A stretch of 64,000 bases of DNA. Origin: Stegostoma tigrinum. Its lineage: Eukaryota. Shown here one piece after another: positions 1 to 64,000 of this stretch. Location: the NCBI RefSeq assembly GCF_030684315.1, contig NC_081369.1, positions 2,470,689 through 2,534,688 on the forward strand. Direction: 5' to 3'. The position numbers and the translations under genes are program-made. Positions within the stretch are counted from its first letter, which is position 1, and each line of letters opens with the position of its first letter. The notes under the pieces were generated by a model, which was not told the origin of the DNA, searched no databases, and saw only the letters and a list, made by a program, of their open reading frames with translations.

Positions 1-679
1 TTCTCTTAAACTTCATGCCTCGACTAATAACGGCAGGGATCCGAAATGTTTACCTAACCACGTTTGCCCCCTGTCCTGATACCTGAAGGAACCAATGAAC
101 GTGCAAAACAAGGCCCCCATCCCGGATTTCTATCGTTCGCCGTATATTCGTTTGCTTTCTTTTTTTCCCTGTTCAAGTGCATCGCCTCATGGATTTTTTA
201 CAGATGGAGTTCCATTTCGCATTGATCAGCCCATCTTGGCAGCCCCTCTATATTCACTTATCGTTGTTTTTTCATTCTTAACCTATCAAATCGGCACAGA
301 ATTTTGGTAACACTGAAAGCTTATCATTGTATCTGTTGTATTTCACGTAAAATAGAAGTGATAATAAATCATTCATTCATTCATTCTTGCAACCTGTGGT
401 GAACTCCTCACTATTTACCAACGCACCCATTTTCATTCCATCTGTGAAGTTATCAACCCTCCTACCTTCAAGTCTAATTCATTTCCATAAAGCACAACCA
501 GCAAAGGCCCCAATTCTGACCACTGTGGGACCCCATTGAACATACACATCCGGTCGGAAAACTACCCCTCAAACATTACAGTCACGTTGCATCGCGGGAA
601 GTGGAGCTTGTCTGAAAATGATTATTATTTTCTGAGCATATCACAGCGCAACAAAATTAATATCAATCATTGAGCCTAC

Positions 680-2768
680 CCAATTTAATGGCTGGTGTCC
701 AAAGTGGGATGTGAGAGACTTGACAGGTGTAAACTGTACCGCTCTGAACGGGTTCTGTCTCAGTTCGGTTTCTGGAAGCCTCATACAGCCCTCATACTTA
801 ATTCTGCAGTTTGACATGTTCCGTCCCGGTTGCAATTTCTGATTCATTTTTGTACGAAGTGATGTTCAGGTTATCTGGGAACAACGCAGCGGTTATGCAG
901 AGAAGGGTTGGAGGAACAGTTGCTCCGTTCTACGGCAGCTTGATGACTATTTTGAGTAGAGTCGGAGGGATTGACAAAAAAAGAAAGCTTTTGTTTTTCA
1001 GCCTGCATTTAATTTGAAACATCGATGCAGAATTCCGTCACAAGCGCAAGCAGAACCGGAAAACCGCAAAGATCGTGCACTTAGATAGTAAGTAGTTAAA
1101 ACTGTGTAGTTCAAAAAATCCGCTGGTTCTTTTGGAAGAGGAATCGGAAATGTTCGTCAGCGCCGAATTACAGTCGTTTAAAGGGGAAAAGTTTGAACTA
1201 ATATCGCAGTTTTAACATCAGAGGTGGAATCAAAACAAGTGTTGATTTTAAATTTTCGTCGGCAAAACACCTCTTCTATCTCTGAATTCACAAGTTGATT
1301 ATTTCAGTGACTCAATCTTCTGCCATTTTTCTCCAAGTATTAACTGTGCAAGACATCATATTTCGAATAATTCATGCCAGCTATGAGATGTATGTTCCTT
1401 CAGTGTGATTTCCCTTCTGGGAGCGAGATACTTATATCCCCACCACCAGAGAGATCGCTTTTGAGAGCACAATAAAAACTCCCGACACAAAATACAAGAA
1501 GTGGATGTGATCAACTGAGTGAAACTCGCACTCAACAAATTATAAACTTAATGTAAACTCAGCGGAAGTGCATGCAAGGTTTAAGTAAATACGCTTTCGT
1601 GTTCATTGGGAACCGTAACATTTCTTGAGCGAGGTATCTGTCATAGCCCACATCTAATTTAAAAAAAACAAAAGTCAGACTGGGTTTGTATGCGTTGAAA
1701 CGTGGAAAACGGAGAGGAGATTTTATTGAATTTTAATAGCATCATGGAGGATTTGGCACTGTAGATGCACAAAAGGTTATCTGCCCTATGGGATAGGCTA
1801 AAACTAGTGAGCACAATCTCAGAATAAGAGGTCACTCATTTAAAACGGAAATAAGGTAGAAATTGTTCTGTTGGAGCGTAGTGTGTAGAATTCTTTACCG
1901 CAGTGGGCTACTAAGATTCGATTAGCAGTATATTCTATACTACCATGGACATACTTTTCATTAGTGACTACATCAAGGGTTATAGGGAAAGGCAGGAAAG
2001 TGGAATTGTGGGTTATCCGATCAGCTATATCATTTCTTGGCGCTGTTAACCCAATGGGTCTTCCTCCGCTCCTCCGTCAAATGGTGTTAAGATCATAACA
2101 GAAGATTACACATTCTTTCATTTTAAATTGAACCCGCATTTTAACATTTTTTCAGCTGAACACTTAAAACCAATAGCACAGCTAACACGGCATTTCTCCC
2201 TCTCCCTGATACTTATCGTACACGACCAGGTTGGTGCAAGATTCGTTTCCAACCGCGTAGTGTGTCACTCTGCAGTAATAAAGCCCGGCATCTTCCACTC
2301 CTACTTCCGCCAGTTGTCGGGCAACTCCTCCTTGCTTGAGGGAATAAAGCTGGATCCTGCGATCCAAACTTTCCTCCAAGAACCCATCTCTCCACCACTG
2401 CACTTTCACCGGCTTTTTTTCCCTATAAAGATCGGGTAAATGCAATAAAGAGTAAGGGAGGCGCCTGTCCTGACTGCAGACTCTGGGGTGAATTGGGAAT
2501 TGTGAGACCCTGTCGCAAAAAAAGGCAAAATTCAAGGCCTGACTATCCAATTAAACAGCCCATAACAAACCTAGAACATGTTAGGAAAAGACGCACATAT
2601 TGAAAAAAATATACCCAACCGGAAAGGCAGAATAAAAAAAAACTTTGATATATATTTATCATTAACAAAATGAAAGAGCAGTAGTCCTTTGGGAAGAGGA
2701 CCTTGAACAGATTTACCTGTGTAACTGACCGCTAACATGGCTGTGCAGTGACGTAAGACTCTGAACAT
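680..2768 (-). pseudogene. IgSF V-C1 receptor pseudogene A: leader 2768-2717, V 2509-2217, C1 ~970-680
   Basis: Leader MFRVLRHCTAMLAVSYT G|gtaaat. V GASLTLYCIYP / frameshift in A-run / VQWWRDG..EDAGLYYCRV..GNESCTNLVVY, donor mutated to G|ataagt. C1 PPTLLKIV..*..LLCITAALFPDNLNITSYKNE..GLYEAS..VYTCQVSH with a stop, a frameshift and a lost acceptor. Confidence 0.85.
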
Positions 2769-2834
2769 CTTCAGCAGCTAAAGGAAGTGACTCTTTGCCT
2801 CTTTTTTTCTCTTTCTACCCATATCATTGATACC

Positions 2835-4770
2835 TATGTGTACCCCAACAACGGGATATTTTCCTTTCCACCCTGGCAGTGTGGCCCATGTTGGAAAGTC
2901 GCAAAATGGCCCACAGAGGGAAACAAAATAAAACAGCCTGCTCCATTATTAACGCACATAAAGGTACCCTTGAACAGCGCTACTCCAAGGTGAATAGGAG
3001 GCCCTACAAGCAGCCATCCGAGACAGTTTAATAAGAGGATGCCTAAGGACAGACAAGTGATTGATTCCAGCCTCATGAGTGAAAGGATGCTGTCCCATTA
3101 AGTGAACAGTGCCAGTTCGAGCAGGGAGTGTAAATCTCAGCCCATGAATCAGCCAAACTAACTCTATCAGCAGCTGTGAAAACAACAACTTTAGTGGTAG
3201 TATTTGGTTGTTTCTTTCAATTTATTCACAATATTGAGAAATAAATTCTTGATCACAGAATTATTGAATCCCTGCAGCGAGGAAACAGGCCCTTTGGCCC
3301 AACAAGTCCACATCGACCCTCAGAGCATCCCACCCTGATACATTCCCCTGAAAACCACTGAAACTGTTCGTCCTTGAACACCTTGGGCAATTCAGCATGG
3401 CCAATCAGCCAAACCTACACATCTTGGGACTGTGGGAGGAGACTGGAGCACCTGGTGGAAATTGGTGCAGAACACAGGGAGATTGCGCAAACTCCACACA
3501 GACAGTCGCCCGAGGACGGAATGGAACCCGGGTTCCTGGTGCTCTGAGGCAGCAACGCTAACCACCGAGCCACCATGCCACCCTGCGAGTTAAAGATTAT
3601 TCAGAAAATCATGGAGATATATTTCGAGATAATTATAGATACACATGTAACTAAAGTATGTTAGAAGCATTAGGGGGAAAATATTTACACAAAGATGGAA
3701 ATTTTGTTAGTCTCAGAAAACGTTTTCACTTATCTCTAAAGAGATGCCTAGTATACCCTGAAAGAAAAAGATTGGTGACAACGTATTAGTTACAAAGTGC
3801 TGACGATAGAAGGAACTGTATATCTTTACACTTCATATCTAACTTTATAACAGAAATGAATGCCAGAAATCTTAAAGCAGGCGGTTAAAACCAATGATAA
3901 TGGGAACTGCAGATGCTGGAGATTCCAAGATAATAAAATGTGAGGCTGGATGAACACAGCAGGCCTCTCTGATGAAGGGTCTGGGCCCGAAACGTCAGCT
4001 TTTGTGCTCCTGAGATGCTGCTTGGCCTGCTGTGTTCATCCAGCCTCACATTTTATTATCTAGGTTAAAACCAATTGTGTTTTATATCTTTATATATGAT
4101 AGGGTCAGTGGAAAATATGAGGAACAACTGAATTTGATGGACACAGCACATACAATACAATGAAAAACAGAATTCAAGCTGTGCCTAGAGATAAGTAAGT
4201 CTGGGACAGACCAGAACGAGTGTAACCAGTAATGTTACATCCTACATGATAGGATGCATAGAAAGATCCCAAGGCCTCGCGATTAAAGTGTCTGTCAAAC
4301 ACCATGAGACCATGGGAACCTGGGGTTGCCCTTGGGAATGCCCATCATTCATTAGATGTTTCACACGACTGGATGTACAGAATAAAGGGAAAGGACATAT
4401 GACTGCACTGTGTGTGATTATTGTAACATGAAACGTATAAAAATGCCGCAATTCACTGCAAAAATCACAGTGTATCATTGATTTCCCTTCTGATCTGAGC
4501 TGTTGATTAAGAGAGCAAATGCGTGCTTACGTCAGGGCAAGATTCGGGGAAGGTCTTTGGCCCACTCCCTGCAATAATTCGTTGTTGCTTGACTCACAGT
4601 CTGCCACTACCTGAATTCTGCCTGCCTGTTGAGTCATAGTCCCCAGTCGGGGGTAACGCTCTAACACACCCCAAGTTCGTTTGCCACGCAGATGTGATAT
4701 TCTGAGCCTGGGCTTCAAACAGGCAACACAGCCTTCAGAACACTGGATCCTGGCTGCAGAGAGCAGTGTT
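2835..4770 (+). repeat. Low-copy non-coding block, also at ~29860-30790 + 33540-33830 (+) and ~52400-54320 (-)
   Basis: Collinear anchors, e.g. ggtaccct/ttgaaca, ccatccgagacagtt, tgaaaggatgctg, catgggaa(c/a)ctgggg. Confidence 0.75.
3896..4062. mobile_element. Mini Penelope fold-back
   Basis: Inverted PLE termini; perfect 13-bp TSD ggttaaaaccaat (3883-3895, 4063-4075). Confidence 0.88.
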
Positions 4771-7068
4771 TATTCCTCTGTATGATTCCCAATTACAACT
4801 ACACTTCTCGTAACTCGCCACTCTCGGATTGTCGTGTGTACCATGGCGCTGCAGTTAGTTTGGTCATCATCCATACAATGCCTGCTCTCATCTACACTGG
4901 GACCAAGAATTTCAAACCTGTTAGACAAGCTCAAGGGCTGACATTCCTTCAGGCTGATCTCCTGGATCCCTCTGCCTACCTCGCTCAGAGTCACAAAAAA
5001 CAGAAATTGCTGGAAAGAAGCTGCGCAGGTCTGGCAGCATCTGAGAGAAAACAGAGTTAATATTTTGAGTCCAGTGACCCTGCTTCAGAACTTCCCTACT
5101 GACCCTATGCTTACATTTTCATGAATAGTTGCTTGAGTTTTGTGGGGATGCTTCTGTTTCATTTTAGTGAGGTGATCTTGACATAATTCTTCAGTCTGAA
5201 AATCGGATTTCCCCTTTCATCTATTCAGCTGGGCTGTGTCATAAATGCACGCAGATCTTGAGACTTTGAACAAAAGGTATTTCAATGTTCAATGCTGAAT
5301 GGAACATGGCAGATATCCTGTTTGGATGCATGACATATTGCTGCAAGAAATCCAATCACACATGCAGCAGTGTGATGGAAAACGTGAAAGGCTGGGTGAA
5401 GAATAGAGGTACAGTTGGCACAGAGACAAAGCACTGCCTTCAGTAATTCAGTTACCAGTGACCCAAATGAATGTCCAAACTCAAATAGGACTTTATCAAT
5501 GCATTAAGTACCAGATAATAGGTGAAACAAACAGATTGAAAGGATGAACAAATGTTGAGCAGACACATAAATGAATACTTTCAGTTGGTTTGGAATCAAA
5601 AATGAGTATAGTGAGTATGAACAGGTGCGATAGCTGTCAGAAAACATAGCTAACACATTGATCTATGCACAACCACACGAAGTGAAACATTTACATGGCA
5701 ATCATTCCACCTGAGCAAGGTAAACTCATACTAAAATACCACACATAAACAAGTAACCCAAAAGTAATATCAACACACATTGGCTTTCATATACAGACAG
5801 GCAACACAAGGTACATGCATAAGATATACACCCCATAACATTGAGACAAAGCACATGTAGCACATCTTCAAAAGGTATATGTTATGATGAGAAATCTTAC
5901 TTGTTTATATCAGACACATATAGACACGCAAAAGTGAGTCATTCACGGGGAACCTTTGCTCAGCAAAACAGTTAGAGTTTACCAGGGTAAGTTTTTAAAC
6001 AGGTAGATTTTACACAAGCAACACTCCCACTAAGTCAACAACAGTCGTATCACCCAATCGCCAATAAATGATATACACGATAACGTATAGTGTGATTCAT
6101 TCAAAAAACATGATGACAAAGTCACACTTATGAGTAGCAGTCCTCAGCAGTATTGAGTAGCACCATTACCTGCAGCACGAGTGTAATCCCCGCAGAAACT
6201 CTGAGCTATGACCAACAACATCGAGTTTCCACTAAAAGAACACGCAAACACGGTCAGCAACAGCACTGAACACTCGTTGAGATCACCGCCACAAAGTTAA
6301 ACCTTATGAAGTCACAGCAACAGAATTGCTAAGTCAGCAGGAAACAAAATCTCCTCGGAAGAATCAACATAACCAATGGATGACAGAAACGATCAATAGC
6401 AAATTTTCCATCAGGAGCACTTGTCTCACCCAGACACAAGAATATACATCAGTAACTGCACCTTGCTAGCAGCAGTACTCTAACCCAGTAAATCACAGGA
6501 AGCAGGTCGGCGGCAGAAAAAGAACACAACCTATCATGAACTGCACAATCATTGCACGATCACCAGCAGCACTATACATTGTGAACGTGTGTTGGGCAGT
6601 TAGAAAAATCGTTTCCCAGAAGGTTATTGTGTGGACACACATATTTGATCAAAGTTTTGTTTAATTTGGGATGATTTTCCATTCCATAATTTCTATGAAT
6701 TTGGTTCGAATCAAGCGGGCCTATAAACTACAGAGCGCCATGTCAGCTGAAGGGCAGTCACAGTTCTGGGACTCAACACCAAATCAACATTGGTTTTATT
6801 TATAAAAAAGTCACAATGCTATCGAGACGCACAGTTGAGTCTCCACAGCACGCGCCCATCCAAAATCCCGGAGGTGCAGAGAAAACAGTGAATTGAGGGC
6901 TGACTGTTTCATCACACTGCCATGGATATGTGAGCACAAGCTGCTCAACTTGACAATTCGTTAAGAGCTGCAGCAAATCGGAAATGTTCGGTGGATGCAA
7001 AAATATATGTTGTGTTAAAGATCGATGAGAAAGGAAAAGTTTCAAGTTCCACAATGCGCGGTCAACTC

Positions 7069-7076
7069 TGACGTCA
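7069..7076. promoter_or_regulatory. Perfect CRE palindrome TGACGTCA ~170 bp upstream of the gene B ATG
   Basis: Motif match and position only. Confidence 0.35.
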
Positions 7077-7241
7077 AACAGAAACTAGAGGCCTGATGTT
7101 GGAGATACAGTTACATTTGCTAAGATTTATTGCGACACCCTCAATACCATATTATCTTCAAGTACTTCCATCCGTACTGCACTTTTAGGACTTATTGCAG
7201 TGATTTGCAGAGAGAGTTTGAATTTAACAACTTTGGTCAAA

Positions 7242-7730
7242 ATGCCTGTACTTGAAAGAGCATGGTACCTGTCAGCCTTGGGCATTATTTACACAGGTAT
7301 AAAAAACCAAAAGCTGTCGGATAAAAACAAAGTGAGTAAAAACTGTATGTAGATTTCTGCTTCAAACCCACGCTTATATATGTGTGTGTTTATTTTATTG
7401 TTTCTGACAGCTACCAATGAAACCCCGTTCTCTGTGACTCAGTTCCCCGCAAGCCAAACTGCATTGGAAGGAACAAATGTGTCCATCTATTGTTCCGTTC
7501 CGCTATTCGATCAGAACCCATTGGTGGACGTTTAGTGGCGGAGTGGCGACCAGGACAAAACTTTGAACCTGACGGCAGACCGAAGGAAACTCATGTTCCC
7601 ATTCAAGCATGGATCTAACAAGTTCCAACTGCTGAATCTACATTTCCAGGACTCTGGAATCTATTATTGCAGCATTAGGGTCGGGGCAGGAAGATTTTCA
7701 ATGGAACTGGGTCGAGTCTTATCGTTCACG
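7242..7730 (+). pseudogene. IgSF V-domain receptor pseudogene B: leader 7242-7296, V exon 7411-7730
   Basis: Leader MPVLERAWYLSALGIIYT G|gtat. V ..SVTQFP..EGTNVSIYCS..DV*W (TAG 7533-7535)..LLNLHFQDSGIYYC, then a frameshift before FNGTGSSLIVH G|gtaagt; the 320-nt exon is not a multiple of 3. Confidence 0.88.
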
Positions 7731-9664
7731 GTAAGTGCCACTGAGCTATAAATGGGCCTGTGTAAAATTCAACAGCCATGAAAGAATAAAATAACAGACA
7801 CTTGTGTCCGTTATTGAGATCTTTTACGCTGCCCCGCTATGTGTAGTGAATCAGTTAGTGTGTTTCAAAAAAGCTGACTTCTGTTCATCAATGTTCTCCA
7901 ATCTAGCAAAACCTATTTAAATATCATTTATTGTCTAAAGAATTTAAAATAATATGGGCATCCTTGAGCCACGACCAATGCTTATTGCTGTTACATATAT
8001 GTCGCAATTTCCACAATGATGCGTTTCAGTGAGGTTATCGTTAATCGCTTCAATTGAGATTATTAAAATAGTTGTGCGGTGCTCTCGCCTAAAAAATTGG
8101 AACAATCTGATTATGTCAGGAGGAAGAAAAGGTGGAAGCCCATGGATCTGAGATATATAGTTTAAGAAGTTTTATCAAGTAACAGGGCATTTTGTAGATG
8201 ACCCTTACTGCAAGCAGAGTGTCCCTACAGTTCTAGCATTTACTGTCAAGTGTGTAACGTCATCGGGGAGTTTATTCTGACTGTTGTGCAATATTGTTGC
8301 AGTAACGTGTATACATAATTTAGCGGGTATTGCATCGTAACATTTGCTTGTAGCGGGCAATGTGTAAACTCCTGAGTCGTTTGTTGCAGAATCCATGAAG
8401 TTTTGCCAGAAATTTCCGATTAACTGATTCACAAATTCAAACACAAGGAAAGGCAGAAAATACTAGAAAGACTCAACCGGTGTGGCAGCATCTGTGCCGA
8501 GGAATCAGAGTTAATCTTTCGGGGCCAGTGACCCTTTTTCAGAATTTTAAATTCTGTTTTCAGTTGTTTTTATTTCCAGCATCAGCTGTTCTTTCATGTG
8601 TTTTTTTTTCAAATGAATGAAAAATGTTGATGTCCAGCTGATGCTGCTTGGCCGGCTGTGTTCATCCAGCTCAACACCTTCTTGCCTTTGACTGAACTCA
8701 TGTTCATTTAGTTTAAAAGATCCATCGCAAAGAAAGTATTCAGGTCTCAATGAAATCTTAGTTGGATCCATTTCAATCGTTATTCTCATGAAAAGAACTC
8801 CACTGTATTTCTCCTTAGGACAGAGTCTTTTTCTGATTGTCTATGGAATCAGTCAGGATGCAGTGATGGAATCAAGTAGGATCCAGTGTGCACGACGAAG
8901 GGAAAGTTCTGAAGGGGGATTTCCCGACGTGAAACGTTAACTCTGCTTTCTGTCCACAGATGTTGCCAGCTCCGCTGTGTTTCTCCAGCAATTTCTGCTT
9001 CTACCATAGCATGTCAGGAACAGTGTCACAAAATTGGAAAAGGGGATAGATACATTGTACTGAGTGAAAATAAAACAACTTTACACCAAAAAAGTTATAA
9101 ATTGCGATTTCGACCATAATTTATGTCTAGAATTGCTGACAGCGGATTACGTCTATGTTGATAGAGCCTACGCAGAATATCCCATTGGATTCATGGCCTT
9201 TTCCACTTGGAGGATAGGAGGCAGAGAGGTGGCCGTACAGAGGTATATAAAATCATGAAAGACATAGATAAAGTAGATAGTGGACTGCAGTTCCCCATGT
9301 TTTAACTCCATCCGGTTAATCTCTATGACTGAGATTCTATGGCCACTTGCCACTAGGATAAATAAAGCAGGTGTTTGTTTCCACTCAAGTTATTCTTTAC
9401 TCAGTCCTACCCTTTCCCTGTGGGATTTACCTATGTGTAATGTGTTTAGTGTTACCTTAAGTTACTGTTTTTGTGTCTCTAACTGGCTTTATTTTGTTCT
9501 CTATTGAAAACTAGCAATTGATTTGGAAGATTTCTATTTTTACCGTGACAATTGCTTTACTAAAACAGTTTACAAAACATGGCTATGGGGTGAATAGATT
9601 CTGTGCACTCCTGGACTTTTGTTTGCAATAGACTCCTTGCAAACTATCAAGTTTAGTGATAGAG

Positions 9665-10440
9665 TCAACAAGCCATAGAGCTGTACAGCACGAAACAGAC
9701 CCTTCAGTCCAACTCAACCAGGCCGACCAGATATCCTAAAGTAATCTAGTCCCATTTGCCAGCATTTGTCTCATATCCCTTCAAACCCTTCCTATTTGGG
9801 TGGCATGGTGGCTCAGTGGTTAGCACTGCAACCTGACAGCACCAAAGTCCCAGGTTCAATTCCCCTTTGGGCAACTGTCTCTGTGGAGTTTGCACATTCT
9901 CCCTGTGTCTGTGTGGGCTTGCTCTGGTTTCCTCCCATAGTCCAAAGATGTGCAGGCTAGGTGGATTGACCATGCTAAATTGCCCATAGTGCTTAGAGGG
10001 ATGGGTCTAGGTGGGATGCTCCAAAGGGCAGTGTGGGCTTGTTGGGCCAAAGGGCCTGTTCCCCCACTGTAGGGAATCTAATGTACCAAGCAAACATCTT
10101 TTAAAATGTCATAATTTTTCCAGCCTCCACAGTTGCCTGTGACAACTCATTCCATACATGAGCCACTCACTGTTTCAAAAAGTTACTCCTCAGGTCCATT
10201 TTAAACCTTTCCTCTCTCACCTTAAACCTATGCCGTCTAGTTTTGAACTCCTCTAACCTGAGACAAAGATATTGGCTATTCACTCTATCTATGCCCCCAA
10301 TGATATTATGAACCTATATAAGGTCATCCCTCAGCCTTTGCTGATCTAAGAAAAATAGCCCCAGATTGTTCGTTCTTTCCATATTGCTCAAACCCTTCAC
10401 CCCTGGCAACATCCTTGAAAATTGAACACAGGATTCCAAA
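9665..10440 (-). mobile_element. CR1 3' fragment with a nested SINE; further CR1 fragments at ~1760-2095(+), 4740-4995(-), 20180-20570(-), 23200-24150(-), 26860-27330(-), 41866-42415(-), 48604-48930(-), 49190-49665(+), 55090-55495(+)
   Basis: Similarity to the longer CR1 copies in this window; boundaries approximate. Confidence 0.7.
9797..10082 (+). mobile_element. tRNA-derived V-SINE (HE1-like); other copies 3268-3585(-), 10760-11200(+), 14415-14975(+), 27790-28233(-)
   Basis: A box tggctcagtgg, B box ggttcaattcc, V-domain core gtggagtttgcacattctccc..ggtttcctccca, CR1-like tail. Confidence 0.85.
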
Positions 10441-11038
10441 AGTGGCCTATGGGATATCGAATCTTTGTTACAGAGTATTGCAAGTTGTCTTGTTGAAGAT
10501 TAAGGGAAATGTAACATTGCTGAGAGTGATCCTTTGAGTTGTGAAATCCTGAGAAGTTCTTAGAAAAAGATGGATGTAATGTGAATTTTTCATATGCAGA
10601 GAGTGATAGATATAGTGAATTAGACTACTTTGAAGTATCGAGCTTGTGTTAGTCCGAAAACAGAAGTGTTGGGACAACCAAAAAATTCCACTTCCCATGA
10701 GTTCTGAGAAATTCAAATGTGTGTTAGCTCCAGGAAGAAGTTATTGTTCTTTTTTTGGCAGGGTTGCGCACGGTGGCTCAGTGGTTCGCACTGCAAGCTC
10801 ACAGCACCAAGGACGCAGATTCAATTCCAGCATCAGGCAACTGTCTGTGTGGAGTTTGAACATTCTCCCCATGTCTGTGCAGGTTTGCTCCAGTTTCCTC
10901 CCACAGTCCAAAGACGTGCAGGTTAGATGGATTGGCCATGCTAAATTGCCCATAGTTGTTCAGGGGTGTGTGGGTTATAGGGGGAGGGGGCTGGGTGGGA
11001 TGCTCCAAGGGTCAGTGTGGATTTGTTGGGCTGAAGGG

Positions 11039-11160
11039 AGATAATGGGAACTGCAGAGGCTGGAGAATCCGAGATAACAAAGTGTGAAGCTGGATGAACA
11101 CAGCAGGCCAAGCAACATCTTAGGAGCACAAAAGCTGACGTTTTGGGCCTAGACCCTTCA
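11039..11160 (-). mobile_element. Penelope 3' terminus inserted in a SINE
   Basis: Single arm; perfect 16-bp TSD ttgttgggctgaaggg (11023-11038, 11161-11176). Confidence 0.85.
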
Positions 11161-12149
11161 TTGTTGGGCTGAAGGGCCTGTTTCCACACTGTAGGAATTC
11201 AATGTGAAAGCACAGTTCCAGTCCAAAATTTGTCATTGCACATGTTGTAAGCCTACCAAGATGTTAGATTCAGACAATCTGCATTGTATTATATGTATGC
11301 AATGTTGGGATATACAGTGGAATTTTGTTTTGGGTACAACTCAAAAACTAATTTCTTTCGTATCAATTTATAAAGGAGTATTTTGTAATTAATTGGATTA
11401 TGCATTTTACTCTGTGCTTAAATATTTTAAGTTTGTATTGGAAATTGATCGTTTTGATCATTCTATTTGATCTTTGATCTTATTACTTGCTGTATTGATA
11501 AAGCAAAATTTGTACTAAAGTATGCTTTTGTTTCTGTGAAATGACACTTTGTTAAAACCAAACAGATAAAATTTATGAAATATCAAGTCAGATTCGTAAC
11601 TGAGATCTGATTTATGTGGTTAAAAAAAGACATCAGCTTAGAACAATTACGATGAATACAGCAACGTGCTAATCTCTGTTTACACATCGTGTGTCCTTAA
11701 TCTACACCAGTCCATGATAATCTTATCTCACAGTGAGGTATTGATGACTATATTTATTGTCATGTCTACTTCCATTCTCAATAATATCAAATAGTTCAGT
11801 ATTTTGGACTCTTGTGCTCTTAACTTGCTGATGGAAGTATCCTGACAATTCAGTCAATTATCTTCGCAGATATAATTTTAGCAATTCAGTTTCTGATAAT
11901 GCATTGTTTAAATTTTAGAGCATCAGTTTTCCTCATTGCAGGAAGCATAATAGGACATTTGAAAAAGCACATTTTTGACACAATCACACAATTTTTGAAA
12001 GTAAATACCTGAGCAGAAAGGCAGTATTTTACCCTTTATTAAACACGATGAATAACTCATACAAGTACGAAGGATTTTGATGAGATCTCAGTTACAATAC
12101 TACACATGGTTATGATATCACTGTCTAATGTAGGATATATATTTGCTAT

Positions 12150-13450
12150 AGAAGATGCAATAACATGATGTCTGTGATGAGAAGACCAGGGAATAGTAAC
12201 AACCAGTCAAAAATGGACAAAGATCTGGAAAATGACTATAGCCTTGGTTCAAACATTGACAAGACGACTCCATTCCAGAGATGAAATGAAAGTGACAGTC
12301 CTTGACGCAAAGACCACATTCGACTGAGTGTGGCATTAATGTGCCTGAGCAATATCAGAATCAATGGGTATCATGGGGCAAACTCTCTGGTTGTTGGCGT
12401 CATACAGGTCACATAGGAAGATAGCTGTGGTTGCTGGAGATCAGTTGTCTCAGCTCCAAGACATCTCATCAGGAGTTCCTCAGGGTAGTATCCTGTGCCC
12501 AACCATCTTTAGCTGCTTCACCACTAGTCTTCCCTCCATCATAAGGCCAGTTGTGGCCAGAGTTGCCATTGATTGCAAAGTGCTCAGCACCATTCACAAC
12601 TCCTCAAAATTGAAGCAGTCCATGGTCAAATGTAACAATGTCTGGAGAATATCCAGGCATGGGCTGTCAAGTGATTAGTAATGTTCACAATGCCAAGCAT
12701 TGACCATCTCCAATAAGTGAAAATCTAACCAAAGTCCCTTCACATTCAATGGCATTGTCATCAGTGAATCTTCCTCCCACCCTGACTACCAACATCATTG
12801 GGCTCAACATTGATCTGAAACTCAGCTGGACTTGTCACATAAACACAATTTCTACAAAAGCAGGTCAGAGGCTTGAAATACACTGGCAAGTAACTCACCA
12901 CTTGACTCCCCAAAGTCTATCCACTATGCACCAGGCACAAGTCAGGAGTTTGATGGAATACTCCCCAGTTGCCCGGGAGGGTGTAGCTCCAGGAACATTC
13001 AAGAAGCTCTACACCATCCTAGGCAAAACAGCCACTTGATTGGCACTACATCCACAGATGTCTATTCTCTCAACCACCAGCACAAAGTAGCAGCAGTGTG
13101 TACTATTGACAACATGCAATGCAGAAATTCACCAAAGATCCTCAGACAGCAGCTGCCAAACCTATGACCACTTCCATCTTAAAGGACTAGGGCAGCAGAT
13201 ATATGTGAACACCACCACCTGCAAGTTCCCCTCCAAGCCAAGCATCATCCTGACTGGGAAACATATCACCATTCCTTCACTGTCATTGGATCAAAACCCT
13301 GGATTTCCCTCATGAAAGGCATTTTGAGTCAGCACAGAGGCTTAATTGGTTCAAGAATGCAGCTCACCAATACCTGCTGAAGAGCAACTACAGAACAGCA
13401 ATAAGTGCTGGCCAGTCAGCAGTGCCCACGTGCTTTGGTGAATAAAGAAA
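12150..13450 (+). mobile_element. Non-LTR LINE RT 3' portion (second family; clade not determined)
   Basis: SGVPQGSILCPTIFSCF, KAGQRL, QVRSLMEYSP; A-rich end. Confidence 0.8.
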
Positions 13451-15012
13451 AATGTTATAAGAATAGTTAGGTGGTTGTTTTTGACCAATGCAGATGTGAT
13501 GGGCTGAAAGGCCATATTTATGCTTTCCATCTCAATGAGTCTATGATGCAATGACTCAAAAAGCACAAATTAATTTGGAAACCCTGGATAATGTCAGGCA
13601 CGAAGAATAACAACAAACACGATTTAGAATGCTCCAAAAAAGGAGTTGGTTCAGAACAATTAGTAAATAGCGTACCTCAGTTTAAGGGATTTAAGTTGCA
13701 CTACAAGGTCATCATCTCCCCTATCATTGATGCAATCAATCAAGCAAGTTTCAGTATGTGACCTGAAATTTTCACAAATAACATTTGTGGAATCATAAGA
13801 ACTGATGGCACTCATGGAATTAAATTCCATAGAATTTAAAGCGAAGTGCCTTTTTAAAGTCATTGCAATATGGTTGTTCTGATCAGTAAACCTCACCACA
13901 GAAAGGAAATTTTGGGAATTTTGAAGACGATCTTCAATGCTGCCAAGAGTTTTGTGGAAATAGGTAACAGTAACAGTAACATAACAGTAGATCACTGAAA
14001 ACTTGGCTAACGCTAAACTGAGAAAGATCATCAACAAATTCCAGATGGAAGTCCAAGGAAGATCATGAAGTGATGCAGAATTCCAAATTATTATCCAATA
14101 TTTCCAACTGAAAAGAAACCTAGAAATTGTGGTGTCACAACCAGATCTAACTAAGCCACAACTATAAGTGAAAGAAACACTTAACAGAGAAAGACAAGGC
14201 AAAATGAAAAGGCATGAGTTAGAAAAAAAGCAGGGAAAGTGAGGAGAAAGATAAAGTGGATAATGAGTAGTGTGTAAAAGAACAATAGGAGTAATGCAAA
14301 TGTACTTCAATGAACAAAACTTGAAAGTAAAGAGACAAAAAAAGCAGAGAAAGTTGAATTATTAAATCAAAACTTGAACTCCATAGGAATAAAGACCATA
14401 AGATATAGAAGAAGAATGCATGGCTGCTCAGAAGTTAGCACTGCTCCTCACAGCACCAGGAACCCAGTTGTGATTCCAGCCTCAGGGGTCTGTCTATGTG
14501 GAGTTTGCACATTTTCCCCTTGTCTGTGATAACAAGGTATAAAGCTGCATGTACACTGCAAAGCTGACATTTCAGGTCTGGATTCTTCTTCTCCTGTCTG
14601 TGTTGGTTTTTGTCAGGTGCTCCAGTTTCCTACCAAATTACAAAGATGACAAGGTACAGAGCTGGATGAACACAGCAGGCCAAGCAGGAAATCTGCTCTA
14701 ATGCTGCTTGGCCTGCTGCGTCCATCCAGCTCTTCACCTCGTTATCTCAGGTTCTCCAGCATCTACAGCTCCAACTATCTCCAAAGATATGTATGTGGAT
14801 TAACCGTGCCAAATTGTTTTTCACGTCCAGGGTTATGCAAGCTAGGTAGATTAACCATGGTTAAATTTGGGGTCATGGTGATAAGGTAGGAATTTGAGTG
14901 GGAATCTCTTTGGAGAATTGGTGCAGACTCAAAGGGGCTAATAGCCTCTTTCTGCACTGTATTAATTCTGTGATTCTAATGCCTTTAGTCCATCAAATCC
15001 ATTCAATGGTAT

Positions 15013-15571
15013 TGTTATGGACCTGGCCAGACCCCCTCAAAATATTTTAAGTTTATAGCGTAGACCCTGACCTTTTCTGATGTGAACTGGGTGTTCCAGG
15101 TATGATGCATCTGGTCAAACCAATCAGATTTAAGTAAATCAGTTGAAACATGAACAAAGGCAAGTGGAATTTAGAGAAACTTCATTATTGGAAAAAGTAA
15201 CTGAACCTGAAAGAGCAACTTAACTAATTAACTATTCCAACACAATCACATCCCACAAACACACTCCTTGGCAAAAGTGTAAACTCAAACACATATTCGT
15301 ACAAGCAGAAGGTAACAACATCCGCAGAGAGATTTCAGAGAAAGTCAGAGGAATCCTTTACTGAAGTTTGCAACATGTCTGGTTCTCAGAACATCTTGTG
15401 TCTGTGATAGCTCAAACAGCTACAAAAAATCTGAACTGGGAGGACTGGCCACTCTCCTATTCATTGTTAAACTGCTACTGCCGAGACTCTTTTCCACCTC
15501 TGCATTTACAAACACTCTTCCAAAAAAAACCAAGTGCAAAATAACCTTTTTAAAGTGACAGCAGTGTTACA
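15013..15571 (-). mobile_element. LTR (TG...CA) with adjacent polypurine tract
   Basis: Terminal inverted ends tgttat.../...gttaca; followed by cctccccact, the reverse complement of the PPT-like agtggggagg. Confidence 0.6.
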
Positions 15572-15580
15572 CCTCCCCAC

Positions 15581-18355
15581 TAGAACAAGGGACATGGAAC
15601 AGAACAGCACAGTACAGGCTCTTCAGCCCATGATATTGGACCAACCTATTATCCTATTGTAAGGTCAAAACTAAGCTGCATACCCTTCATTTTAATATCA
15701 TCTATGTGCCTATCCAAGAGTTGGTTAAATGTCCCTAATGTATCCGACTCTAGTACCGCTGCAGGCAGTGCATTCCATACAGCCACCACTCCCTGTATAA
15801 AGAATCTATCTCTGGCATCTCCCCTATTCCTTCCCTCAATCACCTTAAAACTATGCCCCCTCATGATAGTCATTTCGACCCTGGGAAAATGCCTCTGGCT
15901 ATCCACTCTATCTATGCCTCATATCATCTTGTACACCTTTATCAGTTCACCTTCTTCACTCCAATGAGAAAAGCCCTAGCTCCCTCAAACTTTCCTCATA
16001 AGACTTACCCCCCAGTCCAGGCAGCATCCTGGTAAATCTCCTCTGCACCCTCTCATAAGCTTCCACATCCTTTCTATCATGAGGCGACCAGAACTGAACA
16101 CAATATTCCAAGTGTGGTCTGACTAGGGTTTTATAGAGCTGCAACTTAACTTTGCGGCTCTTAAACTCAATCCTCCTGCCAATGAAAGCCAACACGCATA
16201 TGCCTTCTTAACTGCCCTATCAACTTGGGTAGCAACTGTGAAGGATGTGGACCCCAAGACCCTTCTGTTCCTCCACACTGCCAAGAATCCTGCCATTAAC
16301 CCTGTATTCTGCATTCAAATTTGACCTTCCAAAATGAATCACTTTACACTTTTCTGAGTTCAATCTCATCTGCCACTTTCTTGCACAGCTCTACATCCTG
16401 TCAACGTCCCATTGCAACCAACAATAGCCCTCCACATTATCCACAACTCCATTGACATTCAAGTCATTGGAAAACTTACTAACCCACCCTTCCATTTCCT
16501 CTTCCAATTCATTTAGGAAAATCACAAACAGCCGAGGTCCCAGAAAAGATCCCTGTAGAAAATCACTGGTCGCTGAGCTTGAGGCTCAATAGTTTCCATC
16601 TACTACCACCCTCTGTCTGCTATTGGACAGCCAATTCTATATCCAGACAGCCAAATTTCCCTGAATCTCATGCCCCCTTACTTTCTGAATGAGCCTACCC
16701 TGGGGAACCTGATTGAATGCCTTGTTAAAATCCATATACACTACATCCACTGCTCTATCTTCATCAATGAATTTTGTCACATCTTCAAAGAATTCAATAA
16801 GGCTTGTGAGGCACGACCTGCCCCTCACAAAGCCATGATGAATATTTCTAATCAAACTATGCTTTTCCGGATAACAATAATACTATCTCTCAGCATCCTC
16901 TCCAATAATTTGCCCAGTGCAGAAGTAAGACTGGCTGGTCTGTAGTTCCTAGGATTCTCCCTATCTCCTTTTTTGAACAAGGGAATAACACCTACTACCC
17001 TTCAATCATCTGATGTGATTCCAGTGAACAGTGAGGATGCAAAGATCATCGCCAAAGGCCCAGCAATCTCTTCCCTCGCTTCCTGGAGCAACCTTGGGTA
17101 CATCCAGTCTGGTCCATGCAACTTATCTATTCCCATATTTTTTTAATTTTCTAGCACATCCTCCTTCCTAACATCAACCTGTTCGAACATATCAGCCTGT
17201 TTCACACTGTCCTCACAAATGTCAAGGTCCCTCTCACTGGTGAGTACTGAAGCAAAGTATTCATTAAGGACCTCCCCTCCCTGCTCTGACTCCTCACACA
17301 AGTTCCCTCCACTTTCCATGATTGGTCCTAGCTTCACACTGGTCATCCTCTTGTTCCTCAGAGAAGTATAAAACTCCTTGAGGTTTTCCTTAATCCTACC
17401 TGTGAAAGGTTTCTTATGCCCCCTTCCACCTCTCCTAAGTCTATTCTTCAGTTCCTTTCTGTCTACCTTGTCACCCTCTAGAGCCCTGTCTGATCCTTGC
17501 TTCCTCAACCTTAAATAAGCTTTCTGCTTCCTCTAAATGTTCCACATGTCTTGTCATCCAAGGTTCCTTCACCTTTCCATCCCTTCCTTGCCTCATTGGG
17601 GACAAACCTATCCAGCACTCATCACAAGTTCTCCCTAAACAATCTCCACATTTCTGTCATGCATTTCCCTGAGAATCGCTATTCCCAATTTATGGTCCTG
17701 CCCCTGTGTCATCCAAGTTTCCATAATGGCCGCACCATCATGGCCCCAATTAATGACCCATGCTCTAAGTTGTCACCCTTAACCTTGACATGTCTTTCGT
17801 TAAAATAGACATATTTCAAACCGTCACAATGACTGCAACTTTGGCCTATCATCCATTTATCCTTCCTCCCAGACCCTCTGCATGCTGCATCTGTCTGTAC
17901 ACCAGCTACGCCATCCTCTGATCCGTAGCTCCAGCTTCCATCCCCCAGCCAAACTAGTTTAAACCCTCCAGAGGAGCTCTTGCAAACCTCCAACCCAAGA
18001 TATTGGTGCGACTCCAATTCAGGTGTAACACGTCTTTCTTGTACAGGTCCCACGTTCCCCAGAAGGTATCCCAATGTTCCTTGTATCTAAAGCCCTCTCT
18101 GTGACGCCAGCTCTGCAACCATTTGTTCAGCTGCACTCACTGTCTGTTCCTGGCCTCACTAGCCCCATGGCACTGGTAGTAATCCTGAGATTACTACTCT
18201 TCTCATCCTGGCATTTAGCTTCCATCCTAACTTCCTAAATACACTTTTCAGGTCCTCATCCATTTTCCTAGTTCCATCATTGGTGCAGATGTGCACCACG
18301 ATTTCCGGCTGCTCGTCTTCCCCTTTAAGAATCCTATCGACTGGATCCTGCCTCA
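15581..18355 (-). mobile_element. CR1-clade LINE (HER1-like), long degenerate copy with ORF1 esterase and ORF2 RT remnants
   Basis: HGFVRGRSCLTSLIEFFE..VDVVYMDF, LYKTLVRPHLEYCVQFWSP; ORF1 QPEIVVHICTND..VVISGLLPVP. Confidence 0.9.
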
Positions 18356-19644
18356 AAGGACCTGTGAGAGATAGACTGATGTAAACAGCTTGAGGAAGTC
18401 TACTCACTTTGTTTCGCAACTCCACAGCATCTGTGCCAAACTGCATAAAAGCCGAAAGAACTGCAGATGCTGTAACTTAGTAACAAAAACAGAAGTTGCT
18501 GGTAAAGCTCTCCAGGTCTGGCAGCATCTGTGAAGAGAAATCAGCATTAATATTTCAGGTCCGGGAACTGTCTGGAGGGAACAATTTGTTTTTCTTTCTC
18601 TCTTTCACAATACATACATATCTCTATGCCTTTGAGCAGAGAACTGTAAGCATTGTATACACTTATGAAGTGCCCGTTACTGATTTTCATTTGAATGACC
18701 TCACAATAATTTTACATTTGCAACATCATACTTCATACCCTCAATAAAAGATTCAGTTTCACCATATCTAACTTATCTGCTATTTATTGCTATTTTTACT
18801 CTGGAACAGTTGAATCTTGGAACTTCTGACGAACACACCAAGATATTGTGAAATGCCTTCCTTATTTAACATTTTCACTCCACTGTACTTTTACTAAAAC
18901 TGAGATTCACCATCACAAACTGCCTAGATTTGAAATCATGGGACCGATATTCCTAAAATATAACAGACATCCCTTTAAGCTTAACAGTTACTAGGTTAGA
19001 AAAATGAAATGTGGTCAAAAACTTAAAAATTGACAGTCACAAGTCAACATTTTTGCTCATATTTATCCCGCTCAATTTCATTTCTCATAATTACATTTTT
19101 GTCCACTTTATTAAATAATTTACAGATGGCATCAAAATCTGATACCTGTTTTGCTGGGCGACAGCTGGTGGAGGTTGAAAACGTTTATTTGTGTGTGATG
19201 TTTGATGGTGAAACTGCCCTTGAATGGTAATATGAACCATGGTGTGATGATCTCCCGGTGGATGTGGAGATAACAATCCCAAACCTAAACAATAAACAAT
19301 AAACATGCTGATAAGAGAGTCAGAATCACAGTCTTTTTTTAACTGCAAGGAAAAGCTGTCTTTTGGCCATTGTGCCTGTGCTGGTCATCAAACATCTATT
19401 TACTCTAATCTCATTACCTAGCACTTGTCACCTTGTATGCTACATAGCTTCAAGTACTCACTTAAAGTTTTCTAAAATGACTAAAGGTTCCCCATCTGTA
19501 TTGCTCTTTTAGACAGTTAGCTCAAGATTCTCACAACACTCCATGTGAAATGAAATTCCTCAAACCCCTCTAAATATCTTCTCCTCAGGTTAAAACTGTG
19601 CGCCTTACTATTGATGCATCTACTCAGGGGATATGTTTATTTCT

Positions 19645-19826
19645 GAGATAGTAGGAACTGCAGATGCTGGAGAATCTGAGATAACAAGGTATAGAGCTGG
19701 ATGAGCACAGCAGGCCAAACAGTATCTTAGGAGCAGGAAAGCTGGTGTTTTGGGCCTAGAAGGTTTCCTGATCCTATGATGCTGTTTGGCCTGCTGTGCT
19801 CATCCAATGCTACACTTTGTTATCTC
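19645..19826. mobile_element. Mini Penelope fold-back (older)
   Basis: Inverted termini; TSD atgtttatt(t/a)ct. Confidence 0.75.
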
Positions 19827-21100
19827 ATGTTTATTACTATCTGGCTTATTTATGCTCCGAATAACTTTCCACACTGCTGCAATGGACTTTTAATGTGAGG
19901 GTGTTCCAAATTTATTAACAACTTGGGAAAATGGCATGTTACTGGATTCATGTCATTCATTACATTTTTAAATGCAACTGACGGATGGGGCTGATGGAAT
20001 ATTTGAGTCAATATTTACCTAATTCCATCCCTGTGACATTAAAGATGCAATATAAATTCAAATTATTATCCTTTGAGCTTGGAACAGCATTAGCTAACTG
20101 ATGTCGTTCGAATTTCTTCTTTCCTTTGATGTTAACCCTGAGCCAGACTTTAATGCGCATTGTATGAAACTTATTATCGAGTCATACAGTTGTGCAGCAT
20201 GGAAACAGGTCCAAATAAATCACGCTGAACAGATATCCAAGATTAATCTCTTCCCATTTGTCAGTATTTGGCAAATAGTCCCCTAGACCTTTCCTATTCA
20301 ACAATCCATCCAGGTCCCTTTTAAATGTTGCAATTGTACCAGCCTCCACTCTTTGTCTGTCAACTCAGTCCATACATGAACCACCTTTGGTGTGAAAATA
20401 TTGTCCCTGTACTTTCTGGGGGAAAGACCTTGGCTCTTCACCCTACCCATGCCCCCATTGATTTTATAAACCTCGATAGTGTCACCCCTCAGCCTCTAAC
20501 ACTGCAGGAAACATGGCCCCAGTCTATTCAGCCTCTCTCTGAAGCTCAGTCCAACCCCAGCAACATCATCTGAGGAAATAGTTGGATTTGGTGAAAATGA
20601 AAAGGTATCAGTGACAGAGGTGAAAAATTTTGATTGAGAAAATACAACATCAGCTCATCCAACAACGGATGTCAGTCTCAGAGTGCTGGGGTTGTGCAGT
20701 ATTTGAAAGAGGCAATTATGACCTTACACTGAGTGTCGTAAAATATACGGATAGAAATGGATATGATGTTTCCACATGTAGAACCTTGGAAGCAGCATGG
20801 TTATAAGAAATAGCAGAAATAGGAAAGATCCCTTGACAATTGCAAACATAATGAGATAGAATTGTACAATATTCCACAGAAAATAATTCACATCAAAACA
20901 TAAGAAACAATAGGGAAATCGGAATTAAATGCATTCCCAGGAATCGAATACCTGGAGTTTGGCTCCATCATCATTCATCCAAAAATCTGGAAATAGTTCA
21001 GGAAGAATGAAGAGAGGCCATATTCAGGTGGGAACATCATTTAGGTCTATTGAGAGGAAAGTCAGAGTTGAGGTGGTCTGGAGAATTCATCAATTGTTTT

Positions 21101-22209
21101 TGTAGTGATTGGAAACATTTGAATCTTATTGACTCTGAGATTCTTGACTGAGGTTGTTAGCCTGGGCCAATCAGGGAGCCCTGGCTGACCAATATAAACA
21201 GGGCAAGCCCTGTACAGACTTCTACTGGACACCATTCAACTCTTCTTCTTCATCCACCGCCTGAACACACCTTGCTGTGCCGATTTACCACCAGGTGGCA
21301 GGGATCCCCAGTGGAGGGCTCTCTACATGGGAGCCCTCCCCCTTTCCCTCGGGGGTCTGTGGGGGAGGGTGTTGTCCACAGCAGTCCCATGTAACCACAG
21401 ATTGCGATGGCTCAGGGACTCCCAGCCCAACTGTCTGTTTTGTGGCGCTGTGGAATCCGTGGACCAACTGGATATTGGGTGTGGGCATTTGCGCTCCCTG
21501 TTTTAGTTATCTCAAAGACCTTATCCTCTGCTTTTGGTGGCATTTCAGCCTCATGCTCCTGATCTTTGGATACCCAGTGCGGACGGGTACGGGCCGGTCA
21601 GAGGATCCCCTCATGAGTCTGCTCTTGGGCCTGGCCAAGCTGGTCGTGAACAGGTCCAGGCAGCAGGCCAAGGAGAGGGTCATTTACACTAACAGCTTGC
21701 CGCTACGGCTATGTTCAATTTTGGGAGTCCCTGGAAAAGGAGCACTTCGTGTGCACGATACTCTCGATGCCTTTAAGGGAGAGGTACTCACCGCGGGGGG
21801 TGGGGTGCTTTAACTCCCCTTCCAATTATATTTGGATTTGATCCCTACCCTCCCTTTCACTTTTTCTTTCACATGAGCATTGCGGTGGCCGGGGCTCTGC
21901 TTGCCACTGGTTCCCTGGCCACGTGGGTGTTTTTCCTGGTGGTGGGATATTACTAAAGTTATTTTACAAATAGTGTTTTTTTTTACTCTGTCTTGCACCT
22001 TAACGCATACAACACAGGTGATGGGGAGAATAAACTCTACTACCGTATTGCAGTTGTGTTGGGGTTATATATAAAAAAAAATAAACAGGGCATTCAGAAA
22101 CTCCTAACTTCAAGCTGACTCCAAGCTGGCAGGCCGCAGTCTATGTACTGTGCACATGGAAATAAGGGGGACTTGGAGATGGGATACCGGCCTCTGTGCT
22201 GTTATTTCA
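21101..22209 (+). mobile_element. Solo LTR (TG...CA, CCAAT, TATA) interrupted by a Tx1 LINE
   Basis: tgtagtg...atttca ends; ggccaatc and ccaatataaa boxes; the halves rejoin when the insert is removed. Confidence 0.55.
21204..22078 (+). mobile_element. 5'-truncated Tx1 (L1-clade) LINE 3' end with A-tail
   Basis: ORF2 C-terminus LLIFGYPVR..EDPLMSLLLGLAKLVVNRSR; A-rich tail; TSD ataaacaggg at 21194-21203 and 22081-22090. Confidence 0.75.
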
Positions 22210-22835
22210 GCTTCTCTTGAGAAAATGAGGAATACGACAAATTTAACAGATGGAGGGAATGCGCTTAAGCACAGTTAGACATCACTGATATCAGAAAAAA
22301 AGTAGTCTCCTGTTGGTCTTTTCTGCATAAATTTCCCTCTTCTGTTAAATACAGAAGATGGGATTGAATTTTAAATGAGGGCTTCACAGTCAAAAAGTGA
22401 AATGGTGTTGAAAATGAAGGAACATTTCCATTTGTACGGGATTTTGGTAAAGAACTGAAGGCTCATCAACAGGTATTAATCTAAGTGCACATTTGCAATC
22501 AAATATCACATGATTGCTCTTCAGATAACATTCACGCAGTTTTCTGCCCAGATTCCAGTTCATTCAGAAAACCGACCAGAATATCAGTCAAGCGCTGATC
22601 TTCAGCAGGATAGCTCTGATACAAACACTGAGAATGCTTTACTCTCCCCATTTCATATTTCAGCACCATTCTACCGTTGCTCTCCCCAGTCATGCCACGT
22701 ACTTGCTGTAGATTTCCCCACAAGTAAGCCTTCTATGTTGGCTAGATTCTGCTTCAATTTAATAATAGTGGTAAAACCCTTGTTTGCAGGCCATCTTTAT
22801 CCTTCTCCATATGACAAATACCAGACTATACTGTG

Positions 22836-23036
22836 AGAGATAATGGGAACTGCAGATGCTGGAGAATCCAAGACAACAAAATGTGAGGCTGGATGAACAC
22901 AGCAGGCCAAGCAGCATCTCAGGAGCACAAAAGCATCAGAGCTCTCTGATGAAGGGTCTAGGCCTGAAACGTCAGCTTTTGTGCTCCTGAGATGCTGCTT
23001 GACCTGCTGTGTTCATCCAGCCTCACATTTTGTTGC
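22836..23036. mobile_element. Mini Penelope fold-back
   Basis: Inverted PLE termini; perfect 16-bp TSD accagactatactgtg (22820-22835, 23037-23052). Confidence 0.88.
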
Positions 23037-24172
23037 ACCAGACTATACTGTGTTGTGGCTGCTATCACTACAACGTTCTCCCATTACCACCTCAAATATC
23101 AACCGGATTTGCTCCCCAGAATTAAGTCCAGTACCGCTCTGTCCCTTCTACATGTGGACGTTAACAAAAAATCTCCTGAATAGATTTCAAACATCCATTC
23201 CCTCACAACCCTTTACATTATGATTTTTCCAATTAATTCCGGGGAAGTTGGAATCCCTTAAGATTCTCACCTTATGATTATTATCAATATGATTACATCC
23301 ATCCATTGAAAACCTACATATCTGCTTCTCTGTTACCCACTGATTTTTTGAGTTCTTATAGCACATTCAGGACAATATGACTGCTCCCTTCTGGTCTCTA
23401 AGCTCCACCTTTAGAACTCAATTGAAGACCATTTCAGGATATCATCGCTCCTTATTGCAGTAACTGACTCCTTTATGTCATACAACCTCCTCTTTTGTTT
23501 TTTTTTAAACATCCGCCTTACTCTATTATTCTGAAGAATGCACATGTACTTGCAAATAGTTGCTCCCAGTCTATGTTTGTCAGATGTTCTCTAATGATAT
23601 TGAATTTGGCCTACACCCAATTTAGACATTTCTGTATGATCGTTTTCACTTTCTATAATGACTTTGAAACTTCCGGAGTTATCATCACTGTTCCCAAAAT
23701 GCTTGCCCATTTAAACTTCATTTGCCTGGTTTCATTTCCTCGAACTAGATCTAATACTGCTTCATCTGTAGTTGGACTATCCGTGTAGTGGCATAAAAGC
23801 TCTCCTGGATCTGCTTTGAACATTCCAACCCATAAAATCCTTTCACACAAAGGTGATCCCAGTTAATGTTAGAAAGTTTACATCCCCTACAACTATATAA
23901 ACCTATTCCTCTCATACCTCTCTGCAATTTGCCTCCACCTCTACACCTCTATCTCTTTCTGACTGTTGGGGACCTGGAGCTTAATCCCAGCAAAATGATC
24001 ATTTTTTTTTTATTTCTAAGCTCCAACCAGAATGATTGCATTTGAACAGCCTTCTGAAACGTAGTCCCACATTACTTCAGTGATCTTCCCCTTTACCAAT
24101 AATACACAAACCTCTCCTACATCCCCCCGATCATGCCTGAAACTTCTATACCTATGCTTCAGTGATTGCAAC

Positions 24173-25170
24173 TGTTAGAGCTAGCCATGGTTGAAGGTGA
24201 TTCTCATTTGACATAAAATGGCTCAGGAAGGTTTCTGGCTGAAACAGTCTGCTGTTTGAAGCCAAACTGTAAGCTAGAACAGTTAGCTGCCTTCATGGAA
24301 GGATCGTATCCAAGGGAACTAGATTAGAATCATAGAGGGTCAGTGTGGTAGCAGGGCATTTGGTTAACCATGATGCTATCCCGTTCAAACTCAGTTAACA
24401 CACAATAAATCTTCTGAAATGCATATAATGGGCCACGTGTGACAGAAACAGATGGAGCTGCTTGTGTTGAGACAGAGAAGGAATAGCCTTGAGGAATGCT
24501 GATATCAACCTCTGTACCAGGTTGGCCCAAAGTCTGATCTTCATCATGGGTTAGAAAGAAAGGGTCTTACCAGGCACTGACCACATGTTCACAGGATGTT
24601 ATTACCCCCAAGTAATTGGATGAGGAGTTAGACGAAAGCTGAAATAAGGTGACTGACTGTGTCTAAACTGCATGTTTTCTTTCATTCAGTGAAGTCCCTG
24701 AACTGCCAGAGGCACTTTCCCCATGTACATAAAACAATAAACTCTTTGATGCTTGAAGTGGAATTGATTATCAAATGATCCATTTAATCATTCCCTCCAT
24801 CAGTTTAGTGCAGTCAGCAGGATATGAGAGCATGCACAGGCAAAGGGACTGGACTGCATGAGGACCCTGTATTCACAGAAACCTGTAACCCCGGCTCATT
24901 TGGTGTCCCCTTATGGTCCTGTATCGGAACTTGAAAAGGGTCCACTCAGTACCAAAGGGTGGTAGGGCTCCGGCATTGTCGCTATGGGACACAGTCACAG
25001 GCCACCTTGAAGCAAACCTTCATTGAAACATGGACCCTCTTCCACAGCTAAAGTTTACTGGGAGAAACTCTAAGTCGTGCCCAAGGGAAGGGTGAGGAAC
25101 ACCAAGAGTTGTAATCTGCAAGCAGGGCTTAGCCAAAACAGACAGACTACTTTTTGGGCTGATTTGCCTG
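24173..25170 (+). mobile_element. LTR-like segment (~24173-24775) followed by an env-region fragment homologous to 63820-64000
   Basis: Starts TGTTAGAGCTAGCCAT, similar to TGTTAGGGCTGCCCAT found just 3' of env at ~60310 (-); contains AATAAA; 24990-25168 aligns to the reverse complement of 63820-64000. Confidence 0.55.
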
Positions 25171-25782
25171 ACTGTCATTTAAAATATGAGACCTGACAGA
25201 TACTTCCAACCCTTTTCTGTGGCATTTGAAAGATGTTGCATGAGATAAACACTGAACACTGAGTAGCTCATGAAAGGGCATTCATGAGGCACTTTGGGCA
25301 AACAATATTTGGGAAAAGATTGCATTTGAAATTATCCTCACCAGCCCGCCAGTTGCAGAAGCATCTATCCACTACAGAATTGGTAAGCAAGACCACAGTC
25401 ATCAAACTGGCTTAATGAAAAAGAGGACGGAGTAGCGGAAGCAAAACCAGGCATAGTTTGTTGTAGTAGAATGATTGTTGTTCTGTTTGTACTGCATATG
25501 TTAGCAACTATGAACCATGACACAGTCAGTTGCCAGATAATCCTTGCCATACAGCAGCCGTACAAAGGGACATGGAAAATAGGAACATGAGAATGAGGTG
25601 CAGGAATCAAACATGCTGCCCTTCAAGGGTGTGCCATCTCACTCAATGAGAACATATCTGATCTGACTGTGGTGTGAATCTTCAGTTTCCTGTGTTACAT
25701 TCATTGGCTCCAACTGTATCTAAAAACAATCTAAAGTGGCCTGAAAATATTCAATCGTCCTGCCTCTACTGCTTTCTGGCAG

Positions 25783-26029
25783 AAACCTCTGTACCAGGTT
25801 GGCCCAAAGTCTGATCTTCATCATGGGATAGAAAGAAAGGGGCTAACCATGCACTGATCACATGTTCACATCATGTTATTACCCCCAAGTAATTAGATGA
25901 GGAGTTAGGTGAAAGCTGAAATAAGCTGACTGGCTGTATCTAAACTGTATGTTTTCCTTTACTCAGTGAAGTCCCTGAACTGACCAGAGGCTCTTTCCCC
26001 ACGTACATAAAACAATAAACTCTTTGATG
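25783..26029 (+). repeat. Direct duplicate of 24508-24750 (partial LTR-like copy)
   Basis: Near-identical ~245 bp, aacctctgtaccaggttggcccaaag...aataaactctttgatg. Confidence 0.85.
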
Positions 26030-27502
26030 ACTCTTTGATGAAGGGCTAATGATCCCCTGACTGAGGGAAAAAAAACATGCCTGCCTCAAAAATGAGTGTC
26101 TTTTTTTAAAACCAGTCTCCAAAGCGAGCTTCCATTCGGTGTCTACTGCGTTAAGTCACAATATAATTGTATGAATCTGAATTATGTATAATCTTGTTTT
26201 ATAACATCCTATAGGTATAGGCCCAAAATGTTCAAGTTCTCTCCAATCTCATTTTATTTCAGTCAATATGGAGATTAAACTCACCCATTATTATTGGTGT
26301 ACCTGAATCTGAAACAACCAATATTTCTGGAACAAAAGCATAATGCATAAACTCAGAGCTGATGGAGTGACATCTAGACTCAAAATGTTGGCCTGCTTTC
26401 TCTCCATGGATACTGCCTGACCCACTGAGATCTCCAGCATTTTTCGTTTACATAAATGATGGTGCCTGATTACCACCTTCGACAACAATTCTTGGTTCGG
26501 TACAAGGAGAAAGAGAGTCAAATCTCAATTAACTAATAATTAACTTTATTAGCTTAGTCAAACAGACATAATATCTTCAGTGGGAGTTATTGGTAAAAAG
26601 GGCCACACAGAAGAGTCACAGAGAACGACTTGTACAGACATTATCTGAGAGTCAGATACATGATGCTGAAAAAGTAATGAGGAAGGGGATTTCTGACAGG
26701 TCAACCTACACTCTTGCCTAATCCTTCAGGCTATAGAAGTCAGAGGGTATTCATTGTGCCCCACTTTCTTCTTTTTGATATGGCGATAACAGTAGTTTCA
26801 CTGGAAGTCCCCACATTTTTCAAACTACCAAAACAACAGTCATCTGATTGTTCACAAAATTAGAAAAAGTTTACAACACAGTGAAGCAGCGTGCCTGTGC
26901 CAGTGAAAAAAGGAACAATTAAACCCAATCTCACTCCCCAGGATTTAATGCGAAACATCACAGATTACAGCACTTCAAGAGCATATCCAGTCAAAAAAGC
27001 ATCAAATGTGTCTGAATCCAATATTCTTTCAGGCAATGGGGTCCAGACAGCTACAACACTCTGAGATAAACAGTTTCACCATCTCCTGGTTAATTCTTTT
27101 CACCAATCTCTTCAAGTGTGTAACCCTTGTGTCATTGACCTTTGTATAAAGGTTCATGGCTTCTTTCCCCACCCAATATGCCGCAGCCAGGCAAGATTTG
27201 TATATTCCAAACTCCCCCTCAGCTTCGTCCATTTCAATGACAAAAACTTCAGCCCATCCAGCCATTCCTCAGCTATACTTCGAAGTCCTGGCAGAATCTC
27301 TGAAGTACTTTCTGTATCCTCACTCATGCTGTCATTTCTGTTGTGCTTTCTGGTTGCATAAACAACGGAAAATATTTATTTGAAAACATCTGCATTTTGT
27401 TTTTACATTCAGCTATTGAATATGCAATTCAATTAGAGACAGAGACAAGGATTTAACTGCCAATGCTGTTGTCAGACGCAAGTGATCATCTCAGATTTTT
27501 GG

Positions 27503-27725
27503 AGATAGCAAGTGCTGCAGATGCTGGAGTTCGTGAAAAAAAGGTGTAGAGCTGGAGGAACACATCAGGCCAGGCAGATTCAAAGGAGCAGGAAAGTTGA
27601 TGTTTTGGGCTGGGATCCTACTTCAGAAACGACTCTTCTGAAGAAGGGTCCCGACCCGAAACGTCTACTTTCCTGCTCTTCTGCTGCTGTTTGGCCTTCC
27701 AGATCCACACTGTGCTGTCCCAGAT
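27503..27725. mobile_element. Mini Penelope fold-back (older); similar decayed copies at ~14525-14780, 38272-38500 and 55996-56175
   Basis: gctgcagatgctggag...cagc/gctg inverted arms. Confidence 0.65.
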
Positions 27726-27759
27726 TTTCACTTTTGAAATGTCTATGTGTTATTTAGAA

Positions 27760-29856
27760 CAGGACGCCTGTATGCTATGCATTGTGTAGAATGGAACCCC
27801 TACATTGTGGAAATCGGCCCTTCAGCCCAACAAGTCCACACCAGACCCACCCCACTATACCCCACCTAGTCTACATATCCCTGAACACTACAGATAATTT
27901 AGCATGGCCTGATCCACCTACACTGCACATCTTTGGACTGTGGGAAGAAACTGGAGCACCCAGAAGAAACCCATGCAGGNNNNNNNNNNNNNNNNNNNNN
28001 NNNNNNNNNNNNNNNNNNNNNNNNNNNNNNNNNNNNNNNNNNNNNNNNNNNNNNNNNNNNNNNNNNNNNNNNNNNNNNNNNNNNNNNNNNNNNNNNNNNN
28101 NNNNNNNNNNNNNNNNNNNNNNNNNNNNNNNNNNNNNNNNNNNNNNNNNNNNNNNNNNNNNNNNNNNNNNNNNNNNNNGAACCCAGTCCCTGGTGCTGTG
28201 AGGCAGCAGTGATAACCACTGAGCCACCGTGCCGTGCAGGTACACGTTTTTTTTTAAACTACATATTAACTGTTCATAATCAAGACACAACGTGAACTGA
28301 AAGCCGTATTGGAAACTGTGCAGACACTTTCTTTCATTGTTATTTTCATGCACTTTTTGCATGTTAAGCATTCACAGAGCTCATTTGTCGCTGTGTTATG
28401 GGGAAGAAAAGATAACATTCAATGAGCATAATAGTTTAAAAATTGGAGAATTAGTCAATTAGGCATAGTAAATTGCGTTGTATTGATGGTCTGCAGCAAG
28501 GATGTTACACGGACAGACCATTCTTCTTGTTTCACCTCAATGTGTATCCTTGGTTGATAGTTGATGTGGGCATTTTGGCCAAAGTAAAACTGGATCTTGG
28601 AAGTGTAACCACACAGAGAGCTTCATCAATTCCTATGCTGTGCCCTTTCTTCTTCAAAATTGATCATTCAAATGTAGTCACTTACTGGTGGAGAGAATAA
28701 CACCTTTCTGTAGGAGGATGAGCAGAAAGTTATTTACTGTAGTGAGAGGAGTGGCCTCCCTTCATCTCCTGAATGAGGCTGTGCAGGACGCTGGAACATA
28801 TCCCTGTGAAGTCAAGTCTTAGCATTGAATGGTTGGGAAAGAAACTGCTGTGCAACATTTTTTTTATGAGAAGTGTCACTGCAAACAAGCATGGTGTCTT
28901 AGCTGCATTTCACATTAGCATTCAACTTCTTCAGAATGAAATTATCATAAGTGTGAGAAACTTGTAGAAACCAGTACAGTGTGAAGATTCCCATCTGCAT
29001 TTCATTGGAAACTTGTATTGAAATGTATCTATCGCAGAATAAGTTAATACCAAACTTCAAAGCCACCCATTGTTCTTTTCTAATCTAAGCATCAGGAAAC
29101 AATTTGAAAAGAGCCAGGTATGATCTGCACTATTGCATATTTTGAGTATCCGGCATCTAATTGAAAATAAAATTGCTGAACGCATTGTTTGGACCATAGG
29201 TGTCACAGTTTCATTGATCGAGAATCCAGTTCCAAACTGGTTGTTACGAGGAGGATGCAGAATAGCATCACAAATATATTTGTAATAATTAATCTGTTTA
29301 TTGTTAGAAATCAATTTTGCTGAACTTGGAAATGGTGCACCAATCATTGTGCTGGGGAGCAGGGGGTCATTGCATATTAAATATAACATTTACTCCCAGC
29401 AAATAATGAATACAAATGCAGAAACTGTGGCCCTGAAAATACAAATGGTTTGTTCATTAAATCGTTGAAGTTTTGCAGTTGGATTCTGATGTTTAGATTT
29501 ATCTGAATTATGTTGTTTACAATGCAGGTTCACCAGGTCCCATGAAAATTGTGACAGTACCATTGGGAGAAGCTTTTTTCATTTTGCAGAGCAGCGCTTT
29601 GTCCTTTTGCCCAAAAGAAGACATTCTTATTTGGCACAAAAACAACACAAAAGTCTATACTGGATTTGGAAATGAAAAACAAGTAAACACAAACAGGCTT
29701 TGAAGTTGTCAGCACGTTAGAGTGTCAGAAGCAGTCGAGTGTGAAACAGTTTACACTTGTCAAGTGCCTTACATTTCAAGCTAATTTCCAGCAAATGTCA
29801 GTTACACTATTGCGAAAGAAGTGTGGGGGCGTCCTGTAAATGTCCACGCAAAGTGA
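27760..29856 (+). pseudogene. V-C1 pseudogene C (close paralogue of the intact gene): leader split by a SINE, V 28561-28868, C1 29528-~29820
   Basis: V VDVGILAKVKLDL..MLCPF..VTYWWRE*..ASLHLLNEAVQDAGTYPC with stops and frameshifts, donor lost. C1 SPGPMKIV..IWHKNN..VYTCQV..FPANVSYT. The leader-V intron matches that of the intact gene. Confidence 0.85.
27980..28178. other. Assembly gap (N run) inside a SINE
   Basis: 199 N; the SINE and paralogue homology continue across it. Confidence 0.98.
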
Positions 29857-30790
29857 CGAATGCCAGCTTCACCAGAGCAGCCCATGTTTGAAAGGCACAA
29901 AATGGTCAACAGGTATTAAAACAAACTGGGAAAGCCTGCTCTAGCATTTCAGTGAAACACATTGGTACCTTTGAACAAGACTATTCCAAGGTCAGGAAAA
30001 GAGTTTAAATACTGACCATCCGAGACAGTTCTGATAAGAAGGTGCCATTGGATGGATAAGTAACTAGTTTGAGCCTCTAATGAAAGGATGCTGACCCCAG
30101 TAAACAAATAACATCAAGTATCAGTCTCAGTCCACGAACCAGCAAGATGAACTCCCTTGAACTTGCTGGAGCAAAAAGTTACATCAAAAGTTATTTTGCA
30201 GGAAATAGTTGCTTCTTAGAATCCACCCGCAATATTACATAGATTCTCGTTAAAAATTCCCGAATCACACAAGTAGTTTTAACATATAACAAAAGTATAA
30301 TACAAGCATGAGGGGAAAAACATTTAAACTTAGGTGTGAAAGTTAATTAGCCTCAGGAAACATTTTGTCTTACACCCTGAGCAAACTAGATTGTTCATTA
30401 CCATTAATTACAAACTGCTTATAGTAAGTGTAGCTGTAGGAGTTTACATTTTACAACAAACTTGATGATAGAAATTAACCTCATACTAATTAGTAAAAAC
30501 AAATTTGTTTATTATTTAGCATATATAATTAGGACAGAGAGAAATTGTAGAGGGAAGGCTGAATTTGATTTAAAAATGCAGATATAATGCAATGAATAAT
30601 AGAACTCAAGTGATAAGAAGCCTGAGACAGATCTGAAGGAGTGCAGCCAGTAACTTTGGAATGTGAATGTCTGGTGAACACTACATGAGCATGGGAAACT
30701 GGGGCTGTCGGTAGGAATGCTCATCCTTAATTTGGTGCCCCATGAGATTGGGTGCATGCATTAATGAGGAAGAACAGTGAATATAGATCA

Positions 30791-33535
30791 GAGATAATGG
30801 GAACTGCAGATGCTGGAGAATCCAAGATAATAAAGTGTGGAGCTGGATGAACACAGCAGGCCAAGCAGCATCTCAGGAGCACAAAAGCTGACGTTTCAGG
30901 CCAGGACCCTTCATCAGAGAGGGGGATGGGGAGACGGTTTTGAAATAAATAGGGAGAGAGGGGGAGGTGGACCGAGATGGAAAGAGGTGAAGATAGGTGG
31001 AGAGGAGAGTATAGGTGGGGAGGTGAGGAGGGGATAGGTCAGTCTGGGGAGGACAGACAGGTCAAGGAGGTGGGATGAGGTTGGTAAGTGGGAAATGGAG
31101 GTGCGGCTTGAGGTGGGAGGAGGGGATAGGTGAGAGGAAGAACAAGTTAGGGAGGAGGGGACGAGCTAGGCTGGTTTTGTGATGCAGCCGGGGGGTCGGG
31201 GGTGGGAGATTTTGAAGCTTGTGAAGTCCACATTGATACCATTGGGCTGCAGGGTTCCCAAGCAGAATATGAAGTGCTGTTCTTGCAACATTCGCGTGGC
31301 GTCATTGTGGCACTGCAGGAGGCCCATGATGGACATTTTGTCTAAGAAATGGGAGGGGGAGTTAAAATGTTTCACGGCTGGGAGGTGCAGTTGTTTATTG
31401 CGAACTGAGCGGAGGTGTTCTGCAAAGTGGTCCCCAAGCCTCTGCTTGGTTTCCCCAATGTAGAAGATGCCACTGTATTGTACAGTGGATACAATATACA
31501 ACATTGGCAGATGTGCTGGTGAACATCTGCTTAATATGGAAAGCCATCTTGTGGCCTGGGATGGGGTTGAGGGAGGAGGTGTGGGGGCAAGTGTAGCACT
31601 CCCTCCGGTTGCAGGGGAAGGTGACGGGAATGGTGGGGTTGGAGGGGAGTGTGGAGTGGACAAGGGAGTCACGGAGACAGTGATCTCTCCGCAAGGCAGA
31701 CAAGGGTGGGGATGGAAAAACATCTTGGGTGGTGGGGTCGGATTGTAGATGGCGGAAGTGTCAGAGGATGCTGTGTTGTATGCGGAGGTTGGTGGGGTGG
31801 TATGTGAGGACAAGGGGGATTCTCTTGGGGCGATTATTACAGGGGCGGGATATGAGAGATGTGTTGCGGGAAATGTGGGAGATACGGTCAAGGGCGTTCT
31901 CGACCACTGCGGGGGGGATGTTGCGGTCCTTGAAGAATGCGTCATCTGGGATGTGCGGGAGTGATATGCCTCATCCTGGGAGCAGATGCAATGGAGGCAA
32001 AGGAATTGGAATAGGTGATGGAATTTTTGCAGGGGGGTGGGTGGGAGGAAGTGTATTGTAGGCAGCTGTGGGAGTTGGTGGGCGTGAAGTGAACATCAGT
32101 TTCTAGCTGGTTGCCTGACATGGACACAGAGAGGTCCAGGGAGGTGAGGGATGTGTTGGAGATGGCCCAGGTGAACTTGAGGTTGGGGTGGAAGGTGTTG
32201 GTGAAGTGGATGAACTGTTCAAGCTCCTCTTGGGAGCAACAGGCGGTGCCGATACAGTCATCAATGTAATGGAGGAAGAGGTGGGGTTTGGGGCCAGTGT
32301 AGGTGCAGAAGAGGGACTGTTCCACGTAGCCTACAAAGAGGCAGGCATAGCTTGGGCCCATGCAGGTGCCCATGGCCACCCCCTTTGTCTGTAGCAAGTG
32401 GGAGGAATCAAAAGAGAAGTAGTGGAGGGTGTGGGCAAGTTCGGCTAGGTGGATGAGGGTGTCGGTGGAGGAGGACTGGTTGGGCCTGCGGGACAGGAAG
32501 AAGCGGAGGGCCTTAAGGCCTACTGCGTGCGGAATGCAGGTGTATAGGGACTGGACGTCCATGGTGAAAATGAGGCATTGGGGGCCAGGGAATTGGAAGT
32601 TCTGGAGGAGGTGGATGGCGTGGGTGGTGTCACGGACGTAGGTGGGGAGGTCCTAGTCCAAGGAGGAGAAAATGGAGTCCAGATAGGTGGAGATGTGTTC
32701 GGTGGGGCAGGAGGAGGCGGAGACAATGGGTCGGCCAAGGCAGGCAGGTTTGTGGATTTTGGGTAGGAGATAGAAGCGGGCAGTGCGGGATTGGGAAACA
32801 ATGAGGTTGGAGGCTGTGGGTGGGAGGTCACTTGAGGTGAAAAGGTGATGGATGGTGTTAGAGATGATGGTTTGGTGCTCAGGGGTGGGGTCATGATCAA
32901 GGGGGCGATAGAAGGAAGTGTTGGAGATTTGGCATTTGGCCTTGGCGATGTAGAGGTCAGCGGGTTTGATGGGGAGGTTGGGGTTGGAGCAGAGGGAGCG
33001 GAGGGCTGCCCATTCTGTGGGGGAGAGGTTCGAGTGACTGAGAGGGGTGGAGAGGTTGAGGTGGTTAATGTCTCGACAGCAGTTGGAGATGAAGAGGTCA
33101 AGGGAGGGTAGGAGGCATGGGGGTGGTGTCCAGGAGGAGGGCTTGTGTTGGAGGCAGGTGGAGGGATAAGTGGAGGGACGGTTGGGCTCCCGGTTAAAGA
33201 AGTAAGCGTGGAGGCGAAGGCAGCGGAAAAACTGCTCGATGTCCAAACGTGACTGGTATTCGTTGATGTGTCAGTGGAGGGGGACAAATGTGATCCCCTT
33301 GTTTAGGACTGACCGTTTGTTCTCAGTCAGTGGGAGGTCTTGGGGGGAAGGTGAAGATTCGGCAGGGCTCAGCGTGGCTGTCTTCTCTGGGGTTGCTGGT
33401 GGTGGGCGGTGTTCCATCAGCAGTGGGCAGAGCTGCGTTGGCGGTGCGGCGTCTGGAGTTGGACGAGCGGGGTGGGCGGCAGCAGCAGCGGTGAGGGTGA
33501 TGTTTGTGGTGTTTGCTGTGTTTGATTATTGGAAC
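30791..33535 (-). mobile_element. Near full-length degenerate Penelope-like element (RT + GIY-YIG)
   Basis: ORFs 32653-33246, 31942-32562 and 31166-31945 carry PKIHKP..GRPIVS, YIDD and YIGET motifs with frameshifts; absent from the paralogous blocks. Confidence 0.92.
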
Positions 33536-33859
33536 AGAAAATGTGTAAAATGCTGTATTTCACTGTAAAAATCAGGGTGTGTCATTGATCTCCCTTCCGA
33601 TTCAGGGAAGGTTCTTTGGCCCTCTCCCTGCATCAAGTGGGTTTTGCTTAAATAAACATCTTCCACATGGCTGAATCCTGCCTGCCTCCTCATACTTTGT
33701 CCCTGATGGACAGTACACTCCCTACATCAATACTTGCACAAAAACGGTTTACGCGGTTTGGTATCCAGTTCACAGCCTTGAATGTGGATTCATTCACTTT
33801 GCTTCCTATAATTGGTGAGTAAATGTTGATACATTACCCAAGGCCCCTCCTTTCAAACA

Positions 33860-35215
33860 AAACCAAAGGAACTGCGAATGTTGTAAATCAGGAATAAAAA
33901 CAAAATCAGGAACTTTCCTTGTTCTATCCAATTGTGGCCCCTGCCCACAACTCTTTTTCCAATACATCAATGATATTATCGGTGCTGCTTCCCTCTCTCA
34001 TCTAGAATTGGAAAACTACATCGATTTTGCCTCCAATTTCCACCTTGCCCTCACTTTCACCTGGTCTATCTCGGACTCACCCCTACACTTCCTCGATATT
34101 TCTGTTTCCATTTCTGGGGATAGACTGGCCACTAATATCCATTACAAACCCATTGACTCCCACAGCTACCTGAACAATATATCCTTACACCTTACTTGCT
34201 CTAAAGACTCCATCCCAATCTCTCAGTTCCTCCACCTCCTTCGCATATGTTCAGATGAAGACAGCTTCAACAGGGAGCCTCCGAAATGTCCACCTTCTTC
34301 CTCATCCAAGGATTTCCCAGCTCCATTGTCGACAGGGGCCTCAACCAGGGCTGACCCATCTCCCACGCTTCCGCCATCACCCCTTCTCTTCCCTGTCACA
34401 ATAGCGATGGGGTTCCACTTGCCCTCAACTAGCATCTACAAACAGAAGATTATCAGGCGCCGTTTCCACCACCTGCAGCAAGATGTCAGAATGAGACACA
34501 TATTCCCTTCCCCTCCCTTGTCAACTTTCCACAGGGACCATTCCCTGTGGGACACCCTAGTCCACACTTCCTTCACCCGCAATACCCCCTCACAGCCCTA
34601 TGGCACCTTCCCCTGTAACTGGCAAAGGTGCAACACCTTCCCATTTACCTCCTCTCTTCCCTGTATCCAAGAGCCCACGCTTACCTTCCAGGTGAAGCAA
34701 CACTTCACCTGCACTTCCCAGAACCTAGTCTACTGCATTCGCTGCTCACAGTGTGGTCTCCTCCACTTTGGGGAAACAAAGCATAGAATAGGTGACTGCT
34801 TCGCAGACATCTACGTTCTGGTCACCAGAAAGATCCTGAACTACCCATCACCTTCCACTTTAACACACCACCTTGCTCCCTGACTAACATATCTGTCTCT
34901 GGCTTGCTGCAGTGCTCCTGCGAAACCCAATGCAAGCTGGAAGAGCAACACCTCATTTTCTGCTTGGGGACCCTACAGCCCTCCAGTCCCAATGTTGAGC
35001 TCAATAATTTTAGGACCTAAACTCTGCCATGTCCAGCCCCCTACCCCATAGACCAGGCCTTGTAACCACATAGCCTGCTATTATGCTCAACTGTTATTCG
35101 TCACTAATAGTCGGCATTAACAACTATTCACACTCCCCGTTGTTATCAACTCTTTGTCTGTCCAACTGCTTTTCTCTCTCTTTAGGCTCAATCCTATTGT
35201 TTACTCCTTACCCCA
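33860..35215 (+). mobile_element. Older Penelope-like fragment (RT thumb + GIY-YIG)
   Basis: ORF 34008-34883: FLDISVSISGDRLATNIHYKP..NLVYCIRCSQCGLLHFGETK. Confidence 0.85.
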
Positions 35216-35579
35216 TTGGCTGGAATCTATCATCTTGTTACTTTTAAAATATACAATAAACTTGAGGACATGTGTTCCAAAAGTTCCTGGATCTGTGAAA
35301 GAAACAAAAAATGCCTCATGCTGTTTTCAATGTTCACTCTCTGATTTTTTTTGTAAACCATGATCCCTCGTTCTGAATCTTCCAAAAGAGGAAAATCTCT
35401 ACATCTACCTTGTCAAGACCCCTCAATATTTTACATGTTTCAATCAATCAACCTGTTCCTGTTTGCAGCTGTCCAATCTTTTCCCACAAGTTAAACAGAA
35501 TTTGCCATCATCTGTATTGCCTCTTCCGAGCTAATTCACAACTTTCCAAGCAGTCTTTCAAAACTCTTCAGACTGATAA

Positions 35580-35811
35580 AGATAACAAGGTGTAGAGCTG
35601 GATGAACACAGCAGGCCAAGCATCATCAGAGAAGCAGGAAAGCTGACATTTCAGGTCTGGACCCTTCCTTTGAATTTTTTCAGAACATTTTCTGAAGAAA
35701 TGTCCAGACCCAAAACTTTCCTGCTCCTCTGATGCTGCTTGGCCTGCTGTGTTCATCCAGCTCGAAACCGTGTTATCTCAGATTCTCCAGCATTGGCAGT
35801 TCCTACTATCT
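35580..35811. mobile_element. Mini Penelope fold-back (older)
   Basis: Inverted termini; TSD ctcttcaga(c)tgataa; absent from the paralogous arm near 50145. Confidence 0.75.
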
Positions 35812-36259
35812 CTCTTCAGATGATAATCATTTTTGTTTTTGTGTACTTGTAAGCTTTTGATAGATGAATTAGAAAAATCATTCATGCCAGCAACAAGTTC
35901 ACAATAAAACAATGTTAATAGATTAGATAGTTATATTTTCCAAATCAATTCAATCCAGAGAACTTGCCACAATATAATCAGTGAAGCACAGTAATTTATT
36001 TGGAAGCTATATTGGTTGTGTGCCATTTTTGAGAAAACAATACACAAATGTATTGAAAGTAATGCTTAGCCATGTATCAACACAATGTGTTCAAATATAA
36101 ATTGATTTCTTTTTCTGATTTCATTTCCACTTCAATAAAGAATAATGCTACATTTTCATTGTTCGGAAACATTCATGAGTCATGCCATCTTGTCCTACTA
36201 TGCCATATTACAATGAGAGTGCAATGTTAAACAGTCCTGGTGTGCGAATGGAGGAGAGA

Positions 36260-37012
36260 GGGTGAGAAAAGTCATAAAGCCAAAGTACAAAGGGATCTGG
36301 GAGTCCTAGTCCAGGATTCTTTAAAGGTTAACTTGCGGGTTCAGTCCGTGATTAAGAAAGAGAATGTAATGATGTCACTTATCTCAAGAGGGTTGGAATA
36401 TAAAAGCAGTGATGTGCTTTTGAGACTTTATAAAGCTCTACTTAGGCCCCATTCAGAATACTGTGTCCAATTTTGGGCCCCACACCTCAGGAAGGACATC
36501 CTGGCACTGGAGTGTGTCCAGCTAAGATTCACACGGATGATCCCTGGAATGGTAGGTGTAACCAACAATGAACGGCTGAGGATCCTGGGATTGTATTCAT
36601 TAGAGTTTAGATGGTTGAGGGGAGATCTAAGAAACATACAAGACATGCATGGCATAGAAAGGGTGGATGCTGGGAGGTTGTTTCCATTCGGTGGGGAGAC
36701 TAGGACCCATGGGCACTGCCTGAGAATTAGAGGCGGTAAATTTAGAATGGAAATGAGGAGACACTTCTTCAGCCAGAGAGTGGTGGGCCTATGGAATTCA
36801 TTGCCACGGAGCACAGTGGAGGCCGGGACGTTAAATGTCTTCAAGGCAGAGATTGATAATTTCTTGATCTCACAAGGAATTAAGGGCTATGGGGAGAGTG
36901 AGGGTAAGTGGAGTTGAAATGCCCATCAGTCATGATTAAATGGCAGAGTGGACTTGATGGGCCGAATGGCCTTACTTCCACTCCTATGTCTTATGGTCTT
37001 ATGGTCTTATGA
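36260..37012 (+). mobile_element. CR1 LINE 3' end
   Basis: ORF 36240-36917 RT C-terminus; tail of ttatggtc repeats; absent from the paralogous arm. Confidence 0.9.
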
Positions 37013-38000
37013 CCAGTGATGGTGCATCAGTCTGCACTGTCTGGGCACAGTGCCACTCTATACTGAACTAAAATTTGAAGAAGAAACTGCCAATTATGAA
37101 CTGAAGCAAATTAACTGAGCAAAATGAACCACCAAAATATCAGAGAGATAAGCAATCAGATCTCTTCAGCTTTCTGGATGTGGAATAATCAACACAAACA
37201 AACATTCTCACAGTAACGGCAAGAGGACAAACAGGATTAAAACTGCTGCCACAGTGGAAGCAGAAAGAAGTATCTATTCAAGCTAGAAAAAAAAAAGAGT
37301 GAAACACAAACAAGTTAAGGACAGTAGCCAAAAGAAGCCTTGTGAACATTTGTCACAGTAAATCCCATCATTTCAAGGCCAAATGCACAGACTGGAGAAA
37401 GGGAAAGAAAATATCAGCATTGCCCCGTGTTGCCAATGCAAGCAGAATTATGATGAATATCTGACGATACACAAACACAGAGAAAAACACTCAGTAATAA
37501 CCTTCATGATCAATATGTCAAACTTCATGCAAATTGAAAGGGCATAAGGAGGTCCTGGACAGTCAAAAATAATTGAGTTGTGATTTTTAGTTGTAACTGT
37601 TGCACAAATTTTAAAGCTGAAATGAATTGGATCCAGGTGATATTACTCGAAGGGAAGAAATTCATCCATATATTTGCAAAATTATGAAAGGGTTTATACA
37701 AGTAAAATAACTGTTTAAATTTGATAAGAAACATAATCATCTCTGTAATAAAAACTGCTTCTATCTTTTTAGCGTAGTTTTGTTTTCCCAAATCGGAGGC
37801 TGCTTTTCACAACTGCATACAGTGGACTATTTTCTTGGTGTTTGGATTTCGATGATGGACTGGAATCATTGAATTTCAGAGCAAGGTAAATCAGTCTGCA
37901 GTCTGTCATGCTTTGTTTTGTCTGAAAAACAGCATTGAGACTGAATTACCATTCATTTAAATCATTCTAGATGAAAATTGCATGCAGGCAACTTTCAACA

Positions 38001-38174
38001 TCATTTCATAATCAACTCATTATGATGAATGAACTCATTATTTATACATGAGATCTTAAAAGTACCTCTGTATATTGTGGTATAGTCCTGTTGTTTTAGC
38101 ATTATGTCATCCTCAGAGCCAACTCGATTAAGAGCAGCATATGTCAGCTTATCCTCAGGCATCTTCCGTTTTCT
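38001..38174 (-). CDS. Terminal cytoplasmic exon with ITIM LTYAAL (38130-38147)
   Basis: ctctag|AGA phase-0 acceptor matches the phase-0 end of exon 40787-40741; RKRKMPEDKLTYAALNRVGSEDDIMLKQQDYTTIYRG...MK*. Confidence 0.75.
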   Translation of the reverse strand, partial: RKRKMPEDKLTYAALNRVGSEDDIMLKQQDYTTIYRGTFKISCINNEFIHHNELIMK

Positions 38175-41100
38175 CTAGAGAGTTAAGATTCAATATTCAT
38201 TTGGTTGTTTTATTTTGGTGTAAAGAGATGCATATACATTCTTAGCATGGACAATTAGTTTGTCGTACTATAAAACAACAAATGCTGGAGATCGCAGTGG
38301 CTCAGGTAACATCCACGAAGGGAGAGCAAGTTAATGTTTCCAGACTAGATGATTCTTCATCACAGTTCTGCTGAAGATTCATCCATACTCAAAATACGAG
38401 CTTTCTCCCTCCGTGGATGCTGTCTGATCTGCTGTGATCTTCAGCATTTGTTGTTTTCAGGACAGATTTCAATATCTACAGTGATGTGTTCCTACAGATT
38501 GTTGTACTGACTTTGCTAACACTTCACTACAATCATTACATTTTCCTCTTTCTGACTTTGAACTGTTTCTTACGAGGAACAGCACATCTATTCACAAGCA
38601 AACATTATTTTCTGATATTATTAATGTTAATCTAATTTTAATTTAAAGTTACATTTGTCAGTTCAATTTAATTTGGGTTTTAAATTCTGAGGGGTGAATT
38701 CCTGTCTTATTACATTCTGCTACAAATTGAACATGCAATAACATTTATTAAATGCAAAAAAAAACTTGACTTTGTTTAGGAACGATAAAAATAAACACAG
38801 ATCCCATTGCTTCACACTAAAATTATAAGTGGCAATTATTTGAAATGAATTAATAACGTCGTTCTGAGGAAAGGTCACGACCTAGAACATTAACTCTGAT
38901 TTCTCTCTGCAGCTGCTGCCAGATCTGCTGAGCTTTTCCAGCAATTTATTTTTTTGTCAGTGGATAGATGGAGGATGGACGGTGCAGGATTGGCCTAAAC
39001 ATTCCCTCACATTAAATTAGCTACATTAGTGAGCCAACTCGAGAGAAGGAATAACTGTACTTACCACTGCTATTTGAAATTTAATTTTAGAATCACCCTG
39101 TTCATTTCTGAATAAGGGAAAGTAATTATTTCAATGGGCCATCTGAATGGTAATAAATAAAAGTGCTGAAATCTGAAGTGAAGACACAAGTGTAGTGCAT
39201 TTTCAGTCAGAAAATGTGCCAACTATTTTGGGAGGAATATATTCAGGTAACTGACAATGAAAAAATGTGACAAGTATGGTGCGCTTTTGTCGAACAGTTA
39301 AGCCACAATATTTTAGTGCTCTAAGGTATACTCTTTGGTCTTCTGTGGAGTATTTCTCAGTCATAGCTAATTTTGTTTTCTCTTTCCATCTGATCCACTG
39401 CTCATGAAACAATAAAACACAGGCTAGGCATTGCACCTGGACATCAGAGGACTTTATTCTGTCACTGACAGCAGAGCAGCTGCAACATTTCACAGAAAGA
39501 TGTGCAGTAATGGAGTAAAGACTTTGGCATAATTTTCTGAAGACCTCCAAGAAAGGCTTGTCATTTATGCTGCACCTGCAGTACGTCAGTGAGTGTATTC
39601 TGCATGAAGTACTATTTTTAATAGGATGTGAGCCTCAGTAGCAAGGCCAGTATTTGGTGCCAATAACTGTTTACTATTGAGAGTCCAACAGCACATCAGG
39701 TTTCTTGACTGACTGCAGTCCAACATTGTTGTCAGGGAGAGTGTTGCAATAAAAGAGGAGGGTACTTTTTGCAGTATTATACACAAGGAAGGAAATGTAT
39801 TTTTTTTTAAATAAAGCAACTTCAGATCCACGACTGAAACTGAGATGATAAAGCATTTGAATTAACTTCAAGACTCTGACTGTTTCAAAATGTATTTAAA
39901 GAGGCTACATCTGCTGATCTGCACTGCATTGAATTGCAGTCAAGAAAAACAATGTGTAATTACATTGTGTCATCTGGACAGTGCAAACAAACCACTGTCG
40001 GGTAATCCTGAGTAAGTCCCACCTGCTCCTTTTCAGTTGCCATAGCTCGGAAGGTGTTTCTCATAAGTTACTGATATCCACATTTGAAAATTAAAAATAA
40101 GAGATGTTTGCATCACAACAGCTTGTTGATTTTTTTTCCCCCAAGATTGTATGTTGCTGTAGCAGAGAGTTCACTAGCAGAGAGACAGCCGAGAGCGTAA
40201 GCTTTCTAAGGAAGCCAATTTGTACAAGCCGTCTGCATAATACATTGAGTTCTTTGGCAGAGTTGCTTGGTAGGAGACAGACGTAATCACCTAACTCTGA
40301 CTAATGCTTAAGTGAATTGAGAATGGCATAGAAAGGGAGAAGAAAACAATATTGTCTCTTTATTTTCCATGGAACCTATCAGAGTGGTCATCACCACAAT
40401 ATAATCAACATTGATTATAATGTAATCAATGTGGCAAAATTATTCAAAATTATTCAGCACTCTGTCACTTGTGAAGTTTGAAAGAAAACAGAAATCAAAG
40501 CTGGTTGTCGGCTTCAAACCCATGTTTGATGATTCAACATCATTGTAACAGTTGTGAAACTTGCTGCCATTTTCTATTTGTTTTATTTTGTTTTTATTTA
40601 GTTGAAGTTGTGTTTTTGAGAGCTGATGAAATCTTCATTACTTAACTTGACATGTTAGGAATACACATTTGTGTTCCCAGCTTAACTGTTCAACTAGACT
40701 TGAAAGTTAAAACAGACAGAGTAAACTAAATTTGTCTTACCACATCATCATGCTGAGCTGGATTTATTGTTTTTTTCTGTGCCCCACCTGAGAAACAACA
40801 AAGACATAAGTCAGCAACAAAAACAGCAGATAATTGTACTCATCAGCCCCAACCAATGAAACCAAAAGATATTTGACTTCTATTCGACATTTGTAAACAG
40901 GGTACAACAGGAAAAACAGTTTCACAATACAGCTCTAAATGTTACACACAGATGCTTTGAATTTATGTTTTGAGGGTTAAAGCTATAGAAACATTTTTCA
41001 GCAAAGAATTTTACCATCACAACTTTGATCTACACCGATACAACTTCTCAAAGTGAAACTTCAAATTTTCTTCTTATTTTATGTTTGATGTGAAGCACGG

Positions 41101-44100
41101 TATATGTTTGGAAGAGGTTTCACATTAATTAGTTGTTTAAATTATACAATTCAGAAATTCAGTTCCCAATTGTGTTAATTTCAGTGAGGCATTTCTATCC
41201 TATTCATACCTTTGGAGATAAAGAACAGAAAACCCTTGACAATCATCACGGTCAATATTAGAATTGCAATTGCACGAGCGACACAACTGGCAGCCATAGT
41301 AACACTGATTTTAGAGGCAAAATCTGCAATGATAACATAAATTCAAAATTAGGGATTGCACCAGAAACTGAAGATACGCACGTTTTAAATGCCATGTGCA
41401 TCGTTCGCAATTGGACTGCCTTGAACCTGTGGTAAATACCATACATAAAGTCTCAGCATTTCAATTTTGTTATCACTTTGTTCAACTAATCCGTATGCAG
41501 CCAGATTAAAAATGCCTGGAATTTACAGAAATAGGTAAATAATAAAAGTACCTCAACTAATGACACATTTTAAATTAATAGAGCTAATCGCAATCAGTGT
41601 TCAGTTCTCTCAGCTATATTGAAAAATTACAAGTTATTTGGTGGGAGATTAGTTGGATTGCACACAGATCAAGGTCAGAAACCATACATAATGGAATCTG
41701 CGGTCAGATTTCCTTGTATTTTCCATGGAGGTAAACTTCATTTGAAATAATTTTAATCTCTTTGCAGCTATGACCCAATCATCTATGACCCTATGTTTTG
41801 TGTTTAATCAAGTATGTGTCACTCTGATGAATAAGGAAAATAAACTGGATGCATGGAGGTGTACCATAGAGTCAGACAGGTTTACAGCATGGAAACAGGA
41901 CCTTCAGCCCAACTTGTCCATGCCGCCCAGTTTTCACAACTGAACTAATCCCATTTGCTTACATGTGATCCATATCCCTCCGTACCCAACCTATCCATGT
42001 ACCTATCCAAATATTTCTTAAATGACAAAATAGTACTCATCTCCATTACTACCTCTGACAGACTTTTCCAGATACTCACATCACTCTGTGTGAAAAAAAT
42101 TCCTCCTCTTTTGTATCACCCCTCTCTTACCTTAAACCTATTCCCCCAACCCCCCCCCCCCCAGTTTTAGACTCCCCTACCATGGAGAAAAGCTGTTGAA
42201 TCTACTTATCTGTGCATCTCATGATTTTATAGACCTCTATAAGGTCGCCCTTCAGTCTCCTATGGTCCAGGAAAAAAAGAAGTCCCAGCTTATCTAGCAT
42301 CTCTTTAGAACTCAAGCCTTCCAGTTCATGCAACATCTGAGGAAATATTATCTGCACGCTTTCTAATTTAAGCATATCCTTTCTGTAGTAGGTGACCAGA
42401 ACTGCACACAGTTACCTGACATTTGGCCTGTCCAAATTCAATACTGTTCATGCTTTCACAAGAATTAATATTGATCATGCAGCCCTTTGCAAGTCATCAG
42501 TGTATGCAGAAAAGAATGATGTGACCAGTGTTGAAGACTGATATTTAATTTTGGTAGTCACATGTGATAACTACATATCAGCTCCAAACAGCATGAAGAA
42601 AGAAAACTTTAAACCATACAATAGGACTTAAATTCAATTTTGACATAACTGCATGCAAATGTGGAGGCAACAGCCACGTGGTATTATCGCTAGACTGTTA
42701 ATCCAGAGACCCAGACAATGCTCTGGGGACCTGAGTTCAAATCCCAACACAGCAGATGGTGGAATCTGAACTCATGGTCTAATGGTGACCGTGAATCCAT
42801 TGTTGATTGTTGGGGGAAAAAACCCATCTGGCTCACTAGTGTCCTTTAGGGAAGGAAACTGCCACCCTTACCTAGACTGGCCCATATGTGATTCCAGAGC
42901 AATGTGGTTGACTCTGAACTGCCCTCTGGGCAATTTGGGATGGGCAATAAATGCTGCCTAGCTAGTGATGTCCTCATCACTAGAATGAATAAAAAAAACT
43001 GTCTTTTGATATTATCACATGCAAATGACTGCCATAATCACTTTTTACATATTTACCCATTTTAAATGATACATGAGCATTCGATGTACCACATATTATG
43101 AAATGTTACCTTTATTTATCACAGTGTAGCTGGCATTTGTCGGAAATGAGCTTGAAACATGATATACTTGACAGGTGTAAACTGTCTCACTCTTGACTGC
43201 CTCTCGCAACTCTAAGGTGCTGATGACTTCATAAAGATCCTCAGGTTTTGCCAGCTGTTCATTCCGAAATCCTGTCAATATGTTTGTGCCATTTTTATAC
43301 CAAGTAAGGTTAAAGTCTTTTGGGTAAAAGTCTGATGTCCTGCACTGGATTCGGAGAGAAGCAGAAAAAAGGTCTTCGGATGGCATGGAGACAATTTTCA
43401 GAGGAGCTGGTAGTGCTGAAAGGTAAATAACATAAATTAGATGAATTGATTTTGCATCTTCTCCAAAAAACGTACTGTTTATTTTAGCAAAACAATCATT
43501 TCGAGCACATCAGTTGTATTAATTTTTGCTATGAACATGACATGAAATTGATGCTACATTTATCAGATTTTAAAAATCCCTCAATTCCTCTCAATACACC
43601 TCCTGCATATTTAGAAAAAAAAGCTTTCAGAATTTTTTTCTACTTAATAACATGACCTTTCTTTTGCAAACAGGATAAAGAATTGGATCTGGATCCGACG
43701 AATTTAGCAAAGACCATGCAAGTGATTGAACCAAGAATTTGGCTCTTCTTGTGAGATAAGAAACATTTCAAAATGCATAGTTTTTCAAATACCTTCAAGA
43801 AGTTTCATCCTGTAACTCCATATTCGTGTGCAAAGTAAAATTTGAAAGTACTGCATTCAATTTTGCTGCAAAATGCACAAATGCATAAAAGCTAAATGCA
43901 TAAAACTGAAGCAACCCATGACCAAATGCAGCAAGAATTGGACAACAGCCGGGTTTGGGCTAAAAAAGTTGACTGTAACATGCAGGCTACACAAATGGCA
44001 GGCAACCATCTTCTCAAATGAGAGACAATATAATCATCCACCCCTTAATATTCAGTGGCATCACCATCCGTGAGTTCCCCACTATCTATAGTTTGGCAGT

Positions 44101-45617
44101 TACCATTGAGCAGAAACAGAACTGGGCGAGCCATATAAATAGAGCCATAGGTCAGAGGCTAGGAATATTGCAGCAAGTAAATCAACTGCTGGCTTCCCAA
44201 AGCCTGCCCGCCATCTGCAAGGCACATGTCAGGAGTGTGTTGGAATGCTCCCCATTTGCCATGCCTACGGGTCGAAAAGCACTTAAGAAGTTGGACTCCA
44301 TCCAGTAAAAAGTCACTCACTCACTGATTGGCACCACATTCAGTCACTCCACCACATATACTCAGCAGCAGCAGCGTGTAACTTCTAAGATGCACCGCAG
44401 AAATTCACCAAAAGCCCTCAGTCAACACCTTCCAAACGCACGATCACTACCATCTAGAAGGGCAAGGGCAGTAAGTATTTGGAAACACCACCAGCTGCCA
44501 GTTTCTCCCAAGCCACTCACCATGCTGACTTGGAAATATAGCACTGTTCCTTCACTGACACTGGGTGAAAATCCTGTAATTTCCCCCTAATCGCATTGTG
44601 ATTCTACTTCCAGCACATGGGCTGCAGCTGTTCAAGAAGGCAGCTCACCACCATCTTGTCAAGGGCAACTAGGGACACGCAATAAATGCTGGGCAGCCAC
44701 TGATGCCCACATCCCACAAGGGATTTATTTTTAACACAGAGTAGATCTCAAATTTTGAGGATTTCCTGGTTCTCCAAGGTCTCCATTTTCTTTAACGTTT
44801 CATTTTAAACAACTGCCAATATTATACGCAAAATGTCTGTGTCTAATACATTGTTTTGATTCCTGTTTTAGATTGTTTTCAAGCAGCTAAGACTCCGTGT
44901 TTATCTGCGGTGACACTTACCATATACAATAAGTTGCACAGCAGCTTGCCCAAGCTTTTGTTTCTGATATGCGACTGCACAGTGATACGTTCCAGCGTCC
45001 CGGACTGTCACGTTCAGGAGTTTAAGGGAGGCTTCTCCTCTAATTACACGGAAGAGCTTTTTGCTGTCCTCCTGCAGAACGGTTTTATTATCTTCTTTCC
45101 ACCAGTAAGCTGTAACATTTGAATAATCAAATTCGGCGGAGAAAGTACAGTGCATGAGAACTGATGAACCTCCCTGCACCGTTTTTCGCGTAAGGTCCGG
45201 ATTCACTTTGGCCGAATTGCCCACAGCAGCTGTCAACCAAGGAAACACACTGAGATTAAATAAGAAGGACAGTCTGCACCGCCTCAGTAACATCTTTATT
45301 CTAAGCCATTGATGCAACAGCAATTTACCACATTTTACTCTTCGACTAATTCTCCCATTTTTAAACTATTGTCCTAATTGAATGTTACATTTTTTTTCTG
45401 ACAGACCCAATGATAATTGCGTTCTCGGAGTAACTGACTTTAAAAAAAAGACAACAAGAATAAAAAATATCCATTTATTAATCAAATTTATCAAATCTAG
45501 TTGTAAATTTACATTGCGTCTTGCTTGTGATCAGTGAATGCTCAGCAAAGAGAAATACGTACCTGAGCACAAGATGCCCAGCAGACAGACATCCCATAGT
45601 GAATGACACACAAACAT
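38001..45617 (-). CDS. Intact multi-exon IgSF receptor, V-C1-TM-ITIM (SIRP-like/antigen-receptor-like architecture, non-rearranging), 334 aa. Exons 45617-45563 (leader), 45229-44921 (V), 43415-43110 (C1), 41323-41210 (TM), 40787-40741 (Cyt1), 38174-38001 (Cyt2 + stop)
   Basis: All introns are GT..AG with matching phases 1,1,1,1,0. Total 1005 nt, no internal stop. Leader MFVCHSLWDVCLLGILCS; V ...VLMHCTF..AYWWKED..ASLKLLNVTVRDAGTYHCAV..VQLIVY; C1 ..RIQCRTSDFYPKDFNLTWYKNG..YEVISTL..VYTCQVYH; TM ISVTMAASCVARAIAILILTVMIV; tail ..EDKLTYAALN.. Confidence 0.85.
39065..39097 (-). CDS. Candidate optional 33-nt cytoplasmic micro-exon (GDSKIKFQIAV)
   Basis: aacag|GGT..GTG|gtaagt, symmetric phase 0/0, fits between Cyt1 and Cyt2; supported by splice signals only. 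Confidence 0.3.
41210..41323 (-). CDS. Transmembrane exon (contains Arg)
   Basis: attgcag|AT..AAAG|gtatga; 114 nt; DFASKISVTMAASCVARAIAILILTVMIVKGFLFFISK. Confidence 0.8.
42664..42998 (+). mobile_element. tRNA-derived SINE of a second family
   Basis: B box gagttcaaatccc; tail gggcaataaatgctg..gaatgaataaaaaaaa shared with the LINEs ending at ~13450 and ~44725. Confidence 0.75.
43110..43415 (-). CDS. Ig C1-set domain exon of the intact receptor
   Basis: ctttcag|CA acceptor and AAG|gtaac donor; 306 nt; C-x4-FYP, W-x-KNG and YTCxVxH hallmarks of C1-set. Confidence 0.92.
43905..44725 (+). mobile_element. Same LINE family, 3' end, in the V-C1 intron of the intact gene (antisense)
   Basis: GQRLGILQQV..KAHVRSVLECSP; aligns with 12600-13450. 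Confidence 0.8.
44921..45229 (-). CDS. Ig V-set domain exon of the intact receptor
   Basis: ttgacag|CT acceptor and TATG|gtaagt donor; 309 nt, phase 1/1; B-strand Cys, C-strand Trp and DxGxYxC motif present. Confidence 0.92.
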
Positions 45618-47550
45618 ATTGGCAGTGAAATTCCAAGACCATCATTTGTGATTGAGAACAGGACAGACAAATGCTTCTTAAATGCTTGTCTCTGTCTCCA
45701 ATTTAATCACATACGTATGTGTGCACCAAAGAGCACATGACTATTTGCAGATTGAAAAAAAAACACTTGCCCTCTCAAATACAGTCCGCTGCTTTTGTCG
45801 CCAGAAACCGCCACAAAAATGACGACACGAGAGAAGGTACAGAAGGTATATCGGAGGTTGTTGTTGAGACGTGATTGGATTGGATAGGATGAAGATTTTA
45901 CCACAGAAAGAATATGAGCCTGAGGGGGAATTTTATTGGGATGCACACATCTGAGATGAGCCGAGACACAGTAGATAGGGAAAAGTTCAGTAACCTTCAT
46001 ACTGCGGTCAGTGATGCGGGGGTTGTAGATTGAAAGAGATTGATAGGAAAGCTTAACTGGGAGATGAGAAAACAGCTTATCACAGACTGTGGTAACTATG
46101 TGGAACCCATTGCCCGAACAGATATCAGTGACAGGCACCTTTGACTTTTCACAAGTTGTTTTTGCTTGGATGTGCACTTGAAGTGCTGTAATCTGAAAGG
46201 CTTCACGCTAAATCCTCGATAGTATGATTTGATTTGTCGGCTTCTTTCTCGGCAGGCAGAGGCAAGTGCTTTTGGTTTTCAGTGTTGTTAACCTCTTTAA
46301 ATGGAATGTTGTGAAGACCACTGTAATTGTAGCAATTTGAAGGACTTGGAGGCAATACTGCTACACCCCGGAATGCAAGAAGGGAAGTGGGATACAGTTA
46401 TAAACGTCTCACTCCTATATCCGAAAGAATTGAGCCGGAATATCAGATTAACCTGCCGAAATCTTTTTTCTTATTACATTTTAAACGCCTCTACAAATTT
46501 AAATTGCATAGCCGACTTCAAGTTTCCAACATCGGAGGAAGCGTCCGTTCAGCGTCCGTCCAGTTCAGGCTCCTCAATGTTAGGTCCACATGGAAGATAT
46601 ATATTCTTACTTTTCTAAACTCAAATGGGTACAGGCCCCATTTGTTCAACCTCACTTCAATTTTTTTGCTTAATTTGATAAAGAGAATAAAGTCACCCAT
46701 TATTACTGATGTCCCGAATCACAAACACCAATATTTCCTCTTGTATGTTTTGTCTCACATTAATGACTGTTCAGTATCTTGCAGACCCCTTGTCTGTTGT
46801 TTTATTTCCTACTATCCCCAATTTCTACCCAAATAGATTTATCACCCTGATTCTCTGAATGACTGTAAAATCTAAATATTGCACAAATGGCATCCATGAT
46901 TGGATAGTCATGATTTGCAATCCTTTCACCATCACCTCGTTTCCTAACCTTAGTGTGTGTTCTTATTTCAAAATATTTGGTACTCAATACTTATACGCTA
47001 TGTCACCACAATGTTATAAAATTGTAATTGTTTCTGTTTATGTATGGTCTGAACTCACTTATTTTGTGAACAACCCAATGAGCATTTCCAAATGTATATT
47101 CATCAGTTTGTTCATTTTTGCCAACTTTGTAACACCTCATCTTGACTGGTAATGTATTCCTTCTCTCTCTCTCTCTCTTTGCCTTTTGTGCCTTTCTCTG
47201 AAGCTCATTTCCCTTGTTCTTATTTTTCTCTCTTCACTTATCTTTACCCTGTGATAGACATCATCTTTCTACGTGACCTCTTGCTTCCACCATTTAGCTG
47301 AAAGCCCTCTCGATTTACCTAGTTATGCCAGCCCCAAGAACACTGCCTGTAGCATGGTTCTGGTCAATCACAATGGTACAGATGTCAATCTCCCCAGTAC
47401 AGCTGGCTGTTCCTCATGACTAACTTCTCTGTCACAATTCTTTGGAAGGAGGCTACTATTAATCTCTGATGACATATGTGCCTTATTTAGAGCTGACTGT
47501 TGTTCTTGAGAAGCTTCCTTGAGGGGAAAATAAGCTCCAGATGAATGGTA

Positions 47551-48603
47551 GATAAAAAAATGTGAGGCTGGATGAACACAGCAGACCCAGCAGCATCTCA
47601 GGAGCACAAAAGCTGAAGTTTCTGGCCCAGACCCTTCATCAGAGAGGGGGGTGGGGTGAGGGTTCTGGAATAAATAGGGAGAGAGGGGGAGACGGACTGA
47701 AGATGGAGAGAAAAGAAGATAGGTAGAGAGGAGAGTATACGTGGGGAGGTAGGGAGGGGATAGGTCAGTCCAGGGAAGACGGACAGGTCAAGGAGGTGGG
47801 ATGAGGTTAGTAGGTAGGAGATAGAGGTGCGGCTTGGGGTGGGAGGAAGGGATGGGTGAGAGGAAGAACAGGTTAGGGAGGCAGGGACAGGCTGGACTGG
47901 TTTTGGGATGCAGTGGGTGGAGGGGAAGAGCTGGGCTGCTTGTGTGGTGCAGTGGGGGGAGGGGACGAACTGGGCTGGTTTAGGGATGCGGTGGGGGAAG
48001 GGGAGATTTTGAAGCTGGTGAAGTCCACATTGATACCATTGGGCTGCAGGGTTCCCAAGCGGAATATGAGTCGCTGTACTTGCAACCTTCGGGTGGCATC
48101 ATTGTGGCACTGCAGGAGGCCCATGATGGACATGTCATCTGAGGAATGGGAGGGGGAGTGGAAATGGTTCGTGACTGGGAGGTGCAGTTGTTTATTGCGA
48201 ACCAAGCGGAGGTGTTCTGCAAAGCGGTCCCCAAGCCTCCGCCTGGCTTCCCCAATGTAGAGGCAGCCACACCGGGTACAATGGATACAGTATACCACAT
48301 TGGCAGATGTGCAGGTGAACCTATGCTTAATATGGAAAGTCATCTTGGGGCCTCGGATAGGGGTGAGGGAGGAGGTGTGGGGGCAAGTGTAGCACTTCCT
48401 GCGGTTGCAGGGGAAGGTGCCAGGTGTGGTGGGGTTGGAGGGCAGTGTGGAGCGAACAAGGGAGTCATAGAGAGAGTGGTCTCCCGGAAAGCAGACAAGG
48501 GTGGGGATGGAAAAATGTCTTGGGTGGTGTGGTCAGATTGTAGATGGCGGAAGTGTCTGAGGATGATGCGTTGTATCCGGAGGTTGATGGGGTGGTGTGT
48601 GAG
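47551..48603 (-). mobile_element. Penelope-like 3' fragment (GIY-YIG + 3' end)
   Basis: ORF 47873-48343 NVVYCIHCTRCGCLYIGEARRRLGDRFAEH; near-identical to 60596-61650. Confidence 0.9.
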
Positions 48604-50554
48604 ACCCCCTCGTTCGCACAACAACCTCTGTATGAAAAAGTTGCCCTTAGACCTCTTTTTAAATCATACCCCTATTACCTTAAACCTTCACCCTCTAGTT
48701 TTGTAATCCTCCACCTCGGGGAAATTAGTGATTATTCATCCTATCCATGGCCTATGATTTTATAAATCTGTATAGGGCCACCCAATACCCTCCGACACTC
48801 CGAAGAAAATAGCTGTAGCCTATTCAGTCTCTCCTGATTTATTAAACCCTCCAGCCATGGTAAATGTCTCGTAAATCTTTTCTGAACCCTTTCAAGTTTA
48901 ACAACATCTTTCCTATTGCAATGAGATCATGGTTTTAAGAGAAACACTATTCCAGGTTTTTATGGCATTCAAATTACACCAGTTAGCTCTAGTTGCTCTC
49001 TTATAGAACAGATATTATTAACCTAGAAAGAATGCGTTAAAACGTACTGGGGGACATTCGTAGCCTATACCATATCGCCAAGAGAGCAGTTAGCAACCAT
49101 TCAATTTATAGTGAGCCACATGCAGGCCAATTGACAATGGCTGAATTACTTCCACAGGACATTAGTAAACTAATGGAAGTAACTACATGAAAATCTTGGA
49201 CTTCTTGTTCACAGATCACTGAAGGTGGCAGGGCTGGTTAAAGGAATGGTTAAGAAACATACAGGGCACATGCTTATGTCTGGAATGGTACAGATTATAA
49301 GAGGAGAGAGGCTACTTTGGAATTTTACAGGACTTTCGTTAGTCCAGAGCGGGAGTGCTATGTTCATTAAGATTTCCTAGGATCCTCCGTGGACTGGAAG
49401 ATTTGAGTTATAAGGAGAGGCTGGATAGTGTGGGCCTTCTTTCCCTAGACCATTGGAGACTGAAGGGTGACCTTACATAGGTCTGAAAAATCATGAGAGG
49501 CAGAGGTAAGTAGATAGCTAACAGCTTTTCCTCATAGTAAGACAGCCTAAGATTCAAAGGCATAGGTTTGAGGTAAAAGGGGAGAGATACAAACGAATCT
49601 AGAGGAGCGATATTTTGACAAACAGGATGATGTGTGTTTGGAATAGCCTGCCAGAGGTAGTGGTGGTTAATTCACTGTAGAGTGGCCCTTTGCCCAGACA
49701 GAGCAGACTGATGCTCCATCCGTGATTGCCCTTTGTTTAGCATTGCAATCTCATTGTAATATGGTACAGTAGGACAAGATGGTATGTCTGATGAATGTTT
49801 CTGAATCATGAAAATGTGTTCTTCATTGAAGTGGGAATGAAATTAGAGAAAAGAAATCAATTTACATTTGAACAAATCATGTTGACATATGCCTAAGTAA
49901 TTCTTTCAATACATTTGTGTGTTCTATTCTCAAAAATGGCATATAACTAATACAGATTCCAAATAAATTACAATGCTTCTCTTATTATATTGTGAAAAAT
50001 TCTCCAGACTCAATTGATTTGGAAAATAGAGCAATCTAATCTATCACCATTGCTGCATTGTGAATTTGCTACTGACAGGAATGCATTCTGTGGCTTGCCT
50101 ATCAAAAACTTAGAAATACAAAGCCATGAAAATGAATTAGCAGTCTGAATAGTTTTTGAAAGGCTGCTTGAAAGTTGTGCACTGGCGATGGAAAGGCAGC
50201 ACAGATGATGACAAATTCTGTTTGTCTTGTTGGAAAAGATTGGACAGCTGCAAAGATGAAGAAGTTGGTTGACTGAAACATGTAAAATCTTCGGGGGTCT
50301 TGACAAGGTAGATATGGTGACATATCGTCCCATGGAAAAATCTAAAACGAGGTACAATGGTTATAAAAAAAATCAGAGTTTGACCATTTAAAACAGCGTT
50401 AGACATACATTCTCTCACAGGTGTCTGAGTCTTTTGGAATACTATTCCTAAAAAGGTAACAGAAGCAAGGTTGAATATTTTTAAGTCACCAACTGATAGA
50501 TTCCAGTGGAGCAAAGAAGTGAAAGATTGCCACGAGTACTGTTTAAATTTGGGG

Positions 50555-51665
50555 TTAGAACATACATAAAGCATAACAGCACAGTACAGGTCCTTCGGCC
50601 CTCGATGTCGTGCCGACCTGTCATACCGACCTGAAGCCCATCTAACCTACACTATTCCATGTACGTCCACATGCTTATCCAATGACGACTTAAAGTTGGC
50701 GAATCTACTACCGTTGCAGGCAAAGCATTCCATTCCCTTACTACTCTCTGAGTAAAGAAACTACCTCTGACATCTGTCCTTTATCTTTCACCCCTCAATT
50801 TAAAGCTGTGCCCCCTCGTGCTCGCCATCACCATCCTAGGAAAAGGGTCTCCCTATCCACCCTATCTAACCCTCTGATTATTTTATATGTTTCAATTAAG
50901 TCACATCTCATACTTCTTCCCTCTGATGAAAACAGCCTCAAGTCCCTCAGCCTTTCCTCGTAAGACATTCCCTCCATACCAGGCAACATCCCAGTAAATC
51001 TCCTCTGCACCCTTTCCAAAGCTTCTACGTCCTTCTTATAATGCGATGACCGGAACTGTACGCAATACTCCAAGTGCGGCCGCACCAGAGTTTTGTACAG
51101 GTGTAGCATAACCTCTTGGTTCCAGAATTCGATCCCTCTATTAATAAAAGCAAAAATGACAAACAGCAGTGGACCCAACACCGACCCTTGCAGTACACCA
51201 CTAGTAACTGGTCTCCAGGATGAACATTTCCCATCAACTACCACCCTCTGTCTTCTTTCAGCAAGCCAATTTCCGATCCAAACTGCTATATCTCCCACAA
51301 TTCCATTCCTCCACATTTTGTACAATAGCCTACTGTGGGGAACCTTATTGAACACCTTGCTGAAATCCATATACACCACATCAACCGGTTTACTCTCATC
51401 TACCTGTTTGGTCACCTTCTCAAAGAACTCAATAAGGCTTGTGAGGCACAACCTTCCCTTCTCAAAACCGTGCTGACTATCCCTAATCAATTTATTCTTT
51501 TCTAGATGATTATAAATCCTATCCCTTATAACCTTTTCCAACACTTTAGCAACAACTGAAGTAAGGCTCACTGGTCTATAATTACCAGGGTTGTCTCTAC
51601 TCCCCTTCTTGAACAGGGGAACCACATTTGCTATCCTCCAGTCTTCTGGCACTATTCCTGTAGAC
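50555..51665 (-). mobile_element. CR1 LINE RT fragment with an in-frame internal deletion
   Basis: ORF 50828-51751 PEDWRIANVVPLFKKG..GSVLGPLLFVIF|AFINRG; the FADD region is missing. Confidence 0.9.
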
Positions 51666-53498
51666 TTTGTGGCTACAATCAGATTTGTGATGACCTTGTT
51701 TGAACAACTTTTCTGATTTTGTGTCCCCAAAGGACTGCCTTCTCGTCCCAATCAATTTATTGAATGTTCAGACTAATAGAGCAGGCTCGAGACACTGACT
51801 TTCTGACACTTGCTTCAAATTCGATTGTTCACATCAACATAACCTGATTTCCTCGTGTGTAAAGAAAAATACCAATAAGGAAGAATTGGGGGAAATCATA
51901 CATTGCTTTAGATTTTAATTAGGTAAACCATAAGGTTCCACAACGGAGTTTATGATGAAGTAATTTTATGCAATTGTGTGTACGGTGAATTTATTGTCCC
52001 TAGGCACCTTCTTAACAGAATTGCCTTGGATTATTGGTGGGAATGCTCTTTTGCTGACCTGTGAATTGTCTTGTTCCAAGGTACCAGTGTGTATCACTTA
52101 AAAAGCATACTTTTATTGTTTTTAACCAAGATTTGTTTGTCATTTTTCAATTTCAGATACCTTATTGTTTCATGTTTTGTAATGTAAACAATGTTTCTTC
52201 CTGTGTCACATGGAAGATCAGTGAGCACCATGAATGTTAATTCATTCCCTGAGTGTAAAGGTTAGCCGATCGGCAACAAACAGAAAATAGATTTTTAAAG
52301 AAGGGTTGTGTTTGGCACTGGAGAGTCTAACTGGTGGGTCAAGCAAAATTCCAAGTTTGGACGTCAGCTATTTCACCTTGTTGTCTGCTTACAAAGGGTC
52401 TCAGATAATGTATCAACATTTATTCACATGAAATTACAAGATTCAAAGTGTGTGAATCATGTGTGAAAGGAGAGTATTGACAACTGGGGACAAAGTCTCA
52501 TGAGGCAGGCAGGATTCAGGCAAGTGGAAGATGTTAATTCAAGCAAAAACCAGTTGATGCAGTGAGAGAGCCAATAAATCTTCCCCGAATCAGAAGGGAG
52601 ATCACTGGCATACTCTGATTTTTACAGTGAAAATACATCATTTTATACATTTTCTGTTACAACTACCAAATACTGTGTAGCCACTGTCTCTCTCCCTTAA
52701 TCCAGACACCCAATCTAGTGGAACACCTAATCAATGATGATCATTCCTATGGACAGCCCCAGGTTCCCATGATTTTATGGTGTTTACCAGACATTGTAAT
52801 CTCTAAGCCTTGGGATTTATCTGCACACCCTATTCATTCACTTTCCAAAGTTACTGGCTACACTCCTTTGTATCTGTCTCAGGCTTCTCATCACTTGAGT
52901 TCTATTATTTATTGTGTTACATCTGCTTTCTTTTATCAAATTCAGCTATTCCTCCAATATTTTCCACAGTCCTAATTGTACAGTAAAAGTATAAAAGACA
53001 GTTAGTAGTTTTATCAATCTACTATAAGGTTAATTTCTATCATAAAGTTAGTTATAAAATGTAAAGTTGTGCAATTATCTGTAATGTAAGCACGTTGTAA
53101 ATATTAGGTTGTGAACAATCTATCTTGCTCAGGGTGGAAGACAGTATTTCCTGAGGCTAATTAACTTTTGCATCCAAGTTTAAATGCTTTTCCCCTCATA
53201 CTTGTATTATGCTTCGGTAATATATTAAAGCTACTTCCATGATTAAGGGAGTTTTAACCAGAGTCAATTTAATATTTCAGTAAGTTTCAAAGATGCAAGT
53301 ATTTACAACAAAGTAACTTTAGCTGCAGTTTTTTACAGCTCTTTAGCAAGTGAAAGAAAGTTAATCTCGCCGGCTCATGGGCTAAAACTGACACCTTGTG
53401 TCATTTGTTTTTTGTGACGATCATCCTTTCATCAGAGGCTGTGATTAGTTACTTAACCATCCCTAGGCACCTTCTTAACAGAATTGCCTTGGATTATT

Positions 53499-54154
53499 GA
53501 TAATAAAATGTGAGGCTGGATGAACACAGCAGGCCCAGCAGCATCTCAGGAGCACAAAAGCTGACGTTTCGGGCCTAGACCCTTCATCAGAGAGGGGGAC
53601 GGGGTGAGGGTTCTGGAATAAATAGGGAGAGAGGGGGAGGCGGACCGAAGATGGAGAGAAAAGAAGATAGGTAGAGAGGAGAGTATACGTGGGGAGGTAG
53701 GGAGGGGATAGGTCAGTCCAGGGAAGACGGACAGGTCAAGGAGGTGGGATGAGGTTAGTAGGTAGGAGTTAGAGGTGCGGCTTGGGGTGGGAGGAAGGGA
53801 TGGGTGAGAGGAAGAACAGGTTAGGGAGGCAGAGACAGGTTGGACTTGTTTTGGGATGCAGTGGGTGGAGGGGAGGAGCTGGCCTGTCTGTCTTCCCTGG
53901 ACTGACCTATCCCCTCCCTACCTCCCCACCTATACTCTCCTCTCCACCTATCTTCTTTTCTCTCCATCTTCGGTCCGCCTCCCCTTCTCTCCCTATTTAT
54001 TCCAGAACCCTCACCCCATCCCCCTCTCTGATGAAGGGTCTAGGCCCGAAACGTCAGCTTTTGTGCTCCTGAGATGCTGCTGGGCCTGCTGTGTTCATCC
54101 AGCCTCACATTTTATTATCTTGGATTCTCCAGCATCTGCCGTTCCCATTATCAC
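53499..54154. mobile_element. Penelope 3'-end fold-back insertion (~655 bp)
   Basis: Two inverted copies of the PLE 3' end joined at ~53883; 15-bp TSD tgccttgg(a/g)ttattg at 53485-53499 and 54155-54169. Confidence 0.9.
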
Positions 54155-54323
54155 TGCCTTGGGTTATTGGTGGGAAGGCTCTTTTGCTGACCTTTGAATT
54201 GTCTTGTTCCAAGGTACCAGTGTGTATCATTTAAATACTACAGCAGGCTTTTGCATTTTGTTTTAATCCTTGTCGACCATTTTGTGCTTCAAATGTGCGC
54301 TGCTTTGGTGAAGCAGATATGGG

Positions 54324-55960
54324 TCACTTTGTTTGGATGAGTACAGGCCACCCCCACACTTCTTTCGCAATAGTGTAACTGACATTTGCTGGAAATGAGG
54401 TTGAAACATGATGCACTTGACAAGTGTAAACTGTTTCACATTTGACTGCCTCTGACACCTCTAAAGTGCTGACAACCTCAAAATCTGTTGATGTTTACAT
54501 GTTGTTCATTTCTAAATTCAGTCAAGACTTTTATATTGTTTTTGTGCCAAGTAAAATTAAAGGCTTTTGGGTAAAGGACAGAAGTCCTGCACTGCAGAAT
54601 TAAAGAATCGTCTTGTCATGGTACTGGCATAATTTTCAGGGGAGCTGGTGAAATTATGTTGTAAATAGCACAATTGAGACAAATCTAAAGATCTGAATCC
54701 TACTGCAAAGCTTCAATGATTTAATGAACAAAATATCTGTAATTTCGGTGACATAGTTTCTGCATCAGAATTCACTCCTTGCTTGGAGAAAATATCACAT
54801 TTAACATATTGCAAACTTCTGCACCCCTAAAGCAATTGATACAGTATTTTCAAGTTCAGCCACATTAGTTTCTTACAATACACATGTTAATTATCACAAA
54901 TATATTAGTGATGTCGCTCTGCATTCTTCTCGTAACAACTGGATTGTGGATTGTAGAAACTGCAACAGCCACAGTGCAAATGATGGGGACAGCAATTAGA
55001 TATGGGATATTCAAAATATCCAACGTTGCAGGTAATATCTGTATCGTTTCAATTGTTTCCCAATGCTTAGATTAGAAAGAGGGCTCTGGAACTATTTTCA
55101 TTAGAGTTTAGAAGGATGAGTGGGATCTAATTGAAATTTTCAGAAAACTGAATGGCGTGGACACAGTGGATGTTGGGAAGATGCTTCCATTCATAGGAAA
55201 GATTAGGATCCAAGGGCACAGCCTTAGGGTAAAGGCAATACCTTTTAGAACGAAGATAATGAGATGCTTCTTCAGCCAGAGAATTGTGAATCTGTGAAAT
55301 TCGCTGCCAAGGCAGGCCGTGGAGACCAGGTCATTGAGTACATTTAAGACTAAGGTAGATAAGTTCTTGATGATCAAGGGGATCAAGGGTTATAGGGAGA
55401 AAGCAGGAGAATGGGGATGAGGAACTTCTCAGTTGAATTGATTGAATGGTGGAGCAGTTCGATGGGCCAAATGGCCTAACATCTGCTCCTATGTTTGATT
55501 TTGAAGGAGAAAGGGCTGAGGATGAGAACTGGTGAAACTCTCTTTGTGGTGATTCACCTAAAATCCGGTTTTAATTTGGCTGAAATACCCACAGCAACTA
55601 TCAACCAAGGAAACACACCGAGATTAAACAAGAATGATGGTCTGTCCAAATAACATCCTTGTTCCAGGTCATTGATGCAACAGCAATTTACTTTTGCCTA
55701 ATTGACTAATTCTCAAATTTTAAAATTATTATCCTCATTGAATGTCATTTTTTCTTCCCCCAAACACAGCAGTAAATGAGTTCTATGTATACTTAACATG
55801 CAAAAAACCCTCACAAAATTAATAATAACAAAATTAACTGTCCACGTAGTTTTCCAATCTAGCTTTAAGCCCACATTGCGACTTAATTATGAACAGTTAA
55901 TACTAAGCTAAAAAAAAATGCCCCTGTACACGCAATGCACAGCATACAGACACGCTGTTG
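54324..55960 (-). pseudogene. V-C1 pseudogene D: leader remnant ~55925-55960, 5' part of V 55597-55499 (rest deleted at a CR1 insertion), C1 ~54652-54361
   Basis: C1 SPAPLKIMPVP*..ILQCRTSVLYPKAFNFTWHKNN..FEVVSTLEV..VYTCQVHHVSTSFPANVSYT; inverted homologue of pseudogene C. Confidence 0.85.
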
Positions 55961-57308
55961 TGAATAACGCATGGACAAATCGATAGTGAAAATGTAAGAC
56001 AACACAATGTGGAGCTGGAGGAAAACATCACGCCAGGCGGTATCAGATGAACCAAAAAGTTGACGTTTCAGCTTGGGATTATTGTTCATCTTCTGATGTT
56101 ACCTGACCTGTTGTTGTCCTCCAGCTCCACATTGTGTTGTTTCTGATTCCAGCATATGCAGTTATTGCTATCTCCGAAAATCTGAGACTGCCAGTTGTGT
56201 CTGAGAACAGCATTGATTATTAAATATTGTTCTCTATATCTAATTTAATCACGTATTTGATTTCAGAGGTCATGGAGTCAGATTTAGAGACTTTTAAGCA
56301 ATTCTTGGATAAGCACATGGAGGATAGTAAATTGTAGGGTAGATTGATCTTAGTAGGTTAATAGGTCACCACAACAATGTGGGTCAAAGGGCCTGAACTG
56401 TGCTGTACTGTTCTATGTTCTATGTTCTATGTTTGATGTATAACTGGAAAACACTTCAACAAACTGTATACTGTTACTCCTTCCAAATTTAGATGGGCTT
56501 CAGTCTGGTTTCACAGGTCAGCGCAACATTGAGGACTGAAGGGCCTGAACTATGCTGTAATGTTCTGTGTTCTACGTTCCATTAACTGAGGCAAATGTTC
56601 AGGCAACTTACCCAACCTGAACTTGCTGATGGGGAAAGAACGCATAAGTGGTGGTTGTGTCAATGAAATGTAACATACAGCCCAGAGCTTTTCTCATGTT
56701 TTTGTTTTGCTCTTTCAGATTGGAGAAATGACTTGGACATTAACCAGAAGAAGCAACAATTGAATTTACTGCACAGGGCAGGTGGATTGCACTCCCCTGG
56801 CAGTTCTCCTTGTGTTGACTCTGACTCCAGCATCTGCAGTTCTTGCTACCTCTCAACAACAGGGAAGAAGCTGTTCCTGAAACTGTTGGTGCATGTATTC
56901 ACAAAAATAAAACAAGAAAAAGACTCAAGATTGAAAATGCTCAAAGCACTCTGACTGAAATAAACAAATCGAGACCACGCATTGATGTAAATAAGCATGA
57001 TTAATAGTCATCCTGTAGACATGACTGTAAGTTGGCAAATATTGTGTACTGATTATTGAGGAGTGCACAACACTAAATAAGAACAGGACACCAGGTGATG
57101 GAGGATGGTGTCCCACTGTTAGAGTTAGAGTTATGAATGCTTAAGAATGGCCATGGTCAAGAAACCATGATGATGCGTCAGTTTGAGTAGGAAAGAGGAA
57201 CAGTAGCAGAAAGAATCAACAGCGTGATTGGTCTAGACGATAACAAACAGTAATCACAAAGTGGGACAGAACATTCCAGGTGATAGATTGAGTAAGATAT
57301 TCTGGAAA

Positions 57309-58755
57309 TCAAAAACAAAAACAAAATTTGTTGGTAAAGCTTGACAGGTCTAGCAGCATCAGTGGAGAGAAAGCAGAGTTCACAGTTTGGTTCCAGCGAC
57401 CCTTTTTCAAAAAGGATTTTATCTCAGAAAATAATATGTAAAACATCTGCTGAAGATGGGATAGGAGAGGAAGGAGGGGGAAACAATAACTGGAGATGGA
57501 GCCCAGAGAGAAAACAACAGTTAGACAGACAAAGATCGGGTAAAGATCAGCCATAGCGAATCAATACCTACTAATATGGACTATTAGTAGCTGACCATCG
57601 ATAGCAGTCAGTGTGATGACATGGCCTAGTTTGTGGGGGTTGGGGCAAGGACATGGAGGAAGGTGCTCAAGTCATAAACTTATTTAACTCAATATTGATT
57701 CCTAAAGGCTGCAAGGTTCCCAAGAGGAAAATGAGATGCTGTTCTTCCAGTCCATGCTCAGTTTCGCTGGAGCGCTGCAGCAACTGAGACAAAGATGCTC
57801 GCCAGGGAGCACAGTGGTACATTCAAGTGGCAAGCAACAGGAAACTCGGGGTCATTTTTGTGGACAGGATGGAAGTGTTTCACCAAGTGGGTCATCCAGA
57901 AACTGTTTTGTCTCCCTAGTACAAGGGATACCATGGAGTGAACAACAAATATAGGCGACTTGATTGAGGGAAATATAGTTCAATCGCTGCTTCACTTGGG
58001 AGGTTTGTTGGGCCATTGGATAGTGAGGGGGACGGAAATAAATGGGCAGGTGTTTTACCTTCTGCGATTGCAGTGGAAGGTACTGTTGTGAGGTGGGGGT
58101 GGTGTGGTGGGGGCAGTTGCTGGTCATGGACCAAGGTGTCCCAGAGGGAAAGGTCCCTGCAGAACGCTGACAAAGAAGAGGAAGTGAATAGATATCTGAT
58201 GATGTTATTCCACTGGAGGTGGCAGAAATGGCGGCTAATGATCCTTTGGATGTGCATGAGAGTGGGATGGTAAGTGAGGACCAGGGGAACTTGGCTTTCT
58301 GCAGTGCCCCAGCAAACTCAGCACAACCTGGAAGAATAACATTTCCTTTTCCACTTGAGGACCCTGCAGCCTTTGGGACTTGATATTGTGCTCAATAATT
58401 TTCAGGTTTAAGCACCGTTTCCCATGCTTTTATCCTAATCTGCACACACCAGGCCTTGTCATCACATGGGCTGCTAATGATTGCAGCTACTAATGGTCCT
58501 CATTAGCAGATAATTATTCTCCCAGGCTGACCTTTACCCACTCCTTTGTCTGCTCAATTTCTATTCTCTGTATCTGGGCACCAACTCCACCCACCATTTA
58601 TTCCATATCCACTCCCCATTCCATCCTCAGCATATATATGAACCTTTCCCTTGTTACGTTCAGTTGTGAAGAAGGGTCACTGAGCACAAACCATTCACTC
58701 TGCTTTCTATTCCACAGACGTTCCAGATCTGCTAAGTCCCTCCAGAAAGTTGTGC
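57309..58755. mobile_element. Old Penelope fold-back of a second subfamily
   Basis: Minus arm with degenerate GIY-YIG (57700-58290) and plus arm 58295-58755 ending in an inverted copy of the same terminus. Confidence 0.7.
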
Positions 58756-60659
58756 TATTATATAAGAAATATTGATTGTTTGCAATTAAGGTACACCAAT
58801 AGTAATGGGTAAGTTTAATCTCTGAAAATTGCCTGAAATAAAATGAGATTCGAGAGAGGGTGAACAGTTTGGCCGATACCCATAGGATTTTATTCATGTC
58901 AGATTATGCATCATTTGTATTGAGACAATTAGATGGGACATTCGTGGAGCAGACGCTAAGTGGATGGCTGTCCTGGAGACTCAAATTCAACCAGTCTAAA
59001 AATAAGAGTCTCATTGCTGAGGTAGGTATGACTTTTTCCCTTCTGTCAGAGGATCATTAGCTCTTGAACTTCTCTTTCATGGAAAGCAGTAGATGCAGGA
59101 CAATTGAATATTTTCAGGTTGCTTTAGATCATTTCTGGATACAGTTGGAGCCAATGAATGTGACACAGGAAACTGGAGATTGAGACCACACTCAGATCGG
59201 ATATCTTCTCATCCAATCAGATATGATCACAGCCTGAAAGAGCAGAATTTCACTCCTGCACTTAACTCTCATGTTCCTATTTTCCATATTCCTTCATACA
59301 ACTGCTGTTTGGCAGGGGTTATCTAGCAACTAAATATGATATGGTTCATAGTTGCTAACATATGCAGTGTAAACAAAACAACAGCCATTCTGCTACAACA
59401 ACCTATGCCTGGTTTTGCTCCTGCTACTCCCTCCTCTTTTTCATTGAGCCAGTTTCGATCACTGTGGTCATGTTTAGCAATTCTGTCGTGGATAGATGCT
59501 TCTGCAACTGACGGGCTGGTGAAGGTGAGCTCAAGTGCAGATTCTTTCCCACAAATTGACAGCCCAGTCCTGGGCTGTTCAGTGTTCAGCATGTACCTCA
59601 TTCAATACCTTACAAATGCCACAGAAAAGGGTTGAAGGTATCTGTTAGATCTCACATTTTCAACGAGAGTCTGAATTGCGGGAGAGATTCTGGTGACGTT
59701 TATTTGTGATTTACAGCTCAGTTACAGCATACAACAAAAAGGATCAGGAAAGAAAAACAGCACAAAGGCATCTTAACTCATACAATTTAAATGTTGGCTG
59801 CACTCACACTGCACCCCCCAGTACTTTAATTACTATTGGTCAGCAATGCCAAGTTGCCCATCTGTAATTGACTCTTGGCTTGCTAATTACTGAGATGTGC
59901 TTGGTGTACATCTCTGATCATGATGTTCTCACAGACCTTCTTATTTACCTACTCCATGTTAATTGGCGATTAATTAGATCAAGAATTTTTAAATTTCTCA
60001 TTACAGGGAATACAAAAGTTGCAATGATAAGGGGGAGATATTTTTCCTGTGTGAAAATAGTTTAAATCATTTGGTGAATTTTCAGCATATCACAGATTGA
60101 TTAAATATTTGAAGAGAAACAATGAATTCTGCAACTTTGACTTGTTCGCTGCTATGCAAAGTACTGTTATTTTATCAAATGTTACATGTTGTCAGCTATA
60201 TTCTTATGAGAATGATTGTGCATTCAGCAACCTTGAGAAATGTTACTGTCAGCATTAGCTATGGGCAGCCCTAACAGCTATTTTGTGACTCAGTTATGGG
60301 CATCCCTAACAATCCCTGCTTTGAAACCCCCTCAAGCAAATCACAAAGCGAAAAAGTATATAGCTACATACACAGGATTGATTTATTAAGCTGGAATGAT
60401 TGTCTCACGGGTTGCTTTTCTTTCAGGAGTCTGACCTGCAGATCAACAGTAGAAATGACCTGTTGCCAACAACATTTGATTCATAAAAACAAACACTACA
60501 AAATGAGAATTACGACAACAAATACCAGTATACCCAGCACCAGGAATGTTCCTAAAGACCCCAATCATCTTGGAGCCGAACTACACAGAGTGGCGGATAA
60601 TAAAATGTGAGGCTGGATGAACACAGCAGGCCCAGCAGCATCTCAGGAGCACAAAAGCT

Positions 60660-60687
60660 GACGTTTCGGGCCCAGACCCTTCATCAG
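60660..60687 (-). ncRNA. Minimal hammerhead ribozyme motif (also - 30890-30917, 53563-53590; mutated at 47615-47642)
   Basis: Reverse complement reads CTGATGAAGGGTCTGGGCCCGAAACGTC. Confidence 0.7.
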
Positions 60688-63081
60688 AGAGGGGGATGGG
60701 GTGAGGGTTCTGGAATAAATAGGGAGAGAGGGGGAGGCGGACCGAAGATGGAGAGAAAAGAAGATAGGTGGGGAGGAGAGTATAGGTGGGGAGGTAGGGA
60801 GGGAATAGGTCAGTCCAGGGAAGACGGACAGGTCAAGGAGGTGGGATGAGGTTAGTAGGTAGGAGATGGAGGTGCGGCTTGGCGTGCGAGGAAGGGATGG
60901 GTGAGAGGAAGAACAGGTTAGGGAGGCAGAGACAGTTTGGAACGGTTTTGGGATGCAGTGGGTGGAGGGGAAGAGCTGGGCTGCTTGTGTGGTGCAGTGG
61001 GGGGAGGGGACGAACTGGGCTGGTTTAGGGATGCGGTGGGGAAGGGGAGATTTTCAAGCTGGTGAAGTCCACATTGATACCATTGGGCTGCGGGGTTCCC
61101 AAGCGGAATATGAGTTGCTGTTCCTGCAACCTTCAGGTGGCATCATTGTGGCACTGCAGGAGGCCCATGATGGACATGTCATCTAAAGAATGGGAGGGGG
61201 AGTGGAAATGGTTTGCGACTGGGAGGTGCAGTTGTTTATTGCGAACTGAGCTGAGGTGTTCTGCAAAGCGGTCCCCAAGCCTCCGCTTGGTTTCCCCAAT
61301 GTAGAGGAAGCCACACCGGGTACAGTGGATGCAGTATACCACATTGGCAGATGTGCAGGTGAACCTCTGCTTAATGTGGAAATTCATCTTGTGGCCTGGG
61401 ATAGGGGTGAGGGAGGAGGTGTGGGGGCAAGTGTAGCATTTCCTGCGGTTGCAGGGGAAGGTGCCGGGTGTGGTGCGGTTGGAGGGCAGTGTGGAGTCAA
61501 CAAGGGAGTCATGGAGACAGTGGTCTCTCCAGAAAGCAGACAGGGGTGGGGATGGAAAAATGTCTTGGCTGGTGGGGTCGGATTGTAGATGGCGGAGGCG
61601 TCGGAAGATGATGCGTTGTATCTGGAGGTTGGTGGGATGGTGTGTGAGAACGAGGGGGATCCTCTTAGGGCGGTTGTGGCGGGGGCGGGGTGTGAGGGAT
61701 GTGTTGCGGGAAATGCAGGAGATGCGGTCAAGAGCGTTCTCGACCACTGTGGGGGGAAAGTTGCGGTCCTTGAAGAACTTGGACATCTGGGATGTGCGGG
61801 AGTGGAATGCCTCATCGTGGGAGCAGATGCAGCGGAGGTGGAGGAATTGGGAATAGGGGATGGAATTTTTGCAGGAGGGTGGGTGGGAGGAGGTGTATTC
61901 TAGGTAGCTGTGGGAGTCGGTGGGCTTGAAATGGACATCAGTTACAAGCTGGTTGCCTGAGATAGAGACTGAGAGATCCAGGAAGGTGAGGGATGTGCTA
62001 GTGATGGCCCAGGTGAACTGAAGGTTGGGGTGGAGGGAGTTGGTGAAGTGAATGAACTGTTCGAGCTCCTCTGGGGAGCAAGAGGCGGCGCCGATACAGT
62101 CATCAATGTAACGGAGGAAAAGGTGGGGTTTGGGGCCTATGTGGGTGTGGAAGAGGGACTGTTCCATGCAACCTACAAAGAGGCAGGCATAGCTGGGGCC
62201 CATGCGGGTGCCCATGGCCACCCCCTTAGTCTGTAGGAAGTGGGAGGAATCGAAAGAGAATTTGTTGAGGGTGAGGATGAGTTCGGCTAGGCGGATGAGG
62301 GTGTCGGTGGAGGCGGACTGGTCGGGCCTGAGGAACAGGAAGAAGCGGAGGGCCTTGAGGCCATCTGCATGCGGAATGCAGGTGTATAGGGACTGGACGT
62401 CCATGGTGAAAATGAGGTGTTGGGGGCCAGGGAATTGGAAGTCCTGGAGGGGGTGGAGGGCATTGGTGGTGTCACGGACGTAGGTGGGGAGTTCCTGGAC
62501 CAAAGGGGAGAAAATGGCTTGGTTTGCAATAAACAACTGCACCTCCCAGTCGTAAACCATTTCCACTCCCCCTCCCATTCTTTAGATGACATGTCCATCG
62601 TGGGCCTCCTGCAGTGCCACAATGATGCCACCTGAAGGTTGCAGGAACAGCAACTCATATTCCGCTTGGGAACCCCGCAGCCCAATGGTATCAATGTGGA
62701 CTTCACCAGCTTCAAAATCTCCCCTTCCCCCACCGCATCCCTAAACCAGCCCAGTTCGTCCCCTCCCCCCACTGCACCACACAAGCAGCCCAGCTCTTCC
62801 CCTCCACCCACTGCATCCCAAAACCAGTCCAAACTGTCTCTGCCTCCCTAACCTGTTCTTCCTCTCACCCATCCCTTCGTCCCACCCCAAGCCGCACCTC
62901 CATCTCCTACCTACTAACCTCATCCCACCTCCTTGACCTGTCCATCTTCCCTGGACTGACCTATCCCCTCCCTACCTCCCCACCTATACTCTCCTCCCCA
63001 CCTATCTTCTTTTCTCTCCATCTTCGGTCCGCCTCCCCCTCTCTCCCTATTTATTCCAGAACCCTCACCCCATCCCCCTCT

Positions 63082-63109
63082 CTGATGAAGGGTCTAGGCC
63101 CGAAACGTC
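63082..63109 (+). ncRNA. Minimal hammerhead ribozyme motif in a Penelope terminus (also + 3969-3996, 22946-22973, 27638-27665, 54028-54055)
   Basis: CTGATGA-a-GGGTctagGCCC-GAAA-C-GTC: core CUGANGA/GAAA, stem II, self-complementary ACGU stem III, GUC cleavage triplet; stem I is very short. Confidence 0.7.
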
Positions 63110-64000
63110 AGTGTTTGTGCTCCTGAGATGCTGCTGGGCCTGCTGTGTTCATCCAGCCTCACATTTTATTACCTTGGATTGTCCAGCATCTGCAGTTCCC
63201 ATTATCACTTACACAGAGCGGCGGTTGGGCGTTGTTTTGGTTTATTCATATCTTTTCAGATATGCATTGCTAAATGAGTGACTGTTCTGAAAGTTATCTG
63301 AGCTACAATTTGGCCTAACTGGGCACAAGTGCTTCCCTTTTCAGCCAGTATCCAAACATGTGCCATTCTATTCTGTCACGCTTTTTTACAGACGGCTGCA
63401 ATTTCAGCATTTATTTTGATCCAAGGCCCCTGCAGTATCATTGGGCACCTGTTCTAGGTTATCTATCATGTTGATAGATTGCCTCGTCAGTTTTACAGTT
63501 CTGTCTGAGCGTATCGAAATGCCAATGAATTTCTCTGTCTCTCTAATGGCTGTTGTAAATATTAGCCAATGGTGTATCACAGGGAGGGAGAACAAATAAT
63601 GGGCAAATAGGTGGCAAAAAACTCAAGTAACACAATCCTGTCCATGATGAATTTTACACTTGCTGTATCCCATTTCCAGCCCTCTCGTCCGGGTCTTACG
63701 TAAACATAACTCTCCTGTTTGACCTCCCCATTCCAGAGGGTAAGGATCAAGAAAGGAGGTTATTGTGAGGTGCTATAATGAGGCTGATCCCAGCTTTAAA
63801 AGGCTGCCAGGGGCATTCTGGCAAATTAGCCCAACAAGTTGTCCATCTGTTTTGGCTCACTCCTGCACGTAGATTACAACACTCAGTGTTCCTCATCCTT
63901 CCCTTGGGCATGATTTAGAGTTTCTCCCAATAAACTTTCACTGTGGAAGAGGCGCCTTGTGTTTCAATGAAGGCTTGCTTCAAGGTGGCCTGGGACTGTG

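Follow-up and report, generated by a model that had tools for sequence, protein, structure and literature searches.

The window analysed here, a stretch of shark DNA of 64 kb (C19 2,470,689-2,534,688), carries five copies of a V-C1 receptor-type gene, four of them broken, and raises the question of whether the fifth is one more copy dying in a birth-and-death cluster or a working half of a receptor pair. The stretch itself is repeat-rich, shark-type DNA, with ~32% of it in repeats having at least 10 hits.

Five units in the window

The first-pass annotation had described five related units in the order -,+,+,-,-, and tblastn with open V and C1 frames as queries, together with inspection, recovered exactly these five leader-V(J)-C1 units (A to E) in the window. 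Phase 1 leaders of 52-55 nt, present as remnants in C and D, and a V exon truncated in D were likewise as described; first introns measure 113 nt in B, ~207 nt in A, and 333 nt in E. Stops, frameshifts, and lost splice sites break four of the five units, also as annotated, and the features of these four are as follows.

~676..970, - strand: unit A, C1 exon, dead; acceptor lost, three stops; ends approximate
~2217..2509, - strand: unit A, V(J) exon, dead; 5' frameshift, donor GT lost
2717..2768, - strand: unit A, leader exon; 52 nt, phase 1, GT donor
7242..7296, + strand: unit B, leader exon; 55 nt, phase 1
7411..7730, + strand: unit B, V(J) exon, dead; TAG stop at 7533, 1-nt deletion
27739..28240, + strand: unit C, leader remnant; split by a ~445-nt repeat insertion at ~27788-28233
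~28561..28870, + strand: unit C, V exon, dead; stops, frameshifts, donor lost; ends approximate
~29528..29820, + strand: unit C, C1 exon, dead; donor lost, as in D
~54360..54655, - strand: unit D, C1 exon, dead; stop, frameshifts, donor lost; ends approximate
55491..55597, - strand: unit D, 5' third of the V exon; remainder replaced by a ~400-nt repeat
~55924..55978, - strand: unit D, leader remnant; ATG and GT donor lost

For unit B, neither a C1 nor a TM exon was found within the window, and a TM exon was found in neither C nor D. The C1 donor loss common to C and D, combined with the missing TM exon in both, suggests that the two likely descend from a copy that was already dead. The remaining unit, E, is the annotation's "one live gene". 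Its reading frame is indeed open, and to that extent the description stands; the part that does not is the implied intactness, since the sixth exon carries a 2-nt deletion relative to the paralogues F, G, and T. E is thus called live by its reading frame alone.

A receptor family on C19

The units had been thought to belong to a larger receptor complex, and they do: 33 units lie at C19 2.13-3.01 Mb (cluster 1, 0.9 Mb; 33 C1 hits, 32 V exons, and the V stub of D), five of them in the window. V and C1 are both open in 15 of the 33 units (12, plus three with GTT donors). A birth-and-death cluster is near certain, and this pattern alone is ordinary. A second cluster at C19 9.18-10.26 Mb holds at least 22 copies (19 V exons in the fetched stretches and three from the search alone), and one further V exon lies at 13.68 Mb, for a total of at least 56 V exons on C19, where nearly all strong own-genome matches fall. 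The C19 sequence covered was 2.00-3.11 Mb save 1.3 kb, and parts of 9.13-10.32 and 13.68 Mb. What the window shows is one slice of a large shark family of VJ-C1 membrane proteins that do not rearrange, with copies arising and being lost over time.

In every open copy, V and the J-like strand share a single exon that closes with a splice donor, unlike in rearranging Ig/TCR genes, where V and J are separate segments. The J motif at the end of V is GxG-type in most paralogues and degenerate in E. The family is predicted, from its exons, to encode VJ-C1-TM receptors that do not rearrange, most of which have ITIM/ITSM-type tails. Just past cluster 1, at 3.07 Mb, is an OSGIN1-like gene, and a Pfam scan of 120 of the 179 candidate flanking ORFs returned reverse-transcriptase pieces and nothing else. 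Linkage of C19 to the MHC was ruled out (MHC class I is on C44, with no MHC-I hit on C19), as was linkage to the PBX paralogon (PBX is on C10, C37, C44, and C45); IgH-like constant exons are on C55.

A profile of 22 paralogue V exons gave eight hits, seven of them named shark proteins labelled "uncharacterized", "Ig lambda-like", or "PTPNS1-like"; such labels indicate that databases model some members and give the family no name. Among these database models, P0002 is an Arg-TM, short-tailed homologue, and P0004 and P0005 are four-Tyr homologues. A profile search of 1.84 billion representatives was dominated by multi-Ig proteins and yielded no usable relatives, and PDB sequence searches with V produced generic Ig hits and nothing more specific.

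In the V DNA tree (52 rows), A and B fall far from C/D/E, as the annotation had it, and A, B, and C/D/E represent three subfamilies. The expectation that the units of the window form one clade was not borne out, the A+B+C constraint being rejected by the AU test (p=0.0001), which covers A+B+C and leaves E free because of its identical twin, the paralogue T. With A, B, and C failing to form a single clade, the window amounts to a patchwork of old subfamilies. B clusters weakly (85/76) with catshark P0006, and the group of E (99/99) takes in horn-shark P0003 and P0005; the presence of catshark and horn-shark relatives inside the subfamilies indicates that the subfamily splits are old. When the family was set against other V domains, two of five outgroups fell within it, on long branches. 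An inverted duplication pairs C19 2.416-2.480 Mb with 2.750-2.702 Mb, mostly at 84-89% identity. A and B have twins within it, at 2.71 and 2.70 Mb, so the mixed orientation of the units points to block inversions and duplications, not to five independent events. E and T lie near the same diagonal.

The description of the cluster as "pathogen-driven" was not supported, as V-loop dN/dS is below 1. By NG86 on 10 non-independent pairs, without site models, pooled dN/dS was 0.48 for V, 0.46-0.64 for the V loops, and 0.30 for C1; one of the 10 V pairs exceeded 1, and positive selection on the V loops was not detected with this method and these pairs.

Gene E, its twin T, and other Arg/neutral pairs

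E consists of seven exons with canonical AG/GT throughout (leader, V-set, C1-set, TM, and a three-exon tail), with V and the J-like strand within one exon.

45563..45617, - strand: leader exon; 55 nt, phase 1
44921..45229, - strand: single-exon V(J) domain; 309 nt; PF07686 E=2e-10; protein identical to that of T
43110..43415, - strand: C1-set exon; PF07654 E=5e-13; 280/306 nt identical to T
41210..41323, - strand: TM exon; Arg codon CGT at 41276-41274, common to E and the paralogue U; Gly in F, G, and T
40741..40787, - strand: first cytoplasmic exon; 47 nt
38066..38174, - strand: tail exon with one ITIM (LTYAAL); 109 nt versus 111 nt in F, G, and T
37769..37921, - strand: last exon; from the first acceptor, 37921, out of frame, with a stop at 37868

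The 2-nt gap lies at 38076/38075; U has the same gap, and public contigs agree with the tail exon of E, showing no indel. As a result of the deletion the last exon is frame-shifted and reaches the stop at 37868, likely removing two Tyr motifs. When read from a weak acceptor at 37902, 19 nt downstream of 37921, the last exon is open and the two Tyr motifs are back. Compared with the outer Arg common in the family, that of E is set some four residues further in; hydropathy permits a helix beginning just ahead of it, which could place it at the membrane/helix edge. A candidate exon at 39107-39065 was dropped for a phase misfit and because F, G, and U have lost its donor. G also has a frameshift in its tail. 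Among the four runs listed as matching the stretch (one study), none was an RNA run.

E and T match over window positions 44298..45249 (E on the - strand), 952 nt with a single difference. This tract starts 20 nt ahead of the V acceptor and includes the whole V exon, and its flanks are 79% and 87% identical. T is inverted relative to E and ~160 kb away, with its tract at C19 ~2,674,800-2,675,760; all of its exons are open, its TM is neutral, and it carries four Tyr motifs. Within the stretches fetched at that stage, this was the sole embedded tract to pass a strict filter. The identical V of E and T likely arose through recent gene conversion. As the two share one V domain, but E has the TM Arg and the frameshifted tail, they are likely "on" and "off" receptors of one pair, and from their sequences they look like a conversion-homogenised activating/inhibitory pair.

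The paired-receptor logic proposed in the annotation is backed by E/T, by further Arg/neutral pairs, and by the division of tails between TM types. Near-identical ectodomains occur on opposite TM/tail types in E/T, U/P, and two pairs in cluster 2. U, which is dead, is the only other carrier of E's Arg/tail module, its last exon being open from a shifted acceptor, yet across leader, V, and C1 it matches P, an ITIM-bearing gene with a neutral TM and four Tyr motifs, at 95% identity over 7.5 kb. The 3' modules of E and U cluster in two trees (82/89 and 94/94, unstarred), whereas their V exons do not. In cluster 2, an Arg gene at 10.224 Mb and a neutral gene at 10.255 Mb, in tandem on the same strand, share 97-99% identity across the V and C1 exons, with neighbouring introns at 63-91% and some unaligned. 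In a second pair there, the Arg gene at 9.914 Mb matches the neutral gene at 9.865 Mb at 95-96% over V. We scanned 37 TM exons, four of which were set aside beforehand (E, U, a mid-Arg gene that has a tail, and a Gln gene that lacks one). A Tyr-motif tail exon was present in 0 of 8 outer-Arg genes versus 18 of 25 neutral genes (Fisher p=5e-4, an optimistic value because the tails were searched with neutral-gene queries and related genes do not count independently). With E, U, and the gene with its TM at 2,886,092 added as Arg, the Arg count becomes 3 of 11.

In paired receptors, activating forms signal through an ITAM adaptor and inhibitory forms through SHP-1/2. By analogy with these, and with the NITRs described in PMC2442602, the neutral-TM members would recruit SHP-1/2 via tandem ITIM/ITSM-type motifs, and an ITAM adaptor (FcR-gamma, CD3-zeta, or DAP12, for example) would carry the signal of the Arg-TM members. 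We consider it probable that E is a working, activating-leaning partner of its inhibitory-type twin T, its V made identical, likely, by recent conversion. E and T would then bind the same putative ligand, and the output of E, with one ITIM left in its tail, would be activating or weakly inhibitory. Conversion would be the homogenising force, as for Siglec-11/16 in the available text of PMC5701461, with the inverted segmental duplication likely providing the geometry.

A broader, two-part reading is offered more tentatively, as a real possibility: cartilaginous fishes would have their own large NK/myeloid-type paired-receptor system on a never-rearranging TCR/Ig-light-chain VJ-C1 plan, and E would be a nascent activating receptor within it. 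E's path would run from an inhibitory gene that gained a TM Arg, through loss of half its ITIM tail by frameshift, to a last step in which its entire binding domain was overwritten by the inhibitory twin.

It is unlikely, in our judgement, that the pattern reflects neutral conversion and decay, a by-product of the large inverted duplication in which E would be the fifth copy dying, with its TM missense and tail frameshift as signs of that decay. The inverted block, mostly at 84-89% with E/T near its diagonal, fits such an account, as do U, which is dead despite having the same module, and the frameshifted tail of G. So does B, which is dead and matches its dead twin B' (C19 2.704 Mb) at 92-98% over leader and V and 79-90% outside, with both lesions shared; homogenisation or conversion of V is thus possible without function. 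However, the C1 of E is under purifying selection (dN/dS 0.19 against T and 0.20 against G), AG/GT is kept in all seven exons, and an inversion does not account for the tracts confined to exons in the 10.22/10.26 Mb pair, whose genes are in tandem on one strand.

E could also be a dual or inhibitory receptor of the type exemplified by KIR2DL4, with ITIM signalling via its remaining motif or via the downstream acceptor. One consensus ITIM is kept, and the last exon with its two Tyr motifs is open from 37902, with U similar via its shifted acceptor. This too seems decidedly unlikely given the predicted splice choice: the first AG abuts a pyrimidine tract and is the one F, G, and T use in frame, while the downstream AG is preceded by a purine-rich stretch.

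The public contigs (four runs, two samples, one study, possibly the assembly's own animal) bear on whether the identity itself is genuine. Depth, which is no copy number, is ~2x over the tract at both the E and T loci and single-level outside; no variant is listed within the tract besides the single E/T difference, at which all four runs show E's base on T; and no listed contig runs across the entire tract. That the identical V is an assembly or polishing artefact, as the near-perfect identity, the shared base, and the unspanned tract might suggest, is highly improbable in view of this depth profile and of the fact that no alternative V sequence is listed.

Comparison with known receptor systems

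We found no description of this cluster in the literature searched, which included the available parts of PMC6795676 and PMC3964593, a provisional result as earlier work and supplements may mention the family; nor was a large variable innate-receptor complex of sharks found there. With its 56 or more genes built like antigen-receptor chains, its ITIM and Arg-TM forms, and its conversion-paired ectodomains, the family is a concrete candidate for such a complex and bears on the role of non-rearranging VJ-C1 genes beside or before RAG-based receptors. E and T provide an unusually clean test pair, one V domain with two signalling ends.

The family is predicted to work like SIRP, NITR, or Siglec pairs, and it lacks a defining feature of each of SIRP, NITR, NKp30, and UrIg. 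KIR, Ly49, and CHIR are analogous clusters and are not shown relatives of the shark family. PRARP/VJC1 genes are non-rearranging VJ(-C1)-TM genes with ITIM/ITSM, present in few copies in tetrapods. By this description the shark genes resemble them in the VJ(-C1)-TM plan and the ITIM/ITSM, but differ in having many copies and no PBX or MHC-I marker on C19. The PRARP and VJC1 names appear in the accessible parts of PMC10751288 and PMC11599192.

UrIg and UrIg2 share with the family a shark non-rearranging single-exon VJ followed by C1. According to the available text of PMC12227049, UrIg has three C1 domains and is secreted, UrIg2 has 9-11 C1, both are single genes linked to the MHC or to the Ig/TCR complex, and that text contains no occurrence of ITIM. 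An UrIg/UrIg2 identity was rejected, as the cluster genes have one C1 and C19 has neither the MHC-I hit nor the IgH-like exons, which are on C55.

NKp30/NCR3 has a TM Arg and no C1 domain. The shark genes are like it in their single-exon VJ and TM Arg. NKp30 is MHC-linked (PMC12227049, available text); the identity was rejected, as the shark genes have a C1 exon and cluster on C19, with MHC class I on C44. The V domain of one paralogue, modelled with AlphaFold (pLDDT 90.6), matched NKp30, VNAR, CD79b, TCR V, and NCAM domains about equally in tied V/I-set rows. NKp30 was the first Foldseek row, tied with VNAR and others, so the fold picks no family; SIRP and NITR structures were absent among the matches listed, which excludes neither.

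Teleost NITRs resemble the family in their birth-and-death cluster, J-like V end, and ITIM majority with a TM-Arg minority. The part of PMC2442602 available describes NITRs as clustered birth-and-death genes, mostly with ITIM and a minority with TM Arg and no ITIM, reports them solely in bony fish, and gives MAP4K2/MEN1/RTN3 or FGFRL1 as synteny markers. NITR membership, suggested by the annotation's comparison, fails on the second domain, which is I-type in NITRs (PMC2442602, same text) and C1-set in the shark, as judged from Pfam and from PDB profile matches to constant domains of Ig.

The likeness to Siglec-11 and Siglec-16 is one of mechanism only, as Siglecs form an unrelated family, one whose ligand is known and whose function has been tested. 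In the available text of PMC5701461, conversion across the ligand-binding exon keeps these inhibitory and activating partners similar, dead alleles join in the conversion, and the converted exons are under relaxed constraint.

SIRP-alpha/beta share with the family V plus a true C1-set domain, VJ-type V, tandem Tyr motifs on the inhibitory-type forms, and paired forms. SIRPs exist in paired forms, the activating ones with a central TM Lys, and NSFL1C, which has a SEP domain, is a synteny marker for SIRP. The V-set plus true C1-set ectodomain of SIRP is described in the accessible part of PMC2785349, and its joined VJ-type V in that of PMC11599192. The C1 of E shows the hallmarks of a true C1-set as given in the former (PMC2785349): 13 residues from B-strand Cys to C-strand Trp, (F/Y)(F/Y/H)P, and xVxH. 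Unlike in SIRP, the shark V is short, the charged TM residue is an outer Arg, not a central Lys, and the ectodomain has one C1, not two; in E, G, T, and P, just one C1 exon separates V from TM, and cluster 1 has as many C1 hits as V units (33 each), which departs from the three-domain V-C1-C1 arrangement. SEP-domain genes, one marker only, are on C5 and C23 and none is on C19, where the cluster's neighbour is the OSGIN1-like gene.

Repeated and duplicated units on C19

Near-identical V-C1 units recur about every 77 kb across 9.22-9.61 Mb of contig C19, in the second cluster of the non-rearranging VJ-C1-TM receptor family. A comparison of two of these units gave 98.7% identity across 7.8 kb, with divergence being higher around V. 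A glutathione S-transferase exon, whose Pfam match is below the cut-off, is located about 45 kb before this cluster (L131:5750-5836). The first cluster contains a tandem duplication, one copy of which has open V and C1 exons; a TM exon was looked for in that copy, and none was found. The window itself carries recent retroelement copies that are 87-98% alike, with long ORFs which we take to resemble reverse transcriptase.

C19 2,619,729-2,648,310 (L009-L012): tandem duplication, 14.3 kb, 97.8%
Window 31150-32675: retroelement copy
Window 47543-48604: retroelement copy
Window 60588-63209: retroelement copy

Altered exons and a conserved segment

The last exon of gene G, a paralogue with Gly in its TM (L007:6960-7110), contains a 1-nt insertion by which the final Tyr motif is lost. 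Tail erosion is not confined to the Arg-TM genes. In another stretch, an open V exon (L053:5368-5685) has Trp in place of the second canonical Cys.

Gene E, the window's one open copy, and its inverted paralogue T share a conserved 43-nt segment (window 39107-39065) with splice-like ends in both genes and one frame open. Its phase is incompatible with the adjoining exons, and the segment is possibly a lost exon.

VJ and C1-like exons on other contigs

Contig C14 (about 32.0-32.1 Mb) carries two further VJ genes of the single-exon type, and both are followed by a C1 exon a few kb further downstream.

L112:3093-3545 and 7633-7974: VJ gene and C1 exon
L113:8308-8739 and 2222-2545: VJ gene and C1 exon

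The tree places both outside the C19 family. Both have an E-I-P-P-P motif in the CDR3 region, a motif described for chondrichthyan CD28H in PMC11599192. On contig C20 (about 34.4 Mb), L114 and L115 hold tandem arrays of several C1-like exons each, which at a glance are not IgH-like.

What the first reader, a model, noticed from the sequence alone, without database searches (positions are those of the whole stretch)
3883..63224. Penelope fold-back insertions with long TSDs and a one-sided ~30-nt tail, from ~0.17 to 2.6 kb
Seen: at least eight inserts consist of two outward-ending inverted copies of the PLE 3' end, with arms of unrelated length (3896, 19645, 22836, 27503, 35580, 53499, 55996, 60596). 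Most are flanked by recognisable 12-16 bp TSDs. Only one arm carries the terminal tail (..ggattctccagcatctgcagttcccattatc); the other stops near ..cacattttattatc. Known: PLEs form inverted pseudo-LTRs and have optional 3' extensions. Inference: both nicks of a staggered cut prime reverse transcription at two fixed 3' positions and the two cDNAs are joined, so MITE-looking palindromes would arise anew at each retrotransposition.
Basis: partly seen in the sequence, partly recalled or inferred. Interest (0 to 1): 0.7.

Follow-up and report, generated by a model that had tools for sequence, protein, structure and literature searches.

The report
Twin-primed shark Penelope hairpin insertions
These mirror-image insertions are real ends of a very abundant shark jumping gene (a Penelope-like retrotransposon) in an already described layout, and their exact ends suggest each was likely built on the spot by two enzyme subunits copying one RNA from two fixed start points, often running off the RNA's likely capped start or its predicted ribozyme cut.

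Summary
All eight inserts exist; six have clear TSDs. The layout (inverted pLTR, TSD, 30-40-nt tail on one arm) is published, and two-strand nicking with two RT start sites is shown in vitro for a lizard element.

In 1.66 Mb of this genome plus 28 further loci: the tail is on exactly one arm in 100 of 104 two-armed inserts and on both in none; 40 of 47 young pairs have TSDs (mode 14-16 bp) against 0 of 150 shuffles. Arm lengths are not unrelated: 35 both short, 14 both long, 2 mixed. The arms share private variants, which points to one RNA template. The tailed arm is often the shorter, so simple fold-back fails.

Short arms stop at two walls: 96 nt upstream of the tailless end (30 nt below a TATA-like box, with an extra G, likely the cap) and at the predicted hammerhead cut (64 nt). 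Short junctions recur up to about 150 times, but the one examined spans subfamilies and both tail sides, so not a MITE.

Known kind; the end-map is a useful mechanistic lead. This scan found it before on other shark DNA.

The parts
3883..4075 (.). Insert 1: 13-bp TSD (3883-3895, 4063-4075); tailed arm 3896-3965 (37 nt + tail); tailless arm 3964-4064 (98 nt, to the upper wall); 2-nt microhomology at the centre
19633..19838 (.). Insert 2 (older, about 85% to the young reference): 12-bp TSD with one mismatch; tail on left arm
22820..23052 (.). Insert 3: 16-bp exact TSD; tailed arm of 63 nt (ends at predicted hammerhead cut); tailless arm of 96 nt preceded by an extra G; 7-nt templated-looking insertion at the centre
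27489..27728 (.). Insert 4 (old, 77%): palindrome with tail on left; TSD candidate 11 bp with 1 mismatch, not above chance
35564..35826 (.). Insert 5 (old, 83%): tail on right; 15-16-bp TSD with one indel
53485..54169 (.). Insert 6: 15-bp TSD; tailless arm 386 nt (53499-53884); tailed arm 238 nt + tail (to 54154); 7-nt microhomology; junction unique in the genome
55988..56188 (.). Insert 7 (old, 72%): tail on right; TSD candidate 13 bp with 2 mismatches, not above chance
60582..63224 (.). Insert 8: 15-bp TSD; tailless arm 1924 nt (60596-62521); tailed arm 649 nt + tail (62522-63209); blunt junction unique in the genome
61136..62515 (-). 5'-truncated PLE ORF piece: RT (YIDD), CX4CXXC linker, GIY-YIG endonuclease with CCHH-type residues; ends where a deletion/frameshift breaks it
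53994..54055 (+). TATA-like TATTTAT (53994), inferred start site 30 nt below it (-96), and minimal hammerhead core 54028-54055 with predicted cut after GUC (-64); same module in every long arm
54120..54154 (+). Tail: the stretch between the two RT start sites, bounded by two ATTATC motifs; in tandem copies it runs on into the element's leader
11023..11176 (-). Single-armed tailed copy (89 nt + tail) with 16-bp exact TSD
14644..14783 (.). Further small palindrome, tail on right, no clear TSD
30790..33420 (-). Single-armed tailed copy of about 2.6 kb, no TSD found
47550..48604 (-). Single-armed tailless copy of about 1.05 kb, no TSD found

Best explanation
These are insertions of a Neptune-type Penelope-like retrotransposon, each likely made when a dimer of its RT-endonuclease nicks both target strands about 14-16 bp apart and uses both nicks to prime cDNA on the same RNA, one subunit at the tail end and the other about 36 nt further in. 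Shown in sequence: the TSD, one tail per insert, coupled arm lengths, shared variants, 1-4 nt microhomology at both target joins and at the centre. Inferred: the two antisense cDNAs anneal or are ligated at their 3' ends and each templates the other's second strand; a one-armed insert is the case where one cDNA is near zero length. About 70% of two-armed inserts are short hairpins because the start sites lie close to the RNA's 5' end and both RTs would run off it, either at the likely capped start (-96, extra G) or at the predicted hammerhead cut (-64). Long arms would come from a downstream pLTR copy in a tandem transcript.
For: One tail in 100 of 104 two-armed inserts, two tails in 0, p about 2e-25 against independent choice; this holds for inserts with internal tandems, L091 and L112. 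TSD in 40 of 47 young pairs vs 0 of 150 shuffled; maximal length mode 14-16, n=42. Same T-rich, A-poor bases after both nicks, p 3e-6 each. Microhomology of 2 nt or more at 26 of 57 tailed and 22 of 57 tailless ends vs 17-19% chance, and at 15 of 45 centres vs 15%. Arms both short 35, both long 14, mixed 2; none 101-169 nt. Private alleles in both arms 36 of 9284 positions vs 33 of 90587 across inserts; L091, L112, L140 carry one private internal junction in both arms. Tail-only and tailless-only single arms both carry TSDs, several with 10-16-nt remnants of the other arm. Genome-wide, with a fixed 42-48-nt partner arm, long arms starting at -104..-110: 2, -94..-100: 392, -85..-91: 121, -72..-78: 26, -61..-67: 262; corrected for anchor decay 3, 490, 184, 48, 296. 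G precedes -96 in 8 of 8 sampled ends and is 9 of 10 untemplated bases there's listing (hand count; test). PAc nicks and extends both strands from two internal start sites and models as a dimer (PMC11167929).
Against: PAc showed no strand difference in start site, no primer-template homology, no need for ribozyme cleavage, and no RNA-seq reads ending at the cut. No overall bias of tail to the shorter arm (35 vs 23, p 0.15), which a trailing-RT picture might predict; the bias appears only at one junction (18 vs 2). Shared alleles could come from one donor locus or arm-to-arm gene conversion rather than one molecule; in 2 of 14 long inserts (L144, L152) the partner is not among the closest arms, and among 44 young short pairs it is closest in only 19. 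34 of 100 listed junctions at the -64 wall use a CAGC microhomology, and a U4 run at -61..-58 could itself release the cDNA. 18 of 45 centres have small insertions rather than microhomology.
Confidence: 0.65

Rival explanations
1. Twin priming as above, but each subunit copies its own RNA molecule; the one-tail rule comes from an asymmetric dimer, and likeness of the arms from one active donor locus or later gene conversion.
For: Explains TSD, one-sided tail and symmetric target bias. Cis preference for one donor would give shared alleles. Avoids strand displacement on one RNA.
Against: A tandem donor yields both short-leader and long templates, so mixed short/long inserts should be common; only 2 of 51 are. 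Eight short inserts have both arms at or under 64 nt with none whose longer arm is 65-81.
Confidence: 0.17
2. One nick primes one cDNA whose 3' end folds back and is copied back toward the target (fold-back or self-priming, possibly on an antisense template as proposed in PMC3846280); the endonuclease then trims one end.
For: Some centres are near-perfect palindromes (L098, L056, L048). Arms identical in subfamily. Published proposals.
Against: A fold-back copy cannot be longer than its template or gain a tail; the tailed arm is shorter in 26 of 50, down to tail-only remnants. Both outer ends show primer-type microhomology with the target. Walls with an extra G fit a sense RNA 5' end.
Confidence: 0.08
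3. The short hairpins are a non-autonomous MITE- or SINE-like family copied as a unit.
For: Size clusters near 200-240 bp; one junction recurs 43 times, another in 40 of 100 listed of 392.
Against: 50 of 50 sampled junctions differ. The 21 inspected loci of the 43 fall in several subfamilies, with tail on the short arm in 18, the long arm in 2, neither in 1, and both arms match each locus's own subfamily. Two longer junctions are unique.
Confidence: 0.04
4. The mechanism is twin priming, but the -64 pile-up is an RT release point (U4 run, microhomology) unrelated to ribozyme cleavage.
For: Most listed ends lie at -61/-62 or use CAGC microhomology. PAc data found no cleaved ends in RNA-seq. Notes on other genomes report stops before the ribozyme only.
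Against: In the 100 listed, 6 end exactly at -64, 8 at -64/-65, none at -66/-67 (hand count); the count falls about six-fold in the next bin after correction; the limit coincides with the GUC cut predicted independently.
Confidence: 0.3

Closest known systems
EN+ Penelope-like element insertions with inverted pLTR, tail and TSD (Pen2a_Av and others, PMC3846280; Fig. 2 of PMC8557442)
   Same: Inverted 5'-truncated copy, 30-40-nt tail on one end, TSD, palindromic centres.
   Different: TSD longer here (14-16 vs 8-10 bp). Those papers propose antisense self-priming or endonuclease resolution; the passages read give no counts of tail side, arm coupling or walls.
PAc (Poseidon of Anolis carolinensis) in vitro, PMC11167929
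   Same: Both strands nicked and extended, two internal RT start sites that bound the tail, predicted dimer, T-rich nick site, hammerhead cut 26 nt after the ATG in the core (25 nt here).
   Different: PAc is Poseidon clade; this has the Neptune/Nematis linker. In vitro there was no strand asymmetry, no primer homology and no role for cleavage; inverted inserts and TSDs are not discussed in the text searched.
Minimal type I hammerheads of metazoan PLEs (PMC4209133)
   Same: CUGANGA core, unpaired base before stem II, no loop 3, palindromic 15.2-16.2, pairs on opposite strands 100-700 bp apart.
   Different: That paper notes no in vivo evidence of cleavage; the -64 wall may be such evidence.
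L1 twin priming and cap-derived G (Ostertag and Kazazian 2001, seen only as cited in PMC4859970)
   Same: Second nick primes a second cDNA on the same RNA; untemplated G marks a capped 5' end.
   Different: In L1 the second primer lands upstream at random and inverts a different segment; here both start at fixed sites 36 nt apart and duplicate the same segment.

Membership tests
EN+ Penelope-like element | RT followed by C-terminal GIY-YIG endonuclease in one ORF | tested here: met
   RVT_1 E 1.7e-5 and GIY-YIG E 1.1e-3 in that order, both below Pfam cut-offs; 645 relatives at E<=1e-20, several with both domains
EN+ Penelope-like element | CCHH residues with two Cys between GIY and YIG; DKG motif | tested here: met
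   VVYCIHCTRC, YIGET, two later His; DKG in longer copies L099, L167, L133 (definition)
EN+ Penelope-like element | pLTR/partial tandem, inverted copy, 30-40-nt tail | tested here: met
EN+ Penelope-like element | Minimal hammerhead in the pLTR | tested here: met
   132 descriptor matches in 1.664 Mb vs 0 in reversed control; stem I CT/AG, TT/AA, CA/TG. Rfam has no hit. Cleavage not testable.
Neptune/Nematis clade | CX2-5CXXC linker between RT and EN | tested here: met
   CNRRKCYTC (definition)
Neptune/Nematis clade | RT phylogeny with named Neptune members | not tested
   no named reference set was fetched
Neptune/Nematis clade | Insertion bias for microsatellites (hypothesised for Neptune) | tested here: not met
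   42 reconstructed target sites are ordinary sequence
Penelope/Poseidon clade | No Zn-finger linker | tested here: not met
   linker present
MITE / non-autonomous unit | Copies share one internal junction and both termini by descent | tested here: not met
   only one recurrent junction was inspected at locus level
MITE / non-autonomous unit | Short fixed TSD and true terminal inverted repeats | tested here: not met
   TSD 10-22, ends asymmetric and ragged

The most novel reading that the evidence does not exclude
Penelope-like elements integrate by obligatory twin priming: one RNA is read at once by two RT subunits from two sites 36 nt apart, and tens of thousands of shark hairpins are a fossil 5'-end map showing both a capped pLTR transcript and in vivo self-cleavage of the minimal hammerhead, with the cleaved RNA still used as template.
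Probability: 0.45. Interest if true: 0.7.

Novelty: new member of a known kind. Interest (0 to 1): 0.45.

Why it matters
How Penelope-like elements (the sister group of telomerase) make their inverted ends and one-sided tail, and whether their tiny ribozymes cut in cells, are stated open questions (PMC8557442, PMC4209133, PMC11167929). The strict one-tail rule, the single-template signal and the two walls give sharp predictions for the existing in vitro system. Practically, these hairpins should be annotated as abortive PLE insertions, not MITEs.

Tried and rejected
No RNA holder listed for the pLTR-leader stretch, so the start site and cut could not be checked on reads. Contig depth from four runs of one sample shows the tail at about half the core and the leader at about 3%; the tool warns this is no copy number, so it is not used as support. 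Folding of the start region gives no stable structure (z +1.09), though the tail can pair with -48..-41. Rfam finds nothing relevant. A 69-base DNA search returned nothing because the words are too common. A general tail-on-shorter-arm bias was tested and not found (p 0.15). Genome-wide counts of tail side, and tail side at the commonest junction, remain unmeasured. Automatic tail calls gave 2 two-tail and 8 no-tail cases through reference artefacts and were redone. Seven tail/tail neighbours among 19 uncovered pairs: L091 and L112 are internal tandems, L065 has unrelated DNA between; L031, L103, L137, L177 have 326-4454 uncovered bases and were taken as separate inserts without reading them. 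No structure or complex prediction was run.
Full report
Observation. All eight inserts are present as outward-ending inverted pairs, with the tail on one arm each. Six have clear TSDs of 12-16 bp; those of 27503 and 55996 are within chance. Positions below are counted from the tailless end (0); negative is into the element.

Identity. The window lies in a 3.2-Gb genome; the best named protein relatives are from carpet sharks, 84-89% identical. The long arm of insert 8 encodes RT, a CX4CXXC linker and a GIY-YIG domain with CCHH-type residues, the Neptune/Nematis pattern defined in PMC8557442 (passages). Each end carries a minimal hammerhead: 132 descriptor matches in 1.664 Mb against 0 reversed, predicted cut at -64. 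In tandem copies the tail runs on into a leader, so both ends are internal to the RNA.

Sample. I used the window plus 160 stretches of 10 kb (20 near the window, 140 at round coordinates), and 28 loci. End positions are bimodal, near 0 and near +33 to +39. The tail is on exactly one arm in 53 of 54 young and 36 of 39 older inserts, never on both; the young exception, L169, keeps the tail's outer 7 nt after a deletion. Eleven further two-armed inserts (ten long, one short bystander) all have one tail. Together 100 of 104. One row (L163) was dropped before this count as a false second arm. TSDs score 9 or more in 40 of 47 young pairs, 31 of 77 young singles and 21 of 36 old pairs; shuffles gave 0 of 150, 0 of 70 and 2 of 150. 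Maximal TSD length is 10-22, mode 14-16 (n=42). Bases +2 to +4 beyond both TSD edges are T-rich and A-poor on the nicked strand, symmetrically. Both outer ends show more microhomology with the target than chance.

One template. Of 54 young two-armed inserts, 50 entered the length table; L091, L112, L140 (internal repeats) and L064 were set apart, and four lengths were corrected by hand. With L064 added back: 35 both at or under 100 nt, 14 both longer, 2 mixed. All 50 junctions differ. Private alleles are shared by both arms ten times more often than across inserts (36 of 9284 vs 33 of 90587), and rare alleles in 13 of 76 pairs vs 123 of 5700. L091, L112 and L140 each have an internal junction of their own in both arms. 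Against: L144 and L152 do not show arm likeness, and gene conversion or a single donor could mimic it. The tailed arm is shorter in 26, longer in 21, equal in 3. That excludes plain fold-back for the first group, since a fold-back copy cannot outgrow its template or gain a tail.

Two walls. With the partner arm fixed at 42-48 nt, genome-wide counts by start of the other arm are 2 (-104..-110), 392 (-94..-100), 121 (-85..-91), 26 (-72..-78) and 262 (-61..-67); corrected for anchor decay, 3, 490, 184, 48, 296. No listed arm passes -98 (100 of 392 listed, all 50; hand reading). TATTTAT begins exactly 30 nt above -96, and similar boxes sit at like distance in older families. The base before -96 is G in 8 of 8 sampled ends, two being one palindrome read on both strands, and in 9 of 10 untemplated cases (hand count). 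For L1 and SVA such a G is read as the copied cap (PMC4859970, passages). I infer a capped start at -96. At the lower wall, of 100 listed of 262, 34 use a CAGC microhomology, 6 end at -64, 8 at -64/-65 and none at -66/-67 (hand count). This fits ribozyme-cut RNA as template, but a U4 release point is not excluded.

MITE test. The junction of insert 1 occurs 43 times; those of inserts 6 and 8 once. In 21 of the 43 (the window's and the first 20 listed) the copies span several subfamilies, with the tail on the short arm in 18, on the long arm in 2 and on neither in 1. This is recurrence at a wall, not descent. The commonest junction (40 of 100 listed) has a 4-nt microhomology; its loci were not read.

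Mechanism. Shown: the anatomy and counts above. Known: two-strand nicking and extension from two start sites by PAc, with a predicted dimer (PMC11167929, parts 1-2 of 4 and passages). Inferred: one RNA, one subunit per start site, cDNAs joined at their 3' ends (microhomology of 2 nt or more in 15 of 45, small insertions in 18 of 45), run-off at the RNA's 5' end. That PLE RTs lack RNase H, which lets one RNA be read twice, is recalled, not checked.

Prior art. The layout is in PMC3846280 (passages), PMC8557442 (passages) and PMC8969392 (passages); opposite-strand hammerhead pairs are in PMC4209133 (part 1 of 4 and passages). Searches found no paper on PLE twin priming, cap-G run-off or ends at the hammerhead cut; the library lacks most subscription journals, and Arkhipova 2006, Evgen'ev and Arkhipova 2005 and Schostak 2008 were not read. 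This scan's notes hold 66 findings on the same layout in at least 10 genomes, and several report the cap G and the cut-site pile-up. I recorded the two walls in my notebook before looking, and noticed the G; those notes are not independent support.

Verdict. Real, a new member of a known kind. Interest 0.45.

Noticed in passing
window 2182-2550 (-), 43096-43509 (-), 44901-45365 (-): Exons with immunoglobulin V-set and C1-set domains (Pfam E 2e-10 and 5e-13; weak Ig hit for the first), suggesting a tandem cluster of Ig-superfamily receptor genes.
   Followed up: partly
window 38257-38508 and about 57310-58760: Palindromic inserts of more distant PLE families with the same layout; the second has a TATA-like box and TCAGTT just before its hammerhead-like core.
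   Followed up: partly
L091:6750-8434, L112:4977-6183: Inserts built of 440-nt and 301-nt units (leader joined to pLTR) repeated in both arms, still with one tailed and one tailless outer end and a 12-15-bp TSD; could reflect a short tandem donor or a circular template.
   Followed up: partly
L022:2342-2574 (same insert as L028): At least three tandem 51-nt copies of one arm's inner end at the centre, suggesting repeated template jumps during joining.
   Followed up: no
L060:1229-1276, L048:5240-5298: Two tailed ends of separate inserts facing each other 33-57 nt apart; possible preference for inserting beside an existing tail.
   Followed up: no
window 50828-51751 (-), 36231-36917 (+), 17143-17532 (-): Fragments of a non-LTR RT (RVT_1 E 1.5e-21 for the first); CR1-like by recall of the motifs.
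   Followed up: no
window 52022-52036: A third copy of insert 6's 15-bp target sequence lies 1.5 kb upstream, so that target is itself in repeated DNA.
   Followed up: no
window 33819-34883 (+) and 57852-58391 (-): Decayed ORF pieces of older PLE families (no Pfam hit for the first).
   Followed up: no

Follow-up and report, generated by a model that had tools for sequence, protein, structure and literature searches.

A zebra shark V-C1 receptor with a transmembrane arginine and a shortened ITIM tail, a probable activation-leaning partner of an inhibitory paralogue

A putative activation-leaning receptor

The window analysed here, a stretch of 64,000 nucleotides of zebra shark (Stegostoma tigrinum) contig NC_081369.1, harbors a minus-strand gene for a receptor of seven exons. 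Judged from sequence and structure prediction, it probably specifies a derived, activation-leaning member of a set of paired receptors that descends from an inhibitory ancestor, and a probability of about 0.6 was assigned to this reading. Because an arginine is present in the membrane segment, two braking motifs have been lost, and the V domain is identical to that of an inhibitory neighbour, the product probably represents the 'on' member of an on/off pair. The direction of change from inhibitory to activating, as assumed in the original prediction, is supported. According to the proposed mechanism, Arg240 would be located in the first turn of the membrane helix and pair with the two Asp residues of an adaptor, predicted to be an FcR-gamma or CD3-zeta dimer. 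Binding of the ligand shared with the inhibitory partner would then lead to an ITAM signal via this adaptor, conversion would keep the V domain matched to that partner, and the single leftover ITIM may act as a weak or vestigial brake.

Structure of the gene

The gene encodes a V-C1-TM protein of 331 amino acids (NCBI model P0001), and AG/GT splice junctions join all pieces into a single frame. Exon 1 (45563..45617; all coordinates refer to the minus strand) comprises 55 nt, ends in phase 1 and specifies the signal peptide, as indicated by the ATG context, the donor site and a frame corresponding to the N-terminus of P0001. The V-set domain is contained in one exon, exon 2 (44921..45229; Pfam V-set, E 4.9e-11), and is followed by a C1-set domain in exon 3 (43110..43415; Pfam C1-set, E 2e-13). 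Exon 4 (41210..41323) encodes the transmembrane segment, which belongs to one continuous helix, residues 223-262, in the AlphaFold model; this model is without membrane boundaries. The cytoplasmic part is specified by a short exon 5 (40741..40787), exon 6 (38066..38174), and exon 7 (37866..37921), which is read in a shifted frame up to a stop codon at 37868-37866. The V-C1 ectodomain lies upstream of the region covered by the original prediction and was overlooked there, as were Lys253, the frameshift in exon 6, and the paired paralogue.

An inhibitory paralogue with an identical V domain

About 160 kb from the arginine gene (G000:C19, about 2674800), paralogue L016 encodes protein P0002 with a glycine in the transmembrane segment and a full ITIM tail. 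All 102 residues of the V domain are identical in the two proteins (102/102), and amino acid identity is 90% in the C1 domain and 72% in the TM exon. The longest mismatch-free run between the genes extends over 915 bp (44298..45212), the next longest over 36 bp. The flanks of the long tract show about 80% identity to L016, and 200-bp bins mostly show 70-87%. A linked gene with a highly similar ectodomain and a membrane segment and tail of the opposite type is the arrangement expected of paired receptors, and homogenisation is confined to the ligand-binding exon. The 915-bp tract is considered the likely product of gene conversion. Contigs covering the tract junctions are present in both samples, X1 and X3, which come from one study and one of which may be the source of the assembly. 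Read depth over the tract is about twofold in X3, not in X1 after subtraction of a third paralogue. Apparent alleles of the V and C1 exons in the contigs were rejected, since the variants belong to paralogue L017.

Position of the transmembrane arginine

A six-frame search and codon readout confirmed the predicted CGT codon at 41276-41274, which specifies Arg240 in the TM exon. The surrounding sequence is AASCVARAIAIL (41294-41259) followed by ILTVMIV (41258-41238). In inhibitory paralogues the codon is GGT or GGA for glycine. Since contigs of two samples, X1 and X3, span the codon with no differences listed across the TM exon, the arginine is not an assembly slip; the contig check rests on these two samples, the exons being without useful coverage in X14 (bisulfite raw reads) and X17. 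The arginine is not a private variant either, because a second paralogue and an epaulette shark model (P0003) carry it, the latter at the same column. A single GGT to CGT change had been proposed as the switch between receptor types. GGT is indeed found in the two closest inhibitory paralogues, but the idea that one base suffices is not supported, as exon 6 lacks two bases as well. Nor is a recent change supported, given the distance of the second arginine paralogue, about 0.32 substitutions per site, and the epaulette shark model.

The hydrophobic block around Arg240 comprises about 31 residues. In crude hydrophobicity windows, calculated with approximate scale values and a position weight chosen ad hoc, the arginine occupies position 1-4 of the best span of 21-23 residues, while the best 19-residue window begins immediately past it. 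The ancestral TM register would place Arg240 mid-membrane and buried. In partners of FcR-gamma, the arginine is found at TM position 3-4 according to parts of two reports (PMC1440944, PMC8102735), and for catfish LITR a section of another states that adaptor binding did not require a TM charge (PMC4810170). The zebra shark genome encodes FcR-gamma-like and CD3-zeta-like TM exons with Asp; two PF11628 matches exceeded the cut-off, both containing Asp. Complex prediction for the TM segment and an FcR-gamma-like dimer yielded 0.17, the mark being 0.34.

Arg240 is left out of the best 19-residue window and is located five columns deeper than the older activating arginine of the same family. Together with the retained ITIM, these features would also suit a weakened inhibitory or decoy receptor, in which the arginine marks the outer membrane edge, no adaptor is bound, and the frameshift lowers inhibition. 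This is regarded as unlikely, because tail loss accompanies the arginine in the two zebra shark genes and, as a separate case, in the horn shark, and because it is conserved across species. Alternatively, a DAP12-type adaptor might dock to Lys253 (41235..41237), 13 residues past Arg240, which is inside the span in a shifted register. However, the lysine is shared by most Gly-type paralogues including those with ITIMs, and it is predicted at the inner leaflet, in the inner third of the membrane, whereas the lysine of DAP12 partners is near position 9 (PMC1440944, in part); docking to Lys253 appears highly improbable.

Frameshift and tyrosine motifs of the cytoplasmic tail

Exon 6 comprises 109 nt instead of the 111 nt found in inhibitory paralogues, and DNA alignments place the two absent bases near its 3' end. 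As a result, exon 7 is read in the wrong frame, and the tail lacks two distal tyrosine motifs. These are the ancestral ITIM LIYLAL (37877..37894, exon 7 frame 0; LTYLAL in P0002) and the ancestral terminal ITIM-like motif PLYAVV (37808..37825; PVYAAV in P0002). Contigs of X1 and X3 span exon 6 with no differences, and X4 agrees on this exon. Both tail motifs of the original prediction, LTYAAL (38147-38130) and DYTTIY (38087-38070), were recovered by the six-frame search. In shuffled versions of the P0001 tail, an ITIM consensus appears by chance in 8%; the membrane-proximal LTYAAL is considered real by homology, because it occupies the conserved ITIM position of the family, with the same motif in P0002. 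DYTTIY fits neither the ITIM nor the ITAM consensus. Its first tyrosine is new and part of a YxxI sequence, the second comes from an ancestral T-x-Y-A-E motif that the frameshift interrupts. An ITAM composed of LTYAAL and YTTI was rejected, as 15 residues separate the motifs instead of 6-8 (consensus as given in part of PMC8102735). A frame-restoring AG 19 nt into exon 7 was judged unlikely to be used, lying in a purine-rich context and being present in L016 as well.

With a basic TM residue and a consensus ITIM in one chain, the product could be truly bifunctional in the manner of KIR2DL4 or CHIR-AB, combining adaptor-mediated activation with a maintained ITIM that tunes or reverses the signal. 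Perhaps this would include an isoform lacking exon 6, as skipping of this exon would yield a two-motif tail according to frame analysis. LTYAAL is the same as in the inhibitory paralogue, whereas the second arginine gene no longer has its ITIM. Read in the old frame, exon 7 remains open and contains both tyrosines, a state reached in 9-16% of neutral simulations; the new YxxI tyrosine is inferred in organism B, a second species, as well; and smooth-hound model P0051 likewise joins a TM arginine and the family ITIM. Against this, the remaining ITIM survives in 52-60% of the neutral simulations, and where L016 and L017 agree, the old frame of exon 7 shows four non-synonymous and no synonymous codon changes, one of the four being loss of the old stop. 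In addition, the family ITIM occurs in only 2 of 27 arginine-bearing models. A bifunctional receptor is considered less likely than the activation-leaning reading, and survival of the leftover ITIM fits neutral drift. Five of seven rows retrieved with a regular expression for arginine plus ITIM were matches outside the family.

Arginine genes in paralogues and other sharks

On TM-plus-tail DNA of nine paralogues, the two arginine genes cluster together (SH-aLRT/UFBoot 96/98), and the 109-nt exon 6 is present in both of them and in none of the seven glycine genes. Because the 3' ends of exon 6 differ at five of ten bases between them, a single shared deletion is presumptive. In contigs of organism B, obtained in three studies, exon 6 is matched at about 95%, and the two extra bases are absent. 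The combined change of arginine and short exon appears to be old. In the second arginine gene, the V exon contains a stop and all tail tyrosines are gone. Its ectodomain matches that of another Gly/ITIM gene, from a different subfamily, with 94-100% identity over about 5 kb, and these two genes represent a second predicted receptor pair.

Many members of the cluster are broken, including this second arginine gene and L017/L018, and exon 6 of the gene in the window shows ten non-synonymous and one synonymous codon differences when compared with the paralogue majority. This gene might accordingly be a decaying, unexpressed duplicate, with arginine and frameshift as neutral damage. However, its frame is open and its junctions are canonical after 0.11 substitutions per site, exon 6 has the same length in organism B, and homogenisation of the V domain is recent, which renders decay quite unlikely.

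In the horn shark, P0006 has the arginine one column upstream and no tail tyrosine, P0026 has glycine and ITIMs, and V identity is 94%; by these features the two are a separate Gly to Arg pair. At least three arginine positions occur within the family. The TM exon of an older HLIYR-type gene was not found in the zebra shark genome with the query used; its V and C1 are present. Tweety genes are located on C26 and C27, not on C19, and an MHC class II beta search, which gave no hit on any contig, carries no information.

Comparison with known receptor systems

KIR2DL4 and macaque activating KIRs resemble the zebra shark receptor in an arginine near the TM N-terminus combined with one ITIM, and in macaques recombination moved the Arg TM/tail module onto another ectodomain, comparable to the second arginine gene described here with its ectodomain of a different subfamily (PMC8102735, PMC3601082, parts of both). 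In contrast, the ectodomain consists of V and C1 instead of C2-type domains, the likeness may be one of analogy, and the tail is cut by a coding frameshift instead of the splice-site change described for KIR. The C2-type Ig ectodomains that define KIR, CHIR and LRC members were not detected, the best Pfam matches being V-set and C1-set. CHIR-AB and turkey TILR-AB, from a family with types A, B and AB, also combine a charged TM with tyrosine motifs in one chain (PMC3601082, in part); CHIR-AB, however, keep two motifs and C2-type domains, while here two motifs are gone. Identity confined to the ligand-binding exon with diverged TM and tail is known from KLRC, KLRI, KLRB, Ly49 and PIR (PMC3210942, in part); the present case concerns a cartilaginous fish and a V-C1 architecture. 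The non-rearranging VJ-C1 genes UrIg and UrIg2 of sharks also have a single-exon V followed by C1 (PMC12227049, PMC10751288, parts of both). UrIg2 ranked sixth in the fold search with 17% identity, and UrIg contains at least three C1 domains; ITIM as a term is absent from PMC12227049.

P0001 was automatically named SIRP by NCBI. Like SIRP-alpha and SIRP-beta1, it has V followed by C1, and the SIRP family includes members with ITIMs and with a charged TM. The SIRP ectodomain is V-C1-C1, SIRP-beta1 has a central TM lysine, and human SIRP genes are linked to NSFL1C. Here, one V and one C1 precede the TM exon instead of V and two C1 domains, and the TM residue is arginine instead of a central lysine. 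SEP-domain matches, one marker only for NSFL1C linkage, are located on C5 and C23 and none on C19. Searches of PDB by sequence and by fold yielded nothing beyond generic V-C matches; the SIRP-alpha ectodomain was among the top PDB matches (E 7e-14), with B7-H3 and antibody light chains scoring alike. The sole SIRP-like row in the tree, from turtle, is a long branch. The P0003 row was disregarded, since for this fused model an incorrect pair of domains had been used.

Implications for receptor evolution

In the literature searched, no description of this V-C1 receptor family was found. A wider scenario is put forward tentatively. Activating receptors may have been made again and again in sharks out of inhibitory V-C1 genes, and in carpet sharks conversion may have re-paired an old signalling module, arginine plus frameshift, with different ligand-binding domains. 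The copy analysed here might then be a maintained dual-signal receptor, a KIR2DL4 analogue of independent origin in cartilaginous fish, with ITIM number set by splicing of exon 6. The principle of paired receptors with conversion is already known. The activation-leaning receptor proposed here would extend the KIR/Ly49/PIR pattern, in which activating receptors are made from inhibitory ones and binding domains are matched by conversion, to cartilaginous fish. The identical V domain provides a natural experiment, with two receptors that presumably bind one ligand and have different TM segments and tails. Comparable pairs in mammals suggest that either a pathogen mimic or a rapidly evolving self ligand may be involved.

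Gene organization and membrane segment

The signalling features of the original prediction were all recovered on the minus strand where it had placed them: a CGT Arg codon (41276-41274) within a TM stretch obtained by six-frame search (41294-41238), the ITIM LTYAAL (38147-38130) and the motif DYTTIY (38087-38070). The TM exon is preceded by exons for a signal peptide, a V-set domain (Pfam E 4.9e-11) and a C1-set domain (E 2e-13), and splicing of the seven exons yields a 331-residue protein, P0001, labelled SIRP-beta-1-like, Stegostoma tigrinum, by NCBI. The possibility of the Arg being an assembly error was not borne out. The TM exon and exon 6 are spanned by contigs of two samples of one study, one of which may be the source of the assembly, with no differences listed; the Arg codon and the exon 6 length are therefore not assembly slips.

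The hydrophobic TM block is long and contains Arg240 and Lys253. On a crude hydrophobicity scale, the best spans of 21-23 residues place Arg240 at positions 1-4 and Lys253 in the inner third, the best 19-residue span begins immediately past Arg240, and the Gly-containing partner described below favours an upstream register that stops short of the Lys. The AlphaFold model contains a single helix (223-262). In receptors that pair with FcR-gamma the Arg occupies position 3-4, and little else is required (PMC1440944, PMC8102735); a catfish receptor is reported to have bound adaptors even without its charge (PMC4810170). The zebra shark genome contains exons resembling those of FcR-gamma and CD3-zeta, both with the Asp. 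Coupling to DAP12 through Lys253 is highly improbable. A weakened inhibitor without adaptor, with which the 19-residue span would agree, is unlikely.

A probable inhibitory partner with an identical V domain

All 102 residues of the V domain (102/102) are identical in a gene at about 2.675 Mb of the same contig (G000:C19), which has Gly (GGT) in the Arg column. At the DNA level the identical tract comprises 915 bp (45212-44298), the second-longest identical run being 36 bp and the flanking identity mostly 70-87%. Given 18% divergence, the chance of such a run is near 1e-79. The partner's letters at 45250-45281 were seen in contigs of both samples at about half depth, and these contigs terminate where the two copies converge. 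Net of a third paralogue, depth over the tract was about twofold in sequencing run X3 (39.7 vs 17-25) and not doubled in run X1 (6.6 vs 5-8). From these sequence data gene conversion between the two genes is likely; assembly collapse is a conceivable alternative source of the identity.

A frameshifted tail, and a short exon 6 shared with a second Arg gene

Exon 6 is 109 nt long compared with 111 nt in Gly paralogues. This difference shifts the reading frame of exon 7, which now stops at 37868-37866 (minus strand), and translation bypasses the ancestral frame that holds LIYLAL and PLYAVV. The inhibitory partner (P0002) has four tail tyrosines, two of them in consensus ITIMs; in the focal gene a single ITIM is left, the T-x-Y-A-E motif is truncated just past the Tyr, and YTTI arises through a newly gained Tyr. 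In a hypothetical exon-6-skipped form a two-motif tail would return. The old stop of the bypassed frame is gone, and all scored codon changes in it (4/4) are non-synonymous. In neutral simulations at 0.11-0.14 substitutions per site, an ITIM consensus survived in 52-60% of runs, and an open old frame with both Tyr in 9-16%. Maintained bifunction, for which the retained ITIM might speak, is rather unlikely.

Nine copies of the TM exon were found by DNA search. Two of the nine have Arg at the focal column; the Arg is not a private variant. A TM-plus-tail DNA tree was calculated for nine genes: loci L027 and L046, and seven members of this set, from which two orphan TM exons were omitted. The two Arg genes cluster with SH-aLRT/UFBoot support of 96/98 (UFBoot 87 and 93 for the halves), on branches of 0.11 and 0.21. 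The second Arg gene likewise has a 109-nt exon 6; its tail tyrosines are all gone and its V exon holds a stop. Decay of the focal gene as well is quite improbable. Five of the 3'-most ten bases of exon 6 differ between the two genes, and we infer a single shared deletion from the tree. Across about 5 kb of ectodomain, the second Arg gene shares 94-100% identity with another Gly/ITIM gene, dropping to 51-82% nearing the TM. The Arg module therefore sits behind two different ectodomains, each with a matching, putatively inhibitory gene.

Other species and the wider family

In organism B, a second species, each of three runs (3/3, three studies) has one contig that aligns across exon 6 for about 200-220 bases, with 11 differing letters and a single gap. 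The gap whose depth agrees with this contig falls in the intron (38058), and a two-base insertion at 38075 belongs to a more distant contig. By depth subtraction, the closer contig keeps two letters of the new Tyr codon among the letters listed.

The Arg is not confined to zebra shark: epaulette shark P0003, a fused model without its own tail, has it in the same column. Horn shark P0006 has Arg one column upstream and a short tail without Tyr, and P0026 of the same species has Gly and two ITIMs (identity V 94%, C1 86%, TM 82%); because of the different column, the horn shark Arg probably arose separately. An older Arg type (HLIYR, IPRF) occurs in other sharks and rays, with one example in the zebra shark cluster (L040 54-161, G000:C19 about 2252053, TM exon IPRFVLG...IVDH). 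Arg was flagged in 22 of 64 V-C1-TM models, isoforms counted. A family ITIM was present in two of 27 hand-listed Arg models, P0001 and smooth-hound P0051, automatic models possibly lacking tails. Locus L041 (G000:C19 2296000-2305999), likely the orthologue of P0051 (Arg plus ITIM), contains V, C1 and ITIM exons; a TM exon was searched for there and not found. On a 47-row ectodomain tree the Arg label requires 12 changes (shuffled mean 15.1; as low in 34/500 shuffles), and both Arg/Gly pairs are sisters with support of 100.

Family remnants

At 28566-29844 (+) the window holds the broken V and C1 exons of another family gene. A similar broken copy, matching it in relative orientation, lies past the second Arg gene's tail (L020 7064-8294), which suggests a duplicated block. 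More broken or partial V/C1 exons occur at 54369-54648 (-), 690-2550 (-) and 7400-7760 (+), the last similar to the second V of P0003. Two tandem orphan TM exons, both lacking a GT donor, were detected in L029 (4343-4459 and 2900-3010; G000:C19 about 2.723-2.724 Mb), one with Arg at the older activating column (IVARC), its twin with Val. L017 (stop in exon 7) and L018 (V stops, exon-6 donor lost) at 2.54-2.60 Mb are decaying close Gly-type paralogues. A second large cluster of the family's V and C1 exons at 9.18-10.26 Mb and 13.68 Mb of this contig contains tandem near-copies spaced about 77-78 kb. Several decayed retrotransposon-like open frames (31169-36914, 47371-48703, 50831-51751, 60646-63278), reverse-transcriptase-like by eye, are ordinary repeats.

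Proposed function and relation to known receptors

We consider it probable (roughly 60%) that the focal receptor would share a ligand with its inhibitory partner, join an ITAM adaptor dimer through Arg240 and activate, with a weak residual brake. In this predicted mode of action it would resemble KIR2DL4 and the activating KIR of macaques, as well as the homogenised paired receptors described in PMC3210942. It is not a KIR/CHIR member, the ectodomain being V-C1, and it departs from SIRP in two features, its one C1 and the position of NSFL1C-type genes on other contigs. No description of this family in cartilaginous fish was found in literature listings or in passages of PMC10751288 and PMC12227049.

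What the first reader, a model, noticed from the sequence alone, without database searches (positions are those of the whole stretch)
38001..45617. Intact non-rearranging V-C1-TM receptor with an ITIM, antigen-receptor-like architecture
Seen: six exons splice in frame into 334 aa with leader, one complete V exon, one C1-set exon, TM and tail; the ORF track shows only two of the exons. Known: C1-set domains are largely confined to Ig/TCR, MHC/beta2m, tapasin, SIRP and B7-type proteins, and a V-C1-TM layout is that of a TCR chain. Here the V is germline-complete, has no RSS, and the tail has an ITIM, which TCR chains lack. Inference: a poorly characterised cartilaginous-fish family of innate (SIRP/NK-type) receptors resembling the proposed pre-RAG antigen-receptor precursor.
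Basis: partly seen in the sequence, partly recalled or inferred. Interest (0 to 1): 0.85.

Follow-up and report, generated by a model that had tools for sequence, protein, structure and literature searches.

The report
Shark SIRP-like V-C1 inhibitory receptor gene
This is a real, intact gene for a cell-surface immune receptor of the zebra shark. It has one variable-type and one constant-type antibody-like domain and an inhibitory tail, is already predicted in RefSeq as 'SIRP beta-1-like', and belongs to a large, unnamed family found in sharks and rays rather than being a lone relic of the antigen-receptor ancestor.

Summary
On the minus strand, leader, V, C1, TM and two tail exons join through canonical splice sites into 334 aa. 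Pfam calls V-set (4.9e-11) and C1-set (2e-13). The V exon is germline-complete with no RSS, and the tail carries one ITIM (LTYAAL).

The gene is already modelled as RefSeq XP_048402851.2, 'signal-regulatory protein beta-1-like', Stegostoma tigrinum, 331 aa. That model leaves exon 6 at an internal donor and adds a seventh exon.

It belongs to a multigene family found here only in sharks and rays, with at least five subfamilies. Some members have ITIM tails; others have short tails and a charged TM. RefSeq names them inconsistently (SIRP-like, tapasin-related-like, NCR3LG1-like, Ig lambda-like, uncharacterized). I found no paper describing the family.

Most members end the V domain with a J-like GxG(T/S)xLxV motif. 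This copy has lost it. A frame shift between exons 6 and 7 has also cost it the distal tyrosine motifs. Four decayed relatives surround it in the window.

The nearest named relatives are SIRPα/γ, UrIg2, Ig light chains and B7-H3, all distant, with no one-to-one orthology.

No RNA runs were available, so splicing and expression are unproven. The scan noted the same family elsewhere in this genome.

The parts
45563..45617 (-). Exon 1: start codon (45617-45615) and signal peptide, 18 codons plus 1 nt, donor gtacgt
   Evidence: Sequence read. Identical to the N-terminus of RefSeq-derived P0166.
44921..45229 (-). Exon 2: complete V-set domain in one exon. Canonical Cys, Trp and DxGxYxC are present. 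The G strand ends LGQAAVQLIVY, so the family's J-like GxG motif is degenerate. The exon is followed directly by a splice donor, with no RSS.
   Evidence: (V-set 4.9e-11)
43110..43415 (-). Exon 3: C1-set domain with FYPKD..W..NG and YTCQVYH motifs
   Evidence: (C1-set 2e-13). 87% identical to whale-shark P0086.
41210..41323 (-). Exon 4: stalk and transmembrane helix. It holds a family-conserved Cys and an Arg (41276-41274) where the whale-shark orthologue has Gly. A conserved Lys marks the cytoplasmic end.
40741..40787 (-). Exon 5: short juxtamembrane cytoplasmic exon, 16 codons, ends in phase 0
   Evidence: Matches P0166.
38066..38174 (-). Exon 6 as in RefSeq. It holds the single canonical ITIM LTYAAL (38147-38130) and ends at donor acagag|gtactt in phase 1.
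   Evidence: Genomic contigs of two samples cover 37860-38301; two of the three show no difference, and X4's 16 differences lie at 38305-38331, away from the donor.
37866..37921 (-). Exon 7 coding part in RefSeq (acceptor tttttcag, 17 codons plus stop at 37868-37866). It is read in a frame shifted relative to paralogues.
37769..37921 (-). Ancestral frame of exon 7. It is still open and holds LIYLAL and PLYAVV, 73% identical to the tail of paralogue P0162, but is out of frame with exon 6 in this gene.

Best explanation
The locus is an intact member of a multigene family of non-rearranging V(J)-C1-TM immunoreceptors found here only in elasmobranchs. The family is SIRP-like in layout and tail and sits in birth-and-death clusters.

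The gene is zebra shark RefSeq XP_048402851.2, 'signal-regulatory protein beta-1-like'.

Inferred mechanism: the membrane-distal V domain binds an unknown ligand. A Src-family kinase phosphorylates the tail ITIM (LTYAAL), which recruits an SH2 phosphatase of the SHP-1/SHP-2 or SHIP type and damps activation of the cell that carries it. Sister genes with short tails and charged TM residues would give the opposing, adaptor-coupled signal, making this a paired-receptor system.

This copy is derived. Its J-like GxG motif is gone. A frame shift between exons 6 and 7 leaves one ITIM instead of the four tyrosine motifs of its paralogues. It has also gained an Arg in the TM.

Shown: gene structure, domain types, family membership, and the decay of its neighbours. 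Inferred: expression, ligand binding, phosphatase recruitment and pairing.
For: - Gene structure and domains.
- Identity to P0166 = XP_048402851.2 over leader, V, C1, TM and tail exons.
- Family members with the same layout occur in Heterodontus, Chiloscyllium, Hemiscyllium, Rhincodon, Scyliorhinus, Heptranchias, Cetorhinus, Carcharodon, Narcine, Mobula, Pristis and Hemitrygon.
- Alignment A1 shows invariant Ig residues, the J-like motif in most members, and two TM/tail types. One has an ITIM-rich tail; the other has a short tail with Arg/Asp in or beside the TM.
- In the C1 tree the elasmobranch sequences form one clade (92/85) with several starred subclades. This gene pairs with paralogue P0162 and groups with whale-shark and epaulette-shark orthologues.
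- SIRPs are the best non-elasmobranch hits of both the single-sequence and the profile searches.
- SIRPα and SIRPγ align contiguously over V plus C1 with the canonical member P0121.
- SIRPα tails in hand (P0173, P0183) show the same twofold LTYA(D/A)L ... xYA(S/E) pattern as the paralogue tails.
- The AlphaFold model has two confident beta-sandwich domains and a TM helix.
Against: - There is no transcript evidence. No RNA run holds the locus and the runs laid are genomic contigs.
- A single ITIM is a weak phosphatase docking site.
- The family V-domain HMM scores SIRP V domains only 15-19 bits, below unrelated multi-V proteins of turtles (40-51 bits).
- In the C1 tree SIRP is not sister to the family.
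- For this copy the best solved-structure match is B7-H3, with Ig light chains close behind SIRPα.
- ITIM tails of the xTYAxL type occur in many unrelated receptor families (my own knowledge), so the tail similarity may be convergent.
Confidence: 0.7

Rival explanations
1. It is a decaying copy on its way to being a pseudogene. It is open by chance of recency and has no remaining function.
For: - Exon 7 is out of frame with exon 6 relative to paralogue P0162, and the distal tyrosine motifs are lost.
- The J-like GxG motif is degenerate.
- Arg replaces Gly in the TM.
- All four other family copies in the window carry stops or frame shifts.
- No RNA evidence was available.
Against: - All coding exons are open with canonical splice sites.
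- All invariant Ig residues of the family are kept.
- The first ITIM is intact.
- RefSeq keeps it as a protein-coding model.
- The V exon is 100% identical in protein to that of paralogue P0162, which points to recent duplication or conversion rather than long neglect.
Confidence: 0.2
2. The family is the elasmobranch co-orthologue of tetrapod SIRPs, having lost or never gained the third domain. This gene would then bind CD47 like SIRPα.
For: - SIRPs are the only non-elasmobranch proteins found with a single family member as query, and the best with the profile.
- SIRPα aligns over V plus C1.
- SIRP d3 scores best among outside C1 domains (41-44 bits).
- The twofold tail pattern is similar.
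- The family has paired inhibitory and charged-TM forms, as in SIRPα and SIRPβ (PMC12975943).
Against: - The family has one C1 domain, not two.
- SIRP V domains score only 15-19 bits against the family V profile.
- The C1 tree does not join SIRP to the family.
- The word-indexed searches favour proteins sharing short exact words and are not a fair ranking.
- Synteny could not be examined.
Confidence: 0.15
3. It is a B7-family ligand, B7H6-like, displayed to NKp30-type receptors, rather than a receptor itself.
For: - The V exon's best solved-structure matches, after multi-Ig adhesion proteins (titin, CEA, DCC), include PD-L1, B7-H3, B7-H4 and ICOS-L.
- B7-H3 is the top match of the whole protein.
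- The predicted extended V-C arrangement superposes best on PD-L1 (TM 0.74).
- RefSeq names some members 'NCR3 ligand 1-like'.
- The nurse shark has several NCR3 genes (accessions listed in PMC12227049).
Against: - B7-H6 itself is not among the 60 best solved-structure matches of the V exon, the C1 exon, the protein or the family profile.
- Repeated ITIM tails and sister forms with charged TM and short tails are the signature of paired receptors.
- The C domain scores as C1-set far above the CD80-like C2-set model.
Confidence: 0.1

Closest known systems
SIRP family (SIRPα, SIRPβ, SIRPγ; solved structures 2wng, 4i2x)
   Same: - Non-rearranging membrane-distal V domain, with a J-like G strand in most family members, followed by a C1-set domain.
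- Single-pass TM.
- Inhibitory forms whose tails repeat LTYAxL ... xYAxx twice, beside forms with a short tail and a charged TM.
- Best non-elasmobranch sequence hits.
   Different: - One C1 domain instead of two.
- V domains are barely related (15-19 bits).
- Not sister in the C1 tree.
- Much larger and more diverse gene family.
- This copy has only one ITIM.
- Ligand unknown.
UrIg / UrIg2, non-rearranging antigen-receptor-like genes of elasmobranchs (PMC12227049; structure 9dmx)
   Same: - Germline-joined V(J) exon with a split leader, followed by C1-type domains and a TM.
- Elasmobranch.
- UrIg2 is the top solved-structure match of canonical member P0121 (3.6e-18) and a high match of the family profile.
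   Different: - Per PMC12227049, UrIg2 has nine to eleven C domains, and UrIg and UrIg2 are described as single paralogous genes linked to the MHC and to the Ig/TCR complex.
- That paper does not mention ITIM.
- The family here has one C domain, ITIM tails and many copies in clusters.
- This copy lacks the GxG of the J motif.
Ig light chains and TCR chains
   Same: V plus one C1 domain. For TCR chains, also a TM with a basic residue. Light chains match the family profile over both domains at about 1e-20 and are the top Foldseek matches.
   Different: No V/J split, no RSS, an ITIM tail, and an extended rather than elbow-bent predicted domain arrangement.
B7 family (B7-H3/CD276, PD-L1, ICOS-L)
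   Same: V plus C ectodomain, similar V sequence, and an extended domain arrangement.
   Different: The C domain is clearly C1-set by Pfam. The family has ITIM-rich tails and paired charged-TM forms. B7-H6 is not among the best matches.

Membership tests
SIRP family | Ectodomain of one V-set and two C1-set domains (PMC12975943) | tested here: not met
   One V and one C1 exon lie between leader and TM. The same holds in all 16 aligned family members.
SIRP family | Cytoplasmic ITIMs that recruit SHP-1/SHP-2 (α form), or a basic TM residue that binds DAP12 (β form) | tested here: inconclusive
   One canonical ITIM and a TM Arg are present together. Paralogues have four tyrosine motifs. Recruitment and adaptor binding cannot be tested here.
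SIRP family | Phylogenetic grouping of its domains with SIRP domains | tested here: not met
   The C1 tree puts the family in its own clade, with SIRP d2/d3 outside and weak support. The V profile scores SIRP V at 15-19 bits. The reference set was small.
SIRP family | Binding of CD47 by the V domain; conserved synteny with the SIRP cluster | not testable with these tools
Rearranging antigen receptors (Ig/TCR) | V segment ending in an RSS, with separate J segments | tested here: not met
   The V exon includes the G strand and ends in a splice donor. RSS-like patterns are at chance level and none lies in the gene.
VJ-type non-rearranging V domains (UrIg, NKp30, SIRP) | J-like G strand, GxG(T/S)xLxV | tested here: not met
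   This gene reads LGQAAVQLIVY. Ten of the 16 aligned relatives keep GxG in this strand, about six of them the full motif, for example TGTGTQLTV and NGSGSQLIV.
B7 family / B7H6 | V and C domains grouping with B7 members; B7H6 as the closest member | tested here: inconclusive
   B7-H3, PD-L1, B7-H4 and ICOS-L are among the best V matches. B7-H6 is not in the best 60 of any search. No B7 reference sequences were available for a tree.
Elasmobranch V(J)-C1-TM receptor family (unnamed) | Leader, one V exon, one C1 exon and a TM exon with a conserved Cys and terminal Lys, in phase 1-1-1; clustering in the C1 tree | tested here: met

The most novel reading that the evidence does not exclude
The family found here only in elasmobranchs, to which this gene belongs, descends from the same non-rearranging VJ-C1 stock as UrIg, Ig and TCR. 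It would preserve, as a large paired-receptor system, what antigen-receptor-like molecules did before or beside RAG-mediated rearrangement: germline-encoded recognition coupled to ITIM or adaptor signalling.
Probability: 0.12. Interest if true: 0.85.

Novelty: new variant of a known kind. Interest (0 to 1): 0.45.

Why it matters
Non-rearranging genes that join a V(J) domain to a C1 domain are rare. They are central to the debate on how antibodies and T-cell receptors arose, and the shark genes UrIg and UrIg2 were recently proposed as relics of that step.

A large, diversified shark-and-ray family with the minimal V(J)-C1-TM layout has inhibitory and putative activating forms. It carries only automatic, mutually contradictory database names. 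Such a family would add a testable set of candidates for that history and a likely major innate receptor system of cartilaginous fish.

This single gene adds little by itself. It is already predicted in RefSeq and is a derived copy of the family.

Tried and rejected
- RNA evidence: the look-up of sequencing runs found no RNA run, only four genomic-looking runs of one study. Read laying on 37700-43500 showed contigs only. There were no exon-exon joints and no indel at the exon 6 donor. A few base differences in the C1 exon lie near contig ends and may come from the 90% identical paralogue.
- Homodimer test of residues 20-228 of P0166, two copies: no verdict, score 0.00. This is not evidence either way.
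I therefore saw no flanking genes, no synteny, and no DNA of the paralogues for dN/dS.
- Papers on shark B7H6 (PMC3709836, PMC4594805) are not held.
- Literature searches for a described shark SIRP-like or paired V-C1 family found none. The UrIg2 paper does not mention SIRP or ITIM.
- The ESM Atlas gave only generic V-C1, Ig kappa-like, SIRP, CD80 and butyrophilin clusters.
- Foldseek ranked light chains, UrIg2 and PD-L1 at nearly the same E-value, so the fold does not discriminate.
Whole-protein steps used the database protein P0166, which a search tool returned.
- The N run at 27980-28178 was left as it is.
Full report
**What is there**

The gene lies on the minus strand.

| Exon | Coordinates | Splice signals |
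|---|---|---|
| 1, leader | 45617-45563 | donor gtacgt, phase 1 |
| 2, V | 45229-44921 | acceptor ttgacag, donor gtaagt, phase 1 |
| 3, C1 | 43415-43110 | acceptor tttcag, phase 1 |
| 4, stalk/TM | 41323-41210 | phase 1 |
| 5, cytoplasmic | 40787-40741 | ends in phase 0 |
| 6, last | 38174 to stop at 38003-38001 | acceptor ctctag |

The residue count is 334, exactly as stated. The phase 1-1-1 pattern and the split leader are those of Ig-superfamily receptor genes.

Pfam scores the V exon as V-set (4.9e-11) and the next exon as C1-set (2e-13). That is well above the CD80-like C2-set model. The ITIM LTYAAL is at 38147-38130.

The V exon includes the G strand and is followed at once by a splice donor. 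RSS-like heptamer-spacer-nonamer patterns occur in the window at the number expected by chance, and none lies in the gene.

**It is already a predicted gene**

A full HMMER scan with the V exon found family members, and a follow-up search with one of them returned P0166. This is RefSeq XP_048402851.2, 'signal-regulatory protein beta-1-like' of Stegostoma tigrinum, the zebra shark.

P0166 is identical to the window's leader, V, C1, TM and cytoplasmic exons, so the window is zebra shark. It leaves exon 6 at the donor acagag|gtactt (38066|38065, phase 1) and adds a seventh exon (37921-37866), giving 331 aa.

All whole-protein steps used P0166 as returned by the tool.

**A frame shift in the tail**

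Paralogue P0162 lies on the same chromosome. Its V exon is 100% identical in protein to this gene's, its C1 is 90% identical and its TM is 70% identical.

P0162 continues after exon 6 into a last exon with two more tyrosine motifs. That exon is present here at 37921-37769. It is still open in the ancestral frame (LIYLAL, PLYAVV) and is 73% identical to P0162.

In this gene, however, exon 6 ends in phase 1 where the ancestral frame of exon 7 needs phase 0. RefSeq therefore reads exon 7 in another frame and stops after 17 codons. The read-through form also stops early.

Either way this copy keeps one canonical ITIM instead of the four tyrosine motifs of its relatives. Genomic contigs from two samples cover 37860-38301 and show no difference at the exon 6 donor; two of the three are identical throughout, and the third differs only at 38305-38331. 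The shift is therefore not an assembly slip, although these samples may include the assembly's source.

**The family**

Members with the same layout occur in at least twelve shark and ray genera. Their automatic names contradict each other: SIRPα-like, SIRPβ1-like, SIRPγ-like, tapasin-related-like, NCR3 ligand 1-like, MHC class II beta-like, Ig lambda-like, TCR beta-like and uncharacterized.

The alignment of 16 members shows three things.

- The Ig residues of both domains are invariant.
- In most members the V domain ends in a J-like strand, GxG(T/S)xLxV.
- There are two membrane/tail types. One has a TM with a conserved Cys and terminal Lys plus a long tail of repeated LTYAAL ... VYAE units. 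The other has a short tail with Arg or Asp in or beside the TM.

That is the pattern of paired inhibitory and activating receptors.

In a maximum-likelihood tree of C1 domains, the 31 elasmobranch sequences form one clade (support 92/85). It contains several well-supported subclades that include both sharks and rays. This gene pairs with P0162 and groups with whale-shark and epaulette-shark sequences.

No chimaera or bony-vertebrate member was found. The searches have limits, so absence is not shown.

**The neighbourhood**

The window holds four more copies of three subfamilies. All are disabled by stops or frame shifts.

- V 2489-2212 and C1 965-690, minus strand
- V about 7242-7748, plus strand
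- V 28566-28867 and C1 29503-29844, plus strand
- C1 54669-54360, minus strand

The rest of the window is mostly retroelement ORFs. Unchecked notes of this scan place further family clusters 7.5 kb, 209 kb and about 7.5 Mb beyond the window's end, and on other pieces of the genome. This is a birth-and-death cluster in which the focal gene is the only open copy within 64 kb.

**Relation to known families**

- Word-indexed searches. The only or best non-elasmobranch hits are SIRPs: rodent SIRPα at 1.5e-11 with one member, turtle and primate SIRPs at 3e-26 and 7e-21 with the profile. A tapasin-related protein follows at 2e-10. These searches favour proteins that share exact short words.
- Unbiased comparison with solved structures, family profile. 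It matches antibody chains, UrIg2 (1.7e-25), SIRPα (3e-22, over V plus C1), light chains (about 1e-20), SIRPγ and B7-H3.
- Canonical member P0121. It matches UrIg2 best (3.6e-18), then SIRPα (4.6e-16) and SIRPγ in one contiguous V-C1 stretch.
- This copy. It matches B7-H3 (5.5e-15), SIRPα (7e-14) and light chains.
- Domain by domain. The family C1 profile scores SIRP d3 at 41-44 bits, and SIRP d2, tapasin-related and teleost IgH C domains at 22-33 bits. The V profile scores SIRP V at only 15-19 bits, below unnamed multi-V proteins of turtles.
- Structure. The AlphaFold model is confident over both domains and the TM helix. Its Foldseek neighbours are light chains, UrIg2 and PD-L1 at nearly equal E-values. 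The extended domain arrangement superposes best on PD-L1.
- Tails. SIRPα tails share the twofold LTYA(D/A)L ... xYA(S/E) pattern with the family. Such tails also occur in many other ITIM receptors (my own knowledge).

I conclude that the family works like SIRP-type paired receptors and has the V(J)-C1 layout of antigen-receptor chains and UrIg. It is not demonstrably an orthologue of SIRP, B7H6 or UrIg.

**Mechanism**

Most likely this is an inhibitory immunoreceptor. The V domain binds a ligand, the ITIM is phosphorylated, and an SH2 phosphatase is recruited. All three steps are inferred.

The TM Arg (41276-41274) replaces a Gly of the whale-shark orthologue. It lies in the outer half of the helix and is not a conserved family feature. 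I would not read it as a dual signalling device without evidence.

A one-in-five chance remains that this copy is drifting towards the fate of its neighbours.

**Literature**

The UrIg2 paper (PMC12227049) describes non-rearranging VJ-C genes of elasmobranchs. It does not mention this family, SIRP or ITIM. Searches for a described shark SIRP-like or paired V-C1 family found nothing relevant. Two papers on shark B7H6 are not held, so an earlier description under another name cannot be excluded.

**Limits**

- No RNA data were available.
- Reference sequences for Ig, TCR, UrIg and B7H6 could not be brought into a tree.
- The dimer prediction gave no verdict.

Noticed in passing
window 690-2550 (-): Relic of another subfamily, most like horn-shark P0178 ('Ig lambda-1 light chain-like'). 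The V exon is in two pieces in different frames (2489-2415 and 2430-2212). The C1 exon (965-690) has three stops.
   Followed up: partly
window 7242-7748 (+): V exon relic of a third subfamily, most like P0181 and the second half of epaulette-shark P0164. It carries two in-frame stops.
   Followed up: partly
window 28566-29844 (+): Pseudogene of the focal subfamily, next to the N run at 27980-28178. The V exon has a frame shift (28566-28697 and 28721-28867). The C1 exon (29503-29844) has two stops and has lost its first Cys.
   Followed up: partly
window 54360-54669 (-), perhaps 55467-55595 (-): C1 exon 60-74% identical to the focal one, but with an in-frame stop and a frame shift. A weak V match lies upstream.
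   Followed up: partly
P0162 (XP_059507783.1), not in the window: A paralogue on the same chromosome has a V exon 100% identical in protein to the focal gene, while C1 is 90%, TM 70% and tail 71% identical. This suggests recent duplication or gene conversion limited to the V exon. The first 108 residues of that RefSeq model match repeat-like DNA at 19074-19315 and 21160-21284 of this window, so they may be spurious.
   Followed up: partly
P0164 (XP_060693506.1, Hemiscyllium ocellatum): This RefSeq model, named 'cell adhesion molecule-related/down-regulated by oncogenes-like', looks like a fusion of two neighbouring family genes of different subfamilies: V-C1-TM followed by V-C1-TM-tail.
   Followed up: no
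window 41276-41274 (-): The TM Arg, noted by another first-stage finding as a 'dual signalling signature', is Gly in the whale-shark orthologue. One horn-shark member has Arg one position earlier. The family-conserved charged residue is the Lys at the cytoplasmic end of the helix.
   Followed up: partly
window 30000-37000, 47800-52000, 57900-62900: Long ORFs of reverse-transcriptase-bearing retroelements lie on both strands, some with strong GC skew. Several share a conserved C-terminal motif, GETKxRLGDRFAEH.
   Followed up: no
window 43253-43297: Contigs of two runs show four base differences in the C1 exon near contig ends. They may be allelic, or may come from the 90% identical paralogue.
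   Followed up: no
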